This document shows positions 1 through 64,000 of a stretch of DNA of 64,000 nt, piece after piece. The DNA lies in NCBI GenBank assembly GCA_017514235.1, contig JAFWKK010000026.1, forward strand, positions 114 to 64,113, read 5' to 3'. Both the position numbers and the translations under genes were made by a program. This DNA is from Kiritimatiellia bacterium (lineage in GTDB: Bacteria > Verrucomicrobiota > Kiritimatiellia > RFP12 > UBA1067). The notes beneath the pieces were generated by a model, which saw only the letters and a program-made list of their open reading frames with translations, was not told where the DNA came from and searched no databases. Position 1 is the stretch's first letter. Each line of letters starts with the position of its first letter.

Positions 1-2794
1 TCAACGCGCCGTCAGGCCCGACAACCGGAAACGACGTGTAGTTGTACGGCGCGGTCGTGGACTGCGGGAGATACGGCTCGTCGTTCGCAAAATCCCAGAG
101 GACGACAAGCCCGTTCGTGAGCTTCACCGGCCTGTAGTCGCGCACAAGCTGCATTCCCGTTCCATCGGCGTTCCCCTGCCAGAGCTTCAGGAAGTAGAAC
201 CGCGACGCGGCGGGTGAGGTCGGGGTCCCCGCATCACTGTCGTGCTTGGCGAAGAGATAGAGCGTCCTGCCGGTATCGACATCGGTGGAAACCGTCTTGG
301 ACGAGTAGAGCATCTCCGATCCGGTGGCGTCGTCGATGGCCGTGAAGGTCTGAGACCCGACTGCGAACGAAACGCGCGCATGGGTCGTGTTGCCCGGGTT
401 CAGCATGTAAACGTCCGGATCCGAAGCGTTTGCAGCATCCGTGTATGGATCGTTCTTCTTCGGACGATAGTAGGTGCCGTATCCGAGTCCTACATTGTAC
501 CCCCAGGCATGGTACCACATGTAGAACCGGGACTCGTTGTCGCTGCTGCCACCATACGAGCCGATGAAGCATTCCTCTGAAGTCGATTTCTGCATGCTCG
601 TCTCCTTGAACTCGGCGATTGTCGCGGCCTTGCCGATGACGCCCGTGTCAATGAACACCTTCCCGTCGGTCTCTACGTAATCGACATAGCATTCCAGCTT
701 CGTCGCTTCCTCCGGGAGGATAATCTTGCCTACTCGCGAGGCGGGGATGTCGGGCGAGGGGCGGTAGATGCTCTTCGTCACAGCGTCGTAGAGCATGCCC
801 TTGCCATCGACGAGGCACGGCTTGAAGTCGCGCACGAGCGCGCCGTCCTGCCAGATCTGCAGCCCGTAGCATCTCGCGGCAGAGCGTTGCCGCCAATAGC
901 TCGACGAGAAGAGGTAAAGCGAAGTGCCAGTATCGACGTCACCGGTAATGTTCGTGCTGAGAACCGCAGAGCCGTCCAGTTCAAACGTCTGCGACCCGTT
1001 CGCAAGGGTCACGTCAAACGAATACTTCGTCCCGACGATCGGCACGATTGCGGCGCCACCACTCGTCAATTGGGGTTGGTTTTCGACTCCATATCCAGCG
1101 TCGAAGTAGTGATTGTGCGAATGGACCAAGTAGAACAGGCTGTCGCCTTTAGGTTCGATTGCGCCAAGATACGTATGCTGCTGGCGTAAGAACACGTTTG
1201 GTGACGCCGTATTTTCAAGGTAGCGATAAGCCTCATGGTTCCATTCGCGCAAATAGGTGGGCGTGTTGTCGTGCCGCGGCCCCATCCACATCATCTCGCC
1301 CTTGGCGCGGGTACCGCTGCGCGCGGGAACGCCGGTGTCGAGCGTGTTGTTGCCGTCGGACTCGATGTACTCGACATAGACGACTTCTTTCGGCTTGACA
1401 TTCTGCTTGCAGACGTTGTTGAAGACGAGCGGCGTGCCGAGCGAGTAGAAGATGCGCTTCGACACGTCGTCGTAGAGTCCGGCGACGCCGTTCTTGAGGC
1501 ACGGACGGAAGTCGCGCACGAGTTCGCCGCCCTGCCATATCTTCAGGAAGTAGAGGCGCGATGCGCTGTATGCGTCCGGCGCACCGTTGTTGTTTCTCGC
1601 GAAGACGTAGAGGCTCCGGTCCGTGTTGACCGTGGCGGAAAGCGACAGCGACGTCCAGACCTTCTCGGCCCCGGTTTCATCGTTGATCGCCGTGAAGGTC
1701 TGCGATCCCGCCGCGAAGGACACCCGTGCGTGCGTCGTGTTGCCATAGTTCAGCGGGTAGAGGTTTTTGTCGTTCCACGCCCCGGCCTTGGTCGGATCTG
1801 TCGTAACCGGCCGCCAATAGGTGTCGCCGTACCCAAGGCCGACCGTATGCCCGGATGCATGATACCACATGAAGAACCGGTTAGACGAAGTATCTCTTGC
1901 ACCGATGACGCAGTGTTCATCATTGTCATTGCAAAGGCATGTCTCCTTGAACTCGACCGTGGTCGCAGACTTGCCGATGACGCCCGTGTCGATGTAGGCG
2001 GGTTTCTGTCCGTCGGCATCTGCGGCCACTCCCTGCGACTCCACGTAGTCGATAAACTCGTCGGGTACTTCGCTGTTCTCGTCGCAGAGGAGGTCGGTGC
2101 CGGAAATGGAGTAGAAGATGGTATCGGAAACGGCGTCGTAGAGCCCCGCGCGGCCGCCCTTCATGCAGGGCTGGAAGTCACGGACGAGCACCATATCGCC
2201 GCCGTCCTCTGGCCCCTGCCAGATCTTGAGGCCGTAGCAGCGCGTCTTGGACTTTCCGCCCACTGTTCCGTCCGCACTGTTGTTGGCGAAGACATAGAGG
2301 CTCCGCCCGGTATTGAGGCCCGTAAAGGTCGTGCTCCACCCGCTGATTCCGTCCACGGCGACGGTAGCAGTGCTTTCGCCCGCGCTGTTTGTCGCAGAGA
2401 ACGCGGCGGTGTAGTTGTAAACACGGTTCGTTTCCCAGCGGGTTTCCCATTCGTTGCTCAATTTAACAGTCGCGTTCACCCGTTGCGACAAGAGCATCTG
2501 ATAAGGGCTGGCATTGCAATAGCACATGTAGAACCGGGTACTGTTGCTCCAGAGGCCGCAGGCGACGAACGCGCTGTCGGCGAGGTTCATCCACTCGACC
2601 TTGGCCTCGATCTTGGTGTTTGGACGGCCGGTTATGCCGGTATCGACCCACGACGAGCCCGCAGATTCCACGTAGCTCACCCACTTGTCGGGCTGCTCGG
2701 CAAATGCGCTTGCGCCCAGCATTGCCCATGCTGCAAGCGCGAACGAAACGGAGAATTTTGTGCGTCTTTGGGATTTGTTCGTTGCGTTATTCAT
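1..2794 (-). CDS. Large secreted surface protein with four tandem LamG/ConA-like modules; 3' end lies beyond the window (absent from the ORF track)
   Basis: Hand translation from ATG at 2794 (MNNATNKSQRRTKFSVSFALAAWAMLGASAFA, signal peptide) stays open to the window edge, about 931 codons. Four repeats begin Y(V/I)E(S/T)xG..(Y/W/F)(I/V)DTG and end L(K/Q)IWQ..LVRD(F/Y)xP..G...LYD. The fold assignment is inference. Confidence 0.85.
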   Translation of the reverse strand, partial: MNNATNKSQRRTKFSVSFALAAWAMLGASAFAEQPDKWVSYVESAGSSWVDTGITGRPNTKIEAKVEWMNLADSAFVACGLWSNSTRFYMCYCNASPYQMLLSQRVNATVKLSNEWETRWETNRVYNYTAAFSATNSAGESTATVAVDGISGWSTTFTGLNTGRSLYVFANNSADGTVGGKSKTRCYGLKIWQGPEDGGDMVLVRDFQPCMKGGRAGLYDAVSDTIFYSISGTDLLCDENSEVPDEFIDYVESQGVAADADGQKPAYIDTGVIGKSATTVEFKETCLCNDNDEHCVIGARDTSSNRFFMWYHASGHTVGLGYGDTYWRPVTTDPTKAGAWNDKNLYPLNYGNTTHARVSFAAGSQTFTAINDETGAEKVWTSLSLSATVNTDRSLYVFARNNNGAPDAYSASRLYFLKIWQGGELVRDFRPCLKNGVAGLYDDVSKRIFYSLGTPLVFNNVCKQNVKPKEVVYVEYIESDGNNTLDTGVPARSGTRAKGEMMWMGPRHDNTPTYLREWNHEAYRYLENTASPNVFLRQQHTYLGAIEPKGDSLFYLVHSHNHYFDAGYGVENQPQLTSGGAAIVPIVGTKYSFDVTLANGSQTFELDGSAVLSTNITGDVDTGTSLYLFSSSYWRQRSAARCYGLQIWQDGALVRDFKPCLVDGKGMLYDAVTKSIYRPSPDIPASRVGKIILPEEATKLECYVDYVETDGKVFIDTGVIGKAATIAEFKETSMQKSTSEECFIGSYGGSSDNESRFYMWYHAWGYNVGLGYGTYYRPKKNDPYTDAANASDPDVYMLNPGNTTHARVSFAVGSQTFTAIDDATGSEMLYSSKTVSTDVDTGRTLYLFAKHDSDAGTPTSPAASRFYFLKLWQGNADGTGMQLVRDYRPVKLTNGLVVLWDFANDEPYLPQSTTAPYNYTSFPVVGPDGAL

Positions 2795-2844
2795 TTTGGT
2801 TCCTCATTAAACCATTTGAAGTATATCAATTCCCCGTGCCAGTG

Positions 2845-5800
2845 TCAACGATGCCGTCGCCGGATATCACCGGGCGGGGACGATTGCGGCTTCGTTAATT
2901 CAAACACGGCTAAATCGCCTGCCGCAATGCGATGCTTGAATGTGCCGCCTTCGATTGGCACTGGTTTATCTGTAACAAGTTCTTTCGCCGCCGTGACGTT
3001 GCCTTTCTCGCACGACACCTTGACATAGGCATCGAAAGAATTATCGACGGTGTGCGGCGCATCGGTGAATTTAGCAACGCCCTTGTTGTTGAACACCCAG
3101 AGCCACCAGCCGTCCGCCGTGCGGTTGGCTCCATACAGGCAGTCGCCCTCGACCTTGAATGGAAAGTAGTCGTTCTGAAGGTTCTCAAGAATTGATTCGA
3201 CTTCAGGGAAACGTATCTTGCCCGCCTTGAGCTTCGGCATGAGGTTAACAACGGAAGGCACGGAACGCACGGAATTGCCAAGCCAGCCATTTTCCGTTTG
3301 CTCGGTGTATTCCGTGGTTGAAACTTGTATCACCCGTCCGCCGCTCTTTTCGTATTCGGCGAGGCACCGGGCTGCCTTTGGGCCTGCGAACTCGCCGGCC
3401 ACGACCAGTGCCTTGTAACTCTCCATCACATCAAGGACCGTCTCTGCGGACTGGCTTGGCGCGTCGGGACAGATCACGTCGTACATCTGGGCGAAGCGAG
3501 AGTTGTGGAGATTCGTCTCGACGCCCGCCTTCATCGCCTTGGCCCGCTCGAAGCCCGGGATAAGCGAGAATAACACGGCATCCGACATCAGGTCGCTTCG
3601 CGTATAGCCATAGCTCTTTTCCGCCCATGGCCAGCCGCCATAGGCCGGATAGCCGCGCGAAAGAGGAATGCAGATGGCGACTGGCGTATAGGGCACGCCG
3701 CGTCCGGGGTGTCTCACTGTGAAGTCATGGTAGGCCGCGTAGTCGCGCCCGCGATAGGTTAGCACGGTCTTGCCGGCGTTGTCGTCCCAGGCGAGGAAGT
3801 AAGCGGACCATTCCTCGGGCTGCGTGACGTTCGCGCCGGTCAGGTATGAGAAGTAGTAGAGACGGCGCATCAGGTTGCCGGAGACGCCGTATTCCGGACT
3901 GCAGGTTGTGCCCGCCGCATTCTTCGAGGATGGGCCTGCTGGATATCTGCAGGCTGCGTTGTTGTGCCATTCTCCGTTAGTGCGGAAGCCGTTCATGTAG
4001 GCGGCCCAGTACCATTCCCACGGACGGTCGAACTGCCGCGCCGCTCCGCGCACGAACATCGGCGCGAGGTTCCAGCGGTATTCGGAATCGCTCGTCGGGC
4101 TGCCGGACGAGTTGGTCGTCTCTACGGCAAGCACGTCCGCGCCGCAGTCGGCGCCAAGATGCTGGCTGAATACGTGCGAGGCGTGAACTGCCATCTTGCC
4201 GCCGTATGCCGCCTTGTGGCGGTCGGCATAGTGCCGTCGCATCACGTCCATGCGTTCATCGCGCGTCTTCGGCGGATTCTTGCCGATCAAAGCCTCCACT
4301 TTCGCTCGCCGCACTTCGTTGGTGAGTCCCTTGACGCGTCGGTAGGCCAGCATCAGATCGTTGTCCCACTCAAGGATCGTTCCGTCGTAAAGGATATTGG
4401 GGTGCTTTGCCTTCCACTCGGCGTACTCGTCATAATCGAGGTCGCATTCCGCACCCCACGTCCAAAACTTGCGCTTGGCCGTTGCCGCGAAAAGGAACGG
4501 ACGGTCGGGAAGGGGATTCGAATCAATGATCTCTCGGTCGCGCTCGCCGGACGTGAAGTTGTCGGCGAAATGCCGCCAGGTGCCGCTCGCGCCATCGATT
4601 GGCGGAGGCTCGTTTCGCGCCCAGTAGACGGGCGCAGCGTCGCGGAAAGCCGGCATCTTGAAGATGTCTGGGTTGTCGAACCGCACCTCAAAGGCGCTGT
4701 TGTCGTATTTGGCGCCCGGCAGCCAGTCGCGATACTTGTAAAGGGCAGGCCAGTAGTCGCGTCCCATGATGCGTTTCGGGACGTGGCGCGCCGGCACTTC
4801 CAAATCGCCGGTTTCAACCGTTTCCGCAATCCGTCGATCTGAGGGAATTTCACGAATCGCGGCGGCGGCGAATGCGGCGCGGACGGTCTCGGCCGGGAGC
4901 GAGGTCTCGAAATACTTCATGCCGGCGGCATCGAGGAACGCCGTGCCGTCCAGCGGTTCGGCAAAGACGAGGCGAGCGCGGTCGCGAACGTGCCAGTAGG
5001 CGACGACACGGCGGCCGTTGAGCTCGAAGAGGAACGCCCTCACGTCCGTCCGTTTCCCGCCTGCGACGTCCAGCTGCTTCCACTCGACCAGTTCATAGCC
5101 GTTCGTCTCGTTCAGATAGAGATGGAACTCGCGTTTCGGATCCTTCAGCATTTCCTTCTGGTCGGGCGTGAGCCACTTCCGCGCGCGCACGTCCTCCCAG
5201 CGGCGCACTGTCTCGAAGAGGTCGTCCATGCGCCCGTTTGCGCGGACGCGGTGCAGGTTCATCTGCATCGTCGCCGGGCAGTCAAATGCAGCCGCCTTGG
5301 ACGTGCCGTACTCCCACATGTCGGGCTGCGTTTCGGGGAAGACTTTCCACCAGCCGAAATCGACGCGCGTGAAATCCTTCGCGAGCCGCATCGCCGCCTG
5401 ATACGGATATTCGATGATCTTCTCCTTGAACACTTCCGGCGAAAACACGTCAAAGGCGTTTGCGCCGCTCTGGAGATGCCAGCCGAAATGCGTCTTCGCG
5501 CAGCCTTCCGTGAAGAGCGGCATCTTGCCGCAGCGACGGGCGACCTTCCACTGCGAAAGCGAGATGTTCACGTTGCAGGGCACGTTCACGTCTTCGGAGC
5601 CGTCGAAATAGAGGAACTCCATGCCGCAATCGAACACCTTGGCAATCTTATCGCCAATCTCGTCCTGAAGCGAGGTGTTCTGGTCGATGCAGCAGCTGGT
5701 GGCCGTGCATTCGCACACGTCGAGGATGCCGCCGAAGTATCCGCGCCCGTGCTCCTTCACGGTCGTGCCGAACCAGCCGCGCTTAACGCCGGTGAAACGG

Positions 5801-7131
5801 TACGGCGGCGTGGTGACGTAGCCTTCGTAATGCATCAGCTCCGTGCCGAACTTCAGGATGCGGCACATCGGGTGCATAGGCGCGTCAATCGGGTTCTGCG
5901 CCACATATACGTCGCAGGTCTCGCCGTTGGCGGGAAGCGGACGTTCCAGCGCGAAGTAGTGCTTCACGCTGAGACGAGGGTCGGCTTCGGGCGTCACGTA
6001 GCGGCTCTTGAATCCGATGAACGTCTGGAGCGCGTGGAAGCCGGGCGCGACACCGGCCGCCCGGATCTTCCCCAGAACCGCCCTGAGGTCGTCGTACCCG
6101 TTCGGAAACTTCTCGGGATCGAGGTCGTAGTTGCCATAGTGCGTATAGGCGCGTTCATTCAGGAACATGCCGGTGCTGTAGAAGAGCGCCATGCGGAACC
6201 CTCCCTTCTTCATGTTGGCGATGTGCTCGTCGACATTGTACACGGAAAGGTCGCGCGTCCAGTAGATCGAGGCGTTGAGAAGCGGGTTGCGACGACTCTC
6301 CACGCCGCGCGGCAGATCGTAGTCATTCTCCATCGCGGCAATCTGCGCAAGCAGATCGTCCTTCCCAGTACCAGCGGCGATGACCGCTACGCCGTTCGTG
6401 ATGCCGTGGCCGATGCCGGAGAGCGCGTCTGCACGCATGAGCCGCCACCGGCCGCGTCTCTCGTGGTCAACGTCCATGTACGGTGTCGCACCGACGACCG
6501 CCACCGCCGCATGGTCGTCCCACTCCACGTTCAGCCAGTCGCCGAAGTTCTTGCGCTCGACGACGGGCAGCTGAAGGAGCCGGAATTCCTCGATTGGCGG
6601 CACGTCCAGCTTCCACGGCTCAAGGCCGCCGTACTGCTTCTCCTGCACGGTGTTCGAGATGAACCGAACGATCTCGAACGCAGCGTAGCCCGTCCGCTCG
6701 CGGACGCGAACCTCAACTTCGTATGGGGCCGTGTCGAACCCGATGCGCAAGATGTCGCCGTCTCGCCTGACGCGGTTGGCGGGGTACATCGTGCGCTTGG
6801 CCATCTGCACGAGACGCGTCTCGTTGTTGAACGGACGCTTCTGGACGGAGGCGAACACTGGCAGCCCCGCCTCCGGCGCGAGGCATTCCTCACCCGTCGC
6901 CTTGATGACGAGCGAACGCGCCGTTGCGTCAGGATTGATGACAAGCTTGAACGCATCGGTCTCGACGACGACAGGCGTCTTGCCGTCGAAGGCCGATGGC
7001 AGCATCTCCACGTCGTCTTGCGCAGCGGCAGTGCCGCCGTCTGCAACAGCCGCTAACGCACCAAGCGCGGCCATCGTCATCGCCAGTTTATTCACAAGAA
7101 TCCGACTCCTTCCGATTGCATTGTTTTCCAT
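2845..7131 (-). CDS. Secreted 1428-aa putative bimodular glycoside hydrolase (uncharacterised)
   Basis: Long ORF with an N-terminal hydrophobic signal. The N-half has TIM-barrel GH-like motifs (FLYFDGSEDV, FTEG). A second large module follows the linker near residues 755-785. Family not certain. Confidence 0.6.
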   Translation of the reverse strand: MENNAIGRSRILVNKLAMTMAALGALAAVADGGTAAAQDDVEMLPSAFDGKTPVVVETDAFKLVINPDATARSLVIKATGEECLAPEAGLPVFASVQKRPFNNETRLVQMAKRTMYPANRVRRDGDILRIGFDTAPYEVEVRVRERTGYAAFEIVRFISNTVQEKQYGGLEPWKLDVPPIEEFRLLQLPVVERKNFGDWLNVEWDDHAAVAVVGATPYMDVDHERRGRWRLMRADALSGIGHGITNGVAVIAAGTGKDDLLAQIAAMENDYDLPRGVESRRNPLLNASIYWTRDLSVYNVDEHIANMKKGGFRMALFYSTGMFLNERAYTHYGNYDLDPEKFPNGYDDLRAVLGKIRAAGVAPGFHALQTFIGFKSRYVTPEADPRLSVKHYFALERPLPANGETCDVYVAQNPIDAPMHPMCRILKFGTELMHYEGYVTTPPYRFTGVKRGWFGTTVKEHGRGYFGGILDVCECTATSCCIDQNTSLQDEIGDKIAKVFDCGMEFLYFDGSEDVNVPCNVNISLSQWKVARRCGKMPLFTEGCAKTHFGWHLQSGANAFDVFSPEVFKEKIIEYPYQAAMRLAKDFTRVDFGWWKVFPETQPDMWEYGTSKAAAFDCPATMQMNLHRVRANGRMDDLFETVRRWEDVRARKWLTPDQKEMLKDPKREFHLYLNETNGYELVEWKQLDVAGGKRTDVRAFLFELNGRRVVAYWHVRDRARLVFAEPLDGTAFLDAAGMKYFETSLPAETVRAAFAAAAIREIPSDRRIAETVETGDLEVPARHVPKRIMGRDYWPALYKYRDWLPGAKYDNSAFEVRFDNPDIFKMPAFRDAAPVYWARNEPPPIDGASGTWRHFADNFTSGERDREIIDSNPLPDRPFLFAATAKRKFWTWGAECDLDYDEYAEWKAKHPNILYDGTILEWDNDLMLAYRRVKGLTNEVRRAKVEALIGKNPPKTRDERMDVMRRHYADRHKAAYGGKMAVHASHVFSQHLGADCGADVLAVETTNSSGSPTSDSEYRWNLAPMFVRGAARQFDRPWEWYWAAYMNGFRTNGEWHNNAACRYPAGPSSKNAAGTTCSPEYGVSGNLMRRLYYFSYLTGANVTQPEEWSAYFLAWDDNAGKTVLTYRGRDYAAYHDFTVRHPGRGVPYTPVAICIPLSRGYPAYGGWPWAEKSYGYTRSDLMSDAVLFSLIPGFERAKAMKAGVETNLHNSRFAQMYDVICPDAPSQSAETVLDVMESYKALVVAGEFAGPKAARCLAEYEKSGGRVIQVSTTEYTEQTENGWLGNSVRSVPSVVNLMPKLKAGKIRFPEVESILENLQNDYFPFKVEGDCLYGANRTADGWWLWVFNNKGVAKFTDAPHTVDNSFDAYVKVSCEKGNVTAAKELVTDKPVPIEGGTFKHRIAAGDLAVFELTKPQSSPPGDIRRRHR
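3247..3319. repeat. 9-bp-period inverted repeat array (hairpin) lying in-frame inside the CDS
   Basis: ACAACGGAA GGCACGGAA CGCACGGAA, 17-nt spacer, then TTCCGTTTG CTCGGTGTA TTCCGTGGT. Encodes STTEYTEQTE...SVRSVPSVV. Confidence 0.75.
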
Positions 7132-7350
7132 GAGTGCAGAATCCTTTCATTGCTGTATGATATCAAATATCACCTGCATCTCATACTGTAAATTTTGCAA
7201 ATGCAAATGAAATTATTGCTTAGCGGTCAGAAGTGCCGTCCAACGGTCGTGTAGAATCTTGCAAATGGTACTTGCCTATGCTTTATGACCGAGCTGCGAC
7301 AACGGAATGCCGCGAACCGTCAGAACGCAATGTCTGGCAAAACGCGAAAA

Positions 7351-7359
7351 TGGTATAAT
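7351..7359 (+). promoter_or_regulatory. Extended -10 promoter (TGGTATAAT) for the restriction-modification gene
   Basis: Perfect TGnTATAAT about 100 nt upstream of the ATG at 7458. Confidence 0.65.
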
Positions 7360-7457
7360 ACGCACCATGGAAGGAAATGCCGGATGAATAAGACCGCAGC
7401 ATTCTCACAAAGATGGACTCCGCTGCAGTCGCGGGATGAAGAAGAGGGTGTGATGCA

Positions 7458-10226
7458 ATGAAATCGTGGAACGAGATTCGCAAGGCGGCAACGGCGTTCT
7501 CGAAACGTTGGAAAGACGCATACGATGAGAAGAGCCAGGCGCAGAGCTTCCTAAAGGAGTTCTTTGCAGTCTTCGGCGTTGATATCGTCCTGTTTAACAC
7601 ATTTGAGCATCGCGTGAAGTTTGGCGACGGCTCGCAGGGCTATGCCGACTGCTTTTGGCAGGGCAAGATACTCGTCGAAATGAAGTCTCGCGGCAAAGAC
7701 CTCGACGTGGCATACTCACAGGCCCTCGACTACGTTCGCGCCTTGTCCGACGTCTCGCAGGCGCCTCGCGCGATAGTAGTGAGCGACTTCGTCCGTGTTC
7801 GCTTCTACGACCTTGCCAACGACTGTGCGCTCACCGAGTTTGCGCTAAAGGACTTGCGCAAGTTCGTGACGCTCTTCGGCTACATGATCGGCGCTGACGA
7901 ACGCGCCGAAATCCGCGAGCAGGATCCCGTGAACCGCAAGGCCGCGGAGAAGATGGCGAAGCTGCACGACGCGATGAAGGCCGTCGGCTACACGGGCCAT
8001 CCGCTCGAAGTGTATCTTGTGCGGCTTCTCTTCTGCCTTTTCGCCGAAGACACCGGAATATTCAAGCCAAACCAGTTTGGCGACTTCATAGAGCAGCGGA
8101 CTTCCGCCGACGGCAGCGACCTCGCGGCGAAGCTCGCCGAACTTTTCCAGGTGCTGAACACTCCGCCGGAGAAACGTCTTGCGACGCGTGACGAGTCGCT
8201 GGCGGCGTTTCCGTATGTGAACGGCGGCCTGTTCGCAGAATGCCTGCCCATCGCGGCGTTCTCGCCCGAAATGCGCCGCGCTATTCTTGATTGCGGCGAA
8301 CTCGATTGGTCGAAGATATCTCCTGCCATCTTCGGCGCGATGTTTCAGGGCGTGATGGACGAGAAGGCCCGGCATGACCTCGGCGCGCACTACACGAGCG
8401 AAGAGAACATCCTCAAGCTCATCAAGCCTCTTTTTCTTGATGCGCTTCGCGTGGAGTTTGACGGCATCTGCGCGCTCAGGGGCAATTCGCGTCCGTCGCG
8501 CCTCAGGGCGTTTCACGACAAGATTGCCTCGCTCACGTTTCTCGACCCAGCCTGCGGATGCGGCAACTTCCTTCTCATCGGGTACCGTGAACTGCGCCAC
8601 ATCGAGATGGATGTCCTGGACGAATTGCACAAGGACGACCCGTCGCTCGTTCTCGACGTCACCCAGCTCTGCAAGGTCAACGTCTCGCAGTTCTACGGAA
8701 TCGAGATCGAGCCGTTCCCCGCCGAAATCGCCAAGGTCGCGCTTTGGCTCATGGATCACCTCTGCAACATGGAGGTGGCAGACCGCTTCGGCCAGTATTT
8801 CGCCCGCATCCCGATCAAAGACTCCCCGCACATTGTCTGTGCCAACGCGCTCACGACTGACTGGCCTCGCACCGACTACATCATGGGCAATCCGCCGTTC
8901 TTGGGACGGATGCAGAAGAGCGCGGAGCAACAGGCGGAGATCGACAGGTTCTTTGATTACAAGGACGTCGACTTTGTGGCCTGCTGGCATGCGAAGGCGG
9001 CAGAATGTAGCTTCCTTGCCGCAAAGGACGGAAGGAGCACAGGTGTTGCATTAGTCTCGACCAATTCCATCACGCAGGGAGAGCAGGTGGCTCCGCTTTG
9101 GCGAACCCTCGGAAAGTTTGGGGTAAAGATCGATTTCGCTTATCGAACTTTCAGGTGGCACAACGAAGCAAAGGGGGTTGCCGCCGTCCATTGCGTGATA
9201 ATTGGATTCCACTCAGGATGTCCCGTAGAGACCGCAGAGAAGTATCCCGCCCTGCGTACCATGCGGGAGAAAGCAAGGACAATCTACGACTCCGACGGAA
9301 CCGCGATTTCCGCATCGCACATAAACGGCTATCTTGTAGATGCACCTGACATCATTGTGGAAAGTCACAGCAAACCGCTTTGCGATGTTCCTCGTCTTTC
9401 CATGGGCAACATGCCACTTGACGGCGGCAATCTTATAATCGAAGCCAACCAACTGTCGCATTTTGCAAAAACCGATGGTACGCTTCCGTCTTTCGTGAAA
9501 CGTCTTACAGGTTCGAAGGAATACATACAAGGACTCGACCGCTGGTGCCTGTGGCTGAAGGACGTGGAGCCGTCGGCCATCCGCTCGATGCCGCTCGTGA
9601 TGGAGCGCGTAGCCAAGTGCCGCGAATGGCGGCTCGCAAGCAAATCCGCCGACACTCGCAAGCACGCTGCAACGCCGATGATCTTCCGCGAGCAGAAGAA
9701 CCCCAAGACAGCAATCATCATCCCAAGTGTTTCGTCAGAAAGGCGCGAGTATGTACCTATCGGATTTATTGATGATTCTGTGATTGTTACAAATCTCGCG
9801 TTCGTAATTCCCGACGCGACACTCTACCACTTCGGCATCCTCTCGTCGCGGATGCACATGTCCTGGATGCGCGCGGTGGCCGGTCGGCTGAAATCGGACT
9901 ATCGCTATTCCAAGGACATCGTCTATAATAATTTTGTCTGGCCCGAACTCAGCGACTCCGCAGTTCCTCGTGAGAAAATATCCGAAGCCGCACAAGCCAT
10001 TCTTGACGCCCGCGCCGCGCACCAAGGCGCGACGCTTGCCGACCTCTACGATCCGCTCACGATGCCGCCCGATCTCGTGAAAGCACATGCTCATCTCGAT
10101 GCGCTTGTCGACAAGGCATACGGCCTAAAGCCAACCGCAGCCGACGCCGACCGCGTCGCCTTGCTCTTCAAGCTCTATGCAGAAAAGACGAAAGCGTGGA
10201 ATCCGACGGAAAATGGTACAATATGA
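7458..10226 (+). CDS. MmeI-family Type IIL restriction-modification enzyme (fused PD-(D/E)xK endonuclease, N6-adenine MTase, target recognition domain)
   Basis: YADCFW...VEMKS nuclease motif, HYTS, FLDPACGCGNFL (motif I), GNPPF (motif IV), GRLKSDYRYS and VYNNF C-terminal motifs; 922 aa is typical MmeI length. Confidence 0.93.
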   Translation: MKSWNEIRKAATAFSKRWKDAYDEKSQAQSFLKEFFAVFGVDIVLFNTFEHRVKFGDGSQGYADCFWQGKILVEMKSRGKDLDVAYSQALDYVRALSDVSQAPRAIVVSDFVRVRFYDLANDCALTEFALKDLRKFVTLFGYMIGADERAEIREQDPVNRKAAEKMAKLHDAMKAVGYTGHPLEVYLVRLLFCLFAEDTGIFKPNQFGDFIEQRTSADGSDLAAKLAELFQVLNTPPEKRLATRDESLAAFPYVNGGLFAECLPIAAFSPEMRRAILDCGELDWSKISPAIFGAMFQGVMDEKARHDLGAHYTSEENILKLIKPLFLDALRVEFDGICALRGNSRPSRLRAFHDKIASLTFLDPACGCGNFLLIGYRELRHIEMDVLDELHKDDPSLVLDVTQLCKVNVSQFYGIEIEPFPAEIAKVALWLMDHLCNMEVADRFGQYFARIPIKDSPHIVCANALTTDWPRTDYIMGNPPFLGRMQKSAEQQAEIDRFFDYKDVDFVACWHAKAAECSFLAAKDGRSTGVALVSTNSITQGEQVAPLWRTLGKFGVKIDFAYRTFRWHNEAKGVAAVHCVIIGFHSGCPVETAEKYPALRTMREKARTIYDSDGTAISASHINGYLVDAPDIIVESHSKPLCDVPRLSMGNMPLDGGNLIIEANQLSHFAKTDGTLPSFVKRLTGSKEYIQGLDRWCLWLKDVEPSAIRSMPLVMERVAKCREWRLASKSADTRKHAATPMIFREQKNPKTAIIIPSVSSERREYVPIGFIDDSVIVTNLAFVIPDATLYHFGILSSRMHMSWMRAVAGRLKSDYRYSKDIVYNNFVWPELSDSAVPREKISEAAQAILDARAAHQGATLADLYDPLTMPPDLVKAHAHLDALVDKAYGLKPTAADADRVALLFKLYAEKTKAWNPTENGTI

Positions 10227-11032
10227 GCATGAAAGGGAATGCGAGCTTTCCGGGACATCCGGGACTGGCAGGACAACCGGGACCCGCCTTCGCCAAGGCT
10301 TCGGCAGGCAAGCGGGCAAGTCTTGGGAGTCCTGTTGCGTTCTCTCAGGCGACGCCAAAGATTGTGTTACCGCATGGTGGATACAAGAAGCTCATTGTTT
10401 ATCGCAAAAGCGATGTAATCTATCAGGGAACGGTCGCTTTTTGCCGCCGGTTCCTTCCGGCGCATGGCGACCGCACCGTTGATCAGATGACGCAGGCCGC
10501 CCGAAGCTGCAAGCAGAATATCGCCGAGGGCAGTGCGGCGAGCGGCACGAGCAAGGAAACGGAGATCAAGCTCACGAATGTCGCCCGCGCCACGCTTGAC
10601 GAACTGATCGAGGATTATCTCGACTGGCTCAAGTCGCACGGATTCGCCGAGTGGCCGTCTGACGACGAACGGCGCATGGCCGCGCGCGATTACGCGAAGG
10701 CGCATGCTGATTGGCCCGATTGGCAGAAACTCTTCGAGACGCGACCGGCGGACACTGTGGCGAACCTGATGCTGACCATCTGCCACCAGACGCGCTACAT
10801 GCTTGACAAGATGATTGCTGCGCAGGAAGAGGATTTCAAGAAGTATGGCGGAGTGCGAGAGCGAATGCACGCTGTCCGCACGGCGGCGCGCGGCGAAGAT
10901 TGGGACAAGAGCGTGTATTCCCGGCTAGATGCCGCCGCCGATGTTGCGGAGCTTGCCGCGAGAGCCAGCGAAATCAAGCGCAAGGCAGATCAAGCGGTGT
11001 GGAGCATCAAGAGGCGAAAGGGCTGGCAATGA
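10223..11032 (+). CDS. Four-helix-bundle protein (S23/23S-rRNA-IVS/Avd-like fold) with suffix domain
   Basis: HGGYKKL..Y, DQMTQAARSCKQNIAEG, LTNVARATLDELIEDY motifs. ATGA overlap with the RM stop at 10223-10226; alternative start at 10229. Confidence 0.85.
   Translation: MSMKGNASFPGHPGLAGQPGPAFAKASAGKRASLGSPVAFSQATPKIVLPHGGYKKLIVYRKSDVIYQGTVAFCRRFLPAHGDRTVDQMTQAARSCKQNIAEGSAASGTSKETEIKLTNVARATLDELIEDYLDWLKSHGFAEWPSDDERRMAARDYAKAHADWPDWQKLFETRPADTVANLMLTICHQTRYMLDKMIAAQEEDFKKYGGVRERMHAVRTAARGEDWDKSVYSRLDAAADVAELAARASEIKRKADQAVWSIKRRKGWQ
10252..10332. repeat. 9-bp-period array plus CCCGCCTTCGCCAAGGCTTCGGCAGG hairpin core (5' copy, inside the CDS N-terminus)
   Basis: GGGACATCC GGGACTGGC AGGACAACC GGGACCCGC, then the core, then inverted units AAGTCTTGG GAGTCCTGT. 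Confidence 0.75.
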
Positions 11033-11033
11033 C

Positions 11034-11153
11034 GAGACGGCCGAGACCAACAGGACAACCGGAACCCGCCTTCGCCAAGGCTTCGCGGACAAGTCTTGGC
11101 AGTCCCGCTTGTCTTGGCGGTCCCGTTAGTCCCGGCAGTCCCTTTAGTCATGG
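11034..11153. repeat. 9-bp-period inverted array plus the same core (3' copy)
   Basis: 34-nt direct repeat with 10270-10303 (33/34 identical, at 11052-11085), followed by about six inverted 9-mers (CAGTCCCGC, TTGTCTTGG, CGGTCCCGT, TAGTCCCGG, CAGTCCCTT, TAGTCATGG). Confidence 0.8.
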
Positions 11154-11220
11154 CAATGAAAACGAGAGTTTGGCAACAGGAATGTCTAAAGGCAACAAAT
11201 AATAGAAGAAAGGATTGGCA

Positions 11221-12141
11221 ATGATGATCGGAAGAAGAAAATGCATTTGTTTTGTCTTGGCCTGTGTCGCCGCGTCGTTCGTGACGGGCGCAATGGCTGC
11301 CACGGACCCTCGCGCGGGAGAGCCGGAGGGCGAGCGCATAGCGCTCTGGCCGGAGGGCAAGGTGCCGTCCCTTGAGGAGCATCAGTACAACGAGCCGTTC
11401 ATCGAATGGTTCGTGCCTTCAAACAAGACCACTGACGCCGTGATGATAGTGACGTGCGGCGGAGGATACGGCATCTGCAACTGGGTGCCGACCGGGTCGA
11501 TGGGAGGGGGATTCCGCGACTGGCTGCTTGAGAAGGGGATGACGGTCGTGCGCCTGCACCACAGGACGCCGCGTCCGAAGAAGGTCGCGAAGCACGTCAC
11601 GGCATGGCAGGACGCGCAAAGGGCCGTCCGGCTGGTGCGCCACGGCGCGGCGGCGCATGGGGTCAGCCCGGACAAGATCGGCTTCTTCGGCTATTCCGCC
11701 GCCGGACACCTTGCGCTTCTGATGGCGCTTTCCTCGCAGACCGGCACCTACGAGCCGATCGACGAGATAGACTCCCTGCCCTGTAACATAGCCTTTGCGG
11801 CGCCTGCGTATCCGGCGTATGTGCTGTCCGACGGCGTGAACAGCGTGAACACCCACGGCGGCGACCTCGCCGAGGACGTCATACTTCCCGAGTTCAAGTT
11901 TGATTCTGCGACGTGTCCTGTGTTCTTCATGCACGGCGATGCCGACGTAATCTCGCCGATGGGGAGCGTCAAGGTCTATTCGCGGCTGCACGCGATGCAT
12001 GTTCCGTGCGACCTTCACGTGTTCGCGAAGCGTGACCACGACTTCAAGTCCAAAGGCGCGATCAAGGGGAAGTTCCTTGCGTGGCGTCCGCTCCTCTGGG
12101 ACTGGCTAGTGCAGATGGGCTTCTGCGGCGATGCCTCATGA
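11221..12141 (+). CDS. Secreted alpha/beta hydrolase (BD-FAE-like carbohydrate esterase)
   Basis: Signal peptide; GGGY oxyanion motif; GYSAAG nucleophile; HGDAD and DH as likely triad Asp/His. Confidence 0.8.
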   Translation: MMIGRRKCICFVLACVAASFVTGAMAATDPRAGEPEGERIALWPEGKVPSLEEHQYNEPFIEWFVPSNKTTDAVMIVTCGGGYGICNWVPTGSMGGGFRDWLLEKGMTVVRLHHRTPRPKKVAKHVTAWQDAQRAVRLVRHGAAAHGVSPDKIGFFGYSAAGHLALLMALSSQTGTYEPIDEIDSLPCNIAFAAPAYPAYVLSDGVNSVNTHGGDLAEDVILPEFKFDSATCPVFFMHGDADVISPMGSVKVYSRLHAMHVPCDLHVFAKRDHDFKSKGAIKGKFLAWRPLLWDWLVQMGFCGDAS

Positions 12142-13434
12142 CGGCACGCCGGGCACCAGCATGTACGGCTGGGAGAAAAGCTCCTCGTTGCTGCCGTCAA
12201 GGGCGTACGCCTTCACGCGCGCGAACATGTGCACGGCGTTGCGCGGCCCGGCGGCACGGCCAGGCTTCCCCATGGTCCACTTGATCGAAGTTCCGCTCTT
12301 GACTTCCTCTACCGGGCCGAGCGCAGTGATCACCTGCAGGCGCGCGGGCTTGTCCGTCTCGGCCTCGACCGTCGTGCCCTTGAACGTTATGCGCGTGAAC
12401 TTCAGTTCGTTAAGTCCGCGCTTCGCACCGTAGAAGTTGCCGTCTCGGTAGGCCTTGAGGCATGCCTCCACCGTTCGCTCGGGCGTGAGCAGCACGTTCA
12501 CGCCGAACGAACCGCTCTTGATGCGGATCGAGTGGTCTGGCACGAAGAAGCCGAAGCATTGCCGTCCTGTTGAGAGAACCCAGTCCCAGTATGTCTCGCT
12601 GTTGCTGGTGCCGCCCTCGATCACCTCGATGCCAAGGACTCGCGGATCGTAATCGAGTATCTCCAGCATGAAGTTGCGGTCGTATGCAGACCACTTCGGG
12701 TGGTTCACCGTCACGCCGCCGCCGTCGGGGAAGATGAGGCCGGCGATCATGCGGTCGATGGCGGTCTTCCAGTGTTCGCCGGAGCCGAAGCTGTATCCGC
12801 CGCGCTCGCCGGTCTGGAAGCGCCGCTTCTGCCACTGGTCGAACGTGCCGGAAGCGAACGCCGAGCCAGGCGCGTTCATGTGCAGGCGCGGAGCCGGGCG
12901 GTCGCCGTCGCGGCGGAAGGAGTGGTGCTCGGCGTTCGGCGCCTCAAGGACGCCCTCCGGCAGGGGCTTGAATATCTTGCCGCCTTCCTTGAACGGATAT
13001 TCCGCCTGGAGCTCGGCCGGGAGTTCCTTTATCCACTGTCCGACGATCTTGTTCCAGTCGAACGGACCCTCCACGCGCTTGCCGTTCACCGTCACCGGGA
13101 AGTCGTGGTGCAGGCGGTAGTAGTTCTCCGTCATCTTCGAGAGCGGCCACCACGGCGCGCTCGGGTAGTAGTTGGAGAGCGTGAGGAACTCGATGCGCTT
13201 CAGGATGACGTCAAGGTCTTCCTGCGTCTTGCAGTGGACGTGCGTCGTGCCCCTGATCTGAAGCGCCGTTGTCCAGTCCACGTCCTTGTATGGATGCCTG
13301 TTGCGGGTTGGCACGCTCGCGCCGCGCCCGTCGGCAGGAGACGCCTTTGTCGCTCCCGCAGTGTCGGCATCGCAGGATGCGCATCCGCCCATCGCCGCCG
13401 TAGCGGCCGCCACCATGAATTCACGCCTGTTCAT
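12136..13434 (-). CDS. Tat-exported (lipo)protein with PHP-like metallophosphoesterase domain
   Basis: Start reassigned to MNRREF (twin-arginine) with lipobox-like MGGC; metal motifs THVH, NAEHH, NHP, PDHS. Confidence 0.65.
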   Translation of the reverse strand: MNRREFMVAAATAAMGGCASCDADTAGATKASPADGRGASVPTRNRHPYKDVDWTTALQIRGTTHVHCKTQEDLDVILKRIEFLTLSNYYPSAPWWPLSKMTENYYRLHHDFPVTVNGKRVEGPFDWNKIVGQWIKELPAELQAEYPFKEGGKIFKPLPEGVLEAPNAEHHSFRRDGDRPAPRLHMNAPGSAFASGTFDQWQKRRFQTGERGGYSFGSGEHWKTAIDRMIAGLIFPDGGGVTVNHPKWSAYDRNFMLEILDYDPRVLGIEVIEGGTSNSETYWDWVLSTGRQCFGFFVPDHSIRIKSGSFGVNVLLTPERTVEACLKAYRDGNFYGAKRGLNELKFTRITFKGTTVEAETDKPARLQVITALGPVEEVKSGTSIKWTMGKPGRAAGPRNAVHMFARVKAYALDGSNEELFSQPYMLVPGVPS

Positions 13435-13521
13435 CTTGCAATCGCCCTTCCTTTCACAGCAAAGTATATCATATGCCGGTTGACGACGGAAGGCGGTTTT
13501 GCGCCTAGGGATGAAAGAACA

Positions 13522-13530
13522 TGGTATAAT
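13522..13530 (+). promoter_or_regulatory. Extended -10 promoter TGGTATAAT
   Basis: Perfect match upstream of 13602, divergent from a TGATATACT on the minus strand near 13465. Confidence 0.6.
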
Positions 13531-13601
13531 ACGCTCATGAAACTGGGCGGCAAGATGGCTGCAGCAGGAGGAAGACGATTCAAAGAGGAAAGGGGATTGC
13601 C

Positions 13602-14474
13602 ATGAAGAAATATCTGACAATAGCTGTTGCAACCGGGGCGACGGCCCTGTTTGGCATGATGTCGCCGACGTCGCCGTCCCGCACGGTTGATGTCAAAGGC
13701 CCTGGCGGGCTTGCAGTCGTCGATCTGCAGGGCGGACGCATTCTCTCGTGGAAGACTCCTGCCGGAGAGGAACTGCTCTTCATGCCCCGGCAGACCGAAT
13801 CTGCCGACGGCGACTGGTCGCATGGCGGGATATCGGTTTGCTGGCCGTGGTTTGGCAAGAAGGGGGACAAGGCCAGCTCAATCCACGGCTTTGCCCGCAA
13901 CCGCAGACTTGTCGTGAGGCGGCGCGATTCGGATGGCGCCGGAGGTTCGTCCGTCACGCTGGGGCTTTCGCTTGCCGCCGACGGGGATCCGGATTTCCCG
14001 TATGCGGCCGACCTTGAGCTGACATTGCGCATGACAAGCCGCCTTGAGATGACGATGCTCACGAAGAACACGGGCGACCGTCCGTTCTCGCTTTCCGAGG
14101 GCATCCAGCCGTACTTTGCGGTAAGTCGCTATGGGGCGGTGACGCTGCGCGGAGTGAAGGAGAATGACTTTGCGGCGGTGGACGGCATGGACGCCGCGTT
14201 TCCCCGCCGCGGCGACGCTTTCGCCCTTGTCGATGCGGAGGCGGGGCGTGAACTGCGCATGCGCGCAAGCGGCAACACCGGCGTCGTCGTATGGTCGCCG
14301 GGGAACGTCGAGCCGCACAACCGCAACCTTGAGGCAGGCGACACCGAGCGCTTCATCGGATTGGGGCCGAGCTGCCGGACGAAGGAAGGCGCGATTGCGC
14401 TAGCGCCGGGCCAGTCGCACGAGCTTGTCTTCAGCGTCGAGGCTGATCTTTGCAATCCGCAGCATCGCCGTTAA
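13602..14474 (+). CDS. Aldose 1-epimerase family / hexose-6-phosphate mutarotase (YeaD-like), with signal-like N-terminus
   Basis: HGGISVCWPWFG and IHGFARN motifs. Confidence 0.8.
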   Translation: MKKYLTIAVATGATALFGMMSPTSPSRTVDVKGPGGLAVVDLQGGRILSWKTPAGEELLFMPRQTESADGDWSHGGISVCWPWFGKKGDKASSIHGFARNRRLVVRRRDSDGAGGSSVTLGLSLAADGDPDFPYAADLELTLRMTSRLEMTMLTKNTGDRPFSLSEGIQPYFAVSRYGAVTLRGVKENDFAAVDGMDAAFPRRGDAFALVDAEAGRELRMRASGNTGVVVWSPGNVEPHNRNLEAGDTERFIGLGPSCRTKEGAIALAPGQSHELVFSVEADLCNPQHRR

Positions 14475-15444
14475 GAACGTAGTCAATGAAAACCTTTTCG
14501 GTGTGGGCCACTATGGATTCGTGTCCGATGCCTTCGATGGCATGAAACGAAACCTGCTTCGCCCACTCCGGGAATTGCTTCAGGTACTTCTCAAAACTGC
14601 GGAAACGCGCATAGCGGTTCTCCCCCTGCCTCATCGCCTCCGGGCAGATGTCAAGGGACTTGCCAAGCACGTCTTTCGTTCCGCATGCGCGCCACACGCG
14701 ACGGCGGGAAAGGTTGTTCAGCATCTGGTCGCGCGTCATTTGCGCCGAATAGCGCGGCCGTCCCTTGATGCCATAGTGCCATGACACGTCGTCGTCAAGC
14801 CGCAGTTCGGTCGATGGAGCCATTGCGGCATATCGCACCTCCACGCCATCGCGCACGAAGCCCTTGCCGACGGCAGCATACCTGCCAACGAACTGTCCGC
14901 CGGCGGAGAACCCGGTAACGATCACGCGTTTAAGGGCGGGATACCGTTCCTTGTCACCAAAGGCCATCAGAATCGCATCTACCACATCGAACGAACTGAG
15001 CTTCACGCCCGCGGCATCTCCTCCGCCGCGCCAATCGTCGTCTGGCTTGCCGTGCTTGGACAAGTCCCATCCCCAGGAATCGTTCCATACGGCCCTCCCG
15101 TCGTCCTTTATGCCGTTCTTGACAAGGATTCTCCTTCGCGGAAAAAGCGGCGCTATGACATACGGAGCCGTGTTCGACGGGCCGACGGCATTGGCGAGCG
15201 CCCTTGCGAACGGTTCCACGTCTCTGGTGAGCCTGAATCCTCCGCCCCAGCCGTGAATAAGTATGGCGGCCGTCTCGCACCTGCTTCCGTCCTCAATGCG
15301 GTGAGGCGCGAAATAGTAGACCGGCGCGGGCGTTCCGGACACCTGAAACAATTTGAACGCCGGTTCCGCGTCCGAATCCCCGGCTGCGACAAGGCGAACC
15401 GCCGAGAGGGAGGCCAAAGCGAAAATCATTTTTGCGCGACGCAT
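14431..15444 (-). CDS. Secreted alpha/beta hydrolase
   Basis: Signal peptide; LIHG, GFSAGG nucleophile elbow, GIGHE. Its 3' end overlaps the convergent epimerase gene by 44 nt. Confidence 0.7.
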   Translation of the reverse strand: MRRAKMIFALASLSAVRLVAAGDSDAEPAFKLFQVSGTPAPVYYFAPHRIEDGSRCETAAILIHGWGGGFRLTRDVEPFARALANAVGPSNTAPYVIAPLFPRRRILVKNGIKDDGRAVWNDSWGWDLSKHGKPDDDWRGGGDAAGVKLSSFDVVDAILMAFGDKERYPALKRVIVTGFSAGGQFVGRYAAVGKGFVRDGVEVRYAAMAPSTELRLDDDVSWHYGIKGRPRYSAQMTRDQMLNNLSRRRVWRACGTKDVLGKSLDICPEAMRQGENRYARFRSFEKYLKQFPEWAKQVSFHAIEGIGHESIVAHTEKVFIDYVLNGDAADCKDQPRR

Positions 15445-15457
15445 GTTGCTGCCTTTC

Positions 15458-16561
15458 TTACACTTTCAGATATACCCGATGCCGGTCAAGGAACCAGCAA
15501 GTCAACCAGCATAGCAGCACGATTCCTGCGGCCTCGACAAAATCCGGGCTTGGGAACCATGACGCAACGCCACCAAACAAGAACTGCGAAATCTGCCGGT
15601 AGCCTACAATGCGCCTAAGCATGTAGATCGCTATCGAGTTCGCTCCGACAACCTGCAGGAAGAAGCACCAGCGGTCATGGCGCAACACGTCTATGATCCA
15701 GTAGAACAGCGCCAGAATCATGAGCGAATACCCGCCCACCACGAGCATGAAGCTTGGCGTCCATAGCTTCTTTATGATCGGACAGCTGAACGAGACGCCC
15801 CATCCGGCAAGCCCTGCCGCCAGACCTGAAAGCGCAAGATACAGAACTTTGCGTTCCGCCGTGAGAGAGCCGCGTCCTGAACGCAGAAGGTCGCCCGCGA
15901 ACATCCCCATCATGGCAGTGGCCGAACCGAAGAACGATACTGGCACTCCGGACGGTTCCAGCAATCCGGGGATGTAGAACTTGCCGGGCGTCAAGCCCAG
16001 CCTGTCAAGATATCCAGGGAAGCACCCCTCTGGCGTGAACGGCCCAAAGCCGGCCGGTGCATCAGGCGCCGTCAGCTGCAGAAGCGCCCAGTAGCCCACG
16101 AGCGTTGCGCCACATATCGCGAGCCTGGCTTTCACACCGAAATGGACATACCACAGCGCGGCCACCATCCAGGCGATGCCGATCTTGCCCAGTACGCTCG
16201 CATAGCGGAAATCCGTGAAGTTGAAGGCGAGGATCCCGTTATACACCATGCCGAGCAGAATCAGGGCCGCCGCGCGGCGGAATATCCGCGCATGGATGCG
16301 CAGAGGCGAATCCCCGCGCTCCACCTGTTTCGCGTAGGAGAACGGAAAGCTCACGCCGGCAATGAACACGAACAGGGGAAAGATGGTGTCGTAGAACGCC
16401 AGCCCCTCCCATTCCACATGATGGAACTGGTGCTCGAACCACCATTCCGATCCGCCGGGGAACAGCTTGCAAAAGCCACGCACGACCTGCTCCAGGCCGA
16501 GAATCCAGATCATGTCAAACCCGCGCAGGGCGTCTAGCGACCGCAGCCTGCCGGAGCTCAT
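15458..16561 (-). CDS. Membrane acyltransferase, HGSNAT/NagX (DUF5009-like) family
   Basis: RLRSLDALRGFDM N-terminal motif, IFPLFVFIAG, PIIKKLWTPSF, multiple TM segments. Confidence 0.85.
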   Translation of the reverse strand: MSSGRLRSLDALRGFDMIWILGLEQVVRGFCKLFPGGSEWWFEHQFHHVEWEGLAFYDTIFPLFVFIAGVSFPFSYAKQVERGDSPLRIHARIFRRAAALILLGMVYNGILAFNFTDFRYASVLGKIGIAWMVAALWYVHFGVKARLAICGATLVGYWALLQLTAPDAPAGFGPFTPEGCFPGYLDRLGLTPGKFYIPGLLEPSGVPVSFFGSATAMMGMFAGDLLRSGRGSLTAERKVLYLALSGLAAGLAGWGVSFSCPIIKKLWTPSFMLVVGGYSLMILALFYWIIDVLRHDRWCFFLQVVGANSIAIYMLRRIVGYRQISQFLFGGVASWFPSPDFVEAAGIVLLCWLTCWFLDRHRVYLKV

Positions 16562-17766
16562 GAACCTTTCTCCACCGAGACCGAAAGGCGAGCGGAATAG
16601 TCGCCGTTGGGAGAAATCGGCTCTGCGACTGTCGTACGGATTCCGTCCTCACCCAGATCAACCGTGAAAGGCCTGTCGAGATCGCCCATCTGCGGGGAGA
16701 GGTAGATGAGGAATCGCTTCACGTTCTCGGTCTCGACCTTGAAGCGGTTTCCGCCGAGATTCTCGGCGATGATGCGCGCGCCGTCGTTCCATCGCCGTCT
16801 GACAGGCGAATAGGTCTGACGCGCGAGATCGTCATCCGTCTTGGCGACGGGCGGACCGTACAGCTCGATGCCGTCGACCTCGATCTCGCCGGCAGACTTC
16901 TCCGCAAGCTCAAGCCAACGCGACTTCGTGACCTGCTCGAGATCGGGATGCTTCGTGCCGCATGGAGTGACCAGCGCCACCCTCTTCGCGTATGGATTGC
17001 GCCGCTTGTCTTTCGCCCATGCGAAAAACCGCCGCATGGCCGCCTTCGCCGCAGGGAAGGCGAGCGAATGGCCTTCAGAGTGTTCGTCGTAGACATGCTC
17101 CACGCCATGGCGGGTCATCAGGTCATGTGCGCATCTGGCGAAGCTCACTCCGCACCAGTGGTGGCGGCGCGGCCTCTTGTGAGTGCCGGAATAGCCGGGA
17201 CGCGGCGAGCAGTCAAGCGCACCATGCTGAATGTAGACCGGCGTTCCCAGAAACGCCCTGAAGTCAGCCTCCCACCATGCGCCGGAACTCAGCCACACGC
17301 CGGCGAACCTGTCGGCAAGTATCTGCCCGAGATGGCACGCCCCGTAGCAGCCCATCGAATGGCCGCCTAAGAAAATGCGGTCACGGTCGATGCTGAACTT
17401 CCGGCTGGCGGCGGCTATCGTGGCATCGATGAGCTTGGATGTCCCGGCAATGTTCCAGCGGGAACTGCCGCCGGTGACCGGGGCGGATGGCGCCGCCACG
17501 ACGAACGGCGCATTCGTGACATCCGGCATCAGGGCACGCCGCTCTTCGCTGAAGTAGCTGCCGGGCGTGGCATCCGTGGACGCAATGCCGCCACCGTGAA
17601 GGAACACCAGCAGCGGCACAGGGCGGGAAAGGTCAAGTCCGTCTGGGACATAATAGTATATCCGCCCCGAATCGCGTCCGGGGGCGGGCTCCTCGAACGT
17701 CAGCTGTCCGCCGGTCGCCAGGCAGGGCAACAAGACGGCGACCACAGGCATGAGAAGGGGTTTCAA
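16558..17766 (-). CDS. Secreted alpha/beta hydrolase/esterase (start uncertain: TTG 17766 or ATG 17751)
   Basis: FLHGGG, GHSMG nucleophile, QHGALD, EGHSL. Confidence 0.7.
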   Translation of the reverse strand: MKPLLMPVVAVLLPCLATGGQLTFEEPAPGRDSGRIYYYVPDGLDLSRPVPLLVFLHGGGIASTDATPGSYFSEERRALMPDVTNAPFVVAAPSAPVTGGSSRWNIAGTSKLIDATIAAASRKFSIDRDRIFLGGHSMGCYGACHLGQILADRFAGVWLSSGAWWEADFRAFLGTPVYIQHGALDCSPRPGYSGTHKRPRRHHWCGVSFARCAHDLMTRHGVEHVYDEHSEGHSLAFPAAKAAMRRFFAWAKDKRRNPYAKRVALVTPCGTKHPDLEQVTKSRWLELAEKSAGEIEVDGIELYGPPVAKTDDDLARQTYSPVRRRWNDGARIIAENLGGNRFKVETENVKRFLIYLSPQMGDLDRPFTVDLGEDGIRTTVAEPISPNGDYSARLSVSVEKGS

Positions 17767-17770
17767 CGCG

Positions 17771-19315
17771 TCAATCCATGTATGTGCCAGTGGCATCGTG
17801 ATCGTCAAGCCCCATGTCGTGCACCACGTCACGCAGGTTGCGGATCAGGTCAAGATCGTAATGCCACTTCCAGAGGGGGCTTTCCTCGTAGGCCGATCCC
17901 CACGCCGCCGCCGCGCCGCCAGCGAACGTATCGGCGAACACCTTGCCCTTCTCCTTGCCCTGCCCGAAGCCCCATGTGGTCACGAGCATTCCCTTCAGCC
18001 CGAGCTTGAGGACTGATTCTCGCTGAACCATCGTGTTGTCGACCTTGTGGCAGGGACATGATACGACCTCGAACCCCTTGTCCTTGAAATGCTTGAGCGA
18101 CGCGTAGTTCCCCTCTGGGCACTTCAGGCCGTAGACCCAGTCGCAGATCACCATGTCACGCGGCAGTTCGTCCAGGATCGTGATCGATTCGTCCGTGCCG
18201 TTGGCGACGGAGCCCGGCCATTTCGGGTCGCGCTTCTTTATGAACATGTCGTGCCAGAGCATCGGCGTTGCGCCACGGGCCTTGAGCCCGTCGTGCAACG
18301 CCTTGATGTGCTTGACGGTCAGCGCACGGTAGTCTGCCGCGAGGCAACGCGGACAGTTCGGCTTCGCCGGCTCGTCGCAGCCGATGTGAAAATATGGCGG
18401 GTTGTCAAACAGCTCCATCAGCTCGTCGATGATCTCGAACTGCACCTTGAGCGTTTCGGGATTGGAGATGCACCAGTTCCATCCGTTCAGCGACTCGAAT
18501 AGCGGCGCATATTCCCCATGCGCATCTAGGATGGCGTGGCGCCCGGGGGAGGTGATGCCCATCGAGGCGTGTCCAAAGGCGGGTATCTGGGGGATGAGCG
18601 TGATGCCCAGTTCCTTGCCGAGCTTAACGAGCCTTCGCGTGACGGCTGGCGTCATCGTCCCCTCCTTCCACCCCCACCACGGGTGCCGCTCCGAACGGAA
18701 GGTGCCCCATGGTTCGATCACCGCGTAGTTGTACTTGAGGTAAGCGGCGAGGCGAATCCGCTTCTCGATTTTCTCTGGAGTCGTGCGGTTGACATACCAG
18801 CCAAGGTGAATGCCCCTGAACTTCATCGCCGGCGCATCCGTCACCTTCATCGCCGGCATCGCATACCATTCGACCTTGCGCACGTCGCGCGGCATGGCAA
18901 GGATCGTCTGACGAAGCGTGTAGAGCGCATAGCGCACGCCTTGGAGCGTGTTGGCCCGCACCGACACCCCGTCGGGACGCGCCGTCAGCTCGTAAGCTTC
19001 GTCGCCGCCCGCGACCGGCTCGCCTGCGAACGTCGCCGCCGCTACGCGCGGCGCATTGGCAGATGGGAAGAACCACCCAGTCTTCGTGAGGCGGAACCAT
19101 TCGTCGAAACGCGCCTCGGCCCATTCCGCCGCCTGCCCCGAGCCGTCCGCGCATGCGATCGTCACGGTCTGGCTCCTGTCGAGCCGCACCAGCGTATTGG
19201 AATCGACCGACATCGTCACTGGCTTCGGTTCCACATACGGCGCGAACACGAACTCCGCCGCCGAAACGCCCGTCGAAATCGCACACAATCCACAGATTGC
19301 CGCCATCCTTTTCAT
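17771..19315 (-). CDS. GH20-family beta-N-acetylhexosaminidase-like
   Basis: EAYEL..RPDGV GH20b domain, D.P.MKFRGIHL, FGHA, catalytic HIGCDE; start at MKRMAA. Confidence 0.85.
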   Translation of the reverse strand: MKRMAAICGLCAISTGVSAAEFVFAPYVEPKPVTMSVDSNTLVRLDRSQTVTIACADGSGQAAEWAEARFDEWFRLTKTGWFFPSANAPRVAAATFAGEPVAGGDEAYELTARPDGVSVRANTLQGVRYALYTLRQTILAMPRDVRKVEWYAMPAMKVTDAPAMKFRGIHLGWYVNRTTPEKIEKRIRLAAYLKYNYAVIEPWGTFRSERHPWWGWKEGTMTPAVTRRLVKLGKELGITLIPQIPAFGHASMGITSPGRHAILDAHGEYAPLFESLNGWNWCISNPETLKVQFEIIDELMELFDNPPYFHIGCDEPAKPNCPRCLAADYRALTVKHIKALHDGLKARGATPMLWHDMFIKKRDPKWPGSVANGTDESITILDELPRDMVICDWVYGLKCPEGNYASLKHFKDKGFEVVSCPCHKVDNTMVQRESVLKLGLKGMLVTTWGFGQGKEKGKVFADTFAGGAAAAWGSAYEESPLWKWHYDLDLIRNLRDVVHDMGLDDHDATGTYMD

Positions 19316-19337
19316 GTCTCTTCTCCTTCTTTTCCCG

Positions 19338-19372
19338 TTAGCAACCAACCGCTCAGCACTAACCGCTGGCTA
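19338..19372. repeat. Degenerate 7-bp tandem array downstream of the second propeller gene
   Basis: TTAGCAA CCAACCG CTCAGCA CTAACCG CTGGCTA; same period and similar consensus as 20300-20334. Confidence 0.45.
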
Positions 19373-20290
19373 CCGCTTCATTTCGTTGCGGAACTTGATG
19401 TAGCGCGTGATGTCGCGGATCTTCCCGTCCTTCAGCTCCGCATAGCGGAATAGCGTCTGGGACGGCGCCGGATCAAGCTGCAGCTTGCTCGCCTGGGACC
19501 AGCAGTTTAGCGTAAGCGCGTATATGAGGCGCACATCCCCTGGCTTTACCGCGCCGGAGCCATCGACGGAGGCGGGTTCGCCGCCGCCCACGAGGTCGAC
19601 CCCGTGCCGCCAGCCGAACACGTGCGACTGGAGGACTTGAAAATTCTTGTCGAACACGAAGAAGCACGGATATTCCTCCTCCGGCGTGTAGAAGTTGACG
19701 TACAGCCTCTCGCCGTCCGTAGCCATGTTCTGCACGCCGGCGGACACGTCAAAGCCGTGGTCCACGAGAAACGGCTCGCAAAGCGGCTCAAGCGTCTCGG
19801 CGTCGAACTTGCCGAAGTAGTTGCCGCGGAAGGGCTTTTCGGGAATGCGCGCCGGCCCCAACCCCACATACAGGACGCCGTCCAGGCAGGTGATGCCGTC
19901 GGCGGAACGCTTGAACTCCTTGGAGCCGACGCGCTTGAGGTTCTCGTCCCAAACGTCTATGCGCCCCCTGTTGCCGGGCGTCTCCTGCTTGCCGCAGACA
20001 GCCGTGTAGAGCTTGCCGTTCCAGAAGCAGATGTCGCCGGTGTGCTTGTCGGCCCGGACGTGCATGATCATCCGCCCGTACCAATCGAACTTGTATATGC
20101 CGTCATGAAGCGTCCCGTAAATCGCGTTTGACGTCACGCACATGCCTTGAAGGTGTCCGCTCCCTTTCGCGAGTGCGCCGGGGCGCGTGAGGATCGGCTC
20201 CCAGTTCGGCGGGATAGGTGGAGCGGGATGCGATGCCAAGACTCCCGTCGCAAAAGCGCACACGCCTCCTATGATCAACATCTTCTTCAT
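19370..20290 (-). CDS. Secreted hypothetical protein, probable beta-propeller (paralog 2)
   Basis: Signal peptide; blade-like repeats GHLQGMC, HTGDIC, DGITC, QNMATDG. Confidence 0.6.
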   Translation of the reverse strand: MKKMLIIGGVCAFATGVLASHPAPPIPPNWEPILTRPGALAKGSGHLQGMCVTSNAIYGTLHDGIYKFDWYGRMIMHVRADKHTGDICFWNGKLYTAVCGKQETPGNRGRIDVWDENLKRVGSKEFKRSADGITCLDGVLYVGLGPARIPEKPFRGNYFGKFDAETLEPLCEPFLVDHGFDVSAGVQNMATDGERLYVNFYTPEEEYPCFFVFDKNFQVLQSHVFGWRHGVDLVGGGEPASVDGSGAVKPGDVRLIYALTLNCWSQASKLQLDPAPSQTLFRYAELKDGKIRDITRYIKFRNEMKR

Positions 20291-20299
20291 ATCTTTTCT

Positions 20300-20334
20300 C
20301 TAATCACTAACCACTAATCACTAACCACTAATCA
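20300..20334. repeat. Perfect 7-bp tandem array (CTAATCA/CTAACCA alternating, 5 units)
   Basis: Read directly from the sequence; fills most of the spacer between the two paralogs and includes the upstream stop codon. Confidence 0.9.
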
Positions 20335-21237
20335 CCGTTTCAAAGGATACCTGAAGACGCAATGGCGGGTGATGTCCTCGATCTTGCCGTCCTTCATCTC
20401 GGCGAACTGCAGCAGCGCCTGAACGGGCAGACGCGGCTGAATCTTCTTGCCGCCGATCCAGTTGACGGTAGTGCTGTAGATGAAGCGCACCGCGCCGTCT
20501 TCGCCGCCAGGTATCACGTCCACGCCCTGCCGCCACCCGAAGACGTTGGCCGCCTTTACGGTCTTGAAATCCTTGTCGAACGTGATGAAGCAGGGCGTCT
20601 TGGCCGTCTCGTCCGGGCTGTAGAGCGCCACGTAGATGTTCGTGCCGTCGGTCGTCATGTTCTGCGGTCCGCACGAATGCTCGTAGCCGGGATCGACGGC
20701 GAAGGGCTTGCACAGCGGCTGGAGCGTTTTCGTGTCGTATTTGCCGATCCAGAACCCGCGGTTCGGAATCGCGGGCTTGGTGAGCGCGCTCATCCCCGCG
20801 TAGATGACGCCGTCCAGGCAGGTGATGCCGTCGCCGCCATGTCCCGTCCATGTCACCTCGCGGAGGAACGTGAGATCCTCGTCGTACTCCTGGATGGCTC
20901 CAGTGATCTTGGGCGTCTCCTTCCTTCTCCCGCCCACGGAGACGACCGTGTAGAGACGTCCGTTCCACCAGCAGATGTCGCCCGTGTGCTTCTCGGTAGT
21001 GACGCGCTTCAGGGCGCGTCCGTACCAGTCTGTCTTGAGAATCTGGTTGTGGAAGGCGAAGTAGAGCGCGTTGGAAGTGGCGCACATGCCCTGAACGTGC
21101 CCACACCACGTGTTCCCCGTCATTTCCTGTACCGCGCCCGGCGCAGTGAGCCGGGCGTCCCAGCTGGGCACCTGCCAGGCGTAAAGCGAAAGCACGGCAC
21201 CCGCCGCGCAGACGGTCAACAGTTTCTTCATTTTCAT
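20332..21237 (-). CDS. Secreted hypothetical protein, probable beta-propeller (paralog 1)
   Basis: Colinear similarity to 19370-20290 (GHVQGMC, HTGDIC, DGITCLDG, QNMTTDG, FGWR.GVD, KDGKI.DITR). Confidence 0.6.
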   Translation of the reverse strand: MKMKKLLTVCAAGAVLSLYAWQVPSWDARLTAPGAVQEMTGNTWCGHVQGMCATSNALYFAFHNQILKTDWYGRALKRVTTEKHTGDICWWNGRLYTVVSVGGRRKETPKITGAIQEYDEDLTFLREVTWTGHGGDGITCLDGVIYAGMSALTKPAIPNRGFWIGKYDTKTLQPLCKPFAVDPGYEHSCGPQNMTTDGTNIYVALYSPDETAKTPCFITFDKDFKTVKAANVFGWRQGVDVIPGGEDGAVRFIYSTTVNWIGGKKIQPRLPVQALLQFAEMKDGKIEDITRHCVFRYPLKR

Positions 21238-21257
21238 GGCAACCCCCTTAAGCGCAC

Positions 21258-23684
21258 CTATTTCACGAAAAGCAGCAATCCGCCGGTGTGTGGATGCAGG
21301 TAGCCGTCCTCGTCTTGATCGACGCGCCTTGCGCCCGTCGGCGCCGCGCTATCCTTCCAGCGGAATAAGTTGCGCTCCTCGTCCGTAAGAGTAGCGTTGA
21401 ACTTGATGACATTGCCTTCCAACGGCGCATCGATCGTGATTGCTTTCGGCTGAAGTCCTTCGCCCGCCGTGAACGACGCGAACGAGAGCGACCCGCCCTC
21501 GCCGACAGTGAGCGTCGCGTTCGTGTTCACCGTGAGCGCGTCAAGCGCGTTGGACTTCCCGTCGGCGACCGCCAGGTTGCCGCCCGCCAGCACGACCGCG
21601 TTCGTCATGCTGTTGCTCGCGCCCAGGATGAACGTGCCGCCGTAAAGACGGGTCTGGCACCGAACGGGCTTGCCACTCCCTGCCAGTTTGAGCGCACCGT
21701 CTCCATACTTCTCGAAATGGTAGTACTCAAATTTTGCAGCAGGCGCCTGGATGCCAGCAAGCGTGCAGTCAACCTGCTCGTCGCCAGTCACATTGTTCAC
21801 ATTGATCTGGAAAGTCCTGGCACTTGAAACGGTTGAGTTTCCGTACGGCCTTATGCCACTTCCCTCAATGCTGGACGGTTCCGAGCCTACCACATTGTAA
21901 TAGTTTATACTAGTGAGAACCGAACGTGGAGCCGTTGAGCCTGAAGTCATACGCGCACCATCCTTCAGCAAGAGATAGTTCAGGTAAATCCCACCACCGC
22001 CAATATGATCCAAGGTGCCTCCATCCACCTCCACCTGTTGAGAACTCGCGATCTGACCATTGTCGTCGCGCCGCAGAATGCCACCGCGCTTGATCTTGAG
22101 CGTACTGGTGCCTCCTGAAATGCCTACACCGACAGTTAACCCGTCAGCACAGAGCTTGACATCCGCGTTGGTAAGCACATTGACGTTGCCGTATGTGGGG
22201 AACGCGGTCGTGGATGTGACGGTCACGTACAACGGCCTTTCACCGCCATCGAACGTCAACTGGTTGCCGACCATGGCGTTCATGGTGCCGTTCAGCGTGA
22301 CGCACCCCATCTTGGACTCGCCTTCAAAGGTCGCGGTAATCATGTGGATGCCATAGCCGCTTGTGCTCGCCGATGTCGCCACATTCCCTGTAAGGGGAAT
22401 CTCCGAGAAATCAGTATTAATCGGATGAGTTGACAACGGCTTGAAGCCTGCGGCGGTCGCCTTGATTTCCACATTCAATCCATTCTGACGGAGCATGGCC
22501 ATCACAACCTTGTTGTTGCTCCCTGCCGCGTACTGGAACTGGCAGGTGGCCGTATCGGTAGCAGAATCATACTTGATATGGTAGGCATCCGTCGGCGTAC
22601 CGCCAACATCGGTATAGTCGGCGTAGTTATGACTTCCGCCCAGCATTCGTCCCGTAAGCGCCGTCAGGGCCGACAGCGAGCGGTTCGTGGCGATGACCTG
22701 CCATGACGTGGTGATCCACGGCTCGAAATAGTAGGAACCCGTATAGGCGGTCGTTGGCGCCATCGGCACGATGCGCACGTCGCCGTCGCCGGTAAAGGTT
22801 TCCGTGATCGTGTTGTCGCCTTCCGGCACAGCCACGACAGCTTCCATGCCGGCGGCGACAGACGTTTCGCCGCCGAGCGTCACGCCGCCATCGAAGCGAA
22901 CGTTCGCCAGCGCGGCCATGCCCTTCTTGGCAGCCATGATCTTCGTCAACCCCCACTCGGAAACCCTGCCGAGCTTTTCGCCGCCATCGGTGATGTTCGC
23001 CACGCACCAATGTCCCTTGTCAGGCCCCTGGACCTTACTGTTCGCCCAAAGGGGTGTCGACGGATAGTAGCCAAAACGCGGCGACCGCGAAATGGTTATG
23101 CAACGGATGCCGCTGGCGCTGATTTGCGGACGGAAGGTATAGGTGTGGTCTGCGGTAATGCGATTGAACGTGAAAATGTTCGATGACGGACCATCTATTA
23201 AACGCTCAATGCGCCCCGGACAGATGTTGCCCGTTGAAACATAAACCACCGAATTTGGCTCAAGATCGGAGGCGACGATAATATTGCCGCCATTATAGAA
23301 GGTGTTTGTCCAAGACTGGTATTGCGCGGCGTACTCCGTGAGAGCCGTATTACTCGTCCAGACAATGTACGCCCCGTCGCTGCGGGAGAGGGTGAGCTTG
23401 CCGAGGGTTGTCACCTTGCTGGCGAAGGAGACCGTGCCGGAGGTGGACAGCGTGATCGCCGCGTCGTCGGCAAAGGTCATCGCGTCGCCCGTGAGCGTGA
23501 TCGTGCCGCCATCCGTCGGAGTCGCCGTCAGCGTCTTGACGTCGGTCGTTCCTTCCTCATAGGTAAGGACCACGGTGCCATCGCCAAGCGACGTATCGCC
23601 CGAGGTGTAAGGGTAGGATCCGTCGGACGCAGAAGCGCAAAGCGCCATCAGCGAGACCGCAACCGGTATGCTTTTGATGTTCAT
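21258..23684 (-). CDS. Large secreted beta-rich surface protein with an autotransporter-associated passenger-type repeat
   Basis: Signal peptide; G/T/S/N-rich; EKYGDGALKLAG repeat; ends HPHTGGLLLFVK; no C-terminal beta-barrel. Confidence 0.65.
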   Translation of the reverse strand: MNIKSIPVAVSLMALCASASDGSYPYTSGDTSLGDGTVVLTYEEGTTDVKTLTATPTDGGTITLTGDAMTFADDAAITLSTSGTVSFASKVTTLGKLTLSRSDGAYIVWTSNTALTEYAAQYQSWTNTFYNGGNIIVASDLEPNSVVYVSTGNICPGRIERLIDGPSSNIFTFNRITADHTYTFRPQISASGIRCITISRSPRFGYYPSTPLWANSKVQGPDKGHWCVANITDGGEKLGRVSEWGLTKIMAAKKGMAALANVRFDGGVTLGGETSVAAGMEAVVAVPEGDNTITETFTGDGDVRIVPMAPTTAYTGSYYFEPWITTSWQVIATNRSLSALTALTGRMLGGSHNYADYTDVGGTPTDAYHIKYDSATDTATCQFQYAAGSNNKVVMAMLRQNGLNVEIKATAAGFKPLSTHPINTDFSEIPLTGNVATSASTSGYGIHMITATFEGESKMGCVTLNGTMNAMVGNQLTFDGGERPLYVTVTSTTAFPTYGNVNVLTNADVKLCADGLTVGVGISGGTSTLKIKRGGILRRDDNGQIASSQQVEVDGGTLDHIGGGGIYLNYLLLKDGARMTSGSTAPRSVLTSINYYNVVGSEPSSIEGSGIRPYGNSTVSSARTFQINVNNVTGDEQVDCTLAGIQAPAAKFEYYHFEKYGDGALKLAGSGKPVRCQTRLYGGTFILGASNSMTNAVVLAGGNLAVADGKSNALDALTVNTNATLTVGEGGSLSFASFTAGEGLQPKAITIDAPLEGNVIKFNATLTDEERNLFRWKDSAAPTGARRVDQDEDGYLHPHTGGLLLFVK

Positions 23685-23700
23685 TTTGCATTCTCCTTCT

Positions 23701-24453
23701 TCACAGGCACTTTACGAGTGGCTTGTACTTGGCGAGATACGCCGCGTTCTTCTCGTCGCCGCCAGGCGCGTTCGCGGAGTTCCAGACGGGCGGCACGATG
23801 CCGCGCTCGACGCACTGGCGGCACGTTTCGATTTCGAGAAGGTGGGCGATGGTGAAATCGACCACGTTCGAGAGGGGGCCGATTGGCGTCGTCATGCCGG
23901 GAACGTTCACCACTGCGTCGCCTACCGGGTTGTAGTCGTCGATGCAGACGTCCGCATAGTCGAAGAGGTTCTTTCCGTTCGGGTGACGGATGAAGTGGTC
24001 TTTCGGCATCTCGTTCTGCCAGTACGACGAGGCGACGGCGATGATCTTGCAGCCGCGTCTCTTGCACTCCTCGGCGGCGTCGATCGTCGCCGGATTGATG
24101 CCGATGTTGTGGAAGAAGAGGACTACGTCGCCTTCCTTGACGTCGTAATACCTTACGATGGACGCGCCGAAGTTGACGGTACGCTCGAGCTCTAGGTACT
24201 TGAGCGCCTGGTTGAATACTGAAAGCGCGGTTTCCATCATCGGGTTGATGTTGGCGAGCCCGCCTGCTCGGAAGAACATCTCGCCCATCGCAAGCGTGGT
24301 GTGCCCGCCGCCGGCATAGACGTTGATGAGCTTGTCGGCTGCGATTGCGTCTGCCATCAGGGTCGCGGCGGCCTTGATGTTGGCCTCCTGCTTTTCGGCT
24401 ACTTCCTTGATGTTGGCTATCGCCTTGTCGATGTATCCGTAGTCGTTCAGCAT
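23701..24453 (-). CDS. SIS-domain sugar isomerase (UPF0309-like)
   Basis: AGGGHT, GEMFFRAGGL, GINPATID, IDDYNP.GDA; AGGAG RBS before MLNDYGY. Confidence 0.8.
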   Translation of the reverse strand: MLNDYGYIDKAIANIKEVAEKQEANIKAAATLMADAIAADKLINVYAGGGHTTLAMGEMFFRAGGLANINPMMETALSVFNQALKYLELERTVNFGASIVRYYDVKEGDVVLFFHNIGINPATIDAAEECKRRGCKIIAVASSYWQNEMPKDHFIRHPNGKNLFDYADVCIDDYNPVGDAVVNVPGMTTPIGPLSNVVDFTIAHLLEIETCRQCVERGIVPPVWNSANAPGGDEKNAAYLAKYKPLVKCL

Positions 24454-24590
24454 GACGGTTCTCCTAGCTTGGACTTTAACAAACAAGCATATTATACAAA
24501 ACCGCCAAAGCCAATGGAATGCTTAAACCGCCAAGAAAACATCATCATTCCGCCAAAGTGAAAACGGCTGTCTTGCCCGGGCGCGGACGC

Positions 24591-25418
24591 TCAAGGGTTC
24601 AAGTCGGCCTTTACCACTACGGCGCAGTGGTCTGTAGCCTTCGCATCTGCGATTACGCGGCGTTCGGTTACGGCGACGTGCCCGGCATGGGGCGTGTCGA
24701 CCATGATGTAGTCGATGCAGTGGTCAGGTCCTGACGACGGGTACGTGCACACCGCCGGGTCGTTGAGGATCGTCATGCCTTTCTTCAATTCAGCAATCGT
24801 CTCGGACTCGGGCGTCACGTTGAAGTCGCCTGCCAGAAACACCGGCTTGCGGTAGTCGGCTATGTTCGCCAATGCAACCTTGGCGGCGATGAGACAATGC
24901 TCCGCCTTGAGCGGGAAGTGCGTGCAGGCGACCGCGTAGTCCTTGAATTCCACGAACTCTATGCACCTCGTATGGCAATAGCCTGGCACCAGCACCTTCG
25001 AGACCTTGAGCGGCTCCTCTTTCGAGAGGATTGCCAGGCCGTATTCGCCAGCTCCGTCAAGTTCCTCGGCCGTAGCGGCGTTTTGCACGCGGAACTTGTT
25101 CATCTTCGTGTTGAGCGTCTTGCGCACGAAAGTGCCTTTCATGCCGCAGAGCTTGGCCAGTTCGGCGGTCTGGTCAACGAACCCGACGCGCTTGGTCTTG
25201 CTGTCGATTTCCTGTATGGCCACCCAATCCGGGTTGACGTCGCGGATGACCTTCGCAACCTGCGGCAGATGGCCGAGGTTGCCCGGCGCCAACTTGAACG
25301 CTCCGTTAAGCCCGCAGCCGATGCGTATGTTGTAGCTCATCATCGTGACGGGCTTCGCAAAGGCGAGCGACGCCGCAAAAGCGACCGTCGCACCGATTAT
25401 CAGTTGTCTGTTCATCAT
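24591..25418 (-). CDS. Secreted endonuclease/exonuclease/phosphatase (EEP) family protein
   Basis: MSYNI, QEID, YGLAILS, THF, GDFN, TYPS, IDYI, TDH motifs; signal peptide. Confidence 0.88.
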   Translation of the reverse strand: MMNRQLIIGATVAFAASLAFAKPVTMMSYNIRIGCGLNGAFKLAPGNLGHLPQVAKVIRDVNPDWVAIQEIDSKTKRVGFVDQTAELAKLCGMKGTFVRKTLNTKMNKFRVQNAATAEELDGAGEYGLAILSKEEPLKVSKVLVPGYCHTRCIEFVEFKDYAVACTHFPLKAEHCLIAAKVALANIADYRKPVFLAGDFNVTPESETIAELKKGMTILNDPAVCTYPSSGPDHCIDYIMVDTPHAGHVAVTERRVIADAKATDHCAVVVKADLNP

Positions 25419-25545
25419 TCCCTGCCCTCCGTGTGAGGCTTATTATACAACATTCGCATGCCATTGTTCAAGCGGCGCGGCTCATTTCGCATTATGCCGG
25501 CGCATGCAGTTCCCGATCCTTCAGGCGTTCAAAAGGCTGAAGCAA

Positions 25546-25571
25546 AGCCCCCGTCGTTTCCGACGGGGGCT
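25546..25571 (-). terminator. Intrinsic terminator of the His/Pro-rich gene
   Basis: Perfect 11-bp stem AGCCCCCGTCG, GAAA loop on the minus strand, followed by TTG...CTTTT. Confidence 0.75.
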
Positions 25572-25597
25572 CGCATGCCTCGGCCGTACTCGTTTTG

Positions 25598-26215
25598 CTA
25601 CACGAATATCGACATCGGCGGGGTTGTGTGGTACGCGCCGTTGTAATAGTAGTTGTAGCCGTCGTAGTAGTAGCCGTCGCCGTAGTAGCATACGCCGTTC
25701 ACGAAGATTACCCATTCCGCCTCGACCCATTCCCACGCACGGAGCGCGCCAACGCGCCACATCGGAACGGCCGGTCTCGCCCAATAGTGCGCATTGCGAG
25801 GGAGATGCTGGCGGAAGGCACGGGGCGGCGGCGCGTGATGATGTAGGGCACGGGGCGGCGGCGCGTGATGGTGAAAGACTCGGGGCGGCGGTGGCGCGTG
25901 GTGGCGGAAGGCACGGGGCGGCGGTGGCGCGTGGTGGCGGAAGGCACGGGGCGGCGGCGGCGCGTGGTGGCGCGGTTCCGGACGGGCGTACCCATGCCTT
26001 GCGACGGCAGGCTGACTGACATGACGTGCCGGAACGGTACGCACTGCCGCGCTTGGCCTGACTGCTGCAGGTCGTGCGACATGAGGGGGCCGCGCCTGTT
26101 GGGCCACCCCTGCAGGGCGCCCGTGGCCGCCGCCTCTTGGCGCAGCGGACGTTGTCATGCAGGATGCCGCGCAGGCCATCCCGACGAATGCGAATTTCAC
26201 GAAGTTGTTGTTCAT
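25598..26215 (-). CDS. Secreted His/Pro/Arg-rich repeat protein with a Tyr/Trp-rich C-terminal domain
   Basis: Signal peptide; five HHAPPP(P)R(A/V)(F/L) repeats; C-terminal CYYGDGYYYDGYNYYYNG. Confidence 0.7.
   Translation of the reverse strand: MNNNFVKFAFVGMACAASCMTTSAAPRGGGHGRPAGVAQQARPPHVARPAAVRPSAAVRTVPARHVSQPAVARHGYARPEPRHHAPPPPRAFRHHAPPPPRAFRHHAPPPPRVFHHHAPPPRALHHHAPPPRAFRQHLPRNAHYWARPAVPMWRVGALRAWEWVEAEWVIFVNGVCYYGDGYYYDGYNYYYNGAYHTTPPMSIFV
25812..25972 (-). repeat. 27-30 bp coding tandem repeat
   Basis: Repeated CACCACGCGCC(A/G)CCGCCGCCCCGTGCCTTCCGC units on the minus strand. Confidence 0.8.
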
Positions 26216-26373
26216 GGCGCACCTTCACTTTCTGCTTGTGGATTTTATGGCGAGCCCATCTCGCCCTTACATCAAGCAAGGAGGCTATGGCATCCGTTTC
26301 TGACAAGCTCTCTTTTATGGCATCGGAGACGACCTCTCGTCAGGCAGCGATGGCGGTCAACATCGGCTTGCCG

Positions 26374-27936
26374 TCAGTTGTTGTCGATCCACCAGGCGGG
26401 CGGCACCTGATAGTTGAGGTGACCGGTGTCTAGGTAGTCCGTCACCTTCATGTCCTGCCCGACAAGGCGCAGTGCATTGCCAAAAGCGGTGTCGTACATC
26501 GGCGGGCGTTTCGGGACGTCCGTCCCCCATGCGGCGGCGGACGCGAACTTGTACATCTTCACCCAATCGTCTCCGCGCAAGTGGTGCCACGTGGTCTCGA
26601 CAAACCCGAAGCCGCCGATCTCGGCAACGTAGTCGGCCATCGGCTTCATCGCGTTGTAGTTCATCCACGGGCAGCCGGCGACAGGGAATCCCTTCCCCTT
26701 GAAGTATGCCATCGTCGGCCAGTCCTTTCGAGTCTCCTTCATGTCGCCGTAGGAGTACTGCCAGTCGCAGATGATAACGTCTTTCGGAAGCTTGTCCGCG
26801 AGCGAGGCTGTCGATTTCGTGCCATGGTGCACGTAGCCCTTCCAGCGCGGGTCGCCGCGTTCAAGAAGCATGTCGTGCCAGATCATCGCGCGTGCGCCGC
26901 GAGCTTTCACGAAGTCGGCGAGGCTGGCGATGTGCCTGCATACGAGTTCTGCGTAGGGCGTCTTGCGGCACTCTGGACATGACGGCGGCTGGGCTTCGTC
27001 GCAGCCGAGGTGGAAGTACGGCGGGAGCCCGAAGTTGTCGTGCATTTCGGCGATCAGCTCGCGCAGCACGCGCTGCGTCTCTGGGTTGGAAAGGCACCAG
27101 TTCCAGCCTCCTGGCTCGAAAAGCGGCTCGTACTCGGGCTGGATGTCCAGCGCCACGTGCTTTACCGTGCAGCTGCGGGAGGATGTGGCGTGGCCATAGA
27201 CGTTGATTTGCGGTATGAGCGTAATGCCGAGGTCTCGCCCGACCGTCGCCAGGCGCCGCACCTCCTCCTTGGTCATCGTTGGATTGGGCCAATGCCACCA
27301 CGGATGCCTCTCGCTCGCGTACATGCCCCATGGTTCGATGATTGCATGGTTGAACTTGAGGAGGGCGGCCAGGCGAATCGCACGCTCCATTTGCACGGGA
27401 CGCACTTCCGGGAACCAGCATAGGTGCACCGCGCGGAAGGCAAGGTGCGGACGGTCTGCCACTTTCAGCGTCGGAAGGATGCGTCCCTCCGTCTTGAATG
27501 TGCCGCGCTTGGCAATTGCCAGCTGTCGGAGCGTGTACGCCGCCCACCTGACGCCCGCAAGCGTCCGCGCCGCGATTCTGACGCCGGTCGCATCGGCGGA
27601 AATCGCGTAAGCCTCGTCACCCTCGGGAGGGGCGCAATTTATTGCGTCCGCACCGGTCGCAGCAAGTTGCGATCCTCCCGTCACATTCGGAGCCTGATCG
27701 CCATACCACTCGGCAAAATGGCGATCCAACCAGACCGCAGCCTCCGCGTCCGGGCACGCCACCGTGACGGACGCCGAAGCGTCGAATGCGACGGGCCTGT
27801 CCATGTCGCAGGAGAACTCCACAGGCGTCGGCAACGGCACAAGCTCAATCGCGTCCGGATTCGCCGCATTGCCGCCGTAAGCCAACATCGGTGCAGCGAA
27901 GACCACCGCCATGCAAACGACATGATTTATTCGCAT
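26374..27936 (-). CDS. GH20-family beta-N-acetylhexosaminidase-like (paralog of 17771-19315)
   Basis: HLGCDE, YGHA and IEPWG..SERHPWW, shared with the 17.7-19.3 kb gene. Confidence 0.85.
   Translation of the reverse strand: MRINHVVCMAVVFAAPMLAYGGNAANPDAIELVPLPTPVEFSCDMDRPVAFDASASVTVACPDAEAAVWLDRHFAEWYGDQAPNVTGGSQLAATGADAINCAPPEGDEAYAISADATGVRIAARTLAGVRWAAYTLRQLAIAKRGTFKTEGRILPTLKVADRPHLAFRAVHLCWFPEVRPVQMERAIRLAALLKFNHAIIEPWGMYASERHPWWHWPNPTMTKEEVRRLATVGRDLGITLIPQINVYGHATSSRSCTVKHVALDIQPEYEPLFEPGGWNWCLSNPETQRVLRELIAEMHDNFGLPPYFHLGCDEAQPPSCPECRKTPYAELVCRHIASLADFVKARGARAMIWHDMLLERGDPRWKGYVHHGTKSTASLADKLPKDVIICDWQYSYGDMKETRKDWPTMAYFKGKGFPVAGCPWMNYNAMKPMADYVAEIGGFGFVETTWHHLRGDDWVKMYKFASAAAWGTDVPKRPPMYDTAFGNALRLVGQDMKVTDYLDTGHLNYQVPPAWWIDNN
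27629..27675. repeat. Pair of REP-like palindromes lying in-frame in the GH20 gene
   Basis: GGGCGCAAT-TT-ATTGCGTCC and GGTCGCAGC-AA-GTTGCGATCC, five nt apart. Confidence 0.55.
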
Positions 27937-27975
27937 CCCTGGCTCTTCCCGTGCGTTCCTTTATCACAAGCACTT

Positions 27976-28042
27976 CTACTTTTCAGCGATTTCCCTGATT
28001 GTGTCGATCACCTTGGTGATGTATCCGTAGCCGCTTAAGCAT
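27976..28042 (-). pseudogene. Frameshifted 5' relic of an SIS-domain gene
   Basis: ATG CTT AAG C GGC TAC GGA TAC ATC ACC AAG GTG ATC GAC ACA ATC AGG GAA ATC GCT GAA AAG TAG aligns to the start of 23701-24453 (ATG CTG AAC GAC TAC GGA TAC ATC GAC AAG GCG ATA GCC AAC ATC AAG GAA GTA GCC GAA AAG CAG). One extra base, and TAG where the intact gene has CAG. Confidence 0.75.
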
Positions 28043-28062
28043 TGCTTTTCTACTTGTTTGTC

Positions 28063-29091
28063 TTATTTGTTCAAAACCCGCCTGTAGCTCTCGCCGATCG
28101 TGTCCCAGAGCTTCAGCGCGTCGGGAGCGCCGACTACGGTGCCGTAACCGCCGCGATACGTCCACGCGGCGATGCGGTCTATGCCCTCTGCCGCCGCCAG
28201 GTCGACCCAGCGCGCCACCTGCGCCCAGTCCTTCGGCTGCTTGTAGTAGCCCATGAACCAGCGCTCGGACTGCTTGCCGTACTTCTTGGCGATGGCGACC
28301 GTGCGGCGCGTGATGTCGAGAAAGAAGTCCTCGGGAAGCGCCCAGTTGATGATCGTCGTCGAGAACACGTCGAAGTAGGGACAGGCCCCGACCATGTCCC
28401 AGTTGTCGTAGCCGCGGTACTCGGAGACATAGTAGCCGTTCTGCGTGGCGTGCACGCAGCAGGTGATCTCCAGCTTTGGATCGATTTCCTTCAGCGCCTT
28501 CGACGTCTCGGAGAGGACGACGAGCGCCTCGCGCCAGCGGAACTGCTTCACGTCGTTCGTCATGTACTTCGGCATCGGGTAGCCGTAGTAGTCCTCGAAG
28601 CGCTTGCGGCAGACGGGGCACCAGCACGTCCAGTCGTCCGCCACTCCGCCCGTGATGGAGGCGATGCCCTTGGGGAAGGCGTAGTGCGGTTCGTCCCAGA
28701 AGAAGCCGTCGGGCTTCGCCTCGCGTGCGAGCGTGGTGCAGAAGTTCTTGAAGTAGTCGCGGTAGCTGTTCGTGTTGAAGCATGCGTAGGGCAGCTTTTC
28801 ACCGGTGAGTGCGCTTACCTGGCGGTTTTCCACGTTGTCCTGCAGGAACTTCGAGACCTGCTCGCCGCCGAAGTACTTGCCGTTCCCCCACGGGTCGATA
28901 AGGACGCGGAGACCCAGCTCGTGCGCCTTGGCGACGATGGCGGGGATGTTCGGCCGCCAGAAGTCGAAGTCGAATTCTGTGACGGCCAGTATGACCTGGC
29001 TGACGCCGTGAGCCTTCATTTCCTTGAAGTCGGCCTCGGCGTGTTCTACGTAGTTGAGCCCGTAGTAGCTTATGGATGTCTGTGTGATCAT
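28063..29091 (-). CDS. Cytoplasmic putative TIM-barrel glycoside hydrolase (unassigned family)
   Basis: No signal peptide; DFKEMKAHG, AHELGLRV, FFWDEPH and aromatic-rich barrel-like pattern. Confidence 0.5.
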   Translation of the reverse strand: MITQTSISYYGLNYVEHAEADFKEMKAHGVSQVILAVTEFDFDFWRPNIPAIVAKAHELGLRVLIDPWGNGKYFGGEQVSKFLQDNVENRQVSALTGEKLPYACFNTNSYRDYFKNFCTTLAREAKPDGFFWDEPHYAFPKGIASITGGVADDWTCWCPVCRKRFEDYYGYPMPKYMTNDVKQFRWREALVVLSETSKALKEIDPKLEITCCVHATQNGYYVSEYRGYDNWDMVGACPYFDVFSTTIINWALPEDFFLDITRRTVAIAKKYGKQSERWFMGYYKQPKDWAQVARWVDLAAAEGIDRIAAWTYRGGYGTVVGAPDALKLWDTIGESYRRVLNK

Positions 29092-29104
29092 GGTTCGTTG
29101 TTTC

Positions 29105-30511
29105 CTAGTTGTTGGGGGTCAGAGTTGGAGTTGGAGAATGGATTTCTGCCATTCCTTTCTCGAACTCGAACTTTCCGTCCCCGCTTTTCTTTCTGCCAAA
29201 AAGATGTTCAAGCTCGTCGAGCGGCTTGCCCTTCGTCTCCGGGATGAAGAGCGCGACGATGAAGTAGAGGACGCCGTTCGCGGCGAAGAAGAAGAACATC
29301 GACGCCCAGCCCCAGGCGTTCACCCACGGGAGGAATGACGAGGCGAGTCCCCACGCCACGAACTGGTTCATGAACAGCGCGATTGCCATGCCGTTCGCGC
29401 GTATGCGAGAGGGCATCAGCTCGGAGAGGACGAGCCACACGCAGATTCCGGGGCCGAGCGCGTAGAAAACCTGCATCACGAAGAACGCCGCGAGGCAGAA
29501 AAGCCCCGTTGCGCCGGAGGCCTCGACCCCGAAGCGCTCGATGGACAGAAGGACGCCGCCAATAGCGGCAAGGCCTAGCGTCATGCCCGCCGTTCCGACC
29601 TTGAGAAGCCACGTGCGCCCGACCCTGTCTATGAGAGAAGCCGCGACGAGCGTCACCACGAGGTTGGTCAGCTTTATGGCGAAGTCGCCCACGTTGCCGA
29701 GCGCACCCGCGAAGCCGGCCTTCTGGAAGATCATCACGGAATAGCTTGTGATCGAGCTCATGCCCGTCGTCTTGTTCAGGGTAAGCACAGCGACTGCCAA
29801 TAGAAACGGCAAAACATAGCGACGGGTGAAAAGCGATCCTCGCGGCAATGTCGCGTTCGTCACGTCCGTCCTATCCGTCACGTCATGCAGCCGCTTCAGC
29901 CACACCGGGCTTTCCGGCAAGCGAAGCGCCCCGAAGAAAAGCACCGCGACAGGAGCCATCGTCCACCAGAAGTTGACTTTCCACGCGGCGGACTTGGCGG
30001 CGCAAGAAACGATGTCGGAAGGCGCGTCCGCCGCGCCGTAGAGCCGGGCGACGAGGTACCCCGTAGCGGCCGCCGCGACAAGCCCGAGGCCTAGGCAGAA
30101 CTGAAATACGCCCGTGCCGCGTCCGCGGATGTCGCTAGGCAGCGTCTCAGTCAGGTACATCGGCATGACGACGCTCATGTAGCCGGCGCTCATTCCCTGG
30201 AGGACGCGCCCGAAGAGCATGGACCAAAGCGAATTCTCCGAGAGGCAGACCGCCGGTATCGCGACGAGGAAGAGCGCGGCGGAGGCGACTATCATGCGCT
30301 TCCTGCCAAAACGCTCCGCAAGCATTCCGGCCGTCAGCGACGAGACGATGCCGCCGAAGAGCACCGCGCCGACGATCCAGCTCAGCTCCGCGTCCGTGAA
30401 AAGGCGAAGCGCCCTTATGTACGGCGAGGCGGCGGCTATCACGCCGAAGTCGACGCCATAAAGAAGCCCGCCCAGCCCGGCAATTGCGAGCAGGTAGCGC
30501 GTACGTGTCAT
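29105..30511 (-). CDS. Sugar porter (SP) family MFS transporter
   Basis: GGLLYG.D.GVI, ERFGRK, PMYL.E, PESP, DRVGR, SELMP..IR and PETKGK motifs; start at MTRTRY. Confidence 0.92.
   Translation of the reverse strand: MTRTRYLLAIAGLGGLLYGVDFGVIAAASPYIRALRLFTDAELSWIVGAVLFGGIVSSLTAGMLAERFGRKRMIVASAALFLVAIPAVCLSENSLWSMLFGRVLQGMSAGYMSVVMPMYLTETLPSDIRGRGTGVFQFCLGLGLVAAAATGYLVARLYGAADAPSDIVSCAAKSAAWKVNFWWTMAPVAVLFFGALRLPESPVWLKRLHDVTDRTDVTNATLPRGSLFTRRYVLPFLLAVAVLTLNKTTGMSSITSYSVMIFQKAGFAGALGNVGDFAIKLTNLVVTLVAASLIDRVGRTWLLKVGTAGMTLGLAAIGGVLLSIERFGVEASGATGLFCLAAFFVMQVFYALGPGICVWLVLSELMPSRIRANGMAIALFMNQFVAWGLASSFLPWVNAWGWASMFFFFAANGVLYFIVALFIPETKGKPLDELEHLFGRKKSGDGKFEFEKGMAEIHSPTPTLTPNN
29123..29172. 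repeat. 6-bp-period imperfect inverted array forming the 3' tail of the MFS gene
   Basis: AGTTGGAGTTGGAG ... CTCGAACTCGAACT, with inner stem GAATGG/CCATTC. Confidence 0.5.
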
Positions 30512-30737
30512 TTCACCCTGTTTCACCGTGGTGCATTTTACCAAAACATCACCATGCGATGAATACCCTATTCGCCAAAAAAACATAACCTTTTCAACAA
30601 CGCCGAGGCCGGAAGCGAATCAAAGGCGGGGGGATCTTCCAATTCGGTGCCCCATTGAAGTTTAGCGAGGGGGATGCTATACTACAAGCGTGTTTTTGCC
30701 CGAAGTTCTCGGGTCGGCGAACAATAAGGAGAAAAAC

Positions 30738-30986
30738 ATGATTACGTACAAGACAACGGGAACGTGCTCGCGGGCCATCAACTACGAGGTTGAGAACGGC
30801 GTCGTGACTAAGTGCGAGTTCGAGGGCGGATGCCCCGGCAACACGCAAGGCGTCGCGAAGCTAGTCATAGGCCGGAAGGTCGAGGAGGTCGTTTCGCTCC
30901 TCAAGGGCATACAGTGCCGCAACGGCACGTCGTGTCCCGACCAGCTGGCAAAGGCCCTGGAGCAGACGGCCGCAGCAACCGCCTGA
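30738..30986 (+). CDS. Stand-alone TSCPD-domain protein (TIGR03905-like)
   Basis: TGTCS, GGCPGN, GIQC..GTSCPDQLA; AAGGAG RBS; TGCTATACT promoter near 30675. Confidence 0.9.
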   Translation: MITYKTTGTCSRAINYEVENGVVTKCEFEGGCPGNTQGVAKLVIGRKVEEVVSLLKGIQCRNGTSCPDQLAKALEQTAAATA

Positions 30987-30996
30987 CAAGCTTGGG

Positions 30997-31056
30997 CGAC
31001 GGAATCGGTCGCGAGCGCATGTTCGCGGCGCCGGCCTGTCGGTTGCAGGCTGGCGC
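30997..31056 (+). terminator. Run of three GC hairpins after the TSCPD gene (terminator-like)
   Basis: GCGAC/GTCGC, CGCGAGC/GTTCGCG and GCGCCGGCCTG/CAGGCTGGCGC stems; no clear U-tract. TGCTATAAT follows at 31063-31071. Confidence 0.35.
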
Positions 31057-31101
31057 GAAGTCTGCTATAATCTCCAAAAAATCCAAAAAGGAGTTTATGC
31101 T

Positions 31102-32430
31102 ATGTGCTTGTCGTCTCTTCTTCTTGCGGCTTCGCTGACGGTTACGGCCGGCGGCGACGCATTCATGGTGCAGGGTTTCCCAAAGGGGTTCGAGCTTGAC
31201 CGCAAGCTGACCGCCTGGATCGGCAGCGGCGACGCGAGGCTCGTAAATTTCGAGACGGTCGTAAACGACGGCACGTGCCGTCCCGCGGCATGGAGCGGCG
31301 GCACCTGGAGCTCGATGGATCCCTCGGTCCTGCCGGACTTCCTTGCGTTCGGGTTCAACGGTTGCGGCTGCGCGAACAACCATTCGCTCGACTTCAGCCA
31401 GGACGCTCTCTTCATGACGATGAAGACGCTCCGCGAGAAGGGGATGCCGTTCGCCGGAATCGGCGAGAACCTTCAGGACGCGACGAAGGCGGCGTTCGTG
31501 GACACGCCGAACGGACGCGTGGCGTTCCTGTCGCTTTCTTCCGCGTTCCACCCGGACGCGATGGCCGGCTGGAAGACGTCGCGTTCGCCCGGGCGGCCGG
31601 GACTGAGCGGGCTCCGCTGGAAGGAGACGTATCTCGTTACCGCGCGGCAGTTCGAGTGGGTGAAGGAGATTGCGTCCGAAACGGGGATCAACGGGAACCG
31701 CGAGCTGGACATTCGCACGGGCTTTACCGCGCCAGACGCGCCCGGCACGTGCCAGATGGGCAGCCTGGCGTTCAAGGTAGCCGACAAGCCGGGTCGCACG
31801 TCGGCCTGCAACGCCAACGACCTGAAGCGCATCACAGAGGCGATCGCCGCCGCCAAGCGCCAGGCCGATGTCGTCGTCGTGCTGCCGCATTCGCATACGA
31901 TGCGCTACAAGAACGTGGAGGAGCCGGCCCCGTACTTCATGGAGTTCTGCCGCGCTGCGATCGACGCCGGCGCGGACGCCATCATCGGAGGCGGCACTCA
32001 CCAGCTCAAGGGCATCGAGATCCGCAACGGCAAGCCGATCTTCTATTCGCTCGGCGACTTCGTCTTCCAGAACAACGTAGTGCCGCTCGTGCCGCCGGAC
32101 TTCTGCGAGCAGTATGGCGTTCCGCTTGATTCCGACGCGAAGACTGCGTTCAACGCGCGGTCGAAGGGCGGCAAGGTCGGGCTTCATGCGTTCCGGGAGA
32201 ATTTCCTCTCCGTCGTGCCGCGCCTTCGTTTTGAGGACGGTCGGCTCGCAAAGGTCGAGATGCTGCCGATCGAGTTGCACTGGATGAAGGACTGGTCGGT
32301 CAACGGCCTTCCTCGGGCGGCGGATGCAGAGGCGGCAGGCGTCATCTTTGCGGCGCTTGTCCGTACGTCGGCAGATTTCGGCACGAAGCTCGTCATGCGC
32401 GACGACGGCATAATCGAAGTCTCGCTGTGA
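31102..32430 (+). CDS. CapA (poly-gamma-glutamate synthesis)-family metallophosphoesterase-like protein
   Basis: GGD, NFE, ANNHSLD, PHSH, DAGADAIIGGGTH, YSLGDF motifs. Confidence 0.85.
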   Translation: MCLSSLLLAASLTVTAGGDAFMVQGFPKGFELDRKLTAWIGSGDARLVNFETVVNDGTCRPAAWSGGTWSSMDPSVLPDFLAFGFNGCGCANNHSLDFSQDALFMTMKTLREKGMPFAGIGENLQDATKAAFVDTPNGRVAFLSLSSAFHPDAMAGWKTSRSPGRPGLSGLRWKETYLVTARQFEWVKEIASETGINGNRELDIRTGFTAPDAPGTCQMGSLAFKVADKPGRTSACNANDLKRITEAIAAAKRQADVVVVLPHSHTMRYKNVEEPAPYFMEFCRAAIDAGADAIIGGGTHQLKGIEIRNGKPIFYSLGDFVFQNNVVPLVPPDFCEQYGVPLDSDAKTAFNARSKGGKVGLHAFRENFLSVVPRLRFEDGRLAKVEMLPIELHWMKDWSVNGLPRAADAEAAGVIFAALVRTSADFGTKLVMRDDGIIEVSL

Positions 32431-33662
32431 CGGCAATGGGCCGCCGAACCGCAGGAGAATTCGACATGTGCGCTTGGTTGAAGCGAGGTTCTTCGGTCGC
32501 GCTGGCGTTGTGCGCCTGCATGCCGGTCATGTCCGTGGCGGAATGCCGGCCGGGTTCGTCCGCCGCTGACGATTGCACTGCATTCGTCGTCGGCAAGAAG
32601 GCCAGTGCGACCGGGCGCGTCATCGTGGGCCACAACAACGACGGATTGGGCCCGATGCGCTATGCGGTACTTCCCGCGACCGATTCCGCGCCCGCGCTTC
32701 AGGAACCGGGCAGGAAGGGCGGCATGGGAGGCGGGAAGTCCCCCGCCATTTACTGGCAGGCCGTCTATTCCGACAAGGCGAAAGTCGGCAAGACCACTGG
32801 AGACGTGCTTCTCAACGAGCACGGCGTGATCATGTTCTCGAACTCCGGCGGCTTCATGCGGGAATGGGCCGGGCAAACGGCTGATTTGCCTGACGAGGCG
32901 ACGTCTGGAACGGTCGATGGCGGACTTGGACTTGCGCTCCGCTTCGAGGTCGTCCGCAGGGCGCGCAGCGCTGCGGAGGGAGTTAAGATAGCGACGTCGC
33001 TTATCGACAGGTATGGTTACGGTCCCGATGCGCGGACGTTCACGATCGCAGACCGCGACGAGGCATGGGTTCTCTGCGCGGTCAAGGGGCGGCGTTACGT
33101 GGCGCGGCGGTGTCCGGACGATGCCGTGATGGCGTATCCGAACATTCTGCCGGTGGGGAGTATCCTGCCGGGAGACATTGTTTCGCCAGGAATAGAGGGC
33201 AAGCGCGATGCTTTTGACTTTGCCGCCACGTATCAGGGGCCGCGCACCAAGCACGACCTCTCGCAGAAGCATCGGATCGTCGAGTTCTACCGCATTGCGG
33301 CAGGCGTGGCTGTTGACGAGAAGGAATTGCCATGGTCGGTGAAGCCGGCGCATCCGGTGTCGGTCGACGACCTGAAGCGCGGTTTCAGTTCCCATGCCGT
33401 GGGGCGTGACCGCGTGTCCGTTCACCCCGAAGAGAATCCGGGCGTGTCGTGGCCGATATGCCGTCGCGCGACGCTCGAGTCGGTGATCTGCCGGTTCGCT
33501 GAGAATCCGTCGGACACGCAGATCTTTCTTGCTCCGGGGCGTCCCTGCGAGACGAAGTACGACGAGTTCCGTCCGTTCAAGGACGCGTTGCCGGCGTATT
33601 TCGCGACTGGCGAGGCGGCAGAGAAACTGCTAGCCGGGCGGCTTTCCGCAACTAGCCCTTGA
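32427..33662 (+). CDS. Secreted C69-family dipeptidase (Ntn hydrolase); start may be 32466
   Basis: CTAFVVGKKASATG..I.GHN.D, NEHGV, IDRYGY, IADRDEAW, PDD....PN. Confidence 0.75.
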   Translation: MTAMGRRTAGEFDMCAWLKRGSSVALALCACMPVMSVAECRPGSSAADDCTAFVVGKKASATGRVIVGHNNDGLGPMRYAVLPATDSAPALQEPGRKGGMGGGKSPAIYWQAVYSDKAKVGKTTGDVLLNEHGVIMFSNSGGFMREWAGQTADLPDEATSGTVDGGLGLALRFEVVRRARSAAEGVKIATSLIDRYGYGPDARTFTIADRDEAWVLCAVKGRRYVARRCPDDAVMAYPNILPVGSILPGDIVSPGIEGKRDAFDFAATYQGPRTKHDLSQKHRIVEFYRIAAGVAVDEKELPWSVKPAHPVSVDDLKRGFSSHAVGRDRVSVHPEENPGVSWPICRRATLESVICRFAENPSDTQIFLAPGRPCETKYDEFRPFKDALPAYFATGEAAEKLLAGRLSATSP

Positions 33663-33689
33663 TACTGGATATGCCAACCTTTTTGTGCT

Positions 33690-33921
33690 AACTCCGAGGG
33701 CTGGCAAAAAGCCTCACTAACGTTCCGCTTCGAGCTTTGCGCCATCCAGCCGCGCTCAAGACACTTCTCATGTGCATGTTTAGGGTCTGCCTTCGGCAGA
33801 GGAGGTCTGGAGGACACCTCCTCCAGACACGAAAACATAGAAATGCGACAGGACACAGGTTGAAATGTGCGGAGCAAGAGCCGAAGTGGTAACGGAGGCC
33901 TTTTTGCCAACCTTCGGAGTT
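33690..33921. mobile_element. MITE-like non-coding element with about 26-bp terminal inverted repeats
   Basis: AACTCCGAGGGCTGGCAAAAAGCCTC (33690-33715) against the reverse complement of 33895-33921 (AACTCCGAAGGTTGGCAAAAAGGCCTC). Internal hairpins at 33786-33800 and 33805-33828 (perfect 10-bp stem). Confidence 0.5.
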
Positions 33922-34020
33922 TCATCAATAGCGCTTGATGTATTATCCTATCTGCCCAGCCGATTTCCCAGGGGTGGGGAATTCCAGCTCCTTGAAACGG
34001 TTGCGGTTTTGGAATAAGTT

Positions 34021-34029
34021 TGGTATAAT
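34021..34029 (+). promoter_or_regulatory. Extended -10 promoter TGGTATAAT heading the 34-44 kb operon
   Basis: Perfect match 35 nt upstream of the ATG at 34064. Confidence 0.65.
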
Positions 34030-34063
34030 GCGAACCGTCAAGCGATAAAATGGGAACTTAGCA

Positions 34064-36343
34064 ATGAGCAGAATCAAGACCTTGTCAGCCTGCGCCGCTG
34101 CCGCGCTGATTTTTGTTTCTTCCACGTTCGGGGAAGATGGCTATATCGAATCGGACGGGACATGTTTCGTAAACACTGGATATTTCATCGGACCTAACAC
34201 ACAGATCGAATTAGACTTCCAGTTGACGGAGATCGTCAGCCAATGTCGCCTTATTGGAATTAAGAGTCCAGCTACCAATGTGACCGATCCCGACAATCCT
34301 CGCTGCGAAGTGTACATTGGTTATGATGGCAATGGGGTGGCGAGATTTTCGCTCAACGGTTCAAAGGCGGATGGAACCCGCCAGGCGGGCAATTATTATC
34401 GCGCTGGTTTGGAGCGACATCTCATACGCATTGATTACCCGGCAAGTTCCGGTCAGTTCAAGGTCTATACGAATGGAAACCTTGTCGATAGCCGGAACTT
34501 ATCGGCATTCCATACCTCCACCGCCAAATACCCGTTGGGACTGTTCGGCGGCAACAATACCGTCTATGGCTCTACGCCGGACTCATACTGGGGCGCGTCA
34601 AAGATGAAGGTGTATCGCCTTAAGATCTACGAATCCGGTAATCTTGTGAGAGATTTTGTGCCTTGCATCAAAGGCGGCGTTCCGGGATTCAAGGTGACCG
34701 GCCCCAGTATGGACACGTTCATCACGGGCGTGGATATAGCCAATGTCAAATATGGTGGCGACATCATGGAAGAGATGGACGATCCTTACATCGCCACTCC
34801 GAACAACGACGTGGTCGCAGGCGCCGAGGCAGGAAAGAGCATCAGCCTGGATACTGGATACTATGTGCAGCCGTATTCTCGCATTGAGCTGGATTTTGCC
34901 CCGCTTACGCCGCGCTGGTCCAAAGATGATCTTTATCCAAACTGCAACTTCATGTGCGCCGAAGGCGGCGGTCATCTTTTGTACCTTCTTGGACGTGCCA
35001 ATCTAACAGAAACCGGCTGCTTCTACTACAAGATTGGAACGCATGAGACGAACATCAAGCGTATCAGTCTTGCCAATGCCTACAACATCCGCCGCATGGT
35101 CGCGTTTGACAGCAACACCGTGTACGTGACCACTGCCGGGTTCACGAACCTCATGGAACATGCCGCTGCCGGGAAGGAGATTGTCAATCCGATGAACTCC
35201 TACACGCTCCATCTCGCCAGTCACGCACGAGCAACGAGTGGTTTCGCGCCTATGAAGATCTACGGACTCAAAATCTACGAACATAATGTGTTGGTAAAGG
35301 ACTACAGGCCAATCGTCACCAACGGTGTGCCGGGGCTTATAGACCAGCTCCATCCAACAGACGTTCGCTTTTCATCCACTTACCTCGGTGGCACTAGGAC
35401 GAATGTAGTGTTTGAGGCGGGAGGGAATTTCACCTGCACGGATGGTTCGAATGAAGCCTATCTTGAATTCGATGGTGTGAGCGGTCATTTGATCAATACG
35501 GGTTATGTCATTACACCGAATTCCTGCATTGAGGCAGACTTTTCTGTTTATAACACGGTATACAATGGCCAGCAGGAATTCTTCAAGCAGGAGTTGTCCA
35601 ACTCAAATCCCAATATCCTTGCGCGTCTCTACATCAACAGTGCCTATACGCTCTCCTATCAGTTTGATGACTATAGTACCTACCAGACCGGCGTCGGCAT
35701 AAATACCCAAATTAGCGCCGCAGATAACAGGCGCAGGCAGTTCAAGCTGGACGGCTACAACAGCCAGGTGACGATCAAGTGTGGTAACGAGACCCTTTTT
35801 GATCAGCCTATGGCACGTGACCACAATAACACCGGGCGCCAACAGGTGTTGAAGATCGGAACGAACCGCGCCCATATGAGGCTGTATAGCTTCAAGATTT
35901 CGGAATCCGGCACGGAGACTCGCAACTTCGTGCCGTGCTTGACGAACGGTGTGGCGGGGCTGTACGAACAGTACACCAAGGTGTTCTACCCGCTGGCGGG
36001 CGGCAAGGTTCGCGGCCTGGGGACGAAGGGCTCAGGTGCGTTCGTCACCGAACCGCAACCCGCAACGCTGACGAGCTCAGGGGTGGCGAACACCACGACG
36101 CTTACCTGTTTCGCGCCCAGCGCGCAGAGCTACGAGTGGTACGAGGACGGTGTTCTCATGCCGGGCGAAACTTCGGATTCGCTGACACTGACGTGGGAAA
36201 AGGCAAAAGCGAAGACGGGCAATCACAGCCATACCTATTCCGTCAAGCCTGTCTACACTGTCTTCAACGAGAAGGTCAAGGGCGATCCAGTGGCCGCGAC
36301 AGTCGAATACACGCCATTCGGCATGGCTGTGAGAATCCGGTAG
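34064..36343 (+). CDS. Secreted surface protein: three LamG-like modules plus a C-terminal Ig-like domain
   Basis: Signal peptide; YIESDG..NTGY / LVRDFVPC..GGVPG repeats; SYEWYEDG Ig-like segment; ends FGMAVRIR. Confidence 0.7.
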   Translation: MSRIKTLSACAAAALIFVSSTFGEDGYIESDGTCFVNTGYFIGPNTQIELDFQLTEIVSQCRLIGIKSPATNVTDPDNPRCEVYIGYDGNGVARFSLNGSKADGTRQAGNYYRAGLERHLIRIDYPASSGQFKVYTNGNLVDSRNLSAFHTSTAKYPLGLFGGNNTVYGSTPDSYWGASKMKVYRLKIYESGNLVRDFVPCIKGGVPGFKVTGPSMDTFITGVDIANVKYGGDIMEEMDDPYIATPNNDVVAGAEAGKSISLDTGYYVQPYSRIELDFAPLTPRWSKDDLYPNCNFMCAEGGGHLLYLLGRANLTETGCFYYKIGTHETNIKRISLANAYNIRRMVAFDSNTVYVTTAGFTNLMEHAAAGKEIVNPMNSYTLHLASHARATSGFAPMKIYGLKIYEHNVLVKDYRPIVTNGVPGLIDQLHPTDVRFSSTYLGGTRTNVVFEAGGNFTCTDGSNEAYLEFDGVSGHLINTGYVITPNSCIEADFSVYNTVYNGQQEFFKQELSNSNPNILARLYINSAYTLSYQFDDYSTYQTGVGINTQISAADNRRRQFKLDGYNSQVTIKCGNETLFDQPMARDHNNTGRQQVLKIGTNRAHMRLYSFKISESGTETRNFVPCLTNGVAGLYEQYTKVFYPLAGGKVRGLGTKGSGAFVTEPQPATLTSSGVANTTTLTCFAPSAQSYEWYEDGVLMPGETSDSLTLTWEKAKAKTGNHSHTYSVKPVYTVFNEKVKGDPVAATVEYTPFGMAVRIR

Positions 36344-36352
36344 CGTGATGCC

Positions 36353-38335
36353 ATGACGGGCGTGATGACGATTGCAGCCGTTTGTGCGGCGGTAGTTTCA
36401 ACGGCAGCCGCGGCGACATTCCTGGACGAACTGATGCCGGTGCCGAAGGCTGTCGTTGCAGGCGAAGGCCGGATTGCGGCGGAGCGCCTGCGGAACGTCA
36501 CGGTCGTGCGCGGCGCGGTGCCGGAGGCGCCGTCCGCGACGGCTGACGAGGCGTATGTGCTGGAGATCGGCGGGAACGGCGTGAAGATCACCGCGCCCGG
36601 CCCGTTCGGCGAAATGTGGGCTCGCGTAACGCTCGACCAGCTCGTGCGGCTCTCCGGCGGCGGCGACGTGCCGTGCTGCCGCATCACGGACTGGCCGCGC
36701 CTAAAGTGGCGCGGATTCATGCTTGACTCGTCGCGCAACTACCTGCCGCCGCGAGGCGTGAAGGACGTGATCGACGTGATGTCGCGCTACAAGCTCAACC
36801 TCTTCCACTGGCACCTGACCGAGAACTACGCCTGGCGGCTCGAATCGAAGCGCTTCCCTCAGCTTCAGTCGGATCGGGCGTTCCTTCACCGGCACAAGGG
36901 CATGTTCTACACTCAGGAGGAGTTCAGGGACATCGTCGATTATGCGTATTCGCGCGGCGTTCGCGTGATGCCCGAGTTCGACTTCCCGGGCCATGCGTTC
37001 GCCTTTCGCCGCGCGTTCGGGTTCAAGACGATGTCCGATCCGGGCGTGGCCGAGACCGCTGCCTCTCTCTTCGAGGAGCTTTGCTCGCTTGCGCCGAAGG
37101 AGAAGATGCCGTTCATACACATGGGCACGGACGAAGTGTACGATCGCGAACTCGAAGGCGCACCCAAGGAGACGCTGGAGCTGATGGCGAAGGCGATCGC
37201 CGACGGCGGACGCACGACGGTGAGCTGGGTGCCTGGCGAGAGCTACGGCAGCGATGGCCCGCGAATCAACATGCTGTGGACGGACAAGGTTTCGCCGGCC
37301 GGCAACCCAGGCGCGTATTTCGACGCCATCGGCATGTACATCGAAGACTTCGACCCGTTCGAGCTGCTTTCCGTGGCCGTCTATCACAAGGCTGCGCGGT
37401 GGCATGATGCCGGCGATCTCAATCGGGGCGCCATATTCTGCGCCTGGCATGACGGGGCCGTCGGCCTGCCTTACGAGAACCTTCTGCGCAACCAGCCGGT
37501 GTTCCCGTCGTGCGTCCTGTTCGGAAACGCCTATTGGAACGGGCGCGGCACCGATCTCCCGCAGTTCCGCAAGTGCCTGCCGCAAGGCGGCGATCCGCTG
37601 CTCGCGGAGGCGGCGGAAGTGGAGCGGCGCGTCGTGGCGCAGCGCGACCGGGCGCTGCGCGACCTGAAGCATCCGTTCCATTTCCTGCGGCAGACGGACA
37701 TGCGCTGGCGGCTGACGCAGTCCGACGGCACGTTGATTGCGAAGGACATCGCGCAGGCGACGATCAGTCCCGGCCGGCTCTGCGGCGCAGGCGGGAAGCC
37801 GCTCCTCCTTTCGCCGACCAACGGAACCGTCGTGGCCGAGACGTGGATCAGGTCGCCGAAGGATCAGAGGGTCGGCGCGTGGATCGGATTTACGAACATC
37901 TCCCGCGACCATGGCATGGTGTACACCGCTCCGCTGCCGAACGTCGGCGAATGGAACCGGTTCGGCGCGTCGGTCGAGCTGAACGGAGAGAGAATCGCGC
38001 CGCCGAGGTGGAAGCGTCCGGGGCTTAAGAAGGGCAATCCCATTTCAGACTGGACGCCGGTCTGGACGCTGTACGAGGCGGACGAGGAGCCGTTCACGGA
38101 TCAGGAGTACTGCATGCGCGAGCCCACGTCTGTCATGCTTCGCAAGGGGTGGAACCATGTGAAGCTGACGATGCCGAATCCGGCCGTAGAAGGGCCGAGA
38201 CGGCAGGAGCAGGGGAGGATACGCCATCGCTGGGTCGGGACTTTCATTCCGGTGGCCGGCACGACAGACCATCCGCAGGAAGTGCCGGGGCTCGAATACG
38301 CCAGCTGTCCGCCGTCCGCGGCGAATTGCAATTAA
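36353..38335 (+). CDS. GH20 beta-N-acetylhexosaminidase
   Basis: ITDWPRLKWRGFMLDSSRNY, FHWHLT, YTQEE, PEFDFPGH, HMGTDE. Confidence 0.92.
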   Translation: MTGVMTIAAVCAAVVSTAAAATFLDELMPVPKAVVAGEGRIAAERLRNVTVVRGAVPEAPSATADEAYVLEIGGNGVKITAPGPFGEMWARVTLDQLVRLSGGGDVPCCRITDWPRLKWRGFMLDSSRNYLPPRGVKDVIDVMSRYKLNLFHWHLTENYAWRLESKRFPQLQSDRAFLHRHKGMFYTQEEFRDIVDYAYSRGVRVMPEFDFPGHAFAFRRAFGFKTMSDPGVAETAASLFEELCSLAPKEKMPFIHMGTDEVYDRELEGAPKETLELMAKAIADGGRTTVSWVPGESYGSDGPRINMLWTDKVSPAGNPGAYFDAIGMYIEDFDPFELLSVAVYHKAARWHDAGDLNRGAIFCAWHDGAVGLPYENLLRNQPVFPSCVLFGNAYWNGRGTDLPQFRKCLPQGGDPLLAEAAEVERRVVAQRDRALRDLKHPFHFLRQTDMRWRLTQSDGTLIAKDIAQATISPGRLCGAGGKPLLLSPTNGTVVAETWIRSPKDQRVGAWIGFTNISRDHGMVYTAPLPNVGEWNRFGASVELNGERIAPPRWKRPGLKKGNPISDWTPVWTLYEADEEPFTDQEYCMREPTSVMLRKGWNHVKLTMPNPAVEGPRRQEQGRIRHRWVGTFIPVAGTTDHPQEVPGLEYASCPPSAANCN

Positions 38336-38369
38336 CATCTTGCTAACAGGAGAACTAGGGAGACAAGAC

Positions 38370-39806
38370 ATGGGAAATACGATAAGAAAGGCCGTGCTCA
38401 CGGGTGCGGCGGTCTTCATGGCCGCCGCCTTGCAGGCCGAGTTCAAGGCCGGGTTCGCCCGGGCTGACGTTACGCCGCCGCTAGGCATTCCGCTCGTCGG
38501 CTACTTCCGAACCCGTCCGGCAGACGGGGTGTTCGACCCGCTCTGCGCCGAATGCGTGGCGGTGTCTGACGGCGAAAGCACGGCGCTCATCTACTCCGTT
38601 GACAACCTCCAGCTGCGCAACGAGTTCTTCGCGGAGGCGTTCCCGGCGATCACAGCCGCGACAGGCGTTCCGCGCGACCGCATCTACGTCCATTCCACGC
38701 ATACGCATACGGGTCCTGCCGTCATCAAGTTCGAAGAATACTCCGATGAGCAGGTCCGGCTGACGGAGATGTACGCCAAGATGCTTGTCACGCGGCTTGC
38801 CGATGTGGGCCGCCAGGCCATGGCCGACCTTGCGCCGTCGAGGATCGCGGTGGCGAAGACCACGTGTCCGGGCATCTCGTTCATACGCCGCTACCGCATG
38901 AAGGACGGCACGGTGCGGACCAATCCCGGCGTCAACAATCCCAATATCGACTGCCCGCTCGGAACGCCCGATGACACGCTTCAGGTCGTCCGTTTCATGC
39001 GCACCGGCGCGCCGGACATCGCCATCGTCAACTTCGGCACGCATCCTGACACGGTCGGCGGCACGAGGATCAGCGCCGACTGGCCGGGAGTTGTGCGCAG
39101 GACGTTTGAGAATGGCATCGGCGGCGGCGTGAAGTGTCTCTTCCTCAATGCAGCGCAGGGTGACGTGAACCACATCGACACGCACCGCTCTCCGAAGCGC
39201 GCGGCAATTGACTCCTTCAAGAACAAGAATACGGTCAAAGCACTCGGCACCGCCATGCACATGGGGCGCAAGGTCGCCGGTGTCGCGATGGGTGTGTGGG
39301 ACGAGTGCGAGGAGATTCCGACCGGCGCTGTGCGTGGTGCCGTCACCCCTGTCGCCATGAAGACGAACATGCCAACCGCCGATGAGATCAAATGGGTGGA
39401 CCTCTTCGATGCCGGGCGCAAGGACGAAATCCCGCTCAAGGGCATGGAGTTGACCACCCTGACCAGCAGACGGTCGCGCGTGCGGATGTTCCGGAACGGG
39501 CCTGACCATCTTGACATTCTCATTTCGTCCGTAGCCATCGGCGATTCGCTCGCGTTCGCGGGCGTACCGTGCGAGCCGTTCGTCGATATCGGCCGCGACA
39601 TCAAGGCGGGTTCGCCGTTCCGAGCCACGCTGGTGAGCTGCCTCGTGAACGGGAGCGAAGGCTATATCCCCTCGACCAAGGCCCACCATGAAGGCGGCTA
39701 CGAAGGCCTTTCCTCGCGCTTCAAGGCCGAGACCGGCGACCGCATGGCGGCGGCGCAGGTGGAGCAGCTCAAGCGGTTGGCGGGCAAGGACGAGGCAACG
39801 AAGTGA
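38370..39806 (+). CDS. Secreted neutral/alkaline ceramidase-like amidohydrolase
   Basis: AGFARADVTPP, STHTHTGP, NFGTHPD, GDVN, PCEPF. Confidence 0.8.
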   Translation: MGNTIRKAVLTGAAVFMAAALQAEFKAGFARADVTPPLGIPLVGYFRTRPADGVFDPLCAECVAVSDGESTALIYSVDNLQLRNEFFAEAFPAITAATGVPRDRIYVHSTHTHTGPAVIKFEEYSDEQVRLTEMYAKMLVTRLADVGRQAMADLAPSRIAVAKTTCPGISFIRRYRMKDGTVRTNPGVNNPNIDCPLGTPDDTLQVVRFMRTGAPDIAIVNFGTHPDTVGGTRISADWPGVVRRTFENGIGGGVKCLFLNAAQGDVNHIDTHRSPKRAAIDSFKNKNTVKALGTAMHMGRKVAGVAMGVWDECEEIPTGAVRGAVTPVAMKTNMPTADEIKWVDLFDAGRKDEIPLKGMELTTLTSRRSRVRMFRNGPDHLDILISSVAIGDSLAFAGVPCEPFVDIGRDIKAGSPFRATLVSCLVNGSEGYIPSTKAHHEGGYEGLSSRFKAETGDRMAAAQVEQLKRLAGKDEATK

Positions 39807-40888
39807 ATCTGAGATTTCTCGTTGTTGCGGCGGCATTTCTTGCCGTTCCGCTGATGGCGGCCGACGAATCGCATCCGCGGGCCGCCTGCGACGCCGTTGC
39901 CCTGAAGCCCGGCGCCTGGGAGCCTTCCGTTCGCGAACGCCTGAACGCGCTGATCGAGCGCAACCGCGGCAATCCCGACGCCTACGCAGTGTTCGACTTC
40001 GACTACACGACGGCGATAGGCGACCTCTCCTACGCATGCATGTGGCGGCTGCTGGAGACGTTTGCCGTGAAGACGAACGACGTGCGCACACTGTTCGCGG
40101 AGGGAGCACCTCCGAAGTACGCCGAAGAGATCGATGAGATCTGCGGCCTCGCCGCGAAACTGGTGCCTCTTGCCGGACGTGACCTTACGGGCCTTCCCGA
40201 ATGGCGAGAGTTCGTCGGGCGCTACTGGAAGTTCTACCGGCGGTTCCACAAGGAGGCAGGCGACTATCGCGCTTTCCTGTGGCGGTCGCGCATGTTCGCG
40301 GGCTACACGCCCGAGGAGCTGCGGACGCTCGCAAAGGCGGCCATAGAACAGACCCTTGCGATGGGGGGTCTGCACCGTACCGACTTCGCGCCGACCGAGA
40401 AAAGGGGGCTCGCGTTCCCGCAGGAGATGAAGGACCTGTTCCATGCGCTGAAACGGGCGGGCATCGCCGTCTATGTCGTAAGCGGATCGTTTCAGGAGAC
40501 TCTGCTTGAGGCGACGGGGCCGGACTTCGGCTTCGACCTCGATCCGACCTGCGTGTTCGGCTCGGACTTCAAGACGGACGCCGCCGGGCGGTATCTGCCG
40601 GAGATGAAGGAAGGGTGCGTGAAGACCGGCGAGAAGCCGGAGTTCATCCGCGCGCACATCGCGCCGCGCCACCACGGCGCGGACCCGGTGCTGGCGGCCG
40701 GCGACTCGCCGGGCGACTACACGATGCTCACGGAGTTCAAGGACCTTCAGCTCGCGCTGATCTTCCACCGCAACTGGCCGCAGCAGATGATGCACGACCT
40801 GGCTGCCTCTGGCGGCAGGGTGATCGTGCAGGGGCGCGACGAGACGCGCGGCTGCTTCATACCGTCGCACGAGTGCATCTGCCCGTGA
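39803..40888 (+). CDS. Secreted HAD-superfamily phosphatase
   Basis: GTG start overlapping the upstream stop; FDFDYT, VVSGS, GDSPGD. Confidence 0.82.
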   Translation: MNLRFLVVAAAFLAVPLMAADESHPRAACDAVALKPGAWEPSVRERLNALIERNRGNPDAYAVFDFDYTTAIGDLSYACMWRLLETFAVKTNDVRTLFAEGAPPKYAEEIDEICGLAAKLVPLAGRDLTGLPEWREFVGRYWKFYRRFHKEAGDYRAFLWRSRMFAGYTPEELRTLAKAAIEQTLAMGGLHRTDFAPTEKRGLAFPQEMKDLFHALKRAGIAVYVVSGSFQETLLEATGPDFGFDLDPTCVFGSDFKTDAAGRYLPEMKEGCVKTGEKPEFIRAHIAPRHHGADPVLAAGDSPGDYTMLTEFKDLQLALIFHRNWPQQMMHDLAASGGRVIVQGRDETRGCFIPSHECICP

Positions 40889-40922
40889 CCGAGGGAAGCT
40901 AACCGTAAAAACCGCTGCCGAA

Positions 40923-41819
40923 ATGAAATACTTCTGCTTGTGCATGAGCCCAGCGATTGACGCCACGGTGACGCTGCCGTGTGCGCCCAAGGGGGAAGGC
41001 GAGATATTCAAGGACGTCGCCGAGGAAGAGAACGTCGGCGGCAAGGCCGTCAACGTGGCGCGGTGGCTGGCCCTGCGCGGCGCGGAAGTCGCGTGCGGCG
41101 GACTTCTCGGCGAGGACAACGCCCGTCCGTTCGAGAAGGAGCTGTCCAAGTACGGCATGGAGGATCGCTTCGTGCGCGTCGCCGGGGCGACGCGGCGCAA
41201 CGAGATGGTCGTATGGCCGGGCGGCAGCATGAAGCTGAACCGCGCGGCGTTTCCCCTGCTGAAGTCCCTTGGCGGCATTGACTGCCTTGCCGGCGCCGCA
41301 GGCTGCGGAGTTGCGGTGCTTAGCGGATCGCTCCCCAAGTGCTGCGGCAAGGCGTTCTACGCAGATTGCGTCCGCGCACTGAAGGCCAAGGGCGTCACGG
41401 TCGTGCTGGATGCGAGCGGCGAGGCGATGCGCCTTGGCGTGGAGGCGGGTCCGGACCTCATCAAGCCGAACGCCGAGGAGTGCGAGCCGCTTGTCGGATT
41501 CGTGCCGAAGGCGCCCGAAGATTTCAGGAAGGCGACGGCGATGCTGCGGGAGAAGGTCGAGCACGTCATAATCTCGGACGGAGGGGCTGGAGCCTGGTTC
41601 GACGGCGAATTCGCCGCCGCGCCCAGGGTCGATGTCGCCGACACGACTGCAGCCGGCGACACGCTGCTCGCCGAGTTCTGCTGGCGTGCGTTCGGCGAGT
41701 CCGCCGACGCTTCTTCCGCCGCGCGGTGGTCGGTCGCGGCCGGTTCCGCCGCCTGCACCATGCCCGGCGGCGCGCCGCCGTCGGCAGCTTTTGTCGAAAA
41801 ACTCAAAAACGAAAGGTAA
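40923..41819 (+). CDS. PfkB/1-phosphofructokinase-family carbohydrate kinase
   Basis: GGKAVNVA, DASG, KPNAEE, DTTAAGD. Confidence 0.88.
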   Translation: MKYFCLCMSPAIDATVTLPCAPKGEGEIFKDVAEEENVGGKAVNVARWLALRGAEVACGGLLGEDNARPFEKELSKYGMEDRFVRVAGATRRNEMVVWPGGSMKLNRAAFPLLKSLGGIDCLAGAAGCGVAVLSGSLPKCCGKAFYADCVRALKAKGVTVVLDASGEAMRLGVEAGPDLIKPNAEECEPLVGFVPKAPEDFRKATAMLREKVEHVIISDGGAGAWFDGEFAAAPRVDVADTTAAGDTLLAEFCWRAFGESADASSAARWSVAAGSAACTMPGGAPPSAAFVEKLKNER

Positions 41820-41825
41820 ATCAGA

Positions 41826-42785
41826 ATGAAGACTGTCGGATGCCTGTCCATTGTTGCGCTGGCCGCCGGATGCACGATGTCGCTCCCTTGCGATCGCACG
41901 GGACTCCTCTACATGTCCCACGTCCATCGCGGAGGCGGGAAGCTGGAGCGCCCTGACAACACGCTCGAGACGTTCAAGTGGTGCTGGGAGAACGGCTCCG
42001 CGCTGGAGTGCGACTGCCGCAAGACGAAGGACGGAGTGGGCATAATGCTCCACGACAGGACCCTGAAGCGCACGGCTCGCGGCATATCGCCGGAACTCGC
42101 GAAGAAGGACGTGTCGAAGGAGGTGACGTGGGCTGAGATCAAGGATGTCGACGTCGGCTCCTACCTGAAGGATCTCAATCCTTCCGCAGCCGACTTCAGC
42201 AATCACCGCATTCCGACGATAGACGAGACGTTCGCCGCGATGAAGGGGCATCCAACGTACCTCTGCTTCGTGGACGAGAAGGGCGCGGGACCGGAGTACA
42301 TCGCAAAGAAGGCGGTCGAGGCCGGCGTGCAGGACCAGGTGTACTACACCGGGCAGGACTACGGGAAGGCCGTCGAATGGACCAAGATACTCCCAGGCGG
42401 CAAGACGCTGCTCTGGATCGGCACGTGGCCCGTGCCGAAGCCCGAGCACAACGCCGCCGACATAGCCAGGTTCGAGGCCCATTTCGAGAAGATCATGGAC
42501 CAGGTGCGCGCCGGCGGCTACAAGGGAGTCTCGGCCGTGTCGCTCCACTCGTACTACAACCCCAAGGCTGCCGAGCCGTTCGTGCCGCGCGCCTCATATC
42601 TCAAGAAGCTCATCGACGAGTTCCACGCCCACGGCATACCCGTTTGCTCAATTCCCTTTGAGGGCGGCGACACCGAGGAGGTCTACTTCAAGCTCTTCGA
42701 CCTCGGCTGCGACGGGTTCTCGACCGACTATCCGAGCGTGATGTTCTCCGTTATCCGCAAGCTCAAGGAGGGCTGCCGGGAATGA
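41826..42785 (+). CDS. Glycerophosphodiester phosphodiesterase-family lipoprotein
   Basis: Lipobox LAAGC; HRGG, LECD, TKDG..MLHD, GFSTDYP. Confidence 0.85.
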   Translation: MKTVGCLSIVALAAGCTMSLPCDRTGLLYMSHVHRGGGKLERPDNTLETFKWCWENGSALECDCRKTKDGVGIMLHDRTLKRTARGISPELAKKDVSKEVTWAEIKDVDVGSYLKDLNPSAADFSNHRIPTIDETFAAMKGHPTYLCFVDEKGAGPEYIAKKAVEAGVQDQVYYTGQDYGKAVEWTKILPGGKTLLWIGTWPVPKPEHNAADIARFEAHFEKIMDQVRAGGYKGVSAVSLHSYYNPKAAEPFVPRASYLKKLIDEFHAHGIPVCSIPFEGGDTEEVYFKLFDLGCDGFSTDYPSVMFSVIRKLKEGCRE

Positions 42786-44149
42786 AGCTCTTTGACGATC
42801 CGGCCACGGACCGGAAGTTCGGCCGCATGCAGTGGCGGATGCTCTTCGCCACGATGATCGGCTACACCATCTTCTACTTCATGCGGAAGAACTTCTCTTT
42901 CGCGATGCCCGGCCTCCAGCAGGACTGCGGCATATCGAAGTCGATGCTAGGCAACTTCCTGTTCTGGGGCGGCATCGTCTACGGGCTCTCGAAGTTCCTT
43001 AACGGAATCATCGGTGACAAGGTGAGCCCAAGGAAGATGTTCTGCCTCGGGCTCCTGGTCTGCACGCTGGTCAACGTCGCGTTCGGCTTCGCGCCGCAGA
43101 TCGCCTCGCTGTTCTCCGGCGAAGCGTCAGGCGGCGCGGCGGCCTCGTCGGCCGTCGCGCTCGCGTGGACGTTCGGGCTTCTCCTTGTCCTTAACCAGTT
43201 TTTCCAGGGAACGGGCTTCCCGCCGTGCGCCAAGCTGATCGCGTTCTGGGTTCCGCCTAAGGAACTCGCCACCAAGATGAGCGTTTGGAACACGTCGCAC
43301 TCCATCGGCGGCGGACTCGTCGCGAAGGTCTGCGGCGTGATCATGGGGCTTGGGGTGATCGGGTCCGCCAACCAGGGCGTCGGCATGTGGCGCTGGTGCT
43401 TCTGGGCGATGGCCATTCTCGGCGCTCTCGGGCTTCTGCTCATGCTCGTGTGGCTGCCTGGGACTCCGAAGGACGAGGGCATGCCGGACTTGCCCGGGAC
43501 CAGGGTCGTCAAGGGCGCCGACGCCGGGGCGGACGATGCGAAGGACCTCTCTGCGATGCGCATGGTCTTCCTCAACCCGGTAATCTGGATGCTGGGATTC
43601 ATCAACGTGACGATAAACGCCGTGCGTGCGCTCGTCGCCGACTGGGGCCCCACGATGCTCCAGGAGGCGAAGGGGTTCACGCCCAGCGAGTCCGGAACCG
43701 TCATCATGCTCTTCGAGTTCGCCGGCATAGCGGGAATGCTGTTCGCCGGCTGGGCTACGGACCGCATCTTCGGCGGCCGCGCCCCCCGCCTTTGCGTGTT
43801 CCTCATGCTGCTCACGGCGGCGCTTTTCGCGGCGTTCTGGTTCCTCCCCCCGGGGATTGCCGGCGCGGCCGCGCTCTGTCTCGGCGGGTTCTGCGTCTAC
43901 GGTCCGCAGGCGCTCACCGGCGTAACGGCAACCAACCTCTCCACGAACCGCTTTGCCGGAACGTCCATAGGCTTCGTTTCGCTCTTCTCGTATGTGGGCG
44001 TGTCCGTGGCCGGAAAGGTTTTCGGCAACCTCGCTCAGTCTTCTGGCGGCTGGCACTTGCCTCTCATGGTCGCGGCCGCCACGGCGGCGACCGGAGCCGT
44101 CCTCTTCGCCGTCCTCTGGCGCACTCGCGCCAACGCCTACGCGCAGTAA
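42782..44149 (+). CDS. GlpT/UhpT (organophosphate:Pi antiporter) family MFS transporter
   Basis: FYFMRKNFS, FQGTGFPPC, WNTSHSIGG, YGPQAL, GFVSLFSYVG. Confidence 0.9.
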   Translation: MKLFDDPATDRKFGRMQWRMLFATMIGYTIFYFMRKNFSFAMPGLQQDCGISKSMLGNFLFWGGIVYGLSKFLNGIIGDKVSPRKMFCLGLLVCTLVNVAFGFAPQIASLFSGEASGGAAASSAVALAWTFGLLLVLNQFFQGTGFPPCAKLIAFWVPPKELATKMSVWNTSHSIGGGLVAKVCGVIMGLGVIGSANQGVGMWRWCFWAMAILGALGLLLMLVWLPGTPKDEGMPDLPGTRVVKGADAGADDAKDLSAMRMVFLNPVIWMLGFINVTINAVRALVADWGPTMLQEAKGFTPSESGTVIMLFEFAGIAGMLFAGWATDRIFGGRAPRLCVFLMLLTAALFAAFWFLPPGIAGAAALCLGGFCVYGPQALTGVTATNLSTNRFAGTSIGFVSLFSYVGVSVAGKVFGNLAQSSGGWHLPLMVAAATAATGAVLFAVLWRTRANAYAQ

Positions 44150-44155
44150 GGTTTA

Positions 44156-44164
44156 TGGTATAAT
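44156..44164 (+). promoter_or_regulatory. Extended -10 promoter 7 nt before the queF ATG (leaderless-type)
   Basis: TGGTATAAT-CCGCTCC-ATG. Confidence 0.7.
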
Positions 44165-44171
44165 CCGCTCC

Positions 44172-44636
44172 ATGAGAAACGACCTCGGAAAGCTGACCGC
44201 CCTTGGCAGGAAGATCGAAGCCCCGAAAGGCTACGACCCGTCCGTGCTGGACGCCTTCGACAACAGGAATCCCGACCGCGACTACTGGGTCACGTTCACG
44301 GCGCCGGAGTTCACCACGCTCTGTCCCGTGACAGGCCAGCCCGACTTCGCGACCCTGACGATACGGTACGTTCCTGCGAAGCGTCTCGTCGAGTCGAAGT
44401 CTCTCAAGCTCTACCTGTTCGGGTTCCGCAACCGCGGCGACTTTCACGAGGACGTGGTGAACGTCGTATACGACGACTTGACCAGGCTCCTGAAGCCGAA
44501 GTACATGGAGGTGTTCGGCAAGTTCGCCGCGCGCGGCGGCATAACGATAGACCCGTTCGTGAACGGCGGCGCAGGCGCGAAGTGGAAGGCGCTGGCCGCG
44601 CGGCGCTTCGCCGAGTGGCGTGGCGTCAGGGGCTGA
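44172..44636 (+). CDS. queF: NADPH-dependent preQ0 reductase (unimodular QueF)
   Basis: PEFTTLCPVTGQPDFA, VESKSLKLYL, FHED, RGGI. Confidence 0.95.
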   Translation: MRNDLGKLTALGRKIEAPKGYDPSVLDAFDNRNPDRDYWVTFTAPEFTTLCPVTGQPDFATLTIRYVPAKRLVESKSLKLYLFGFRNRGDFHEDVVNVVYDDLTRLLKPKYMEVFGKFAARGGITIDPFVNGGAGAKWKALAARRFAEWRGVRG

Positions 44637-44645
44637 GGCCCGCTC

Positions 44646-45680
44646 ATGGGGGATCAGCCGGTGAAGCGTACGCTTGCAGTAGGGCATTTCCTTAATGCGG
44701 ACTTCCAGTCCGCCTGCGCGCCGCACCTGGGGCGGATACGCGAGACTTTCTTCGCCTGGCCGGGCGTCCTGAGCTGCCGCCCCGCGCCGGACTTCACGCC
44801 GGAACTGCGCGCGCGCATGGTCGCCGACCTGGCGTGGGCAAGGGCTAACGGCGTCGAGCTGGACACGCTGTTCAACTGCAACTGCTACGGCGACGCCGCC
44901 ATTTCTCCCGAGCTGGCGGACTTCGTATCCCGCAATCTTCGCGAGATGGATGCGGCGGGGCTTTTCCCTGACACCGTGACAACCACCTCGCCGTTCATAG
45001 CGAAGGTGCTGCGCCGCCGTTTCCCGTCCGTCAAGATACGCCTGAGCGTCAACATCCGCGTCCACGGCACCGTCGGCTTCGAGCCGGTCATGGATCTTTT
45101 CGACTCGTTCTACGCATCGCGCGAACGTCACCGCGAGCTCGACTGGCTCGCCGAACTTTCGCGCTGGGCGAGGGCCAACGGCAAGGTCCTTGGAATGCAG
45201 GCGAACTCCGGCTGCATCAGGCAGTGCGCGTACCAGACGTTCCACGACAACCTGCACGGGCACGGCGACGGGCGCCGTCCGCAGGACGTAGCGACCATGA
45301 AGGACTACGGCTTCACGTTCTTCCTCTGCAAGGAGAACTACGAGCGTGGCCGTTACGAGGATTTCCTGCGCTCGACGTGGATACGTCCGGAAGACCTGCC
45401 GGAGTACGAGGAGCACGTCGACATCGTGAAGCTGGCGACGCGCCGTCATCCGCACCCCGTGGAGGTGTTGAACGCGTATGCGACGTATTCTTACGACGGC
45501 AGCCTTGCCGACCTGATGGATGCCTGCCATGCGCTGCCGAAGTCTTTCGACAACAGGTCGTTCGACGAGAACCTTCCGCTCTGGCGCGCGGTGCGCGGCT
45601 GCCGCGACGCGAACGACTGCCGGCACTGCGGCAGGTGCGCTGCGCTCATGGACGCCGTGTTCCGCGAAAGGGCCTCCTGA
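44646..45680 (+). CDS. U32-peptidase-superfamily-like Fe-S TIM-barrel protein
   Basis: LFNCNCYG, NSGC..QC, FLCK, WIRPED, KLATR and a C-terminal C....C..C..C cluster. Confidence 0.7.
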   Translation: MGDQPVKRTLAVGHFLNADFQSACAPHLGRIRETFFAWPGVLSCRPAPDFTPELRARMVADLAWARANGVELDTLFNCNCYGDAAISPELADFVSRNLREMDAAGLFPDTVTTTSPFIAKVLRRRFPSVKIRLSVNIRVHGTVGFEPVMDLFDSFYASRERHRELDWLAELSRWARANGKVLGMQANSGCIRQCAYQTFHDNLHGHGDGRRPQDVATMKDYGFTFFLCKENYERGRYEDFLRSTWIRPEDLPEYEEHVDIVKLATRRHPHPVEVLNAYATYSYDGSLADLMDACHALPKSFDNRSFDENLPLWRAVRGCRDANDCRHCGRCAALMDAVFRERAS

Positions 45681-45681
45681 C

Positions 45682-46800
45682 ATGGGCAGGGTTCTCGTTC
45701 TCGGCCGCGGTGCGAGCGGCAAGGCCGCCGAGGCGATGTTCCGTGCCGAAGGGCGCGACGTCGACGTTGCAGACGGTTGCGACCTTGTCGTGGCGAGCCC
45801 GGGCATCCGTGTCGTCAGCGAACTGCAGGCCGGCTGCGAGGAGCTGAAGCGGCGCGGCTGGCGGCTTCTCGCAGTCACCGGCTCGAAGGGCAAGTCGAGC
45901 GTCGTCAAGGCCGTCGCGGACGGTCTCCGTCTCGCTGGCGTCAGGGCGGTCGCATGCGGCAACTACGGCACGCCCGTGTGCGAAGTCGCGATGTCCGATG
46001 CGCCGTCCGGTCCGGCGTGGGGAGTTGTCGAGGTGTCCTCGTTCATGATGGAGACGACTTCGCTCGGGCCGGAAGCATTCGAGGCGGCGGCGCTGCTGAA
46101 CCTTCAGGAGGATCATCTTGACCGGCACGGTTCTGCTGCGGCGTACCATTCGCTGAAGCGGCGGCTGCTTTCGATGTCGGCCTGTCCGCGCGACTTCTCC
46201 TCGGTGAGCGCGGATGCCGCGCGCGCCGAGGCCGGGACGCTCTTCGCAGGTTCGTACTTCGACAACGACGTGCTTGCCGCGAACGGGCTGGCCGCCGCGT
46301 GGCTCATGCGCGAGGCGGGCCTTGATGACGCGGCGGTCCGCAGGGCGTTCGCGTCGTTCGAGCCGCTGCCTCACCGCTTTCAGCTTGTCGCCGAGATTGA
46401 CGGCGTTCGGTTCGTCGACGACTCGAAGGCGACGAGCATTGCCGCGCTCGCCGCAGGAGTGACGATGGCGGGCGGCGGAGTGCGCCTGATTGCAGGCGGA
46501 TTGCTCAAGGGCGACGACCCGTCGGCGGCCGAGCCCGTCTTGACAAGACGGGTCAAAAAAGTGTATCTTATCGGCAAAGGCGCGGAAGCGCTTGCGGCGG
46601 CCTGGCGCGGCACTGTGGATTGCGAGATTTGCGGTACGCTGGAAAGGGCAGTTGCGGGCGCGAGACGCGACGCGGCGAGGGGTGAGACGGTTCTGCTGTC
46701 GCCCGGAGCCGCGAGCTTCGACCAGTTTCAAAGTTTCGGGGAACGCGGGGACGTCTTCGCGGGACTCGTCAAAGTCAAGAAAGAAGGAACAGACAAATGA
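45682..46800 (+). CDS. murD: UDP-MurNAc-L-Ala:D-Glu ligase (compact form)
   Basis: VVASPG, AVTGSKGKSS, EVSSF, DHLDRH, LPHR, DDSKAT, LLSPGAASFDQF.SF.ERG..F. Confidence 0.9.
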   Translation: MGRVLVLGRGASGKAAEAMFRAEGRDVDVADGCDLVVASPGIRVVSELQAGCEELKRRGWRLLAVTGSKGKSSVVKAVADGLRLAGVRAVACGNYGTPVCEVAMSDAPSGPAWGVVEVSSFMMETTSLGPEAFEAAALLNLQEDHLDRHGSAAAYHSLKRRLLSMSACPRDFSSVSADAARAEAGTLFAGSYFDNDVLAANGLAAAWLMREAGLDDAAVRRAFASFEPLPHRFQLVAEIDGVRFVDDSKATSIAALAAGVTMAGGGVRLIAGGLLKGDDPSAAEPVLTRRVKKVYLIGKGAEALAAAWRGTVDCEICGTLERAVAGARRDAARGETVLLSPGAASFDQFQSFGERGDVFAGLVKVKKEGTDK

Positions 46801-47867
46801 ACAAGTTCGGAATGGTGATTGGCGTCGCGGCGGTCGCGGCGATTGCCGGCTGCAAGGACCCTGACTACAACCGTGGCGGAAACACTCAGAACGAGCCGAC
46901 TACCATCGGGGAACAGCCGACCCCGGCGGCGGTAACGACGACGCCTAGCGACATCGAGGTGAAAGACGTCCCATTGGCAAGGTGCCGTTGCGCTCCCGGC
47001 ACGCGGCACGCGAAGCCCTGCGCCTGCGGCGCCCCTGACTGCACTTGCATCGTCTCGGCGGCTCCGGTGGCGGCCAAGCCTGTGCCGGCGGCCGTTGCCG
47101 AGCCGGAGACCACGATTTACATCGTCCAGAGCGGCGACTATCTTGCGAAGATATCAAAGAAGTACAACGTCACGATCGCGTCCATCAAGCGGCTGAACCC
47201 GTCCATCGGCGAAAAGAACGTCGTGCGCGTCGGGCAGAAGATAAAGCTTCCAGGCAAGATCGACGTCGGCGTGCAGAAGGAGCCGGTGAAGGCCGCAGCA
47301 GCCAAGCCTGCCAGGAAGCCGTATGCTCCCTATTCGGGCGCCACCAAGGAGTATGTCGTGAAGAACGGCGACACGCTCGGCGCGATAGCCTACGCGAACG
47401 GCATCAGCATCCGCCAGCTCAAGGAGCTTAACGGACTTTCCACTGACATGCTGCGCATCGGCCAGAAGCTGAAGATTCCGGCCGAGAAGGTCGTTGCCGC
47501 CAAGCCGGCCAAGCCCGCTGCCGCTGTTGCGGAGAAGGCCGTTGCGAAGAAGAAGGTTGAGCCGGCCGCGCCTGCTCCTGCCGCTGACTCTGCGTCGGCA
47601 GCCGCTGACTCTGCGTCGGCAGCCGCTGAGCCCGCGCAAGACGTCTCTCCTGCGGCCGAGACGCAGTCTTCTCCCGCCCCTGCGGTTTCCGCTGACGAAG
47701 CCCCCTCGACGACGACATATGTCGTGCAAGAGGGAGATGACATAACCGGCGTGTCCATTCGCTTCGGCGTCTCCGCTGCGGTAATCCGCGAACTCAACAA
47801 TCTCAGCGACAACGATCAGCTCGTTCCCGGGCAGATCATCAAGCTGCCGGCTGACGTGCAGCAGTAA
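46797..47867 (+). CDS. Lipoprotein with three LysM domains
   Basis: Lipobox IAGC; YIVQSGD, YVVKNGD and YVVQEGD repeats; Ala/Pro/Lys-rich linkers. Confidence 0.9.
   Translation: MNKFGMVIGVAAVAAIAGCKDPDYNRGGNTQNEPTTIGEQPTPAAVTTTPSDIEVKDVPLARCRCAPGTRHAKPCACGAPDCTCIVSAAPVAAKPVPAAVAEPETTIYIVQSGDYLAKISKKYNVTIASIKRLNPSIGEKNVVRVGQKIKLPGKIDVGVQKEPVKAAAAKPARKPYAPYSGATKEYVVKNGDTLGAIAYANGISIRQLKELNGLSTDMLRIGQKLKIPAEKVVAAKPAKPAAAVAEKAVAKKKVEPAAPAPAADSASAAADSASAAAEPAQDVSPAAETQSSPAPAVSADEAPSTTTYVVQEGDDITGVSIRFGVSAAVIRELNNLSDNDQLVPGQIIKLPADVQQ
47580..47629 (+). repeat. Perfect 21-bp tandem repeat (about 2.4 copies) in the LysM linker
   Basis: GCCGCTGACTCTGCGTCGGCA twice, then GCCGCTGA. Confidence 0.85.
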
Positions 47868-47873
47868 GGCGAA

Positions 47874-48986
47874 GTGCGCAAGTCCGCACTTCTTGCATTC
47901 GGCCTGGTAGTCACGGCTCTCGTGCTGCTGGGCCTTGTCGTTCTCTCCAGCGCGAGCGAAGCGAACGCCATGCGTTACCATGGCAACGACGCATATTTCT
48001 TCATGCGCCGCCAGTTCGAGTACCTGCTTGCAGGCATCATGGTGGTTGTCGCGGTGTCGTTGTTCGACTATCGCAAGTGGCGCGACTGCGAGTTCCTGAC
48101 ATGGGCGTTCTACGCGGTGGTGCTCGTGCTTCTGGTGGTGGTCCTTCGCGCACGCGCCATCAACGGCTCGCATCGCTGGCTGAGCTTGGGTCGCGTCAGC
48201 CTGCAGCCGAGTGAACTCGCGAAGCTGGTGATCGTAATAGCGCTGGCGGTCTGGCAGGACAAGGCGGGCTACAGGGTCGAGCTGTTCATGCGCGGAGCAT
48301 TCTGGCCGGCGGTGCTGATAGCCGTCCTTGCGGTGCCCATTCTCCTCGAACCGGATTTCGGCTCGGTCATGGTCGTAGGCTCGGTGGGGTTCCTGGTCAT
48401 GTTCGTGTCCGGCACGCGAATCCTGCACATGACGCCGTTTGCGCTTGTCGGCGTCGGCGTAGTGGTCTACAAGGTGCTGACCAACGCGAACCGCGTAGCG
48501 CGCCTCTTCGACGAGCGCGCTCTCTACCAGGTGAACATGGCTCTTGCCGCGATCAGCAACGGCGGGCTGTGGGGCGTCGGACTCGGGAATTCGATGCAGA
48601 AGCAGCTATACCTGCCGGAGGCGCACACGGACTTCGTCTTTGCCGTTGGCGCAGAGGAACTTGGCATCGTGTTTTCCGTCGTCGTCATACTCCTCTTTGC
48701 CGCGTTCTTCGGGCTCTCCGTCTACATCGCGCGACGGGCCAGCGACCGCTTCGGGCGCTTCCTTGTGGTCGGGATGGCCTTCATCATATTCTTTCAGGCG
48801 ATGTTCAACCTTGGCGTCGTCTGCAAGGCCCTGCCGACGAAGGGCATGGCGCTGCCGTTCTTCAGCTACGGCGGCACAAACCTGCTGAGCGCGTTCTTTG
48901 CGGTCGGCACGATCCTTTCCGTGGGCATTCACTCCTACCGTGACCGCAAGCATGCGCTCGGTCGCAAGGTGCTGATGAGGGTCTGA
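47874..48986 (+). CDS. ftsW: SEDS peptidoglycan polymerase FtsW
   Basis: GSHRW, QPSELAK, EPDFGS, YQ...A...GG.WG.G, LPEAHTDF, EELG, LPFFSYGG; position after murD-LysM. Confidence 0.9.
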   Translation: MRKSALLAFGLVVTALVLLGLVVLSSASEANAMRYHGNDAYFFMRRQFEYLLAGIMVVVAVSLFDYRKWRDCEFLTWAFYAVVLVLLVVVLRARAINGSHRWLSLGRVSLQPSELAKLVIVIALAVWQDKAGYRVELFMRGAFWPAVLIAVLAVPILLEPDFGSVMVVGSVGFLVMFVSGTRILHMTPFALVGVGVVVYKVLTNANRVARLFDERALYQVNMALAAISNGGLWGVGLGNSMQKQLYLPEAHTDFVFAVGAEELGIVFSVVVILLFAAFFGLSVYIARRASDRFGRFLVVGMAFIIFFQAMFNLGVVCKALPTKGMALPFFSYGGTNLLSAFFAVGTILSVGIHSYRDRKHALGRKVLMRV

Positions 48987-48987
48987 G

Positions 48988-50130
48988 ATGGCGGAGAGTC
49001 CCCATCCGAAACCGTTCACCGTCTCGGCACTTACGGTCCAGCTCAAGTCTGCGATCGAGCCGCGCTTCACCCGCATCTACGTCGAGGCCGAGATCAGCGG
49101 CTGGCGGCTCTACCCGTCCGGCCACGCCTACTTCACGCTGAAGGATTCCGGGGCGCAGATACAGGCCGTGATGTTCGCGAACGCCCTTGGGCGCTGCCGG
49201 GCGGCTGCTGGGCTGAAGGACGGCGCGAAGGTCGTGGTGTACGGCAATGTCTCCATCTATGCTCCGCGAGGCAACTACCAGCTCGTCGTGCTCGCGGCGA
49301 AGCTGGTTGGCGAGGGCGACCTCATGCAGCGGTACATTGAGCTTAAGGCGAAGCTGGAGAAGGAAGGGCTCTTCGACGCGGCGAGGAAGCGTCCGCTGCC
49401 GTTCCTGCCGCGGCGCATAGGGCTCGTGACGAGCGAGGCTGGAGCCGTCGTGCACGACATGTGCACCGTGCTTTCGCGCCGTTTTCCAGACCTGGAGATA
49501 CGCCTCTTCCCGTGCCAGGTGCAGGGCTCCGCCGCTGCCGCGTCTGTCGTGCGCGGCCTTGCCTACTTCAACGACCCGTCGCTCGACTGGAAGGCCGATC
49601 TGCTGATTGTTGCGCGCGGCGGCGGGAGCTTCGAGGACCTTTTCTGCTTCAACGACGAGACGCTGGTGCGTGCGGTCGCCGCGTCCGAGATACCGGTCGT
49701 GTCCGCCGTGGGGCATGAGACGGACTTCACGCTCTGCGACTTTGCCGCAGACGTCCGGGCAGGCACGCCTTCCATGGCGGCGGAACTTGCCGTGCCGGTC
49801 GTTGCCGAGCTTCGTCAGCGCATTTCGGTCTGCGACCGCCAGCTGGTCGCTTCGTTACGCAGCCGTGGAGAGTTCTTCGCCCAGCGCACGGACCATCTTT
49901 CGGACGCGCTTGTCGACGCCCTGGCGCTCTTCCGCGAGCGGCTTGAGCGCAGGCTGGAGCACGCCGCGACGAAGATGCGCCTGCTGTCCCCATACGGTGT
50001 CCTTGAGCGCGGCTATTCGCTGACGCGCACCGAGGACGGCACGGTCGTGCGCGACGCCGCGTCGCTGAAGCGCGGCACACGTCTTGTCACGCGCCTTGCG
50101 AAGGGCGAATTCGCCTCCGAAGTCGTCTGA
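48988..50130 (+). CDS. xseA: Exodeoxyribonuclease VII large subunit
   Basis: SGHAYFTLKD, EGLFD..RKRPLP, ARGGGS.EDL..FN, AVGHETDFT..D..AD.RAGTPS, LSP..VLERGY. Confidence 0.95.
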   Translation: MAESPHPKPFTVSALTVQLKSAIEPRFTRIYVEAEISGWRLYPSGHAYFTLKDSGAQIQAVMFANALGRCRAAAGLKDGAKVVVYGNVSIYAPRGNYQLVVLAAKLVGEGDLMQRYIELKAKLEKEGLFDAARKRPLPFLPRRIGLVTSEAGAVVHDMCTVLSRRFPDLEIRLFPCQVQGSAAAASVVRGLAYFNDPSLDWKADLLIVARGGGSFEDLFCFNDETLVRAVAASEIPVVSAVGHETDFTLCDFAADVRAGTPSMAAELAVPVVAELRQRISVCDRQLVASLRSRGEFFAQRTDHLSDALVDALALFRERLERRLEHAATKMRLLSPYGVLERGYSLTRTEDGTVVRDAASLKRGTRLVTRLAKGEFASEVV

Positions 50131-50171
50131 TCCGTTCGGTTTGGCGTAATAGAAACAATTTGTCGCAGCAA

Positions 50172-50210
50172 GGCAGTTTTCAAAACTGCCGCGCTTGATT
50201 TCAGCGCGGC
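50172..50210. terminator. Overlapping hairpins between convergent xseA and putP (probable bidirectional terminator)
   Basis: GGCAGTTTT-C-AAAACTGCC and GCCGCGC-TTGATTTCA-GCGCGGC. Confidence 0.5.
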
Positions 50211-50330
50211 GGCTTTGCTTATACTACGAGCGTCTTCGTGCGGGTGGTCGTGAGGGCGGCGGACTGTCCGGGGACAAGACATAGTTCGGGACCTGATTGG
50301 GAGCGTCAAGTCGTATGTGCATGATGGTGT

Positions 50331-51833
50331 TTACTTTGCCTTCATGGCATTGCGGACAGCATTGAACTCGGCGAGGATTGCCGTATCGCGTTGCGAACTG
50401 AGCGTGTTTCCGACGAGGCAGGCGATTGTGCTGGCTAGGAATCCGGGCAGAAGTTCGTACATATAGGCACTCAAACCCGCGAAGCGCCAGCCCAGCATTA
50501 CCGCTAGGCCGGTGAACATTGCGGCGAGCGCGGTGGGCCACGCCATGCGCCGCGAATACAGCGAGAAGAGGATCACAGGGCCAAACGCCGCGCCGAAACC
50601 TCCCCATGCAAACTGCACGACAGTGAAGATCGTCTCGAGGTCCATGAGCGCAATGCCGAGCGCGACGAGCGCGATCACTGCGACGAATATCCGCGAGATG
50701 CGCACAAGTCTCTTCTCGGGCAATGTGCGCGATGCAAGGCACTTGTACATGTCCTCGGTGAGCGTAGAGGAACAGACGAGCAGCTGCGAGTCAATTGTGG
50801 ACATGATTGCCGACAGCAGGGCTGCAAGCAGAACGCCGCCGATCCACGGGTTGAAGTACACCTGCACCATGCGGATGAATATCTTCTCTGCGCCCTTGGC
50901 GTCCGGCGCGGAGCCCCAGAGCTGCTGGGTGACGGCGTCGGGCATGGCGAGAAGGGCGATGACTGTAGCCATGCCTAGCGAGATGACCACCCAGATCATC
51001 GCTATCGTCGTGGATTTTGGGAGTTCGCGGCGGTCGGAGATGGACATGAAGCGCGTTAGGATGTGTGGTTGTCCGAAGTAGCCGAGCCCCCAAGCCATTG
51101 CCGACGTTACGCCGAGCATGGCGGTGGTCGTGACACCGTCTGGGAATGCGTTCATGTGGCGCACCGCCCAGTCCGCTGCGAAGGCGACGCTTGGGTTTTT
51201 GATGTAGCACATGGCTGGCGCGGCGATGAGCGCGAAAAACATGAGGCTGCCCTGCACGAGGTCCGTCCAGCACACGGCGAGGTATCCGCCCATGAAAGTG
51301 TACGAGAGGATTACGACTGCGCCGGCGCCCACTGCTATGCGGTAGTCAATGTCAAGCATCGACTCGAAGAGTTTGCCGGCGGCGACGAGACCGGTGGAGA
51401 CGTAGACTGTGAAGAAGATGAGGGTGATTAGCGTGCCCAGCATGCGCATCGCACCAGACGGATCGCGGAATCTGTTAGCAAGGTAGGAGGGAATGGTCAT
51501 GGAGCCTGTCTTTTCAGAGTAGACCCTTAGGCGTGGCGCTACAAAGAGCCAGTTGCATAGTGTTCCGAGGGCAAGCCCGACGGCGCACCAGATGTCGCCC
51601 CAACCGCCGCCGTCACGCATCATGTAGATCGCGCCCGGGAGTCCCATCAGCAGCCATCCGCTCATGTCGGACGCCTGTGCGCTCATGGCCGTAACCCAGC
51701 TGCCGAGGCCGCGCCTGCCAAGAAGGTATTCGTCGAGCCTGCCGCTTGATCGCTTCATGAAGAAGAAGCCGATCGCTAGCATGAACAGCAGATAGCCGAT
51801 GAATGCTATGAGCGTTGGCAACATGTCTTTCAT
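50331..51833 (-). CDS. putP: Sodium/proline symporter
   Basis: YLLGRRGLG, AMSAQASDMSGWLLMGLPG, GGYLAV.WTD.VQG, WGLGYFGQPHIL.RFM, AIMSTIDSQLL, YELLPGF. Confidence 0.93.
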   Translation of the reverse strand: MKDMLPTLIAFIGYLLFMLAIGFFFMKRSSGRLDEYLLGRRGLGSWVTAMSAQASDMSGWLLMGLPGAIYMMRDGGGWGDIWCAVGLALGTLCNWLFVAPRLRVYSEKTGSMTIPSYLANRFRDPSGAMRMLGTLITLIFFTVYVSTGLVAAGKLFESMLDIDYRIAVGAGAVVILSYTFMGGYLAVCWTDLVQGSLMFFALIAAPAMCYIKNPSVAFAADWAVRHMNAFPDGVTTTAMLGVTSAMAWGLGYFGQPHILTRFMSISDRRELPKSTTIAMIWVVISLGMATVIALLAMPDAVTQQLWGSAPDAKGAEKIFIRMVQVYFNPWIGGVLLAALLSAIMSTIDSQLLVCSSTLTEDMYKCLASRTLPEKRLVRISRIFVAVIALVALGIALMDLETIFTVVQFAWGGFGAAFGPVILFSLYSRRMAWPTALAAMFTGLAVMLGWRFAGLSAYMYELLPGFLASTIACLVGNTLSSQRDTAILAEFNAVRNAMKAK

Positions 51834-51855
51834 TGGCGTGGCGTCTTGGCGCGGA

Positions 51856-52533
51856 TCAGTCGTACTGTTTCATTTCCTCCTGAACGCGGCGTTTAGTCGC
51901 TTCGTCGGGTGCGACGACGATTCCGCGCAGGCGGTATGGCGCCCAGCCGTTCGTCCATGAGGTGTCTCGGAAGGCTTCTTCGAAGGCGTCCTGGTCGGGC
52001 AGTACGTCGTCCGTCGTGCCGGCGCGGCCGTCCGGGCCCTTCGAGTAGAGGATCGGGTGCCCGCCTTCGGGACGCGTCTCGTAGACGTAGGCGTTGCCCC
52101 ACGGATCGTCCACGATGTGGTTGACGTAAGGACCGTCCCAGCCCTGCTTGCGCCAGGCCTTTGCCGCGAGCGCGTTCAGCCCCTCGGCGGTGGTCGGGTA
52201 GTCGCCGACGTGGAACTTGTACCGCCCCAGCGCGACTGCCAGCGCCCGCATCGACTGTTGCGCCTGCAGCGGCTTGCGCTCGATTCGCGCCTTGTCGAAC
52301 CCTATGCCGTTGCGAGTGGCCGACAGCACCAGCGATCCCGCCACGGCCAGCAGGAGGAACGCAAGGCCGTAGAAGAGCGGGCCCTTGCGCAGCTCTGGCG
52401 CTCCGCCGCCGAGCTCGGCGCGCTTGCGTTCGTATTCGCGGGCTATGGCCTTTACCGCCGCCCTGCTGGACGCCTTGCCGTTCGACGGCCTCTTCGGACG
52501 GAATTTCCTCCTGAGTTCGTTGTAGTCAACCAT
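51856..52533 (-). CDS. GspG/T2SSG-domain membrane protein lacking a canonical prepilin cleavage site
   Basis: L.RYKFHVGDYPTT.EGL.AL, W.GPY, DPWG..YVY, S.GPDG..GT.DD. Basic N-tail then one TM segment without G/F-x-x-x-E. Confidence 0.75.
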   Translation of the reverse strand: MVDYNELRRKFRPKRPSNGKASSRAAVKAIAREYERKRAELGGGAPELRKGPLFYGLAFLLLAVAGSLVLSATRNGIGFDKARIERKPLQAQQSMRALAVALGRYKFHVGDYPTTAEGLNALAAKAWRKQGWDGPYVNHIVDDPWGNAYVYETRPEGGHPILYSKGPDGRAGTTDDVLPDQDAFEEAFRDTSWTNGWAPYRLRGIVVAPDEATKRRVQEEMKQYD

Positions 52534-52604
52534 AAGCGGATTATATCATAAATTGCCCAACGCGCCCGAGTCCCGGCGAATGGGGAAGAAGGTTCAGCTT
52601 GTCG

Positions 52605-53048
52605 TCACTGCGCTTGGGACGAAGAAGATTGGAATGACGCACGGTATTCGCGCATGGTCGCATTGAATCGGGCGCGAAAGACATTTCGCAGCGTTCCGGG
52701 CGAGCCGTAGCCACATTCGGCGGCGATGGTCTCTTCGTTCTTCGTCGTGCGCTTGAGAAGGTCCAGCACCTTTGACATTCTGACTTCACCAATCACGCTT
52801 ATCACCGTTTTCCCAAGTACGGTCTTGAAGTCCTTTTCGAGCAACCGCGCGGAACAACCGATCTTCTGCGCGATGGCCGCGACCGTCAAGGTGGACTTGA
52901 TGTCATTGCGAATCAAGTCCTGCGCCCGGGCGAGAAGCCCGATGTTCGCCGCCTTGCCTGCATGAGGCTGGAGTTTGGTACGTCGCTCTACCGTGACCCT
53001 GCGTCTCGAAAGACTTTTGAAGTGTCTTCCGTCCGGGTCGAGTAGCGT
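52605..53048 (-). other. Second AraC-type HTH reading frame, in frame with and directly after the XylR stop codon (gene remnant, read-through extension, or small CDS from TTG 52916)
   Basis: The frame is open from 53048 to the stop at 52605: TLLDPD...VTVERRT...LLARAQDLIRND..TV..IA..IG.S.R.LE..F...LG...R......LL......IA.ECGY.S...LR..FR..F..T..EYR. Confidence 0.65.
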
Positions 53049-54263
53049 TCATTTGTTGCGGTTTTCGTTTCGATAGGCACGCAGGGTGGTGCCGAACGTG
53101 CGGCGGAAGAGTGCGTTGAGGTGGGTTTGCGCCGGAAAGCCGCAGCGTTCGGCGATTTCGCAGATCGGCAGGTCTGTGTCAGTCAGCATGCGGCAGACTT
53201 CCGCCAGTTTTTGCCGTCGGATGGCCGTTGCCACGCCTTCTTTCCTTACCTTGCCGAATCGCATTTCAAGAAGGTTGCGCGAAATGTGAAGCGCGGCGGC
53301 GAGGCTTTGCACGGTCAGCCCCTTGGGCGAGGGCGGCAGCCCTTGGCAGGCGTGCGAGCGAATGAGCTTTTCGGCGGCGGTGACGAGACGGACCGAACCG
53401 GACAGGTCGCGCGTCGTGTCGCGTTCGGCGATGCGCAGCACCCCGCACGTCAGGTGGTTCTGCGCCCGGCCCGTGACGAGCAGAGACTCCATGCTCTGCG
53501 CAGCGAGCCTGCCGACCCCGAAGAAGTCCGGCTCTATGCTTGTCAGGCGTGGCCAGACGTTGTCGCATATGTCCTCAGAATTGTCAACGCCAACGACCTG
53601 AATCTGCTCAGGGATTCGCAGTTTCGCATAGTTGCAGGCGTCAATTACTTCGCGCGCGACTCGGTCGTTGTAGGCCATGACGCCACATGGGCACGGAAGC
53701 TTGGAAAGCTCTTCGGTGAGCGCTTTCATCGACGCCGCCCAGTCCGCTACCTTGTGTTTCTTGCGCTGACATTCGGTGCAGTCTAAGCCGGCATCCTCGG
53801 CCATGCGCATGAACGTCGCCGCCCGCGCACGCGAGTGGCTGACGTCTTCGTTCGTGGCCGATGGGTGCACGTAGGCAAAGTGTTGGAGACCTCGCTTTGC
53901 CAGCAGACGGAACGCTTCGGCGGCAATCTGAGTGTTGTCGATGCCGACAAACACCGTTCGGCGCGGGAAGCGCATGTTTTCCTTTTTGTCCGGGCTTTCA
54001 AAAGCAATGATGTTCGGAATGCGATCGAAGCGAACATTGCCAATGTAATACGAAGAATTCAGGTAGATGCCGTCGGGTTTCCATCCCAGGACGATCCTGT
54101 TCCACGCTTTGCGGTCTTGTATGTCCCCAGTGGCGAAGAACCGAATGTCCCACGGCAGCGAACGTTCCATGGCATGGCGCATGAAACCCGAACAGCAATC
54201 CCGGAGTGATTTGGGGTTTGACCCTGTGTCAATTGCAATCCTGAATTTCCTTTCGTCGTCCAT
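53049..54263 (-). CDS. XylR-type regulator (LacI-like sensor domain plus C-terminal AraC HTH)
   Basis: VGIDN, GVMAYND, VVGVDN, LTSIEPD, IAERCGF, FRR.FG.T. Start moved to 54263 because TGATATAAT lies 7 nt before it; the ORF-track start is 54296. Confidence 0.9.
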   Translation of the reverse strand: MDDERKFRIAIDTGSNPKSLRDCCSGFMRHAMERSLPWDIRFFATGDIQDRKAWNRIVLGWKPDGIYLNSSYYIGNVRFDRIPNIIAFESPDKKENMRFPRRTVFVGIDNTQIAAEAFRLLAKRGLQHFAYVHPSATNEDVSHSRARAATFMRMAEDAGLDCTECQRKKHKVADWAASMKALTEELSKLPCPCGVMAYNDRVAREVIDACNYAKLRIPEQIQVVGVDNSEDICDNVWPRLTSIEPDFFGVGRLAAQSMESLLVTGRAQNHLTCGVLRIAERDTTRDLSGSVRLVTAAEKLIRSHACQGLPPSPKGLTVQSLAAALHISRNLLEMRFGKVRKEGVATAIRRQKLAEVCRMLTDTDLPICEIAERCGFPAQTHLNALFRRTFGTTLRAYRNENRNK

Positions 54264-54391
54264 GCGTGATATTATATCATATTCAGTCTCGGCCATTTGG
54301 CAAAAACATAACTATTCATATGCGAAAACAGAAATGTGCGATAGATAAATTTGATACAATTTAAACAAACAGAGGGAAGGAACCAAACATT

Positions 54392-57300
54392 ATGAAAAAA
54401 TCGATCCTGTTTGCTATTGCGGCCATGCTTGCTGGCTCAGCAGCGGCGTATAACTACGACCGGCTCCTGGACGCGATCTACGTTCCAGACGGTGTCTACT
54501 TCGACACGCGCTATGTCGTCAGGGATAATCCGCGCGTCGTCGCCAGCATAAGCGTCAGCGAACTGGATTACGACTTTGACCTTTTCGGAGTCAAGCACCG
54601 CAGCGAGGGCTGCTGGATTCTCAACGTTGACGGGACCACGACCGGCGGTTACCAGCCGAGCTTCTACTATCGCTACGGGACGGCTAATAGCGGCGGCGCG
54701 GTCGGCGGCTACTCCGCCCGCCAGCGCCTCGACATCGACTGCGGCAAGACGCTTGTCGTGAACGGATTGGAACTCCAGGCCTTCAACGACTATGACTTTT
54801 CAGAGAACACCACGACGATGACGATTCCCGGAACCGAGGATGCCCATCGGTTCACGCTCATGGCGTTCCAGCTGTGGGACGGCGGAGTCCTCGTGCGCGA
54901 CTTCCTGCCGGCCGAGAAGAACGGCGTCTGCGGACTCTACGACCGCGCGAACGACCAGTTCTACGCGCCGGAATCCGGCACGGTGGAGCCGGCGTACGAC
55001 CAGCTCGTCGATGCCATCCACATTCCGACAGGAGCCTACTTTGAAACAGACTGCGTCGTAAAGGACAATCCGCGCGTCATTGCGGACGTGAGCCCCGACA
55101 CGACCACCGACTTCGACGTGTTCGGAGTCAAGCCCCGCGGCGAAGGCTGCTGGATTCTCAACCTCGATGTGTCCAGCACGTACGGCCCAAGCTTCTATTA
55201 TCGCTACGGCACGGCGTCGCACGGCGGCCCGGTCGGCAATTTCGCCGCCTATCAGCGACTTCTGATCGACTGCGGCAAGACGCTTGTCGTAAACGGAACC
55301 GCGCTTCAGACATTTGGCGACTACGACTTCTCCGGCAACGAATACCAGATGAGGGTTCCCGGCAACGAAGATCCCGGCGCGTGCACGCTCAGGTCGTTCA
55401 AGATCGAGGACGGCGGGCGGCTCGTGCGTGACTTCGTTCCGGCGGTCAAGAACGGCGAATACGGGCTCTACGACCGCATCGCCGGACAGTTCTACACGAA
55501 CGTCGGCACCGGCACGGTAACGGCTGAGCCGTACGACCGGCTTCTGGAGGCGATACACATTCCGAGCGGCACCTATTTCAACACGGGCTGCGTCGTCACC
55601 GACAACCCGCGCGTCATTGCCGACGTGAGCGCAGACACAGAATATGATTTCGACCTTTTCGGCGTCAAGAACCGCAGTGAAGGCTGCTGGATTCTCAATC
55701 TCGACTATTCCCAAGGTCTCGGCCCTCGCTTCTACTACCGCTATGGCACTGCCGCGAACAATGGCGCGGTTGGTGAGTTTGCCGCCGGGCAGCGCATGAC
55801 CATCGAATGCAGCCAATCGCTTGTCGTCAACGGCGAGACCGTTCAGACGGTTAACACCTATGACTTCTCCGACAATGACACGGCAATGACGGTTCCGGGA
55901 ACAGAAGACCCCGGAGCGTGCACGCTTTGGTCGTTCAAGATCGAGAACGGCGGCGAGTATGTGCGTGTATTCATTCCCGCCGAGAAGGACGGCGTCTGCG
56001 GACTCTACGACCGCGTCAATCATCAGTTCTATGCGCCCGCTTCGGGGGAGGTCACGCCTGTCGCAACGGCGTCTCCGACAGAGCTGGCGGTCAAGCGCGG
56101 CGAATTCCCGAATCCGGTCGCCGTCCTTAGCTGGCGCCCCGCCCTTGGCTCGTCGGGAACGTCGATCTTGCGGGGGCCCGGCGCGAACGGGCCGTGGGTG
56201 GAGGTTGCGCAGGTCGGTGAATACGCCGACACATACGTGGATGCGTCCGCCCCAGTCGGCGTACTGTGCCACTACCGCGTCGCCGCGAACTATTCGATAG
56301 GCGGCGATGACGTTTCGCTTACGAACGAGACTTCGGTCGCGTTCCGTCGCTGGCGGCTTCTGGAACGCGATCTTGGTGACTTGGGGCATCTTCGCTCCGG
56401 CGTGAACATCATCTACAACTGCGGAGAGCAAGCCCAGACTCCGGCTTACGAGAACAACAACACGTGGGAGGCCGTCACGAACAGCATCATGCTCGCGTTC
56501 AACAACGTCCTCTACAAGAGCGGGGCCACTAGCGCGGGCCAGATGATGTCAAGCTCCGGATACCCCTACAGCAGGGACTGGGTCGGTATCGCCGACGCTT
56601 CGCCGGACACGTGCATAGGCGTCGATCTTGGCGAGACGGCGCACGTCGCCCACGCGCGATTCTACGCCGTCACGACCGAGTCCGAGGGGACCTGGCGTGT
56701 TACAGGCCTGACGCTTTTCGGGTCGAATGACGCGGACTGGATTCAGGACGGCAACCGCACGGCGCTGACCGAGCCGCTCGTCTGGAACGGCTTCTGCGTC
56801 TGGCATGACAACGACAGCCTCGACACCGCCAACTCGTACCGCTACCTCTACTACACCAATCCCGGCTATCAATGGAGCGGCTACGTATCCGAAATCCAGC
56901 TCTACGGATGGCTTGATTCCGATCTTGCGGAGGTTGCGCAGGCAGTGGAAGACATTGCGGTTTCGTATGGAAGCGGCGCGACGCCGTCCGTGACGCTGAC
57001 ATGGACGCCTGTCGGCTACGGCACGTACACCGTCGAGCGCAAGACGGACGACGGCGCATGGGAGGTCGTGGGCAGCGACATTCCTGCCACATCCGCGTCT
57101 TGGACGGATTCGAGCGTTTCGTCCGGTACTCGCTACACGTATCGCGTTAAGACAATCAACGGCGAAGGCGTGGCGTATTCGGCGGACAGCACGGCACGTC
57201 CGTACCTCGCCGGGAACGGCACGGGGCTTCATGGCGAATGGTGGACCAACTATGTCGCTACGACAGGTGGCGAGGCGTTGGCGCTCGTCACTACGAATGC

Positions 57301-58288
57301 GACGATTGACATTGCGAACGCTTCGGCTGGCGGTGAGACGGAGAACCTTTTCGTCCGCTGGTCAGGCAAGCTGATCGCGCCCTTCGCCGGGGACTATGCG
57401 TTCGACGCGGAAGCCGACGGCGGCATGTATCTCTGGATAGACGGCAATCCTGTTTTGTACCAGGACGTGTCGAGCGGCACAGTCAGTCTGGCTGCTGGAG
57501 AACACGACATCACGGCGACATGGTGCCACAAGAACGGTGCGGGCTTCTGCCGACTCTATTGGGCCGGAAGCGTAGAGCGCGCCATTGTCCCGGCTTCGCA
57601 GCTTGTACCCGTTGCTCCGAGGGCATTGCCAGATGGCTGGGCGAACGCCCGGTCGTTTGATGCCGACGCCAATTCCCCGTTCTCTGGCGACGTCAGGGTG
57701 AACGCCGATGGTTCGCTTGACTTCGCGCAGAGCGGACGCGGTCTTTTCTTTAACATCAGCGGCTACAACTTCCTGTGGCAGCCGATGGAGGGCGACTTCA
57801 TCCTGACGGCCAAGGTGGAGTCGCTTCCTGTCGCCAACCAGTGGCTTTGGCGCAGAGCCGGACTGATGGTGCGCAGCTCGCTCGACGCCACCGCGATGAT
57901 GAACGCATACGGCGTGTATCTGGAGGAAGGCGGCCTTTATGTTGTCGAGAGCCGGCAGAAGACGACGGCGACAGCTACAGAAGGAATAGCCACGCAGGCG
58001 AAAGTCGCCGGTGCGACGCTTGAGTCGTACTCCGCGACTCCAACATGGGTGCGCCTGATCCGCCAGGGCAACAAGTTCACGTGCCTGTACAGGCTCTCGG
58101 CGGCGGGCGAGTGGCTCAAAATCTACGAATACGAGGATGTGAACGGCGAGTACGGCGAAACGGTCTATGCCGGGCTTGCGGCCTGGGGCGACGGCTATGG
58201 TTCAAGCACGGCCATTCCATACTACCTCTGGCGCTTCTCCGGCATTCGTTGCCACGAGGCGAAGGGGACGCTACTCATCCTTCGGTAA
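54392..58288 (+). CDS. Secreted multidomain surface protein: 3 LamG-like repeats, FN3, discoidin(F5/8)-like, FN3, PA14, beta-sandwich
   Basis: Signal peptide; repeats start at 54455, 54995 and 55532; VTLTWTP..Y.VER...YTYRVK (FN3); GLHGEW...RWSGKL.AP..G.Y (PA14); ends KGTLLILR. Confidence 0.75.
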   Translation: MKKSILFAIAAMLAGSAAAYNYDRLLDAIYVPDGVYFDTRYVVRDNPRVVASISVSELDYDFDLFGVKHRSEGCWILNVDGTTTGGYQPSFYYRYGTANSGGAVGGYSARQRLDIDCGKTLVVNGLELQAFNDYDFSENTTTMTIPGTEDAHRFTLMAFQLWDGGVLVRDFLPAEKNGVCGLYDRANDQFYAPESGTVEPAYDQLVDAIHIPTGAYFETDCVVKDNPRVIADVSPDTTTDFDVFGVKPRGEGCWILNLDVSSTYGPSFYYRYGTASHGGPVGNFAAYQRLLIDCGKTLVVNGTALQTFGDYDFSGNEYQMRVPGNEDPGACTLRSFKIEDGGRLVRDFVPAVKNGEYGLYDRIAGQFYTNVGTGTVTAEPYDRLLEAIHIPSGTYFNTGCVVTDNPRVIADVSADTEYDFDLFGVKNRSEGCWILNLDYSQGLGPRFYYRYGTAANNGAVGEFAAGQRMTIECSQSLVVNGETVQTVNTYDFSDNDTAMTVPGTEDPGACTLWSFKIENGGEYVRVFIPAEKDGVCGLYDRVNHQFYAPASGEVTPVATASPTELAVKRGEFPNPVAVLSWRPALGSSGTSILRGPGANGPWVEVAQVGEYADTYVDASAPVGVLCHYRVAANYSIGGDDVSLTNETSVAFRRWRLLERDLGDLGHLRSGVNIIYNCGEQAQTPAYENNNTWEAVTNSIMLAFNNVLYKSGATSAGQMMSSSGYPYSRDWVGIADASPDTCIGVDLGETAHVAHARFYAVTTESEGTWRVTGLTLFGSNDADWIQDGNRTALTEPLVWNGFCVWHDNDSLDTANSYRYLYYTNPGYQWSGYVSEIQLYGWLDSDLAEVAQAVEDIAVSYGSGATPSVTLTWTPVGYGTYTVERKTDDGAWEVVGSDIPATSASWTDSSVSSGTRYTYRVKTINGEGVAYSADSTARPYLAGNGTGLHGEWWTNYVATTGGEALALVTTNATIDIANASAGGETENLFVRWSGKLIAPFAGDYAFDAEADGGMYLWIDGNPVLYQDVSSGTVSLAAGEHDITATWCHKNGAGFCRLYWAGSVERAIVPASQLVPVAPRALPDGWANARSFDADANSPFSGDVRVNADGSLDFAQSGRGLFFNISGYNFLWQPMEGDFILTAKVESLPVANQWLWRRAGLMVRSSLDATAMMNAYGVYLEEGGLYVVESRQKTTATATEGIATQAKVAGATLESYSATPTWVRLIRQGNKFTCLYRLSAAGEWLKIYEYEDVNGEYGETVYAGLAAWGDGYGSSTAIPYYLWRFSGIRCHEAKGTLLILR

Positions 58289-58318
58289 AATTGGCATGAA
58301 GGGATGATGGCATAGAGT

Positions 58319-59794
58319 ATGGTCAATAAGTTCTTGATTGCATGTTGCATGGGTTTTGTCGTGTCGGTGGTGTCTGCCGCCGCTGTCAGCACGTCGGCGG
58401 TTGTCGCGAAATCGCCGATGGTGCTGTCCGTTGACTTCGCCGTTGAGAAGGGGCCCGTGAGGCGCGAGTTGCACTCGTCGGGCTACGCGCCGATGGTCGA
58501 GGATGTGGCCGACACCTCGCGCGACGTGAAGGCGCTGAACTTCCATTCCGTCCGCACCCATGACCTTGCGCGCATCAACGACGGCCAGCGCGTCGTCGAT
58601 GCGCATTTCATCTTTCCTCTGATGCATCTCGACGCGGCGAATCCGTCGAACTACTATTTCAAGGCGACAGACTACATGCTGGGGCTTTCCCGCGACATCG
58701 GCCTGGAGATTTTCTACCGGCTGGGGACATCCATCGAGCATACCGGCACGACGCACTTCAACGCCCGGATTCCCGAGGACATCGACAAGCTTGTCGAGAC
58801 CTTTGCCGGGACGGTGCGCCACTACAACCAGGGCTGGGCCGGCGGCAAGCGGTGGGGCATCAAATACTGGGAAATCTGGAACGAACCCGACGGTCTCAAC
58901 AACATGTGGTGTTTCAGCGGCAGAAACGACGAGGAAACATCCGAGCTGCGTCAGAAGCTTTTCGTGGAGCTGTACGTCAAGACACTGAAGCGGCTCAAGA
59001 GCGAGTTTCCCGAAATCAAGGTGGGCGGTCCTGCATTGTGCTGGTATAATGAGCCGTACCTCACGGCCCTATTCAAGGGTTGCAAGGAGGCGGGCGTCGC
59101 GCCAGACTTCATCTCGTGGCACTACTACGGCAACAGGCCCGACGACATCATGGAACAGGCTGAGTCCGCCCGTCGGCTGTGCGACGAGTACGGCTTCACG
59201 GACTGCGAACTGATCAACAACGAGTGGCACTTTCTCGGAGAGGGCGGATTCAGGGATTTGCGCAACAACGATCCAGCCGTGCAGGAGCGCGTTTGGTCAG
59301 GCCCCCATTCGCAGAACGGCATCGACTCGTCGTGCTTCACGCTTACTGTGCTGTCGCGTCTGCAGACATCCAAGTACAACCAGGCTTTCTTCTACGGCTG
59401 CAGGCACGAAGGCGCGTGGGGATACATGGACCACTTCGGCAACAAGTACAAGGTGTGGCATGCGCTGAAGGCGTTTGGCCAGCTTATGAAGAACTGCGCC
59501 ACGCTGTGCGAATCGACGCGCGAAGGCACGGTTACCACGTTTGCCGCGAAGTCGTCGGACGGCAATGCCGGCTGGCTGCTCGTCTCGGACTACTGCGGCA
59601 ACGGGAGCGAGATCGTGGTGGACGTGAAGAACGCCGGGGCGCTTGTGTCTGCCGAGATATTCGATCATGAGCGCAATTTTACCCCAGCTCGCGCGCTCAT
59701 GAAAGACGGTCGCCTGACGCTCAAGAAGGAGATCGACGGCTCCGCCGCATTCCTGGTGAAGTTTGACCTTTCGAAGGGATTGAACAACCTCTGA
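58319..59794 (+). CDS. GH39-family glycoside hydrolase
   Basis: VRTHD, YWEIWNEPD (acid/base), KVGGPA, DFISWH.Y, NNEW (nucleophile). Confidence 0.85.
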   Translation: MVNKFLIACCMGFVVSVVSAAAVSTSAVVAKSPMVLSVDFAVEKGPVRRELHSSGYAPMVEDVADTSRDVKALNFHSVRTHDLARINDGQRVVDAHFIFPLMHLDAANPSNYYFKATDYMLGLSRDIGLEIFYRLGTSIEHTGTTHFNARIPEDIDKLVETFAGTVRHYNQGWAGGKRWGIKYWEIWNEPDGLNNMWCFSGRNDEETSELRQKLFVELYVKTLKRLKSEFPEIKVGGPALCWYNEPYLTALFKGCKEAGVAPDFISWHYYGNRPDDIMEQAESARRLCDEYGFTDCELINNEWHFLGEGGFRDLRNNDPAVQERVWSGPHSQNGIDSSCFTLTVLSRLQTSKYNQAFFYGCRHEGAWGYMDHFGNKYKVWHALKAFGQLMKNCATLCESTREGTVTTFAAKSSDGNAGWLLVSDYCGNGSEIVVDVKNAGALVSAEIFDHERNFTPARALMKDGRLTLKKEIDGSAAFLVKFDLSKGLNNL

Positions 59795-59836
59795 CCTAAT
59801 GGACTCCGCCGCCGTGTTCGACAAACGCCGCGCCGT

Positions 59837-61951
59837 ATGAACAAGGAAACAAAAACAATGAAAAAACTACTGATGATGACATGCGCGGTGGCATCCGTGT
59901 TTAGCGTTTCGGCGACGGATTGGTATCGTGCGCGCAAAGATGACGCCGGGCGCTGGTGGGTGGTGGATCCCGACGGTCGCGACATTTTCCTGCGCGGCAT
60001 CGATCATGCGAACTGGAATGGGCATTTCTGCGAGGCGCTTGGCGTAAACCCGTACCGCGAGGAGAACAAGAAGCGTTACGCTTCGCAGTCCGAATGGGAA
60101 AAAGAAACTCTTGCCCGTCTCAAATCGTGGGGATTCAACGCCCTTGGCGCCGGTTGTTCTCCCGAGCTTCGCGGGCGCGGACTGCTTCACATCGAGTTTC
60201 TCGGCGTTGGCGAGAGGTTCAGCGCGAAGGGGAACGATTTCGCGATTTCGAAATTCGAGGGAACACCCGGAACCGCCTTCCCCGACGTGTTCCACCCCGA
60301 TTTCGCCGCGTTCTGCGACGAGTGGGCGGCACGGAAGTGCGCCCCGCAGAAAAAAAACCGCTCAATCCTCGGCTACTTCTTCGACAACGAGCTTGCATGG
60401 GGCGCGAAAGGCTCATCCGAGACGGGGATGTACGACGCTGTCGCGAATATGCCGGCGTCCCGTCACGCGCGACGCGCGCTGGACGCATTCCTCGCCGCGC
60501 GCGGTCTCGCCGCAGACGGCGCGGACGTGCCGCTTGAGGTGAAGACGGGATTTCTGCGCCTCGCCGCAAGCCGCTATTTCGGCATAATCGGCGATGCCGT
60601 TCGCCGGCACGACCCGAACCACCTTCTGCTCGGCGCGCGCTTCGCGGGCCTAAGCTCCGCACACCGCGTCGTGTGGGAGGAGGCTGGGAAGGTCTGCGAC
60701 ATACTGACGTTCAACAACTATCCCTGGGCGGACCTCGACGAGAACGTCATCTACTTCTCGCGCAAGGATGCGGTCAAGGCGGTCGATGCGTATGCGCAGC
60801 GCTACGAGTGGGCGAAGAAGCCGATGCTTATAACTGAGTGGAGTTTTCCGGCGCTCGACGCCGGCCTTCCGTGCGCCGGCGGCGCAGGCCAGCGTTTCAA
60901 CACCCAGGCCGAGCGCGTCCGCGCGACGGAGCTTTTCGCGCGCACGCTCCTTGCGCTGCCTTTCATGGTCGGTTACGACTATTTCATGTGGGTCGATGAA
61001 CCCGCGCTCGGCATAAGCAAGAAATTCCCCGAAGATTCAAACTACGGGCTTGTCAACGAGCGGGGCGAACCATACGCCGGAATCACCTCGATGTTCGCGC
61101 GGCTCAATCCGCAGGCCGAGGCTCTTCACGCAAAAGGTGAAATGCCGCCAGCCCGTGCGATCGACCGCGCCGCGCAGGCGAAGGCCGCCGTTTTCCCGTA
61201 CGACGCGCCGACGGCGTACGCGAACGCCGTCTTCACGCGCAGCGGCGACGAATACAGGCTTGAGGCGCCGACGGGCCTCGTTCTCAAGGGTCGTGTAGGC
61301 GGAAGATATGCGTTCGATTCGGTCGAGGCGGAGGGGCTCAAGTGTGGCAAGCTCACATTCATGCTCTACCACGGCGACTATCAAGACATCGACCGCGTAG
61401 AATCCGTCGAGTGGCTGCCGTCGCGCGGCGCGCTGCGCATCGCAGGCGTCGGCGCGAAGAACGGCCACTCATTCCGGATTGTGTGCGACATTGTGCCGTT
61501 CGCCAGAAAGCCGTGGTTTGCCGCGAACGTGGTGAGCGTCGAGAACACATGCGCGGAGGATTTCTCGGATATCAAGGTGTACTTCCGCCAGTACGCGCCG
61601 TGGTTCGGCGACTGGGCGAAAGGCGGCTACCGTGCGCCGCAGAATGTCTGGAAGGCGCCCGCGAGTGCCGTATGGATACGCTCGGCGGACGGTGCGTGGT
61701 GTGGCGGCGCGAGCTACGCGCCGACCGTCAGGGACTTCATTTACTGGATATCCGGCGAGGGTGCGCCGCATCCGGACGCGGTGTTCTCGCCGGTCGGCTC
61801 GACGCGCCTCGCGGCAGGTGCAACATGGCGTCCCGAAGGCAAGGCATGGATGGTCGCCGCCGCCGGGCGCGGTGGTGCGGACGGCTGGCGCAGGTTCCTC
61901 GGCGAGTTCGCCGACACGCAATCGCGCGGCGTCGATTTAAGCTGCAAGTAA
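59837..61951 (+). CDS. GH50 (beta-agarase-like) clan-A glycoside hydrolase with a C-terminal extra domain; start may be 59858
   Basis: WWVVDPDG..F.RG, RLKSWGFN..G, FPDVF.P.F, GYFFDNE..WG, DPNHLLLG.RF, LITEWSF, VGY.YF.W.DEP. Confidence 0.75.
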   Translation: MNKETKTMKKLLMMTCAVASVFSVSATDWYRARKDDAGRWWVVDPDGRDIFLRGIDHANWNGHFCEALGVNPYREENKKRYASQSEWEKETLARLKSWGFNALGAGCSPELRGRGLLHIEFLGVGERFSAKGNDFAISKFEGTPGTAFPDVFHPDFAAFCDEWAARKCAPQKKNRSILGYFFDNELAWGAKGSSETGMYDAVANMPASRHARRALDAFLAARGLAADGADVPLEVKTGFLRLAASRYFGIIGDAVRRHDPNHLLLGARFAGLSSAHRVVWEEAGKVCDILTFNNYPWADLDENVIYFSRKDAVKAVDAYAQRYEWAKKPMLITEWSFPALDAGLPCAGGAGQRFNTQAERVRATELFARTLLALPFMVGYDYFMWVDEPALGISKKFPEDSNYGLVNERGEPYAGITSMFARLNPQAEALHAKGEMPPARAIDRAAQAKAAVFPYDAPTAYANAVFTRSGDEYRLEAPTGLVLKGRVGGRYAFDSVEAEGLKCGKLTFMLYHGDYQDIDRVESVEWLPSRGALRIAGVGAKNGHSFRIVCDIVPFARKPWFAANVVSVENTCAEDFSDIKVYFRQYAPWFGDWAKGGYRAPQNVWKAPASAVWIRSADGAWCGGASYAPTVRDFIYWISGEGAPHPDAVFSPVGSTRLAAGATWRPEGKAWMVAAAGRGGADGWRRFLGEFADTQSRGVDLSCK

Positions 61952-61982
61952 TCAACTAAAGTAAACGTTCGAGATTTATGAA

Positions 61983-63479
61983 GTGGAAAAGTTAGTCATG
62001 TCATTTTTTGTCGCGGCAGGCGTGGCCATTACGCTTGCGGCGTCGCCTGTTGAAAACCTTGTCTGGAATTGCGGAGCGAACACGCAGATCAAGGGGGATT
62101 TCCTGATTGCCGAGGTCCCGCAGGGCGAGGAAAAGACAGGCGGCATCGCCAGTGCCGAAATCGACCTTTCGGAGTGGGACGGAAAGCCCGTAGGCGCTTC
62201 CATCGTCGCGAGGGGCGCTGGCATCGCAAAGCCGCTCAATTGGTACAACGGACTGAAGTTCCAGTTCGAGTACGTGGATTCGCTCTCTGGCGAATGGTCG
62301 TACCCGAACACGCAAGGACGCCTCGGGGACTTCCCCAAGCAGACGATCCGCGTCTCCGACCTTGTCGCCGGCGTCAACCGCCGCAGGGCGAGGCTCATGC
62401 TCGGACTTCAGGAGACGAGCGGCAAGGTCGCTTTCGACCTCTCGACGCTCCGCATCGGCGAGCCCGTTCCGCTATGGCCCATCACGAACCAGACGCTGAA
62501 ATGCGAATACAGCATCAAATTCCCGACGCGGCTTCGCGGCGTGATGTCGCCGTCGCAGGACATGACCAATGACGACTTCGATACGCTCCAGTCGTGGGGC
62601 GCGACGCTGATCCGCTATCAGATGGGGCGCAACTGGAATGCCATGAAGGTGACGCCTGACCTTGGCGAATACGACCGCTGGCTTGACGCGCGGCTTGACC
62701 ACTTCGACGCCTTTGTGCTGCCGGAGGCGGTGAAGCGCGGCATGAAGGTCGTTCTCGACATGCACGAGGCGCCGGGGATGAAGAATGAGTTCAACGAATG
62801 GAACATGCTGCACGACCCTGCCGTGGCGCGGCATTTCGTCGAAACGTGGCGACGTATCGCGAAGCGTTTCAGGGGGCGCAAGGGCATCTACGGCTACGAC
62901 CTCGTGAACGAGCCGCTGCAAGCCTCCGAATCGGCGCCGAAGTGCGACTTCTGGACGCTCCAGAAGCGAGCGGCTGAGGCGATTCGCGCAATCGACCCTG
63001 ACATGCCGATCATCGTTGAGTGCAACGGCATGGATTCTCCGTGGGCGTACGGTTGCTTCTCTCCGCTGGACATGCCGAACATAATCTATCAGGTCCACAT
63101 GTATCTGCCGCTCGCCTATACGCATCAGGGCGTGATGTGGAAGCAGGGCGAGCCGCGCGGCTACCCTGACGAGGCCAAAGGCTGGAACAAGGAATATCTC
63201 CGGGCGGGGCTGCGTCCCGTACGCGAGTTCCAGCTGCGGCATGGTGCGAAGATATTCTGCGGTGAGTTCTCCGCCATTGCCTGGGCACCGGGTGCTGGCG
63301 AATACCTGCGCGACTGCATCGACATCTTCGAGGAGTACGGCTGGGACTGGTGTTACCATGCATTCCGCGAATGGGAAGGCTGGAGCGTGGAGCGCGAAGG
63401 ACCAAACCGGAGCGAGCTTGTCCCGTCCGCCGACAATCCGCGAAAGCGGGCGTTGCTGAAAGGGCTGCGCGCAAAATGA
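61983..63479 (+). CDS. GH5-family glycoside hydrolase with an N-terminal accessory domain
   Basis: WGATLIRY, VVLDMH, YDLVNEP, IY.VHMY.P, CGEF. Confidence 0.85.
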   Translation: MEKLVMSFFVAAGVAITLAASPVENLVWNCGANTQIKGDFLIAEVPQGEEKTGGIASAEIDLSEWDGKPVGASIVARGAGIAKPLNWYNGLKFQFEYVDSLSGEWSYPNTQGRLGDFPKQTIRVSDLVAGVNRRRARLMLGLQETSGKVAFDLSTLRIGEPVPLWPITNQTLKCEYSIKFPTRLRGVMSPSQDMTNDDFDTLQSWGATLIRYQMGRNWNAMKVTPDLGEYDRWLDARLDHFDAFVLPEAVKRGMKVVLDMHEAPGMKNEFNEWNMLHDPAVARHFVETWRRIAKRFRGRKGIYGYDLVNEPLQASESAPKCDFWTLQKRAAEAIRAIDPDMPIIVECNGMDSPWAYGCFSPLDMPNIIYQVHMYLPLAYTHQGVMWKQGEPRGYPDEAKGWNKEYLRAGLRPVREFQLRHGAKIFCGEFSAIAWAPGAGEYLRDCIDIFEEYGWDWCYHAFREWEGWSVEREGPNRSELVPSADNPRKRALLKGLRAK

Positions 63480-64000
63480 ATGCGTTGACCGCAGCTCTTG
63501 CCGCGATAGCCGTGTCGGCCGGGGCGTCTACCAAGCCCGAGACGTGGTTCCACATCATCGGCGGCAATGCGTCCAAGGAAGGGCTTGCCGCCGACATCGC
63601 GGCGGTTGCCGAGGCGGGCATTTCGGCGATTTCGCTCTTTCACGGCGGCGGGGACGGAACCGAGCTGTGGCCAGGCGTCACGAACGGCATTCCGTGCATG
63701 AGCGAGAACTGGGTGGACTTGATCAGGTTCGCCGAAACGGAGTGCCATCGGCACGGTCTCAAGTTCAAGATGCAGAATTGTCCGGGCTGGTCGATGTCGG
63801 GAGGACCGTGGATCACGCCTGATCGTGCGATGCGCAAGCTCGTCTGCTTCGAGCCGGACAGGAAGCCGGCGTTCGACGCGGACGACGACTACCACGAAAT
63901 CGGCGAGGTGGAGTTTCCCGTCGAGGCGGAGGATTCGTCCGTCGTCAGGTCGCTCGTTCTTCCTGCGCCAAGCAAGCTGAACCACGAATGGAGCTTTGAG
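63476..64000 (+). CDS. GH106 alpha-L-rhamnosidase-like protein, 5' part only (absent from the ORF track)
   Basis: ATGA overlap at 63476. Hand translation gives MNALTAAL..KPETWFHIIGGNASKEGLAADI..AEAGI...NCPGWSMSGGPWITPDRAMRKL, open to the window end. Confidence 0.85.
   Translation, partial: MNALTAALAAIAVSAGASTKPETWFHIIGGNASKEGLAADIAAVAEAGISAISLFHGGGDGTELWPGVTNGIPCMSENWVDLIRFAETECHRHGLKFKMQNCPGWSMSGGPWITPDRAMRKLVCFEPDRKPAFDADDDYHEIGEVEFPVEAEDSSVVRSLVLPAPSKLNHEWSFE

What the first reader, a model, noticed from the sequence alone, without database searches (positions are those of the whole stretch)
10214..11153. Four-helix-bundle (IVS/Avd-like) gene bracketed by twin 9-bp-period hairpin arrays: candidate small mobile cassette
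Seen: the gene core is flanked by a 34-nt direct repeat (10270-10303 and 11052-11085, one mismatch). Each copy sits inside an inverted array of GGGACNNNN-type 9-mers around a CCCGCCTTCGCCAAGGCTTCG core. The 5' copy is translated as part of the protein (PGHPGLAGQPGPAFAKASAGK). A TGGTACAAT promoter lies inside the last codons of the RM gene. Established: this fold includes 23S-rRNA intervening-sequence proteins and the DGR accessory protein Avd, which binds RNA. Seen: no RT, transposase or rRNA nearby, while solo arrays of the same design occur at 3247, 19338, 20300, 29123 and 29850. Inference: the 5' left arm can pair with the 3' right arm and loop out the ORF like an IVS. The protein may recognise or mobilise such repeat-stem RNAs, with the solo arrays as non-autonomous footprints.
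Basis: partly seen in the sequence, partly recalled or inferred. Interest (0 to 1): 0.72.

Follow-up and report, generated by a model that had tools for sequence, protein, structure and literature searches.

The report
Repeat-bracketed four-helix-bundle gene cassette
A small, strongly conserved gene of unknown function sits behind a restriction enzyme gene, bracketed by complementary arrays of 9-base repeats, and the same design recurs around related genes in several bacterial phyla, much like the spacer elements that interrupt ribosomal RNA genes.

Summary
A four-helix-bundle "suffix" gene (10364..11032, or from ATG 10229) follows an MmeI-type restriction-modification (RM) gene. It is bracketed by two imperfect palindromes of 9-nt GRGACNNNN / NNNNGTCYC units. 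They share a 53-nt direct repeat whose 34-nt centre has one mismatch.

The design is family-wide. About 70 of 80 relatives (70-95% identical) in unrelated contexts carry the arrays. Unit spacers co-vary between arms, and the arrays are rare elsewhere. Flank-to-flank pairing gives z = -7.7 for this gene, against -2.3 to +1.6 for 37 control ORFs. Other four-helix-bundle genes in Kiritimatiellae, cyanobacteria, Bacteroidota and Gemmatimonadota carry the same bracket built from other 7-8-nt units.

The protein is under strong purifying selection (dN/dS about 0.07). Many copies lie in RM or CRISPR-Cas operons, and presence is patchy among close MmeI relatives.

Best reading: an IVS-like, RNA-insulated, recombinationally shuffled cassette. 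Mobilisation by the protein is untested.

Two sub-claims do not hold up. The "solo arrays" named in the window are not this family. Translation of the 5' array is doubtful.

The array centre, a 29-nt motif, occurs identically in at least 120 genomes from more than 12 phyla. It remains unexplained.

The parts
7458..10226 (+). MmeI-type (type IIG) restriction-modification gene, the host operon gene directly upstream. Its last codons overlap the cassette promoter.
   Evidence: Pfam MmeI_N/hel/Mtase/TRD/C, E 1e-26 to 1e-78. PADLOC REase_MTase_IIG 1103 bits.
10214..10222 (+). Extended -10 promoter-like TGGTACAAT, followed by ATGAGCATGAAAGG. It marks the left end of nucleotide homology with other cassettes (about 10204).
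   Evidence: TGGTAYAAT occurs 6 times on the + strand in the window against 0.16 expected. It lies within 330 nt upstream in 16 of 70 homologous loci, about 8-fold over background. Homology with L140 starts at 10204. The -35/-10 consensus scan does not call it.
10249..10340 (+). 5' palindromic array. Left arm: 4 x GRGACNNNN (10249-10283). Centre: 10284-10312. Short right arm: GTCTTGGGA GTCCTGTTG (10320-10337).
   Evidence: Fold -44.8 kcal/mol, z -1.0. A homologous hairpin array lies upstream of the start codon in most of 80 relatives.
10284..10312 (+). Copy 1 of the 29-nt centre motif (CCGCCTTCGCCAAGGCTTCG GCAGGCAAG).
   Evidence: Exact 20-mer only at 10284 and 11066 in the window. The same 20-mer occurs in at least 120 genomes of many phyla. 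Consensus YCCGCCTTCGCCAAGGCTTCGGCGGRCARG.
10364..11032 (+). Four-helix-bundle 'suffix' protein gene. It is 222 aa from GTG 10364. The ORF is also open from ATG 10223/10229 (gene callers give 267 aa).
   Evidence: TIGR04258 66.9 bits and TIGR02436 30.5 bits. PF05635 29.4 bits, below the 33.8 cutoff. AF2 model pLDDT 83.7, all helical; best PDB matches 2GSC (prob 1.0, TMt 0.75-0.79) and 2RLD. 7453 homologues. dN/dS median 0.074.
11033..11155 (+). 3' palindromic array starting one base after the stop codon. Left arm: 4 x GRGAC/GGAAC units (11033-11065). Centre motif copy 2: 11066-11093. Right arm: 7 x GTCYYNNNN (11092-11155).
   Evidence: Fold -48.5 kcal/mol, z -1.6. An equivalent array follows the stop codon in at least half of the relatives.
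10251..10303 (+). Direct repeat copy A (left arm plus centre). Its partner is 11033-11085.
   Evidence: 53 nt, 85% identical. The inner 34 nt have one mismatch. The closest relatives, L140 and L160, have a different apex in the 3' hairpin, so the shared centre looks like a recent copy or gene conversion.
11033..11085 (+). Direct repeat copy B.

Best explanation
This is an IVS-like gene cassette. It has three parts.
- A four-helix-bundle (S23p/IVP-family, 'suffix' subtype) protein gene.
- In many copies, its own extended -10 promoter.
- Complementary short-tandem-repeat arrays at the two ends of its transcript.

In this lineage each flank is itself a palindrome of 9-nt GRGACNNNN units. The RNA can therefore form two terminal stem-loops or one 50-80-bp 5'-3' panhandle that loops out the ORF.

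I propose that this double-stranded stem works as in 23S rRNA intervening sequences. It delimits, protects and probably (via RNase III) cuts the cassette RNA out of the host transcript. That would let the cassette be tolerated inside operons, here behind an MmeI-type RM gene and elsewhere inside type I RM and CRISPR-Cas operons.

At the DNA level the repetitive palindromes slip and recombine. This would shuffle, duplicate, delete and relocate the cassette, and would seed solo arrays, some of them in frame within neighbouring genes.

The protein is functional and probably binds nucleic acid, as its relative Avd does.

Shown: the architecture, its family-wide and cross-phylum recurrence, arm covariation, specificity to these genes, context diversity and patchiness, and purifying selection.

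Inferred: RNA pairing in vivo, RNase III processing, what the protein binds, and the route of movement.
For: - **Architecture in the window:**
- **Flank pairing:** 5'/3' flank duplex -126.6 kcal/mol, z -7.7, against -2.3..+1.6 for 37 control ORFs.
- **Full-transcript folding:** 52 long-range array-array pairs in the window MFE and 14-81 pairs in 12 of 16 other loci.
- **Recurrence in 80 relatives:** hairpin arrays abut the start codon/SD and the stop codon. A crude detector finds them at the 5' flank in 43 of 69 loci and at the 3' flank in 35 of 69. It finds only 5 arrays in 237 kb of remaining flank and 4 short runs in 883 kb of unrelated genomes.
- **Hairpin strength:** z -4 to -7.8 in 11 of 12 sampled hairpins.
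- **Covariation:** spacer complementarity between arms is 0.68 within a hairpin against 0.53 across loci. For the 5'-left arm against the 3'-right arm of the same locus it is 0.67 against 0.51.
- **Other subfamilies and phyla, same bracket with other units:**
  - L088 Kiritimatiellae, 8-nt GAAACTYG about 30 times / CRAGTTTC about 20 times.
  - Nostoc GGGAACA/TGTTCCC, Geminocystis, Calothrix, Leptolyngbya, Riemerella.
  - Anabaena sp. 90 between cas6 and cas4, and Picosynechococcus between cmr2 and cmr3.
  - In all, 8 of 12 plasmid loci have z <= -3.7.
  - The upstream array is the purine-rich one in 11 of 11 cases.
- **Functional protein:** dN/dS 0.05-0.08 at dS 0.4-1.7.
- **Contexts and patchiness:**
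  - RM families top the list of flanking Pfam hits.
  - The cassette is present next to MmeI genes 100%, 85% and 82% identical to the window's, and absent at 86% and 77%.
  - L220 carries a relic hsdM 3' end upstream of its array.
  - Tandem copies occur in L142 and L164.
  - The identical protein P0005 has two different upstream neighbourhoods that diverge just before the promoter.
- **Precedents:** RNase III excision of a stem-bracketed S23p ORF in Coxiella (PMC4990558). IVP genes inside cas operons (PMC3936711) and inside CPR rRNA insertions (10.1101/2024.02.27.582315).
Against: - No transcript data could be found for this locus, so pairing and processing are thermodynamic predictions only.
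- The window's own two hairpins are degenerate (z -1.0 and -1.6).
- Arm mismatches show no clear bias for G.U over A.C (120 vs 91). Selection on RNA of the + strand is therefore not demonstrated, and a DNA-level palindrome fits equally well.
- The 3' arrays are not followed by U-tracts, so they are not classical terminators.
- About a quarter of loci lack one or both arrays, and one cyanobacterial gene has none.
- Copies are old, and there are no empty sites at strain level.
Confidence: 0.5

Rival explanations
1. Autonomous mobile element. In this reading the four-helix-bundle protein recognises hairpin or short-tandem-repeat DNA or RNA. It inserts its gene into the apex of pre-existing palindromic arrays, as IVSs sit at the tips of rRNA helices. 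Solo arrays are then empty targets or non-autonomous derivatives.
For: - Half-array / ORF / complementary half-array is exactly what insertion into a hairpin apex would give (L088, Nostoc, Geminocystis, Calothrix, Anabaena).
- Units are lineage-specific, as if host repeats were reused.
- Solo GGGAC arrays lie in frame in neighbouring MmeI and hsdR genes.
- The gene is found inside operons and in rRNA insertions, where it alternates with homing endonucleases (10.1101/2024.02.27.582315).
- Distribution is patchy.
Against: - No catalytic motif or nuclease/recombinase similarity.
- Copies are not near-identical within samples (dS 0.4-1.7).
- MmeI loci without the gene have no empty hairpin (L222, L223).
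- L220 moved together with foreign flanking DNA, which points to ordinary recombination.
- The family was not found in IMG/VR viral contigs.
Confidence: 0.2
2. Defence-operon accessory with an RNA partner. The array RNA and the protein would form a regulatory or toxin-antitoxin-like pair, comparable to type III ToxIN, or an autoregulatory loop serving the adjacent RM or CRISPR system. Mobility would be incidental.
For: - Strong purifying selection.
- Enrichment next to RM, Fic, AbiEii, DarT-NADAR and UvrD-like genes and inside cas operons (PMC3936711).
- The MmeI + 4HB pair is kept together in a different neighbourhood.
- The last array unit abuts the Shine-Dalgarno sequence.
- The upstream arm is purine-rich in 11 of 11 cases.
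Against: - Many loci lie in non-defence contexts, such as FGE-sulfatase, glycosidases and feoB.
- No PADLOC hit.
- Close MmeI relatives do without it.
- Units differ completely between lineages while the protein core is conserved, which argues against sequence-specific recognition.
Confidence: 0.15
3. Coincidence. The arrays would be generic genome-wide REP/MITE/STRR-type repeats that pile up in permissive intergenic spots and are unrelated to the gene.
For: - These genomes are riddled with palindromic short-period repeats of several kinds, even in frame inside MmeI homologues.
- The window has other short-period repeats.
- STRR heptamers are common in cyanobacteria (own knowledge).
Against: - GGGAC-type arrays occur in the window only at this gene.
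- They are about 90-fold enriched at the gene flanks compared with the rest of the loci.
- They are absent where the gene is absent.
- The 5' and 3' arrays of a locus share units and are complementary.
- Control ORFs show no flank pairing.
- The same bracket appears in four phyla.
Confidence: 0.05

Closest known systems
23S (and 16S) rRNA intervening sequences carrying an S23p / 23S_rRNA_IVP ORF (Leptospira, Coxiella, CPR bacteria)
   Same: - Same protein family.
- The ORF is enclosed by complementary ends that form a long stem.
- In Coxiella the stem is cut by RNase III (PMC4990558).
- Inserted in highly expressed host transcription units and horizontally acquired.
   Different: - Not in an rRNA gene; there is no rRNA in the 64-kb window.
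- Has its own promoter.
- The stem is built from short tandem repeats, and here each flank is itself a palindrome.
- The protein is twice as long (suffix domain) and under strong purifying selection, whereas the Coxiella ORF is decaying and apparently not made.
Avd, accessory protein of diversity-generating retroelements
   Same: Four-helix-bundle fold of the same superfamily. Avd binds RT and RNA (own knowledge; 10.1101/2023.10.23.563531).
   Different: No reverse transcriptase, template repeat or variable repeat near the gene. Different subfamily (TIGR04258 suffix).
Palindromic repeat elements: REP/BIME, Neisseria Correia elements, Rickettsia palindromic elements (RPE)
   Same: - Imperfect palindromes, intergenic and co-transcribed.
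- Correia elements carry promoters and are RNase III substrates.
- RPEs insert in frame in coding genes, as the solo GGGAC arrays do in MmeI and hsdR homologues. (Element properties from own knowledge.)
   Different: - The arms are periodic arrays of 7-9-nt units whose number varies.
- The arrays are tied to one gene family.
- No RAYT or other transposase was seen.
Cyanobacterial STRR (short tandemly repeated repetitive) heptamer sequences
   Same: The arrays around the cyanobacterial four-helix-bundle genes are heptamer tandem repeats of this type. STRRs are also known inside RNase P RNA hairpins (own knowledge; mentioned in PMC2858038).
   Different: STRRs are described as dispersed direct arrays of unknown function. 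A paired, inverted arrangement around four-helix-bundle genes was not found in the searchable literature.
Integron gene cassettes (ORF + attC)
   Same: A small ORF with an imperfect palindromic site at its end, shuffled between contexts.
   Different: - No integron integrase nearby.
- Palindromes lie on both sides.
- Many copies have their own promoter.
- Not organised in cassette arrays, apart from rare tandem duplicates.

Membership tests
Four-helix-bundle protein family (TIGR02436 / Pfam PF05635 23S_rRNA_IVP, 'S23p') | Profile match at or above the curated cutoff | tested here: met
   TIGR02436 30.5 bits against cutoff 24. Pfam PF05635 gives 29.4 bits, just below its 33.8 cutoff. Precomputed PF05635 hits are on record for nearly all homologues.
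Four-helix-bundle protein family (TIGR02436 / Pfam PF05635 23S_rRNA_IVP, 'S23p') | Up-and-down four-helix-bundle fold like Xcc0516 (2GSC) and BT_0352 (2RLD) | tested here: met
   AF2 model pLDDT 83.7, all helical. Foldseek top hits are 2GSC (prob 0.98-1.0, TMt 0.65-0.79) and 2RLD (prob up to 0.75); E-values are weak, 0.25-2. No PDB hit by sequence.
Four-helix-bundle protein family (TIGR02436 / Pfam PF05635 23S_rRNA_IVP, 'S23p') | Conserved motif GxxRxxxSxxxNxxE (PMC3936711) | tested here: inconclusive
   The window has ..QAARSCKQNIAEG... The S-x3-N-x2-E part is present and invariant in 20 homologues. The R is displaced (R-S adjacent) and the G is absent.
Four helix bundle suffix domain proteins (TIGR04258) | C-terminal suffix domain match above cutoff | tested here: met
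   66.9 bits against cutoff 40, residues 187-232 of the 278-aa ORF. Sources name close homologues 'four helix bundle suffix domain-containing protein'.
rRNA intervening sequence (IVS) | Inserted within a 23S or 16S rRNA gene helix | tested here: not met
   No Rfam family at gathering score anywhere in the window. The gene lies between an RM gene and a hydrolase gene.
rRNA intervening sequence (IVS) | Complementary ends that form a stem enclosing the ORF | tested here: met
   5'/3' flank duplex -126.6 kcal/mol, z -7.7. 52 long-range pairs in the transcript MFE.
rRNA intervening sequence (IVS) | Excision from the precursor RNA by RNase III | not testable with these tools
   No RNA runs hold this locus. 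Contig laying was uninformative.
Diversity-generating retroelement (Avd + RT + TR/VR) | Adjacent reverse transcriptase and a template/variable repeat pair | tested here: not met
   No RT domain in genes within about 5 kb. The only repeats around the gene are the arrays.
Integron gene cassette | attC site recombined by a nearby IntI integrase | tested here: not met
   No integrase among neighbouring genes in the window locus. Palindromes lie on both sides of the ORF. attC-specific R/L boxes were not examined.
In-frame palindromic insertion elements (RPE-like) | Palindromic repeat inserted in frame in conserved protein genes | tested here: met
   This applies to the solo arrays only. L181 and L186 carry one inside MmeI-like genes between VIVGFH and TIYDG, and L171 carries one inside hsdR. 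P0122 reads ..GFHGKGTEGTNGTEGTGQSASLKSFESLKSLPKTIYD.. where the window protein has no array.
Type III toxin-antitoxin (ToxIN-like: RNA repeat array + endoRNase) | Protein related to ToxN/AbiQ-type endoRNases, preceded by direct RNA repeats | tested here: not met
   No PADLOC family matches the protein. The arrays are inverted and lie on both sides.
Cyanobacterial STRR repeats | Tandem heptamer repeats dispersed in heterocystous cyanobacteria | tested here: inconclusive
   Heptamer arrays bracket the Nostoc, Calothrix, Anabaena and Geminocystis genes. The window arrays are 9-mers in a PVC-group bacterium. Whether the two are the same phenomenon is open.

The most novel reading that the evidence does not exclude
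Four-helix-bundle (S23p/IVP) proteins would be the dedicated partners of a widespread, so far unconnected class of short-tandem-repeat palindromic elements. That class would include:
- PVC 9-mer arrays.
- Cyanobacterial STRR heptamers.
- Similar arrays in Bacteroidota and Gemmatimonadota.
- Possibly the pan-bacterial 29-nt centre motif.

Together they would form a new kind of hairpin-targeting genetic element. That would explain the origin of rRNA intervening sequences, the long-unexplained STRRs, and the in-frame palindromic insertions in conserved genes.
Probability: 0.15. Interest if true: 0.9.

Novelty: new variant of a known kind. Interest (0 to 1): 0.7.

Why it matters
Four-helix-bundle (S23p/IVP) genes are very common but uncharacterised outside DGRs. 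This subfamily alone has 2895 clusters at 50% identity.

If the result holds, these genes carry the same stem-bracketed design outside rRNA genes and across phyla, built from lineage-specific short tandem repeats. That would:
- Link rRNA intervening sequences, cyanobacterial STRRs and small inserts in RM and CRISPR operons into one phenomenon.
- Give a testable RNA-level mechanism: RNase III insulation of an inserted cistron.
- Provide a simple signature, flank complementarity, for finding such cassettes.
- Caution annotators, because gene callers translate the arrays as collagen-like N-terminal extensions and as insertions in RM proteins.

Tried and rejected
- **Rfam:** nothing on the arrays or the centre motif, using E-value mode on 9000-12500, gathering mode on the whole window, and 18 loci.
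- **PADLOC:** no hit for the protein.
- **PDB by sequence:** none.
- **Exact look-up of the 278-aa ORF:** not on record.
- **Strain-level comparison:** 7 contigs are 99.7-99.8% identical, with no empty site and no array length variation.
- **Sequencing runs:** only DNA metagenomes and one run of unknown type. Laying contigs gave fragments and no junctions.
- **G.U against A.C mismatch asymmetry as a test for RNA-level selection:** not significant.
- **Intrinsic-terminator reading of the 3' array:** rejected, no U-tract.
- **DGR, integron and type III TA readings:** rejected (see membership tests).
- **Link between the 20-mer centre motif and 4HB genes elsewhere:** rejected. Only 1 of 120 loci has a 4HB gene, 2 kb away.
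- **IMG/VR:** no relatives of the protein.
- **Literature:** searches for the motif (as DNA and as peptides) and for STRR + 4HB found nothing.

Full report
**What is in the window**

The ORF 10196..11032 (+) follows an MmeI-type type IIG restriction-modification (RM) gene at 7458..10226 (Pfam MmeI_N/hel/Mtase/TRD/C; PADLOC REase_MTase_IIG). An alpha/beta hydrolase gene follows it.

The protein matches NCBIfam TIGR04258 (four helix bundle suffix domain, 66.9 bits against cutoff 40) and TIGR02436 (four helix bundle protein, 30.5 against 24). It matches Pfam 23S_rRNA_IVP just under the cutoff (29.4 against 33.8). An AlphaFold model is all-helical (pLDDT 83.7). Its best solved-structure matches are Xcc0516 (2GSC; probability up to 1.0, TM 0.75-0.79 on the target) and BT_0352 (2RLD), the two classic structures of this family.

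Positions 10251-10303 and 11033-11085 are 85% identical over 53 nt, and the inner 34 nt have one mismatch. The 20-mer CCGCCTTCGCCAAGGCTTCG occurs only at 10284 and 11066 in the window.

GGGACNNNN-type 9-mers lie on the + strand at 10249-10283 and 11033-11065. Their complements (GTCYYNNNN) lie at 10320-10337 and 11092-11155. Each flank is therefore an imperfect palindrome.

Folded alone, the two palindromes are only marginally better than shuffles (z -1.0 and -1.6). The two flanks together pair at -126.6 kcal/mol, z -7.7, whereas 37 other long ORFs of the window give z between -2.3 and +1.6.

**Start codon and promoter**

Most homologues are 229 aa and begin MADIPKIVLPHGG, downstream of the 5' array. 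Longer gene calls simply translate the array as PGQPGRTGQ.../GSPGSPG....

The window lineage has lost that ATG. Translation starts either at GTG 10364 or at ATG 10223/10229, right after the promoter and through the array. I cannot decide between these.

TGGTACAAT at 10214-10222 matches the genome's standard extended -10 box. TGGTAYAAT occurs six times on the + strand against 0.16 expected. In 16 of 70 related loci it lies within 330 nt upstream of the gene, in most of these just ahead of the 5' array, about 8-fold over background. Other copies have no promoter and start their array right at the stop codon of the upstream RM gene.

**The design is a family property**

A metagenome scan returned 235 relatives, of which I examined 80 loci (70-95% protein identity).

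- Nearly all show (GRGACNNNN)n - centre - (NNNNGTCYC)n directly upstream of the start codon, with the last unit abutting the Shine-Dalgarno sequence.
- Most show a second such hairpin starting at the stop codon.
- A deliberately crude detector finds 5' arrays in 43 of 69 loci, 3' arrays in 35 and both in 22.
- The same detector finds only five arrays in the other 237 kb of these loci and four short runs in 883 kb of unrelated genomes.
- Eleven of twelve sampled hairpins fold with z -4 to -7.8.

The 4-nt spacers differ between lineages (AACC/GACG types against AAAA/AGAA types) but remain complementary between arms. Complementarity is 0.68 within a hairpin against 0.53 across loci. For the 5' and 3' arrays of one locus it is 0.67 against 0.51. 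Unit numbers differ between close relatives, as expected for slippage.

In full-length transcript folds, the 5' array pairs with the 3' array in the window (52 pairs) and in 12 of 16 other loci. Local hairpins remain a competing structure.

**The design extends beyond this subfamily**

- A short four-helix-bundle gene without the suffix domain, in a Kiritimatiellae MAG (L088), has about 30 GAAACTYG units upstream and about 20 complementary CRAGTTTC units downstream.
- Among 12 annotated 'four helix bundle protein' / 'S23 ribosomal protein' genes on plasmids of isolates, eight have flank-flank duplex z <= -3.7, built from lineage-specific 7-8-nt units:
  - Nostoc GGGAACA/TGTTCCC.
  - Geminocystis GGGAAAA/TTTTCCC.
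  - Calothrix GGGTGTA/TACACCC.
  - Anabaena sp. 90 CAGGTGA/TCACCTG, between cas6 and cas4.
  - Picosynechococcus, between cmr2 and cmr3.
  - Leptolyngbya.
  - Riemerella (Bacteroidota) AAGGTTY/RAACCTT.
- Two more, Stanieria and Gemmatirosa, show the arrays by eye.
- The two Nostoc PCC 7120 copies keep only the 3' array; in the gamma-plasmid copy an ISL3 transposase gene lies directly upstream.
- One gene (Pseudanabaena) has none.
- In all 11 informative cases the purine-rich array is the upstream one.

I found no paper connecting such arrays, known in cyanobacteria as STRR sequences (own knowledge), with these genes.

**Behaviour of the cassette**

- **Purifying selection.** The protein has dN/dS 0.05-0.08 at dS 0.4-1.7. 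It is functional, and the copies are old rather than products of a recent burst.
- **Limited nucleotide homology.** Homology between the window and other loci is confined to 10204-11065.
- **Unrelated contexts.** The window has MmeI / hydrolase. Other loci have FGE-sulfatase / DUF4838, or VWA genes. The identical protein P0005 has two different upstream neighbourhoods that diverge just before the promoter.
- **RM association.** RM families top the flanking Pfam list: Methylase_S, MmeI domains, N6_Mtase, HSDR_N. Fic, AbiEii, DarT-NADAR and UvrD-like genes also appear. By eye, at least 17 of 80 loci sit after MmeI-type genes, between hsdM and hsdS, or between hsdS and hsdR.
- **Patchy presence.** Among the closest MmeI relatives the cassette is present at 100%, 85% and 82% identity and absent, arrays included, at 86% and 77%.
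- **Movement with flanking DNA.** The 82% locus lies in a different neighbourhood and carries a relic of an hsdM 3' end in front of its array. This indicates transfer with flanking DNA by ordinary recombination.
- **Duplicates and broken copies.** Tandem duplicates occur in L142 and L164, and disrupted copies in L134 and L212.
- **Solo arrays.** Solo GGGAC arrays exist. Three of five lie in frame inside neighbouring RM genes (9 nt = 3 codons): inside MmeI-like genes in L181 and L186, inside hsdR in L171, and in protein P0122.

**What did not hold**

- The 'solo arrays' listed in the window (3247, 19338, 20300, 29123, 29850) share neither the centre motif nor the unit. Only 29850-29881 is a weak 4-unit run.
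- Seven strain-level contigs are 99.7-99.8% identical across the cassette, with no empty site.
- No RNA data exist for the locus.
- Arm mismatches do not favour G.U over A.C significantly (120 against 91). RNA-level selection is therefore not demonstrated.
- Nothing links the protein biochemically to the arrays.

**Interpretation**

The best-supported reading is an IVS-like cassette. A functional four-helix-bundle gene has transcript ends that are complementary repeat arrays forming terminal hairpins or a panhandle. By analogy with the RNase III-excised, S23p-encoding IVS of Coxiella (PMC4990558), this would insulate the inserted cistron from its host operon.

This fits the family's known occurrence inside cas operons (PMC3936711) and rRNA insertions (10.1101/2024.02.27.582315). 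It also fits its occurrence here inside RM operons. The repetitive palindromes provide recombination and slippage substrates that explain the shuffling, duplication, loss and solo arrays.

It is not a member of the IVS class in the strict sense, because it is not in rRNA. It is also not a DGR, an integron cassette or a ToxIN-type module.

Three rivals remain:
- The protein actively targets hairpin apices.
- The arrays and the protein form a defence-linked RNA-protein pair.
- The arrays are unrelated generic repeats, which is now unlikely.

**Side finding**

The centre of both window palindromes, consensus YCCGCCTTCGCCAAGGCTTCGGCGGRCARG, is not specific to this family.

- The exact 20-mer occurs in at least 120 GTDB species genomes.
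- The hits span Bradyrhizobium, Acidobacteriota, Verrucomicrobiota, Planctomycetota, Bacteroidota, CPR/Patescibacteria, Bdellovibrio, Elusimicrobia, Armatimonadota, Nitrospirae and others.
- It also occurs in 13 IMG/VR contigs.
- It often sits inside species-specific short tandem arrays or REP-like palindromes.
- In some genomes it appears in frame inside housekeeping genes. One is a class I aminoacyl-tRNA synthetase confirmed by Pfam; SecA-, UvrD- and RarA-like cases were judged by eye.
- It is not linked to four-helix-bundle genes there (1 of 120 loci), matches no Rfam family and was not found in the literature.

I cannot explain it.

Noticed in passing
window 10284-10312 and 11066-11093; loci L001-L120, L225-L237: A 29-nt motif (YCCGCCTTCGCCAAGGCTTCGGCGGRCARG) is identical over at least 20 nt in 120 or more species genomes from more than 12 phyla, and in 13 viral contigs. 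It is usually embedded in species-specific short tandem arrays or REP-like palindromes, and sometimes lies in frame inside housekeeping genes. It matches no Rfam family and was not found in the literature. It is unexplained.
   Followed up: partly
proteins P0122, P0128, P0132, P0137, P0146, P0156, P0158 (MmeI homologues); L181 1859-1935; L186 1773-1857; L171 2092-2169: MmeI-type and hsdR genes of these gut PVC bacteria vary by up to about 180 aa. The differences come from in-frame insertions of several kinds of palindromic short-period repeats. Peptide examples are GTEGTNGTEGT..SLKSFESLKS, GNVANVEMLPI..GNIGTGNT, KCKMENVK..FTLYTLHS and KSHAEAQRG..SASPRTLREK. The behaviour resembles Rickettsia palindromic elements.
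   Followed up: partly
window 20300-20335 and 19338-19375 (minus-strand operon 23684..17771): Intergenic spacers just upstream of two minus-strand start codons carry 7-nt-period purine-rich repeats on the coding strand. One reads GGTGATTAGTGGTTAGTGATTAG...AGAAAAGAT-ATG and the other GCGGTTAGTGCTGAGCGGTTGGTTGC.... They share GGTTAGTG and have no inverted partner. They might be leader or translation signals.
   Followed up: no
window 29110-29180: An imperfect hairpin with 6-nt-period arms (GAGTTG x2.5 / CGAACT x2) at the 3' end of the minus-strand ORF 29105..30586. It is a different repeat family from the GGGAC arrays.
   Followed up: no
window 7351, 13522, 34021, 44156, 59042 (all + strand): TGGTATAAT occurs five more times (6 in total against 0.16 expected). 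At least three of these lie 40-110 nt upstream of long + strand ORFs (starts at 7458, 13602 and 34064). It appears to be the organism's standard extended -10 promoter.
   Followed up: partly
window 25809-25972 and 47580-47629: Tandem repeats of 33 nt x 5.2 (85% matches) and 21 nt x 2.4 (100%), reported by TRF. Both lie in regions covered by long ORFs and were not examined.
   Followed up: no
L134 7772-8574 (equivalent to window 10229-11032): One of seven otherwise 99.7-99.8% identical strain-level contigs has a 1-nt indel that splits the four-helix-bundle gene into 181-aa and 87-aa ORFs. It is either a pseudogene or an assembly error.
   Followed up: no
L245 (Picosynechococcus PCC 7003 plasmid) and L246 (Anabaena sp. 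90 pANA02): Four-helix-bundle genes with complementary flanking arrays sit between cmr2 and cmr3, and between cas6 and cas4. This extends the earlier report of this family inside cas operons (PMC3936711).
   Followed up: partly

Follow-up and report, generated by a model that had tools for sequence, protein, structure and literature searches.

Described C-terminal signals

C-terminal sorting signals define the surface proteins of a diderm bacterium. To our knowledge, each signal of this kind found so far (LPXTG, PEP-CTERM and the T9SS CTD) has led to a dedicated machine. The PEP-CTERM type consists of a signature tripeptide, a TM helix and a basic cluster, and classical autotransporters (T5aSS) end in a 12-stranded translocator barrel. 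Dockerins are folded calcium-binding modules of ~70 residues that are found mainly on enzymes. T9SS depends on a folded Ig-like CTD with seven strands and about 70-90 residues, whose C-terminus can be extended and whose hydrophobic last strand closes with Gln or a basic residue, as in KLIKK (PMC11285876). The OMP β-signal, read by BamA/BamD, follows the consensus ζ-x-G-x-x-[aromatic/hydrophobic]-x-[aromatic/hydrophobic], and short C-terminal peptides of lectin-domain proteins can β-augment strand 1 of BamA (bioRxiv 10.64898/2026.09.25.754295).

The DNA analyzed here is a 64,000-nucleotide stretch (the window) from an uncultured Kiritimatiellae bacterium of gut/rumen origin. One heptapeptide tail terminates hundreds of exported proteins of sugar-binding type in uncultured Kiritimatiellae from gut and rumen, and four of these carriers are encoded in the window (Table 1). 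The tail looks like an undescribed address or docking tag that resembles the signal read by the outer-membrane barrel-assembly machine. A description of it was not found in the literature on Kiritimatiell- (word stem) sorting, T9SS, PEP-CTERM, RFP12 and secretion.

Table 1 Features of the window. aa, amino acids.
Feature	Position	Strand	Basis
Left-edge protein, four LamG-like repeats, incomplete in window	1..2794 (reading frame given as 2-2794)	minus	translation
Two paralogous exported ~300-aa proteins without tail, directly downstream of the 808-aa gene	19370..21237	minus
808-aa exported protein: signal peptide, β-helix-like body, tail	21258..23684	minus	translation, AlphaFold model
Tail GLLLFVK and stop codon	21258..21281	minus	translation
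759-aa exported protein: signal peptide, three LamG/LNS jelly-roll domains, one Ig-like domain, tail	34064..36343	plus
Tail GMAVRIR and stop codon	36320..36343	plus	translation
AraC-type sugar-responsive regulator (Peripla_BP_3 + HTH_18), in divergent orientation to the 1298-aa gene	53049..54296	minus
1298-aa exported protein: three LamG-like repeats, fn3, discoidin-like region, PA14, C-terminal jelly-roll, tail	54392..58288	plus
Tail GTLLILR and stop codon	58265..58288	plus	translation

Carrier proteins

A first-pass annotation had proposed that three otherwise different, exported, β-rich proteins share a tail, and translation of all three confirms it. The 808-aa protein ends in HTGGLLLFVK, the 759-aa protein in TPFGMAVRIR and the 1298-aa protein in EAKGTLLILR, each followed by a stop codon. 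The left-edge protein was predicted to carry the tail past the window edge. Its last 10 residues, including the tail GLMLSIR, do fall outside the window, and the full 941-aa gene in two other assemblies of the same genome (L005:2512-5337 and L006:2509-5334) ends in IRNGLMLSIR and a stop codon. The last 150 residues of the four carriers have no significant mutual similarity (E > 0.3). Over its entire length, the 808-aa protein is unrelated to the remaining carriers. Pfam and NCBIfam scans of the four carriers returned PA14 and fn3 matches only, with no sorting-domain model and no match to the TIGR04183/PF18962 CTD (about 70-100 residues) among them; the discoidin-like region of the 1298-aa protein is assigned from F5/8 type C Pfam matches in homologues only. 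We did not detect a C-terminal TM helix (the last 40 residues of each carrier lack a hydrophobic 15-mer), a usable lipobox [LVI][ASTVI][GAS]C at the signal-peptide end (Cys is absent or out of context, and is not conserved among homologues) or a β-barrel in the two AlphaFold models (759-aa and 808-aa). The models, the hydrophobicity scan and the N-termini agree with the earlier view that the carriers have no barrel, no PEP-CTERM TM helix and no lipobox.

In the AlphaFold model of the 808-aa protein (pLDDT 90), residues 799-808 have no secondary structure, residues 805-808 fall below pLDDT 50, and the chain ends 10 residues past the last strand. Foldseek returned weak matches of this model to tailspikes, depolymerases and autotransporter passengers. 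In the 759-aa model, LamG/LNS jelly rolls are combined with an Ig-like last domain whose last strand is formed by residues 743-749; the tail lies beyond it without secondary structure, and residues 756-759 are below pLDDT 50. Two confident models with different folds thus both predict that the tail is a free, unstructured extension past the last domain.

Sequence and distribution of the tail

The tail consists of Gly, two variable residues, a hydrophobic, a variable and a hydrophobic residue and then Arg, Lys or Gln, with the consensus G(-7) T/M/L V/T/I/A I/L/V x I/V R>K>Q(-1) across families. It ends at the stop codon in every case, and the distance from Gly to the terminus is fixed at seven residues. 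Gly is the most conserved position (99 of 105 and 52 of 59 distinct tails in two sets) and is replaced by Ala in one subfamily. Positions -4 and -2 are strictly hydrophobic (I/V/L), and -3 is free. R, K or Q closes ~94% of the 759-family tails and ~80% of the 808-family tails, with Gln accepted in about 20%. Pro is frequent 2-4 residues upstream among the homologues. The motif noted earlier, Gly plus about five mostly hydrophobic residues and a basic end, is real, with refinements at the last residue, at -3 and at the Gly itself. Tail codons are variable and each of the three stop codons occurs, which places selection on the peptide; the same variability rules out a DNA-level element (terminator, RBS or other conserved nucleotide element) as the cause of the tail. 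Position preferences are alike in two unrelated families, and the tail recurs in a third. The tail sequence is selected at the protein level, independently of protein family.

The tail is kept to about 37-45% identity in three families with unrelated C-terminal regions. The 759-aa family is the largest (11,053 clusters at 50% identity; at least 120 homologues among the matches listed). Sixty-nine homologues of the 808-aa protein keep the tail, homologues of the C-terminal half of the 1298-aa protein keep it after a conserved YYLWRFS..TPKG motif, and it is present in 105 of the 135 additional representatives of 50%-identity clusters. The flanking DNA of related loci encodes more unrelated carriers, including proteins of 103 and 117 aa. 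Carrier genes are clustered, with several carriers per locus. Genes and signal peptides were called by simple heuristics, and this crude test found a signal peptide in 27 of 31 carriers, the others being truncated or mis-started. The domains on carriers are LamG, PA14, discoidin, PKD, legume-lectin-like and β-helix. Some relatives combine an N-terminal ECF sigma or anti-sigma module with the rest in a single ORF. PEP-CTERM (VPEPS...TM...RTRR) takes the place of the tail in P0265, a distant PA14 relative from elsewhere.

Enrichment at C-termini

A strict regular expression for the tail matched the three carriers only among 563 stop-to-stop ORFs of the window (≥60 aa, all six frames). A position matrix was trained on homologues of the 759-aa protein and used with a cut-off of 8 bits. 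Internal 7-mers scoring ≥8 bits have a frequency of 3.2e-4, and ~0.016 such tails are expected by chance among the ~50 C-termini of the window, where three plus that of the edge protein were observed. Chance is excluded as an explanation of the window tails. Of 347 C-termini, 35 reach the cut-off, an enrichment that is biased outside the window because the related loci were picked by homology to one carrier family. All non-carrier genes of the window score ≤0; among them are GH20, GH39, GH5, esterase and phosphatase genes with signal peptides. The secreted hydrolases of the window thus lack the tail, as first proposed, and no glycoside hydrolase with a tail occurs in the sample.

Gene neighborhood

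Clustering of 364 genes, drawn from the window plus 32 related loci, identified AraC-type regulators, GH20 enzymes, transporters and the ~300-aa accessory protein as recurrent neighbors of tail genes, and three further long-contig neighborhoods contain the same set. The AraC-type regulator is the commonest (21 members in 16 loci). The accessory proteins have no Pfam match, and one relative, in P0174, forms a fusion with an 808-type tail protein. No outer-membrane or protease partner was found among the 364 genes. A Pfam search for a partner among ten unannotated window genes returned nothing informative, and an exact-sequence look-up of the window's 1428-aa protein returned no record. No sortase-like, C25-like or exosortase-like gene was found in ~0.6 Mb of flanking DNA, and the T9SS core (SprA/Sov, PorV, PorU, PorK-N) is absent from the Pfam lists for these scattered loci. 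The sample contains no OMP genes for comparison with a native β-signal. The tail loosely recalls the prepilin motif G|FTLIE, and a T2SSG-domain gene lies at 51856-52533; a pseudopilin was rejected because this gene is without a prepilin motif and the flanks hold no pilin-like gene.

Comparison with described systems

No known sorting family fits the tail: the T9SS CTD, PEP-CTERM, the lipobox and the autotransporter barrel all fail. The type A CTD of T9SS (TIGR04183, 'motif C-t.') is likewise a C-terminal signal on Sec-exported surface proteins and has a similar last-strand ending. In contrast to that folded domain, the tail is a stretch of seven shared unstructured residues that follows unrelated domains and runs right up to the stop codon. 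An Ig-like last domain occurs in the 759-aa family alone, and the tail there lies beyond the last strand. T9SS belongs to Bacteroidota, whereas the tail lineage is PVC. The likeness to the last strand of the T9SS CTD drawn in the first-pass annotation holds as a concept, but there is neither a shared CTD fold nor a Bacteroidota-type context, and the OMP β-signal is closer. PEP-CTERM/exosortase, GlyGly-CTERM and LPXTG signals occur on the same kinds of cargo, the LamG, PA14 and β-helix repeat proteins of PVC bacteria; the tail has none of the PEP-CTERM elements and is far too short for a membrane span. A passenger-like β-helix is present in the 808-aa model, but the autotransporter barrel is absent. 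The cohesin-dockerin system also places a common C-terminal element on many extracellular glycan-related proteins, but the tail is seven residues long and enzymes are without it.

The tail follows the G-x-x-[aromatic/hydrophobic]-x-[aromatic/hydrophobic] register of the OMP β-signal. In the β-signal the second residue of the pair is C-terminal and the pair is aromatic, whereas the pair of the tail is Ile/Val/Leu and is followed by Arg/Lys/Gln. The β-signal is the last strand of a transmembrane β-barrel; the carriers are modeled as soluble, multi-domain proteins with no barrel. Among mimics of the β-signal, darobactin has seven residues, the same length as the tail. The lectin-like Llp bacteriocins, whose C-terminal peptides are mimics too, also bear a free peptide after lectin-type domains, but their domains are MMBL β-lectins and those of the carriers are LamG/LNS in the model, with no B_lectin Pfam match. 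The Llp peptide has two residues after the pair with an aromatic or His cap, compared to one residue in the tail, and Llp proteins are toxins whereas carriers are self proteins in glycan loci.

Proposed function

The explanation that we favor has, as a whole, an even chance of being right. It holds that G-x-x-Φ-x-Φ-[R/K/Q]-COOH serves gut and rumen Kiritimatiellae as a lineage-specific C-terminal tag that sorts or tethers its cargo via a common receptor, and that the cargo consists of predicted Sec-exported, non-catalytic, lectin-like or adhesin-like proteins. Carriers would be exported by their signal peptides and fold in the periplasm. The tail would then pair in trans with the receptor as an edge β-strand (β-augmentation), its hydrophobic face (positions -6, -4 and -2) buried and the register fixed by the terminal carboxylate and the Arg/Lys/Gln side chain. 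Docking may sort or anchor the cargo at the outer membrane or cell surface, and the glycans bound by the displayed carriers would serve the hydrolases and transporters encoded next to them, with AraC-type control. For the receptor, the first but speculative candidate is an Omp85-family lateral gate (BamA/TamA/TpsB-like), because the tail sequence reproduces the OMP β-signal core with one extra polar residue. Against this BAM-type reading, the tail has an aliphatic instead of an aromatic hydrophobic pair and a polar last residue; against the tag itself, the conserved neighbors are regulators and glycan enzymes, with no receptor or machine among them. The first proposal of a terminal β-strand read by a dedicated machine is consistent with the alike preferences, the protein-level selection and the free tail, but the translocon, protease or anchor that it called for was not identified. 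A broader version is possible but doubtful: an unrecognized Kiritimatiellae sorting system in which the tag would pass lectin-like proteins, once folded, to an outer-membrane machine, either Omp85-type or wholly new, that displays them on the surface, replacing PEP-CTERM/T9SS-type signals.

An unlikely alternative is that the tail is a donor strand or mini-dockerin that fits a groove in a scaffold or another carrier and assembles a multi-protein glycan-binding surface complex or fiber, resembling cohesin-dockerin pairing or pilus strand exchange. A free, β-prone, amphipathic tail on many different cargoes, the clustering of several carrier genes per locus and the accessory fusion in P0174 suit such an assembly, but no repeated acceptor module or scaffold gene was recognized, six residues are short for a stable donor strand, and enzymes, the usual cellulosome cargo, lack the tail.

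We give still less weight to a cleavable propeptide, with a periplasmic or outer-membrane transpeptidase that would cut at or near the Gly and link the new C-terminus to lipid, LPS or peptidoglycan, much like PorU in T9SS, sortases or the GPI omega-site. The replacement of Gly by Ala in one subfamily, the lack of sortase-, C25- or exosortase-like genes in ~0.6 Mb of flanking DNA and the longer or TM-bearing signals of known transpeptidases weigh against the conserved Gly at its fixed distance, the upstream Pro and the use of PEP-CTERM on the same protein types elsewhere (P0265).

It is improbable that the tail is a degron or signaling ligand for a periplasmic PDZ protease (Prc/CtpA or DegS-like) that controls turnover or reports export state to ECF sigma factors. 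Its placement at the very C-terminus matches that of PDZ and tail-specific protease ligands, and the genetic link to ECF sigma/anti-sigma modules is recurrent, even within one ORF. However, known PDZ/Prc ligands end in hydrophobic or aromatic residues and not Arg/Lys/Gln, and a degron has no obvious rationale on thousands of abundant structural proteins while being absent from co-expressed enzymes.

Llp-like protein antibiotics that bring a β-signal-mimicking C-terminal peptide to BamA of competitors are very hard to credit: lectin domains do precede a short free peptide with a Φ-x-Φ pair, but at least four carriers lie within 64 kb, one family alone has the thousands of clusters noted above, the loci are sugar-regulated and used for glycan utilization, and the carriers have Sec signal peptides, lectin folds of LamG and not MMBL type, and no immunity genes. 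A chance resemblance, or the ordinary last strand of a shared C-terminal domain, can be virtually dismissed, since β-strand-like heptamers are common within proteins but the C-terminal enrichment, the non-homologous final 150 residues and the position of the tail beyond the last folded strand in both models oppose it.

If the tag reading is true, the tail would be the shortest C-terminal sorting signal known, with no membrane segment and no folded domain. Its sequence overlaps the barrel-assembly-machine code and therefore bears on the reuse of Omp85-type gates or other receptors for soluble cargo. It provides a one-line rule to predict which surface proteins bind glycans in an abundant uncultured lineage of the herbivore gut, a starting point for phylogenetic profiling toward the machine and a candidate 7-residue display tag. 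The relatives fused to sigma or anti-sigma modules would, if translated whole, be tethered to the inner membrane, a point against the tag. If the unrecognized sorting system exists, docking of these relatives could link the binding of glycans at the surface to a membrane-tethered ECF sigma factor.

The tail is shared by otherwise dissimilar C-termini

Translation of the three genes named in the first-pass annotation returned the C-termini reported there (see the table), each closing at the stop codon with the heptapeptide G-x-x-Phi-x-Phi-[R/K/Q], here called the tail. The same ending had been forecast for the protein cut by the window start. The whole 941-aa gene, found in two other assemblies of the same genome, ends in GPDGALIRNGLMLSIR before its stop; the tail lies ten residues past the window edge and the forecast was therefore correct. 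Of the 563 stop-to-stop ORFs with 60 aa or more in the six frames of the window, just these three end in the strict pattern. The last 150 residues of the four tail-bearing proteins (carriers) have no detectable mutual similarity (E > 0.3), and the heptapeptide is therefore their sole shared C-terminal element. No part of the 808-aa protein is related to the 759-aa, 1298-aa and left-edge proteins, which have LamG-like repeats in common in their N-terminal parts. A position matrix for the tail was trained on homologues of the 759-aa protein and applied with a threshold of 8 bits or more. This score was reached by 35 of 347 C-termini in the window and in related loci chosen by homology to one carrier family, compared to 3.2e-4 of 161,502 internal 7-mers. 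Within the window, scores above zero were confined to the three tail proteins. These data exclude that the tail arose by chance.

Coordinates of the carriers and of other features
Feature	Location	Strand	Remark
808-aa carrier	window 21258-23684	minus	C-terminus HTGGLLLFVK (translation)
759-aa carrier	window 34064-36343	plus	C-terminus TPFGMAVRIR (translation)
1298-aa carrier	window 54392-58288	plus	C-terminus EAKGTLLILR (translation)
Left-edge carrier, cut	window 2-2794	minus	C-terminus outside window (translation)
Left-edge carrier, whole 941-aa gene	L005:2512-5337, L006:2509-5334		other assemblies, same genome
LamG-like repeat units	window 34064-36343, 1-2794, 54392-56000		
AraC-type regulator, periplasmic-binding-protein fold	window 53049-54296		
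Paralogous ~300-aa exported proteins	window 19370-20290, 20332-21237	minus, minus	ending ITRY/HxxFRxxxKR
T2SSG-domain protein	window 51856-52533	minus	
704-aa signal-peptide protein	window 59837-61951	plus	C-terminus SRGVDLSCK
1428-aa signal-peptide protein	window 2845-7131	minus	C-terminus PPGDIRRRHR
MmeI-family enzyme	window 7458-10226	plus	complete
Intervening-sequence-type protein	window 10229-11032	plus	
Region of ~64% G+C	window 38000-48500		
Sigma-fused ORF	L014:1497-4301		ribosome-binding site and ATG at ~2020-2037, AAAGGAGAtacgatcATG

Breadth and level of conservation

Homologue searches confirmed the motif and generalized it. Every named homologue and genome record belongs to metagenome-assembled Kiritimatiellae, recovered from guts such as those of goat, roe deer and cattle, a lineage that older records name Verrucomicrobia or Lentisphaerae. 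Among the 120 homologues listed for the 759-aa family (down to 39% identity), nearly all end P-x-G-h-h-h-x-h-[R/K/Q]. In the 808-aa family, 69 homologues (down to 37% identity) finish with QD..GYLHP-x(2-3)-G-x-x-h-x-h-[R/K/Q, rarely Y/H/N]. The C-terminal half of the 1298-aa protein has about 65 full-length homologues, which finish with YYLWRFS.V....PKG-x-x-h-x-h-R. Position preferences agree between the 759-aa and 808-aa families: G at -7; T>M>L at -6; V/T/I/A at -5; I>L/V at -4; anything (S, I, V, F, R) at -3; I>V at -2; and R>K>Q at -1. A search with a profile among 1.84 billion representatives (E up to 0.001) placed 11,053 clusters at 50% identity in the LamG-repeat family, and 105 of its 135 new best representatives have a tail of 6 bits or more; those that do not score are mostly fragments or members of an Ala-for-Gly subfamily (SAFVLIVR). 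The repeat unit itself spans ~200-230 aa, has the terminal motif LVRDF.PC.K.G..GLYD, and has no model in Pfam or NCBIfam. Flanking DNA encodes unrelated carriers, namely a Laminin_G_3+PKD protein, a legume-lectin-like protein, and proteins of 688, 1130 and 658 aa, together with minimal carriers of 103 and 117 aa, in which the signal peptide, one small domain and the tail account for nearly the whole chain.

At the DNA level, 36 tails use varied synonymous codons, including four Gly codons and CGG, CGC, CGT or AGG for Arg, and are followed by TAG, TGA or TAA and then by unrelated downstream sequence. These features rule out a nucleotide element behind the tail. The comparison shows a family-independent peptide at the exact C-terminus, selected at the protein level, and the conserved object is a peptide with a free carboxylate end. 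The isolated exception among the 759-aa homologues is P0007 (NCBI MAG protein IKE55_04095), whose tail GMVFMVR continues into an 18-residue read-through that begins WRRGAAAARKFGIIRT. It is either a natural stop-loss or an assembly error, and could serve as a natural experiment on whether the tail has to stand at the very end.

Structure models

AlphaFold2 models built with family alignments were confident. The 759-aa model (pLDDT 88, pTM 0.87) consists of three LamG/LNS jelly rolls and one Ig-like domain, with Foldseek matches to neurexin and laminin LG domains (E down to 3e-12). Its final strand spans residues 743-749, and the tail has no secondary structure, with pLDDT below 50 at 756-759. 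The 808-aa model (pLDDT 90, pTM 0.89) is beta-helix-like and weakly matches a Bifidobacterium alpha-galactosidase, phage depolymerases, tailspikes and autotransporter passengers; residues 799-808 are unstructured and pLDDT is below 50 at 805-808. The N-terminal 18-22 residues are disordered in both. Modeled without structure in two unrelated folds, the tail is thus a free extension, as expected of a linear motif read in trans. It is beta-branched and alternately hydrophobic at -6, -4 and -2, a composition typical for an edge strand that buries one face.

Export and gene neighborhood

Every carrier with a complete N-terminus has an n-h-c signal peptide with an AxA-type site. As the first-pass annotation stated for its three proteins, the carriers have no beta-barrel (808-aa model), no C-terminal TM helix, and no conserved lipobox at the N-termini of the four window proteins and the homologues of three families. 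Their domains are LamG, PA14, F5/8 type C, fn3, PKD, lectin-like and beta-helix, with no catalytic Pfam domain in any of them. The genes are surrounded by GH20, GH39, GH5, GH28, esterase, sugar-transporter and sugar-isomerase genes in what look like polysaccharide-utilization loci, and the commonest neighbor is the AraC-type regulator (21 copies in 16 loci). By sequence, the carriers are predicted to be Sec-exported lectin-like proteins of glycan loci. The annotation had also noted that the secreted hydrolases lack the tail, and it is absent from every same-operon enzyme with a signal peptide. The tail therefore divides two classes of exported proteins. This split is the strongest argument, albeit indirect, that the tail specifies location or assembly.

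Two paralogous exported proteins of ~300 aa, which have no Pfam match, are encoded directly after the 808-aa gene, and in several loci relatives are likewise found after tail genes. P0174 joins such a protein to the N-terminus of an 808-type tail protein, and this suggests that the two are functionally linked. A T2SSG-domain (pseudopilin-like) protein combines a long, basic N-terminal region with a TM segment and lacks the canonical G|FTLIE prepilin motif; its gene has the AraC regulator on one side and an SSF transporter on the other.

Comparison with known signals

PEP-CTERM-type signals require a TM helix, which the carriers lack. A distant PA14 relative from another organism, P0265, ends in PEP-CTERM, so the tail fills a place held elsewhere by that signal. 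The modeled 808-aa body resembles an autotransporter passenger but has no barrel. The T9SS CTD, to which the tail had been likened, needs a folded Ig-like domain, has a conserved Lys on its final strand, and tolerates extension of its C-terminus (PMC11285876); none of these features holds for the tail. The closest sequence analogue is the OMP beta-signal, zeta-x-G-x-x-[aromatic/hydrophobic]-x-[aromatic/hydrophobic] (bioRxiv 10.64898/2026.09.25.754295), of which the tail has the exact G-x-x-Phi-x-Phi plus one extra R/K/Q. By analogy the tail may work like a BAM substrate signal; as such a signal proper it was rejected, the barrel being absent, the hydrophobic pair aliphatic and the terminus polar. 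According to a 2026 preprint, the beta-augmentation of BamA strand 1 by lectin-like bacteriocins depends on a short, free peptide at their C-terminus that carries such a hydrophobic pair, and it resembles that by darobactin (bioRxiv 10.64898/2026.09.25.754295); thus a peptide of the size and pattern of the tail suffices to dock on an Omp85 lateral gate. No description of the tail was found in the literature searched or in the curated family libraries Pfam and NCBIfam. The tail would belong with C-terminal sorting or docking signals, and there is a real chance that it marks a new system.

Possible mechanisms

The tail would be recognized in trans via beta-augmentation, and the carrier would consequently be sorted or tethered to the outer membrane or cell surface. 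The receptor might be an Omp85-family protein, the weakest step of this proposal. The earlier reading, a short terminal strand recognized by a dedicated export or anchoring machine, is plausible and partly supported. It is consistent with the like position preferences of unrelated families, the selection at the protein level and the free tail in two folds. The scattered readable loci contain no plausible partner. Cleavage at the Gly with covalent attachment fits the same data, as does donor-strand or docking assembly of a surface complex. At least 10 listed relatives of the 759-aa protein and five further profile-search representatives are single ORFs (P0021, P0022, P0030, P0032, P0036, P0100, P0106, P0114, P0118, P0120, P0308, P0372, P0384, P0398 and P0399). 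At their start is a module of ECF sigma (Sigma70_r2/r4) or anti-sigma zinc-finger type with a TM helix, followed by a Ser/Thr/Pro/Glu-rich linker. The stop-free frame next crosses an apparently intact Shine-Dalgarno-like ribosome-binding site, an ATG and the whole of a signal peptide before it enters a tail-bearing LamG protein. These ORFs may give two products; the alternative is an unusual sigma architecture tethered to the membrane. Were the ORFs translated as one piece, the tail would have to act on an inner-membrane-tethered protein, which would favor docking over release. A PDZ-protease ligand tied to ECF sigma signaling fits the same data as well. In view of their copy number, loci and fold, the carriers are very unlikely to act as Llp-like antibiotics.

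Other genes of the window

The 704-aa signal-peptide protein has no Pfam match and is probably not a carrier, since its C-terminus has the loose G-x5-K without the hydrophobic positions and scores below 0 on the matrix. The 1428-aa signal-peptide protein, also without a Pfam match, has a basic end that is not the tail; its exact sequence is absent from the records, and versions of 1428/1429 aa occupy the same position in other assemblies. The MmeI-family type IIL restriction-modification enzyme has all five MmeI Pfam domains and is followed by a relative of the 23S rRNA intervening-sequence protein (four-helix bundle), a pair that forms an insertion amid glycan-utilization genes. The G+C content of the window is ~60%. 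In the G+C-richer region, long spurious ORFs overlap real genes on the opposite strand, and several genes are therefore misassigned by simple longest-ORF calling.
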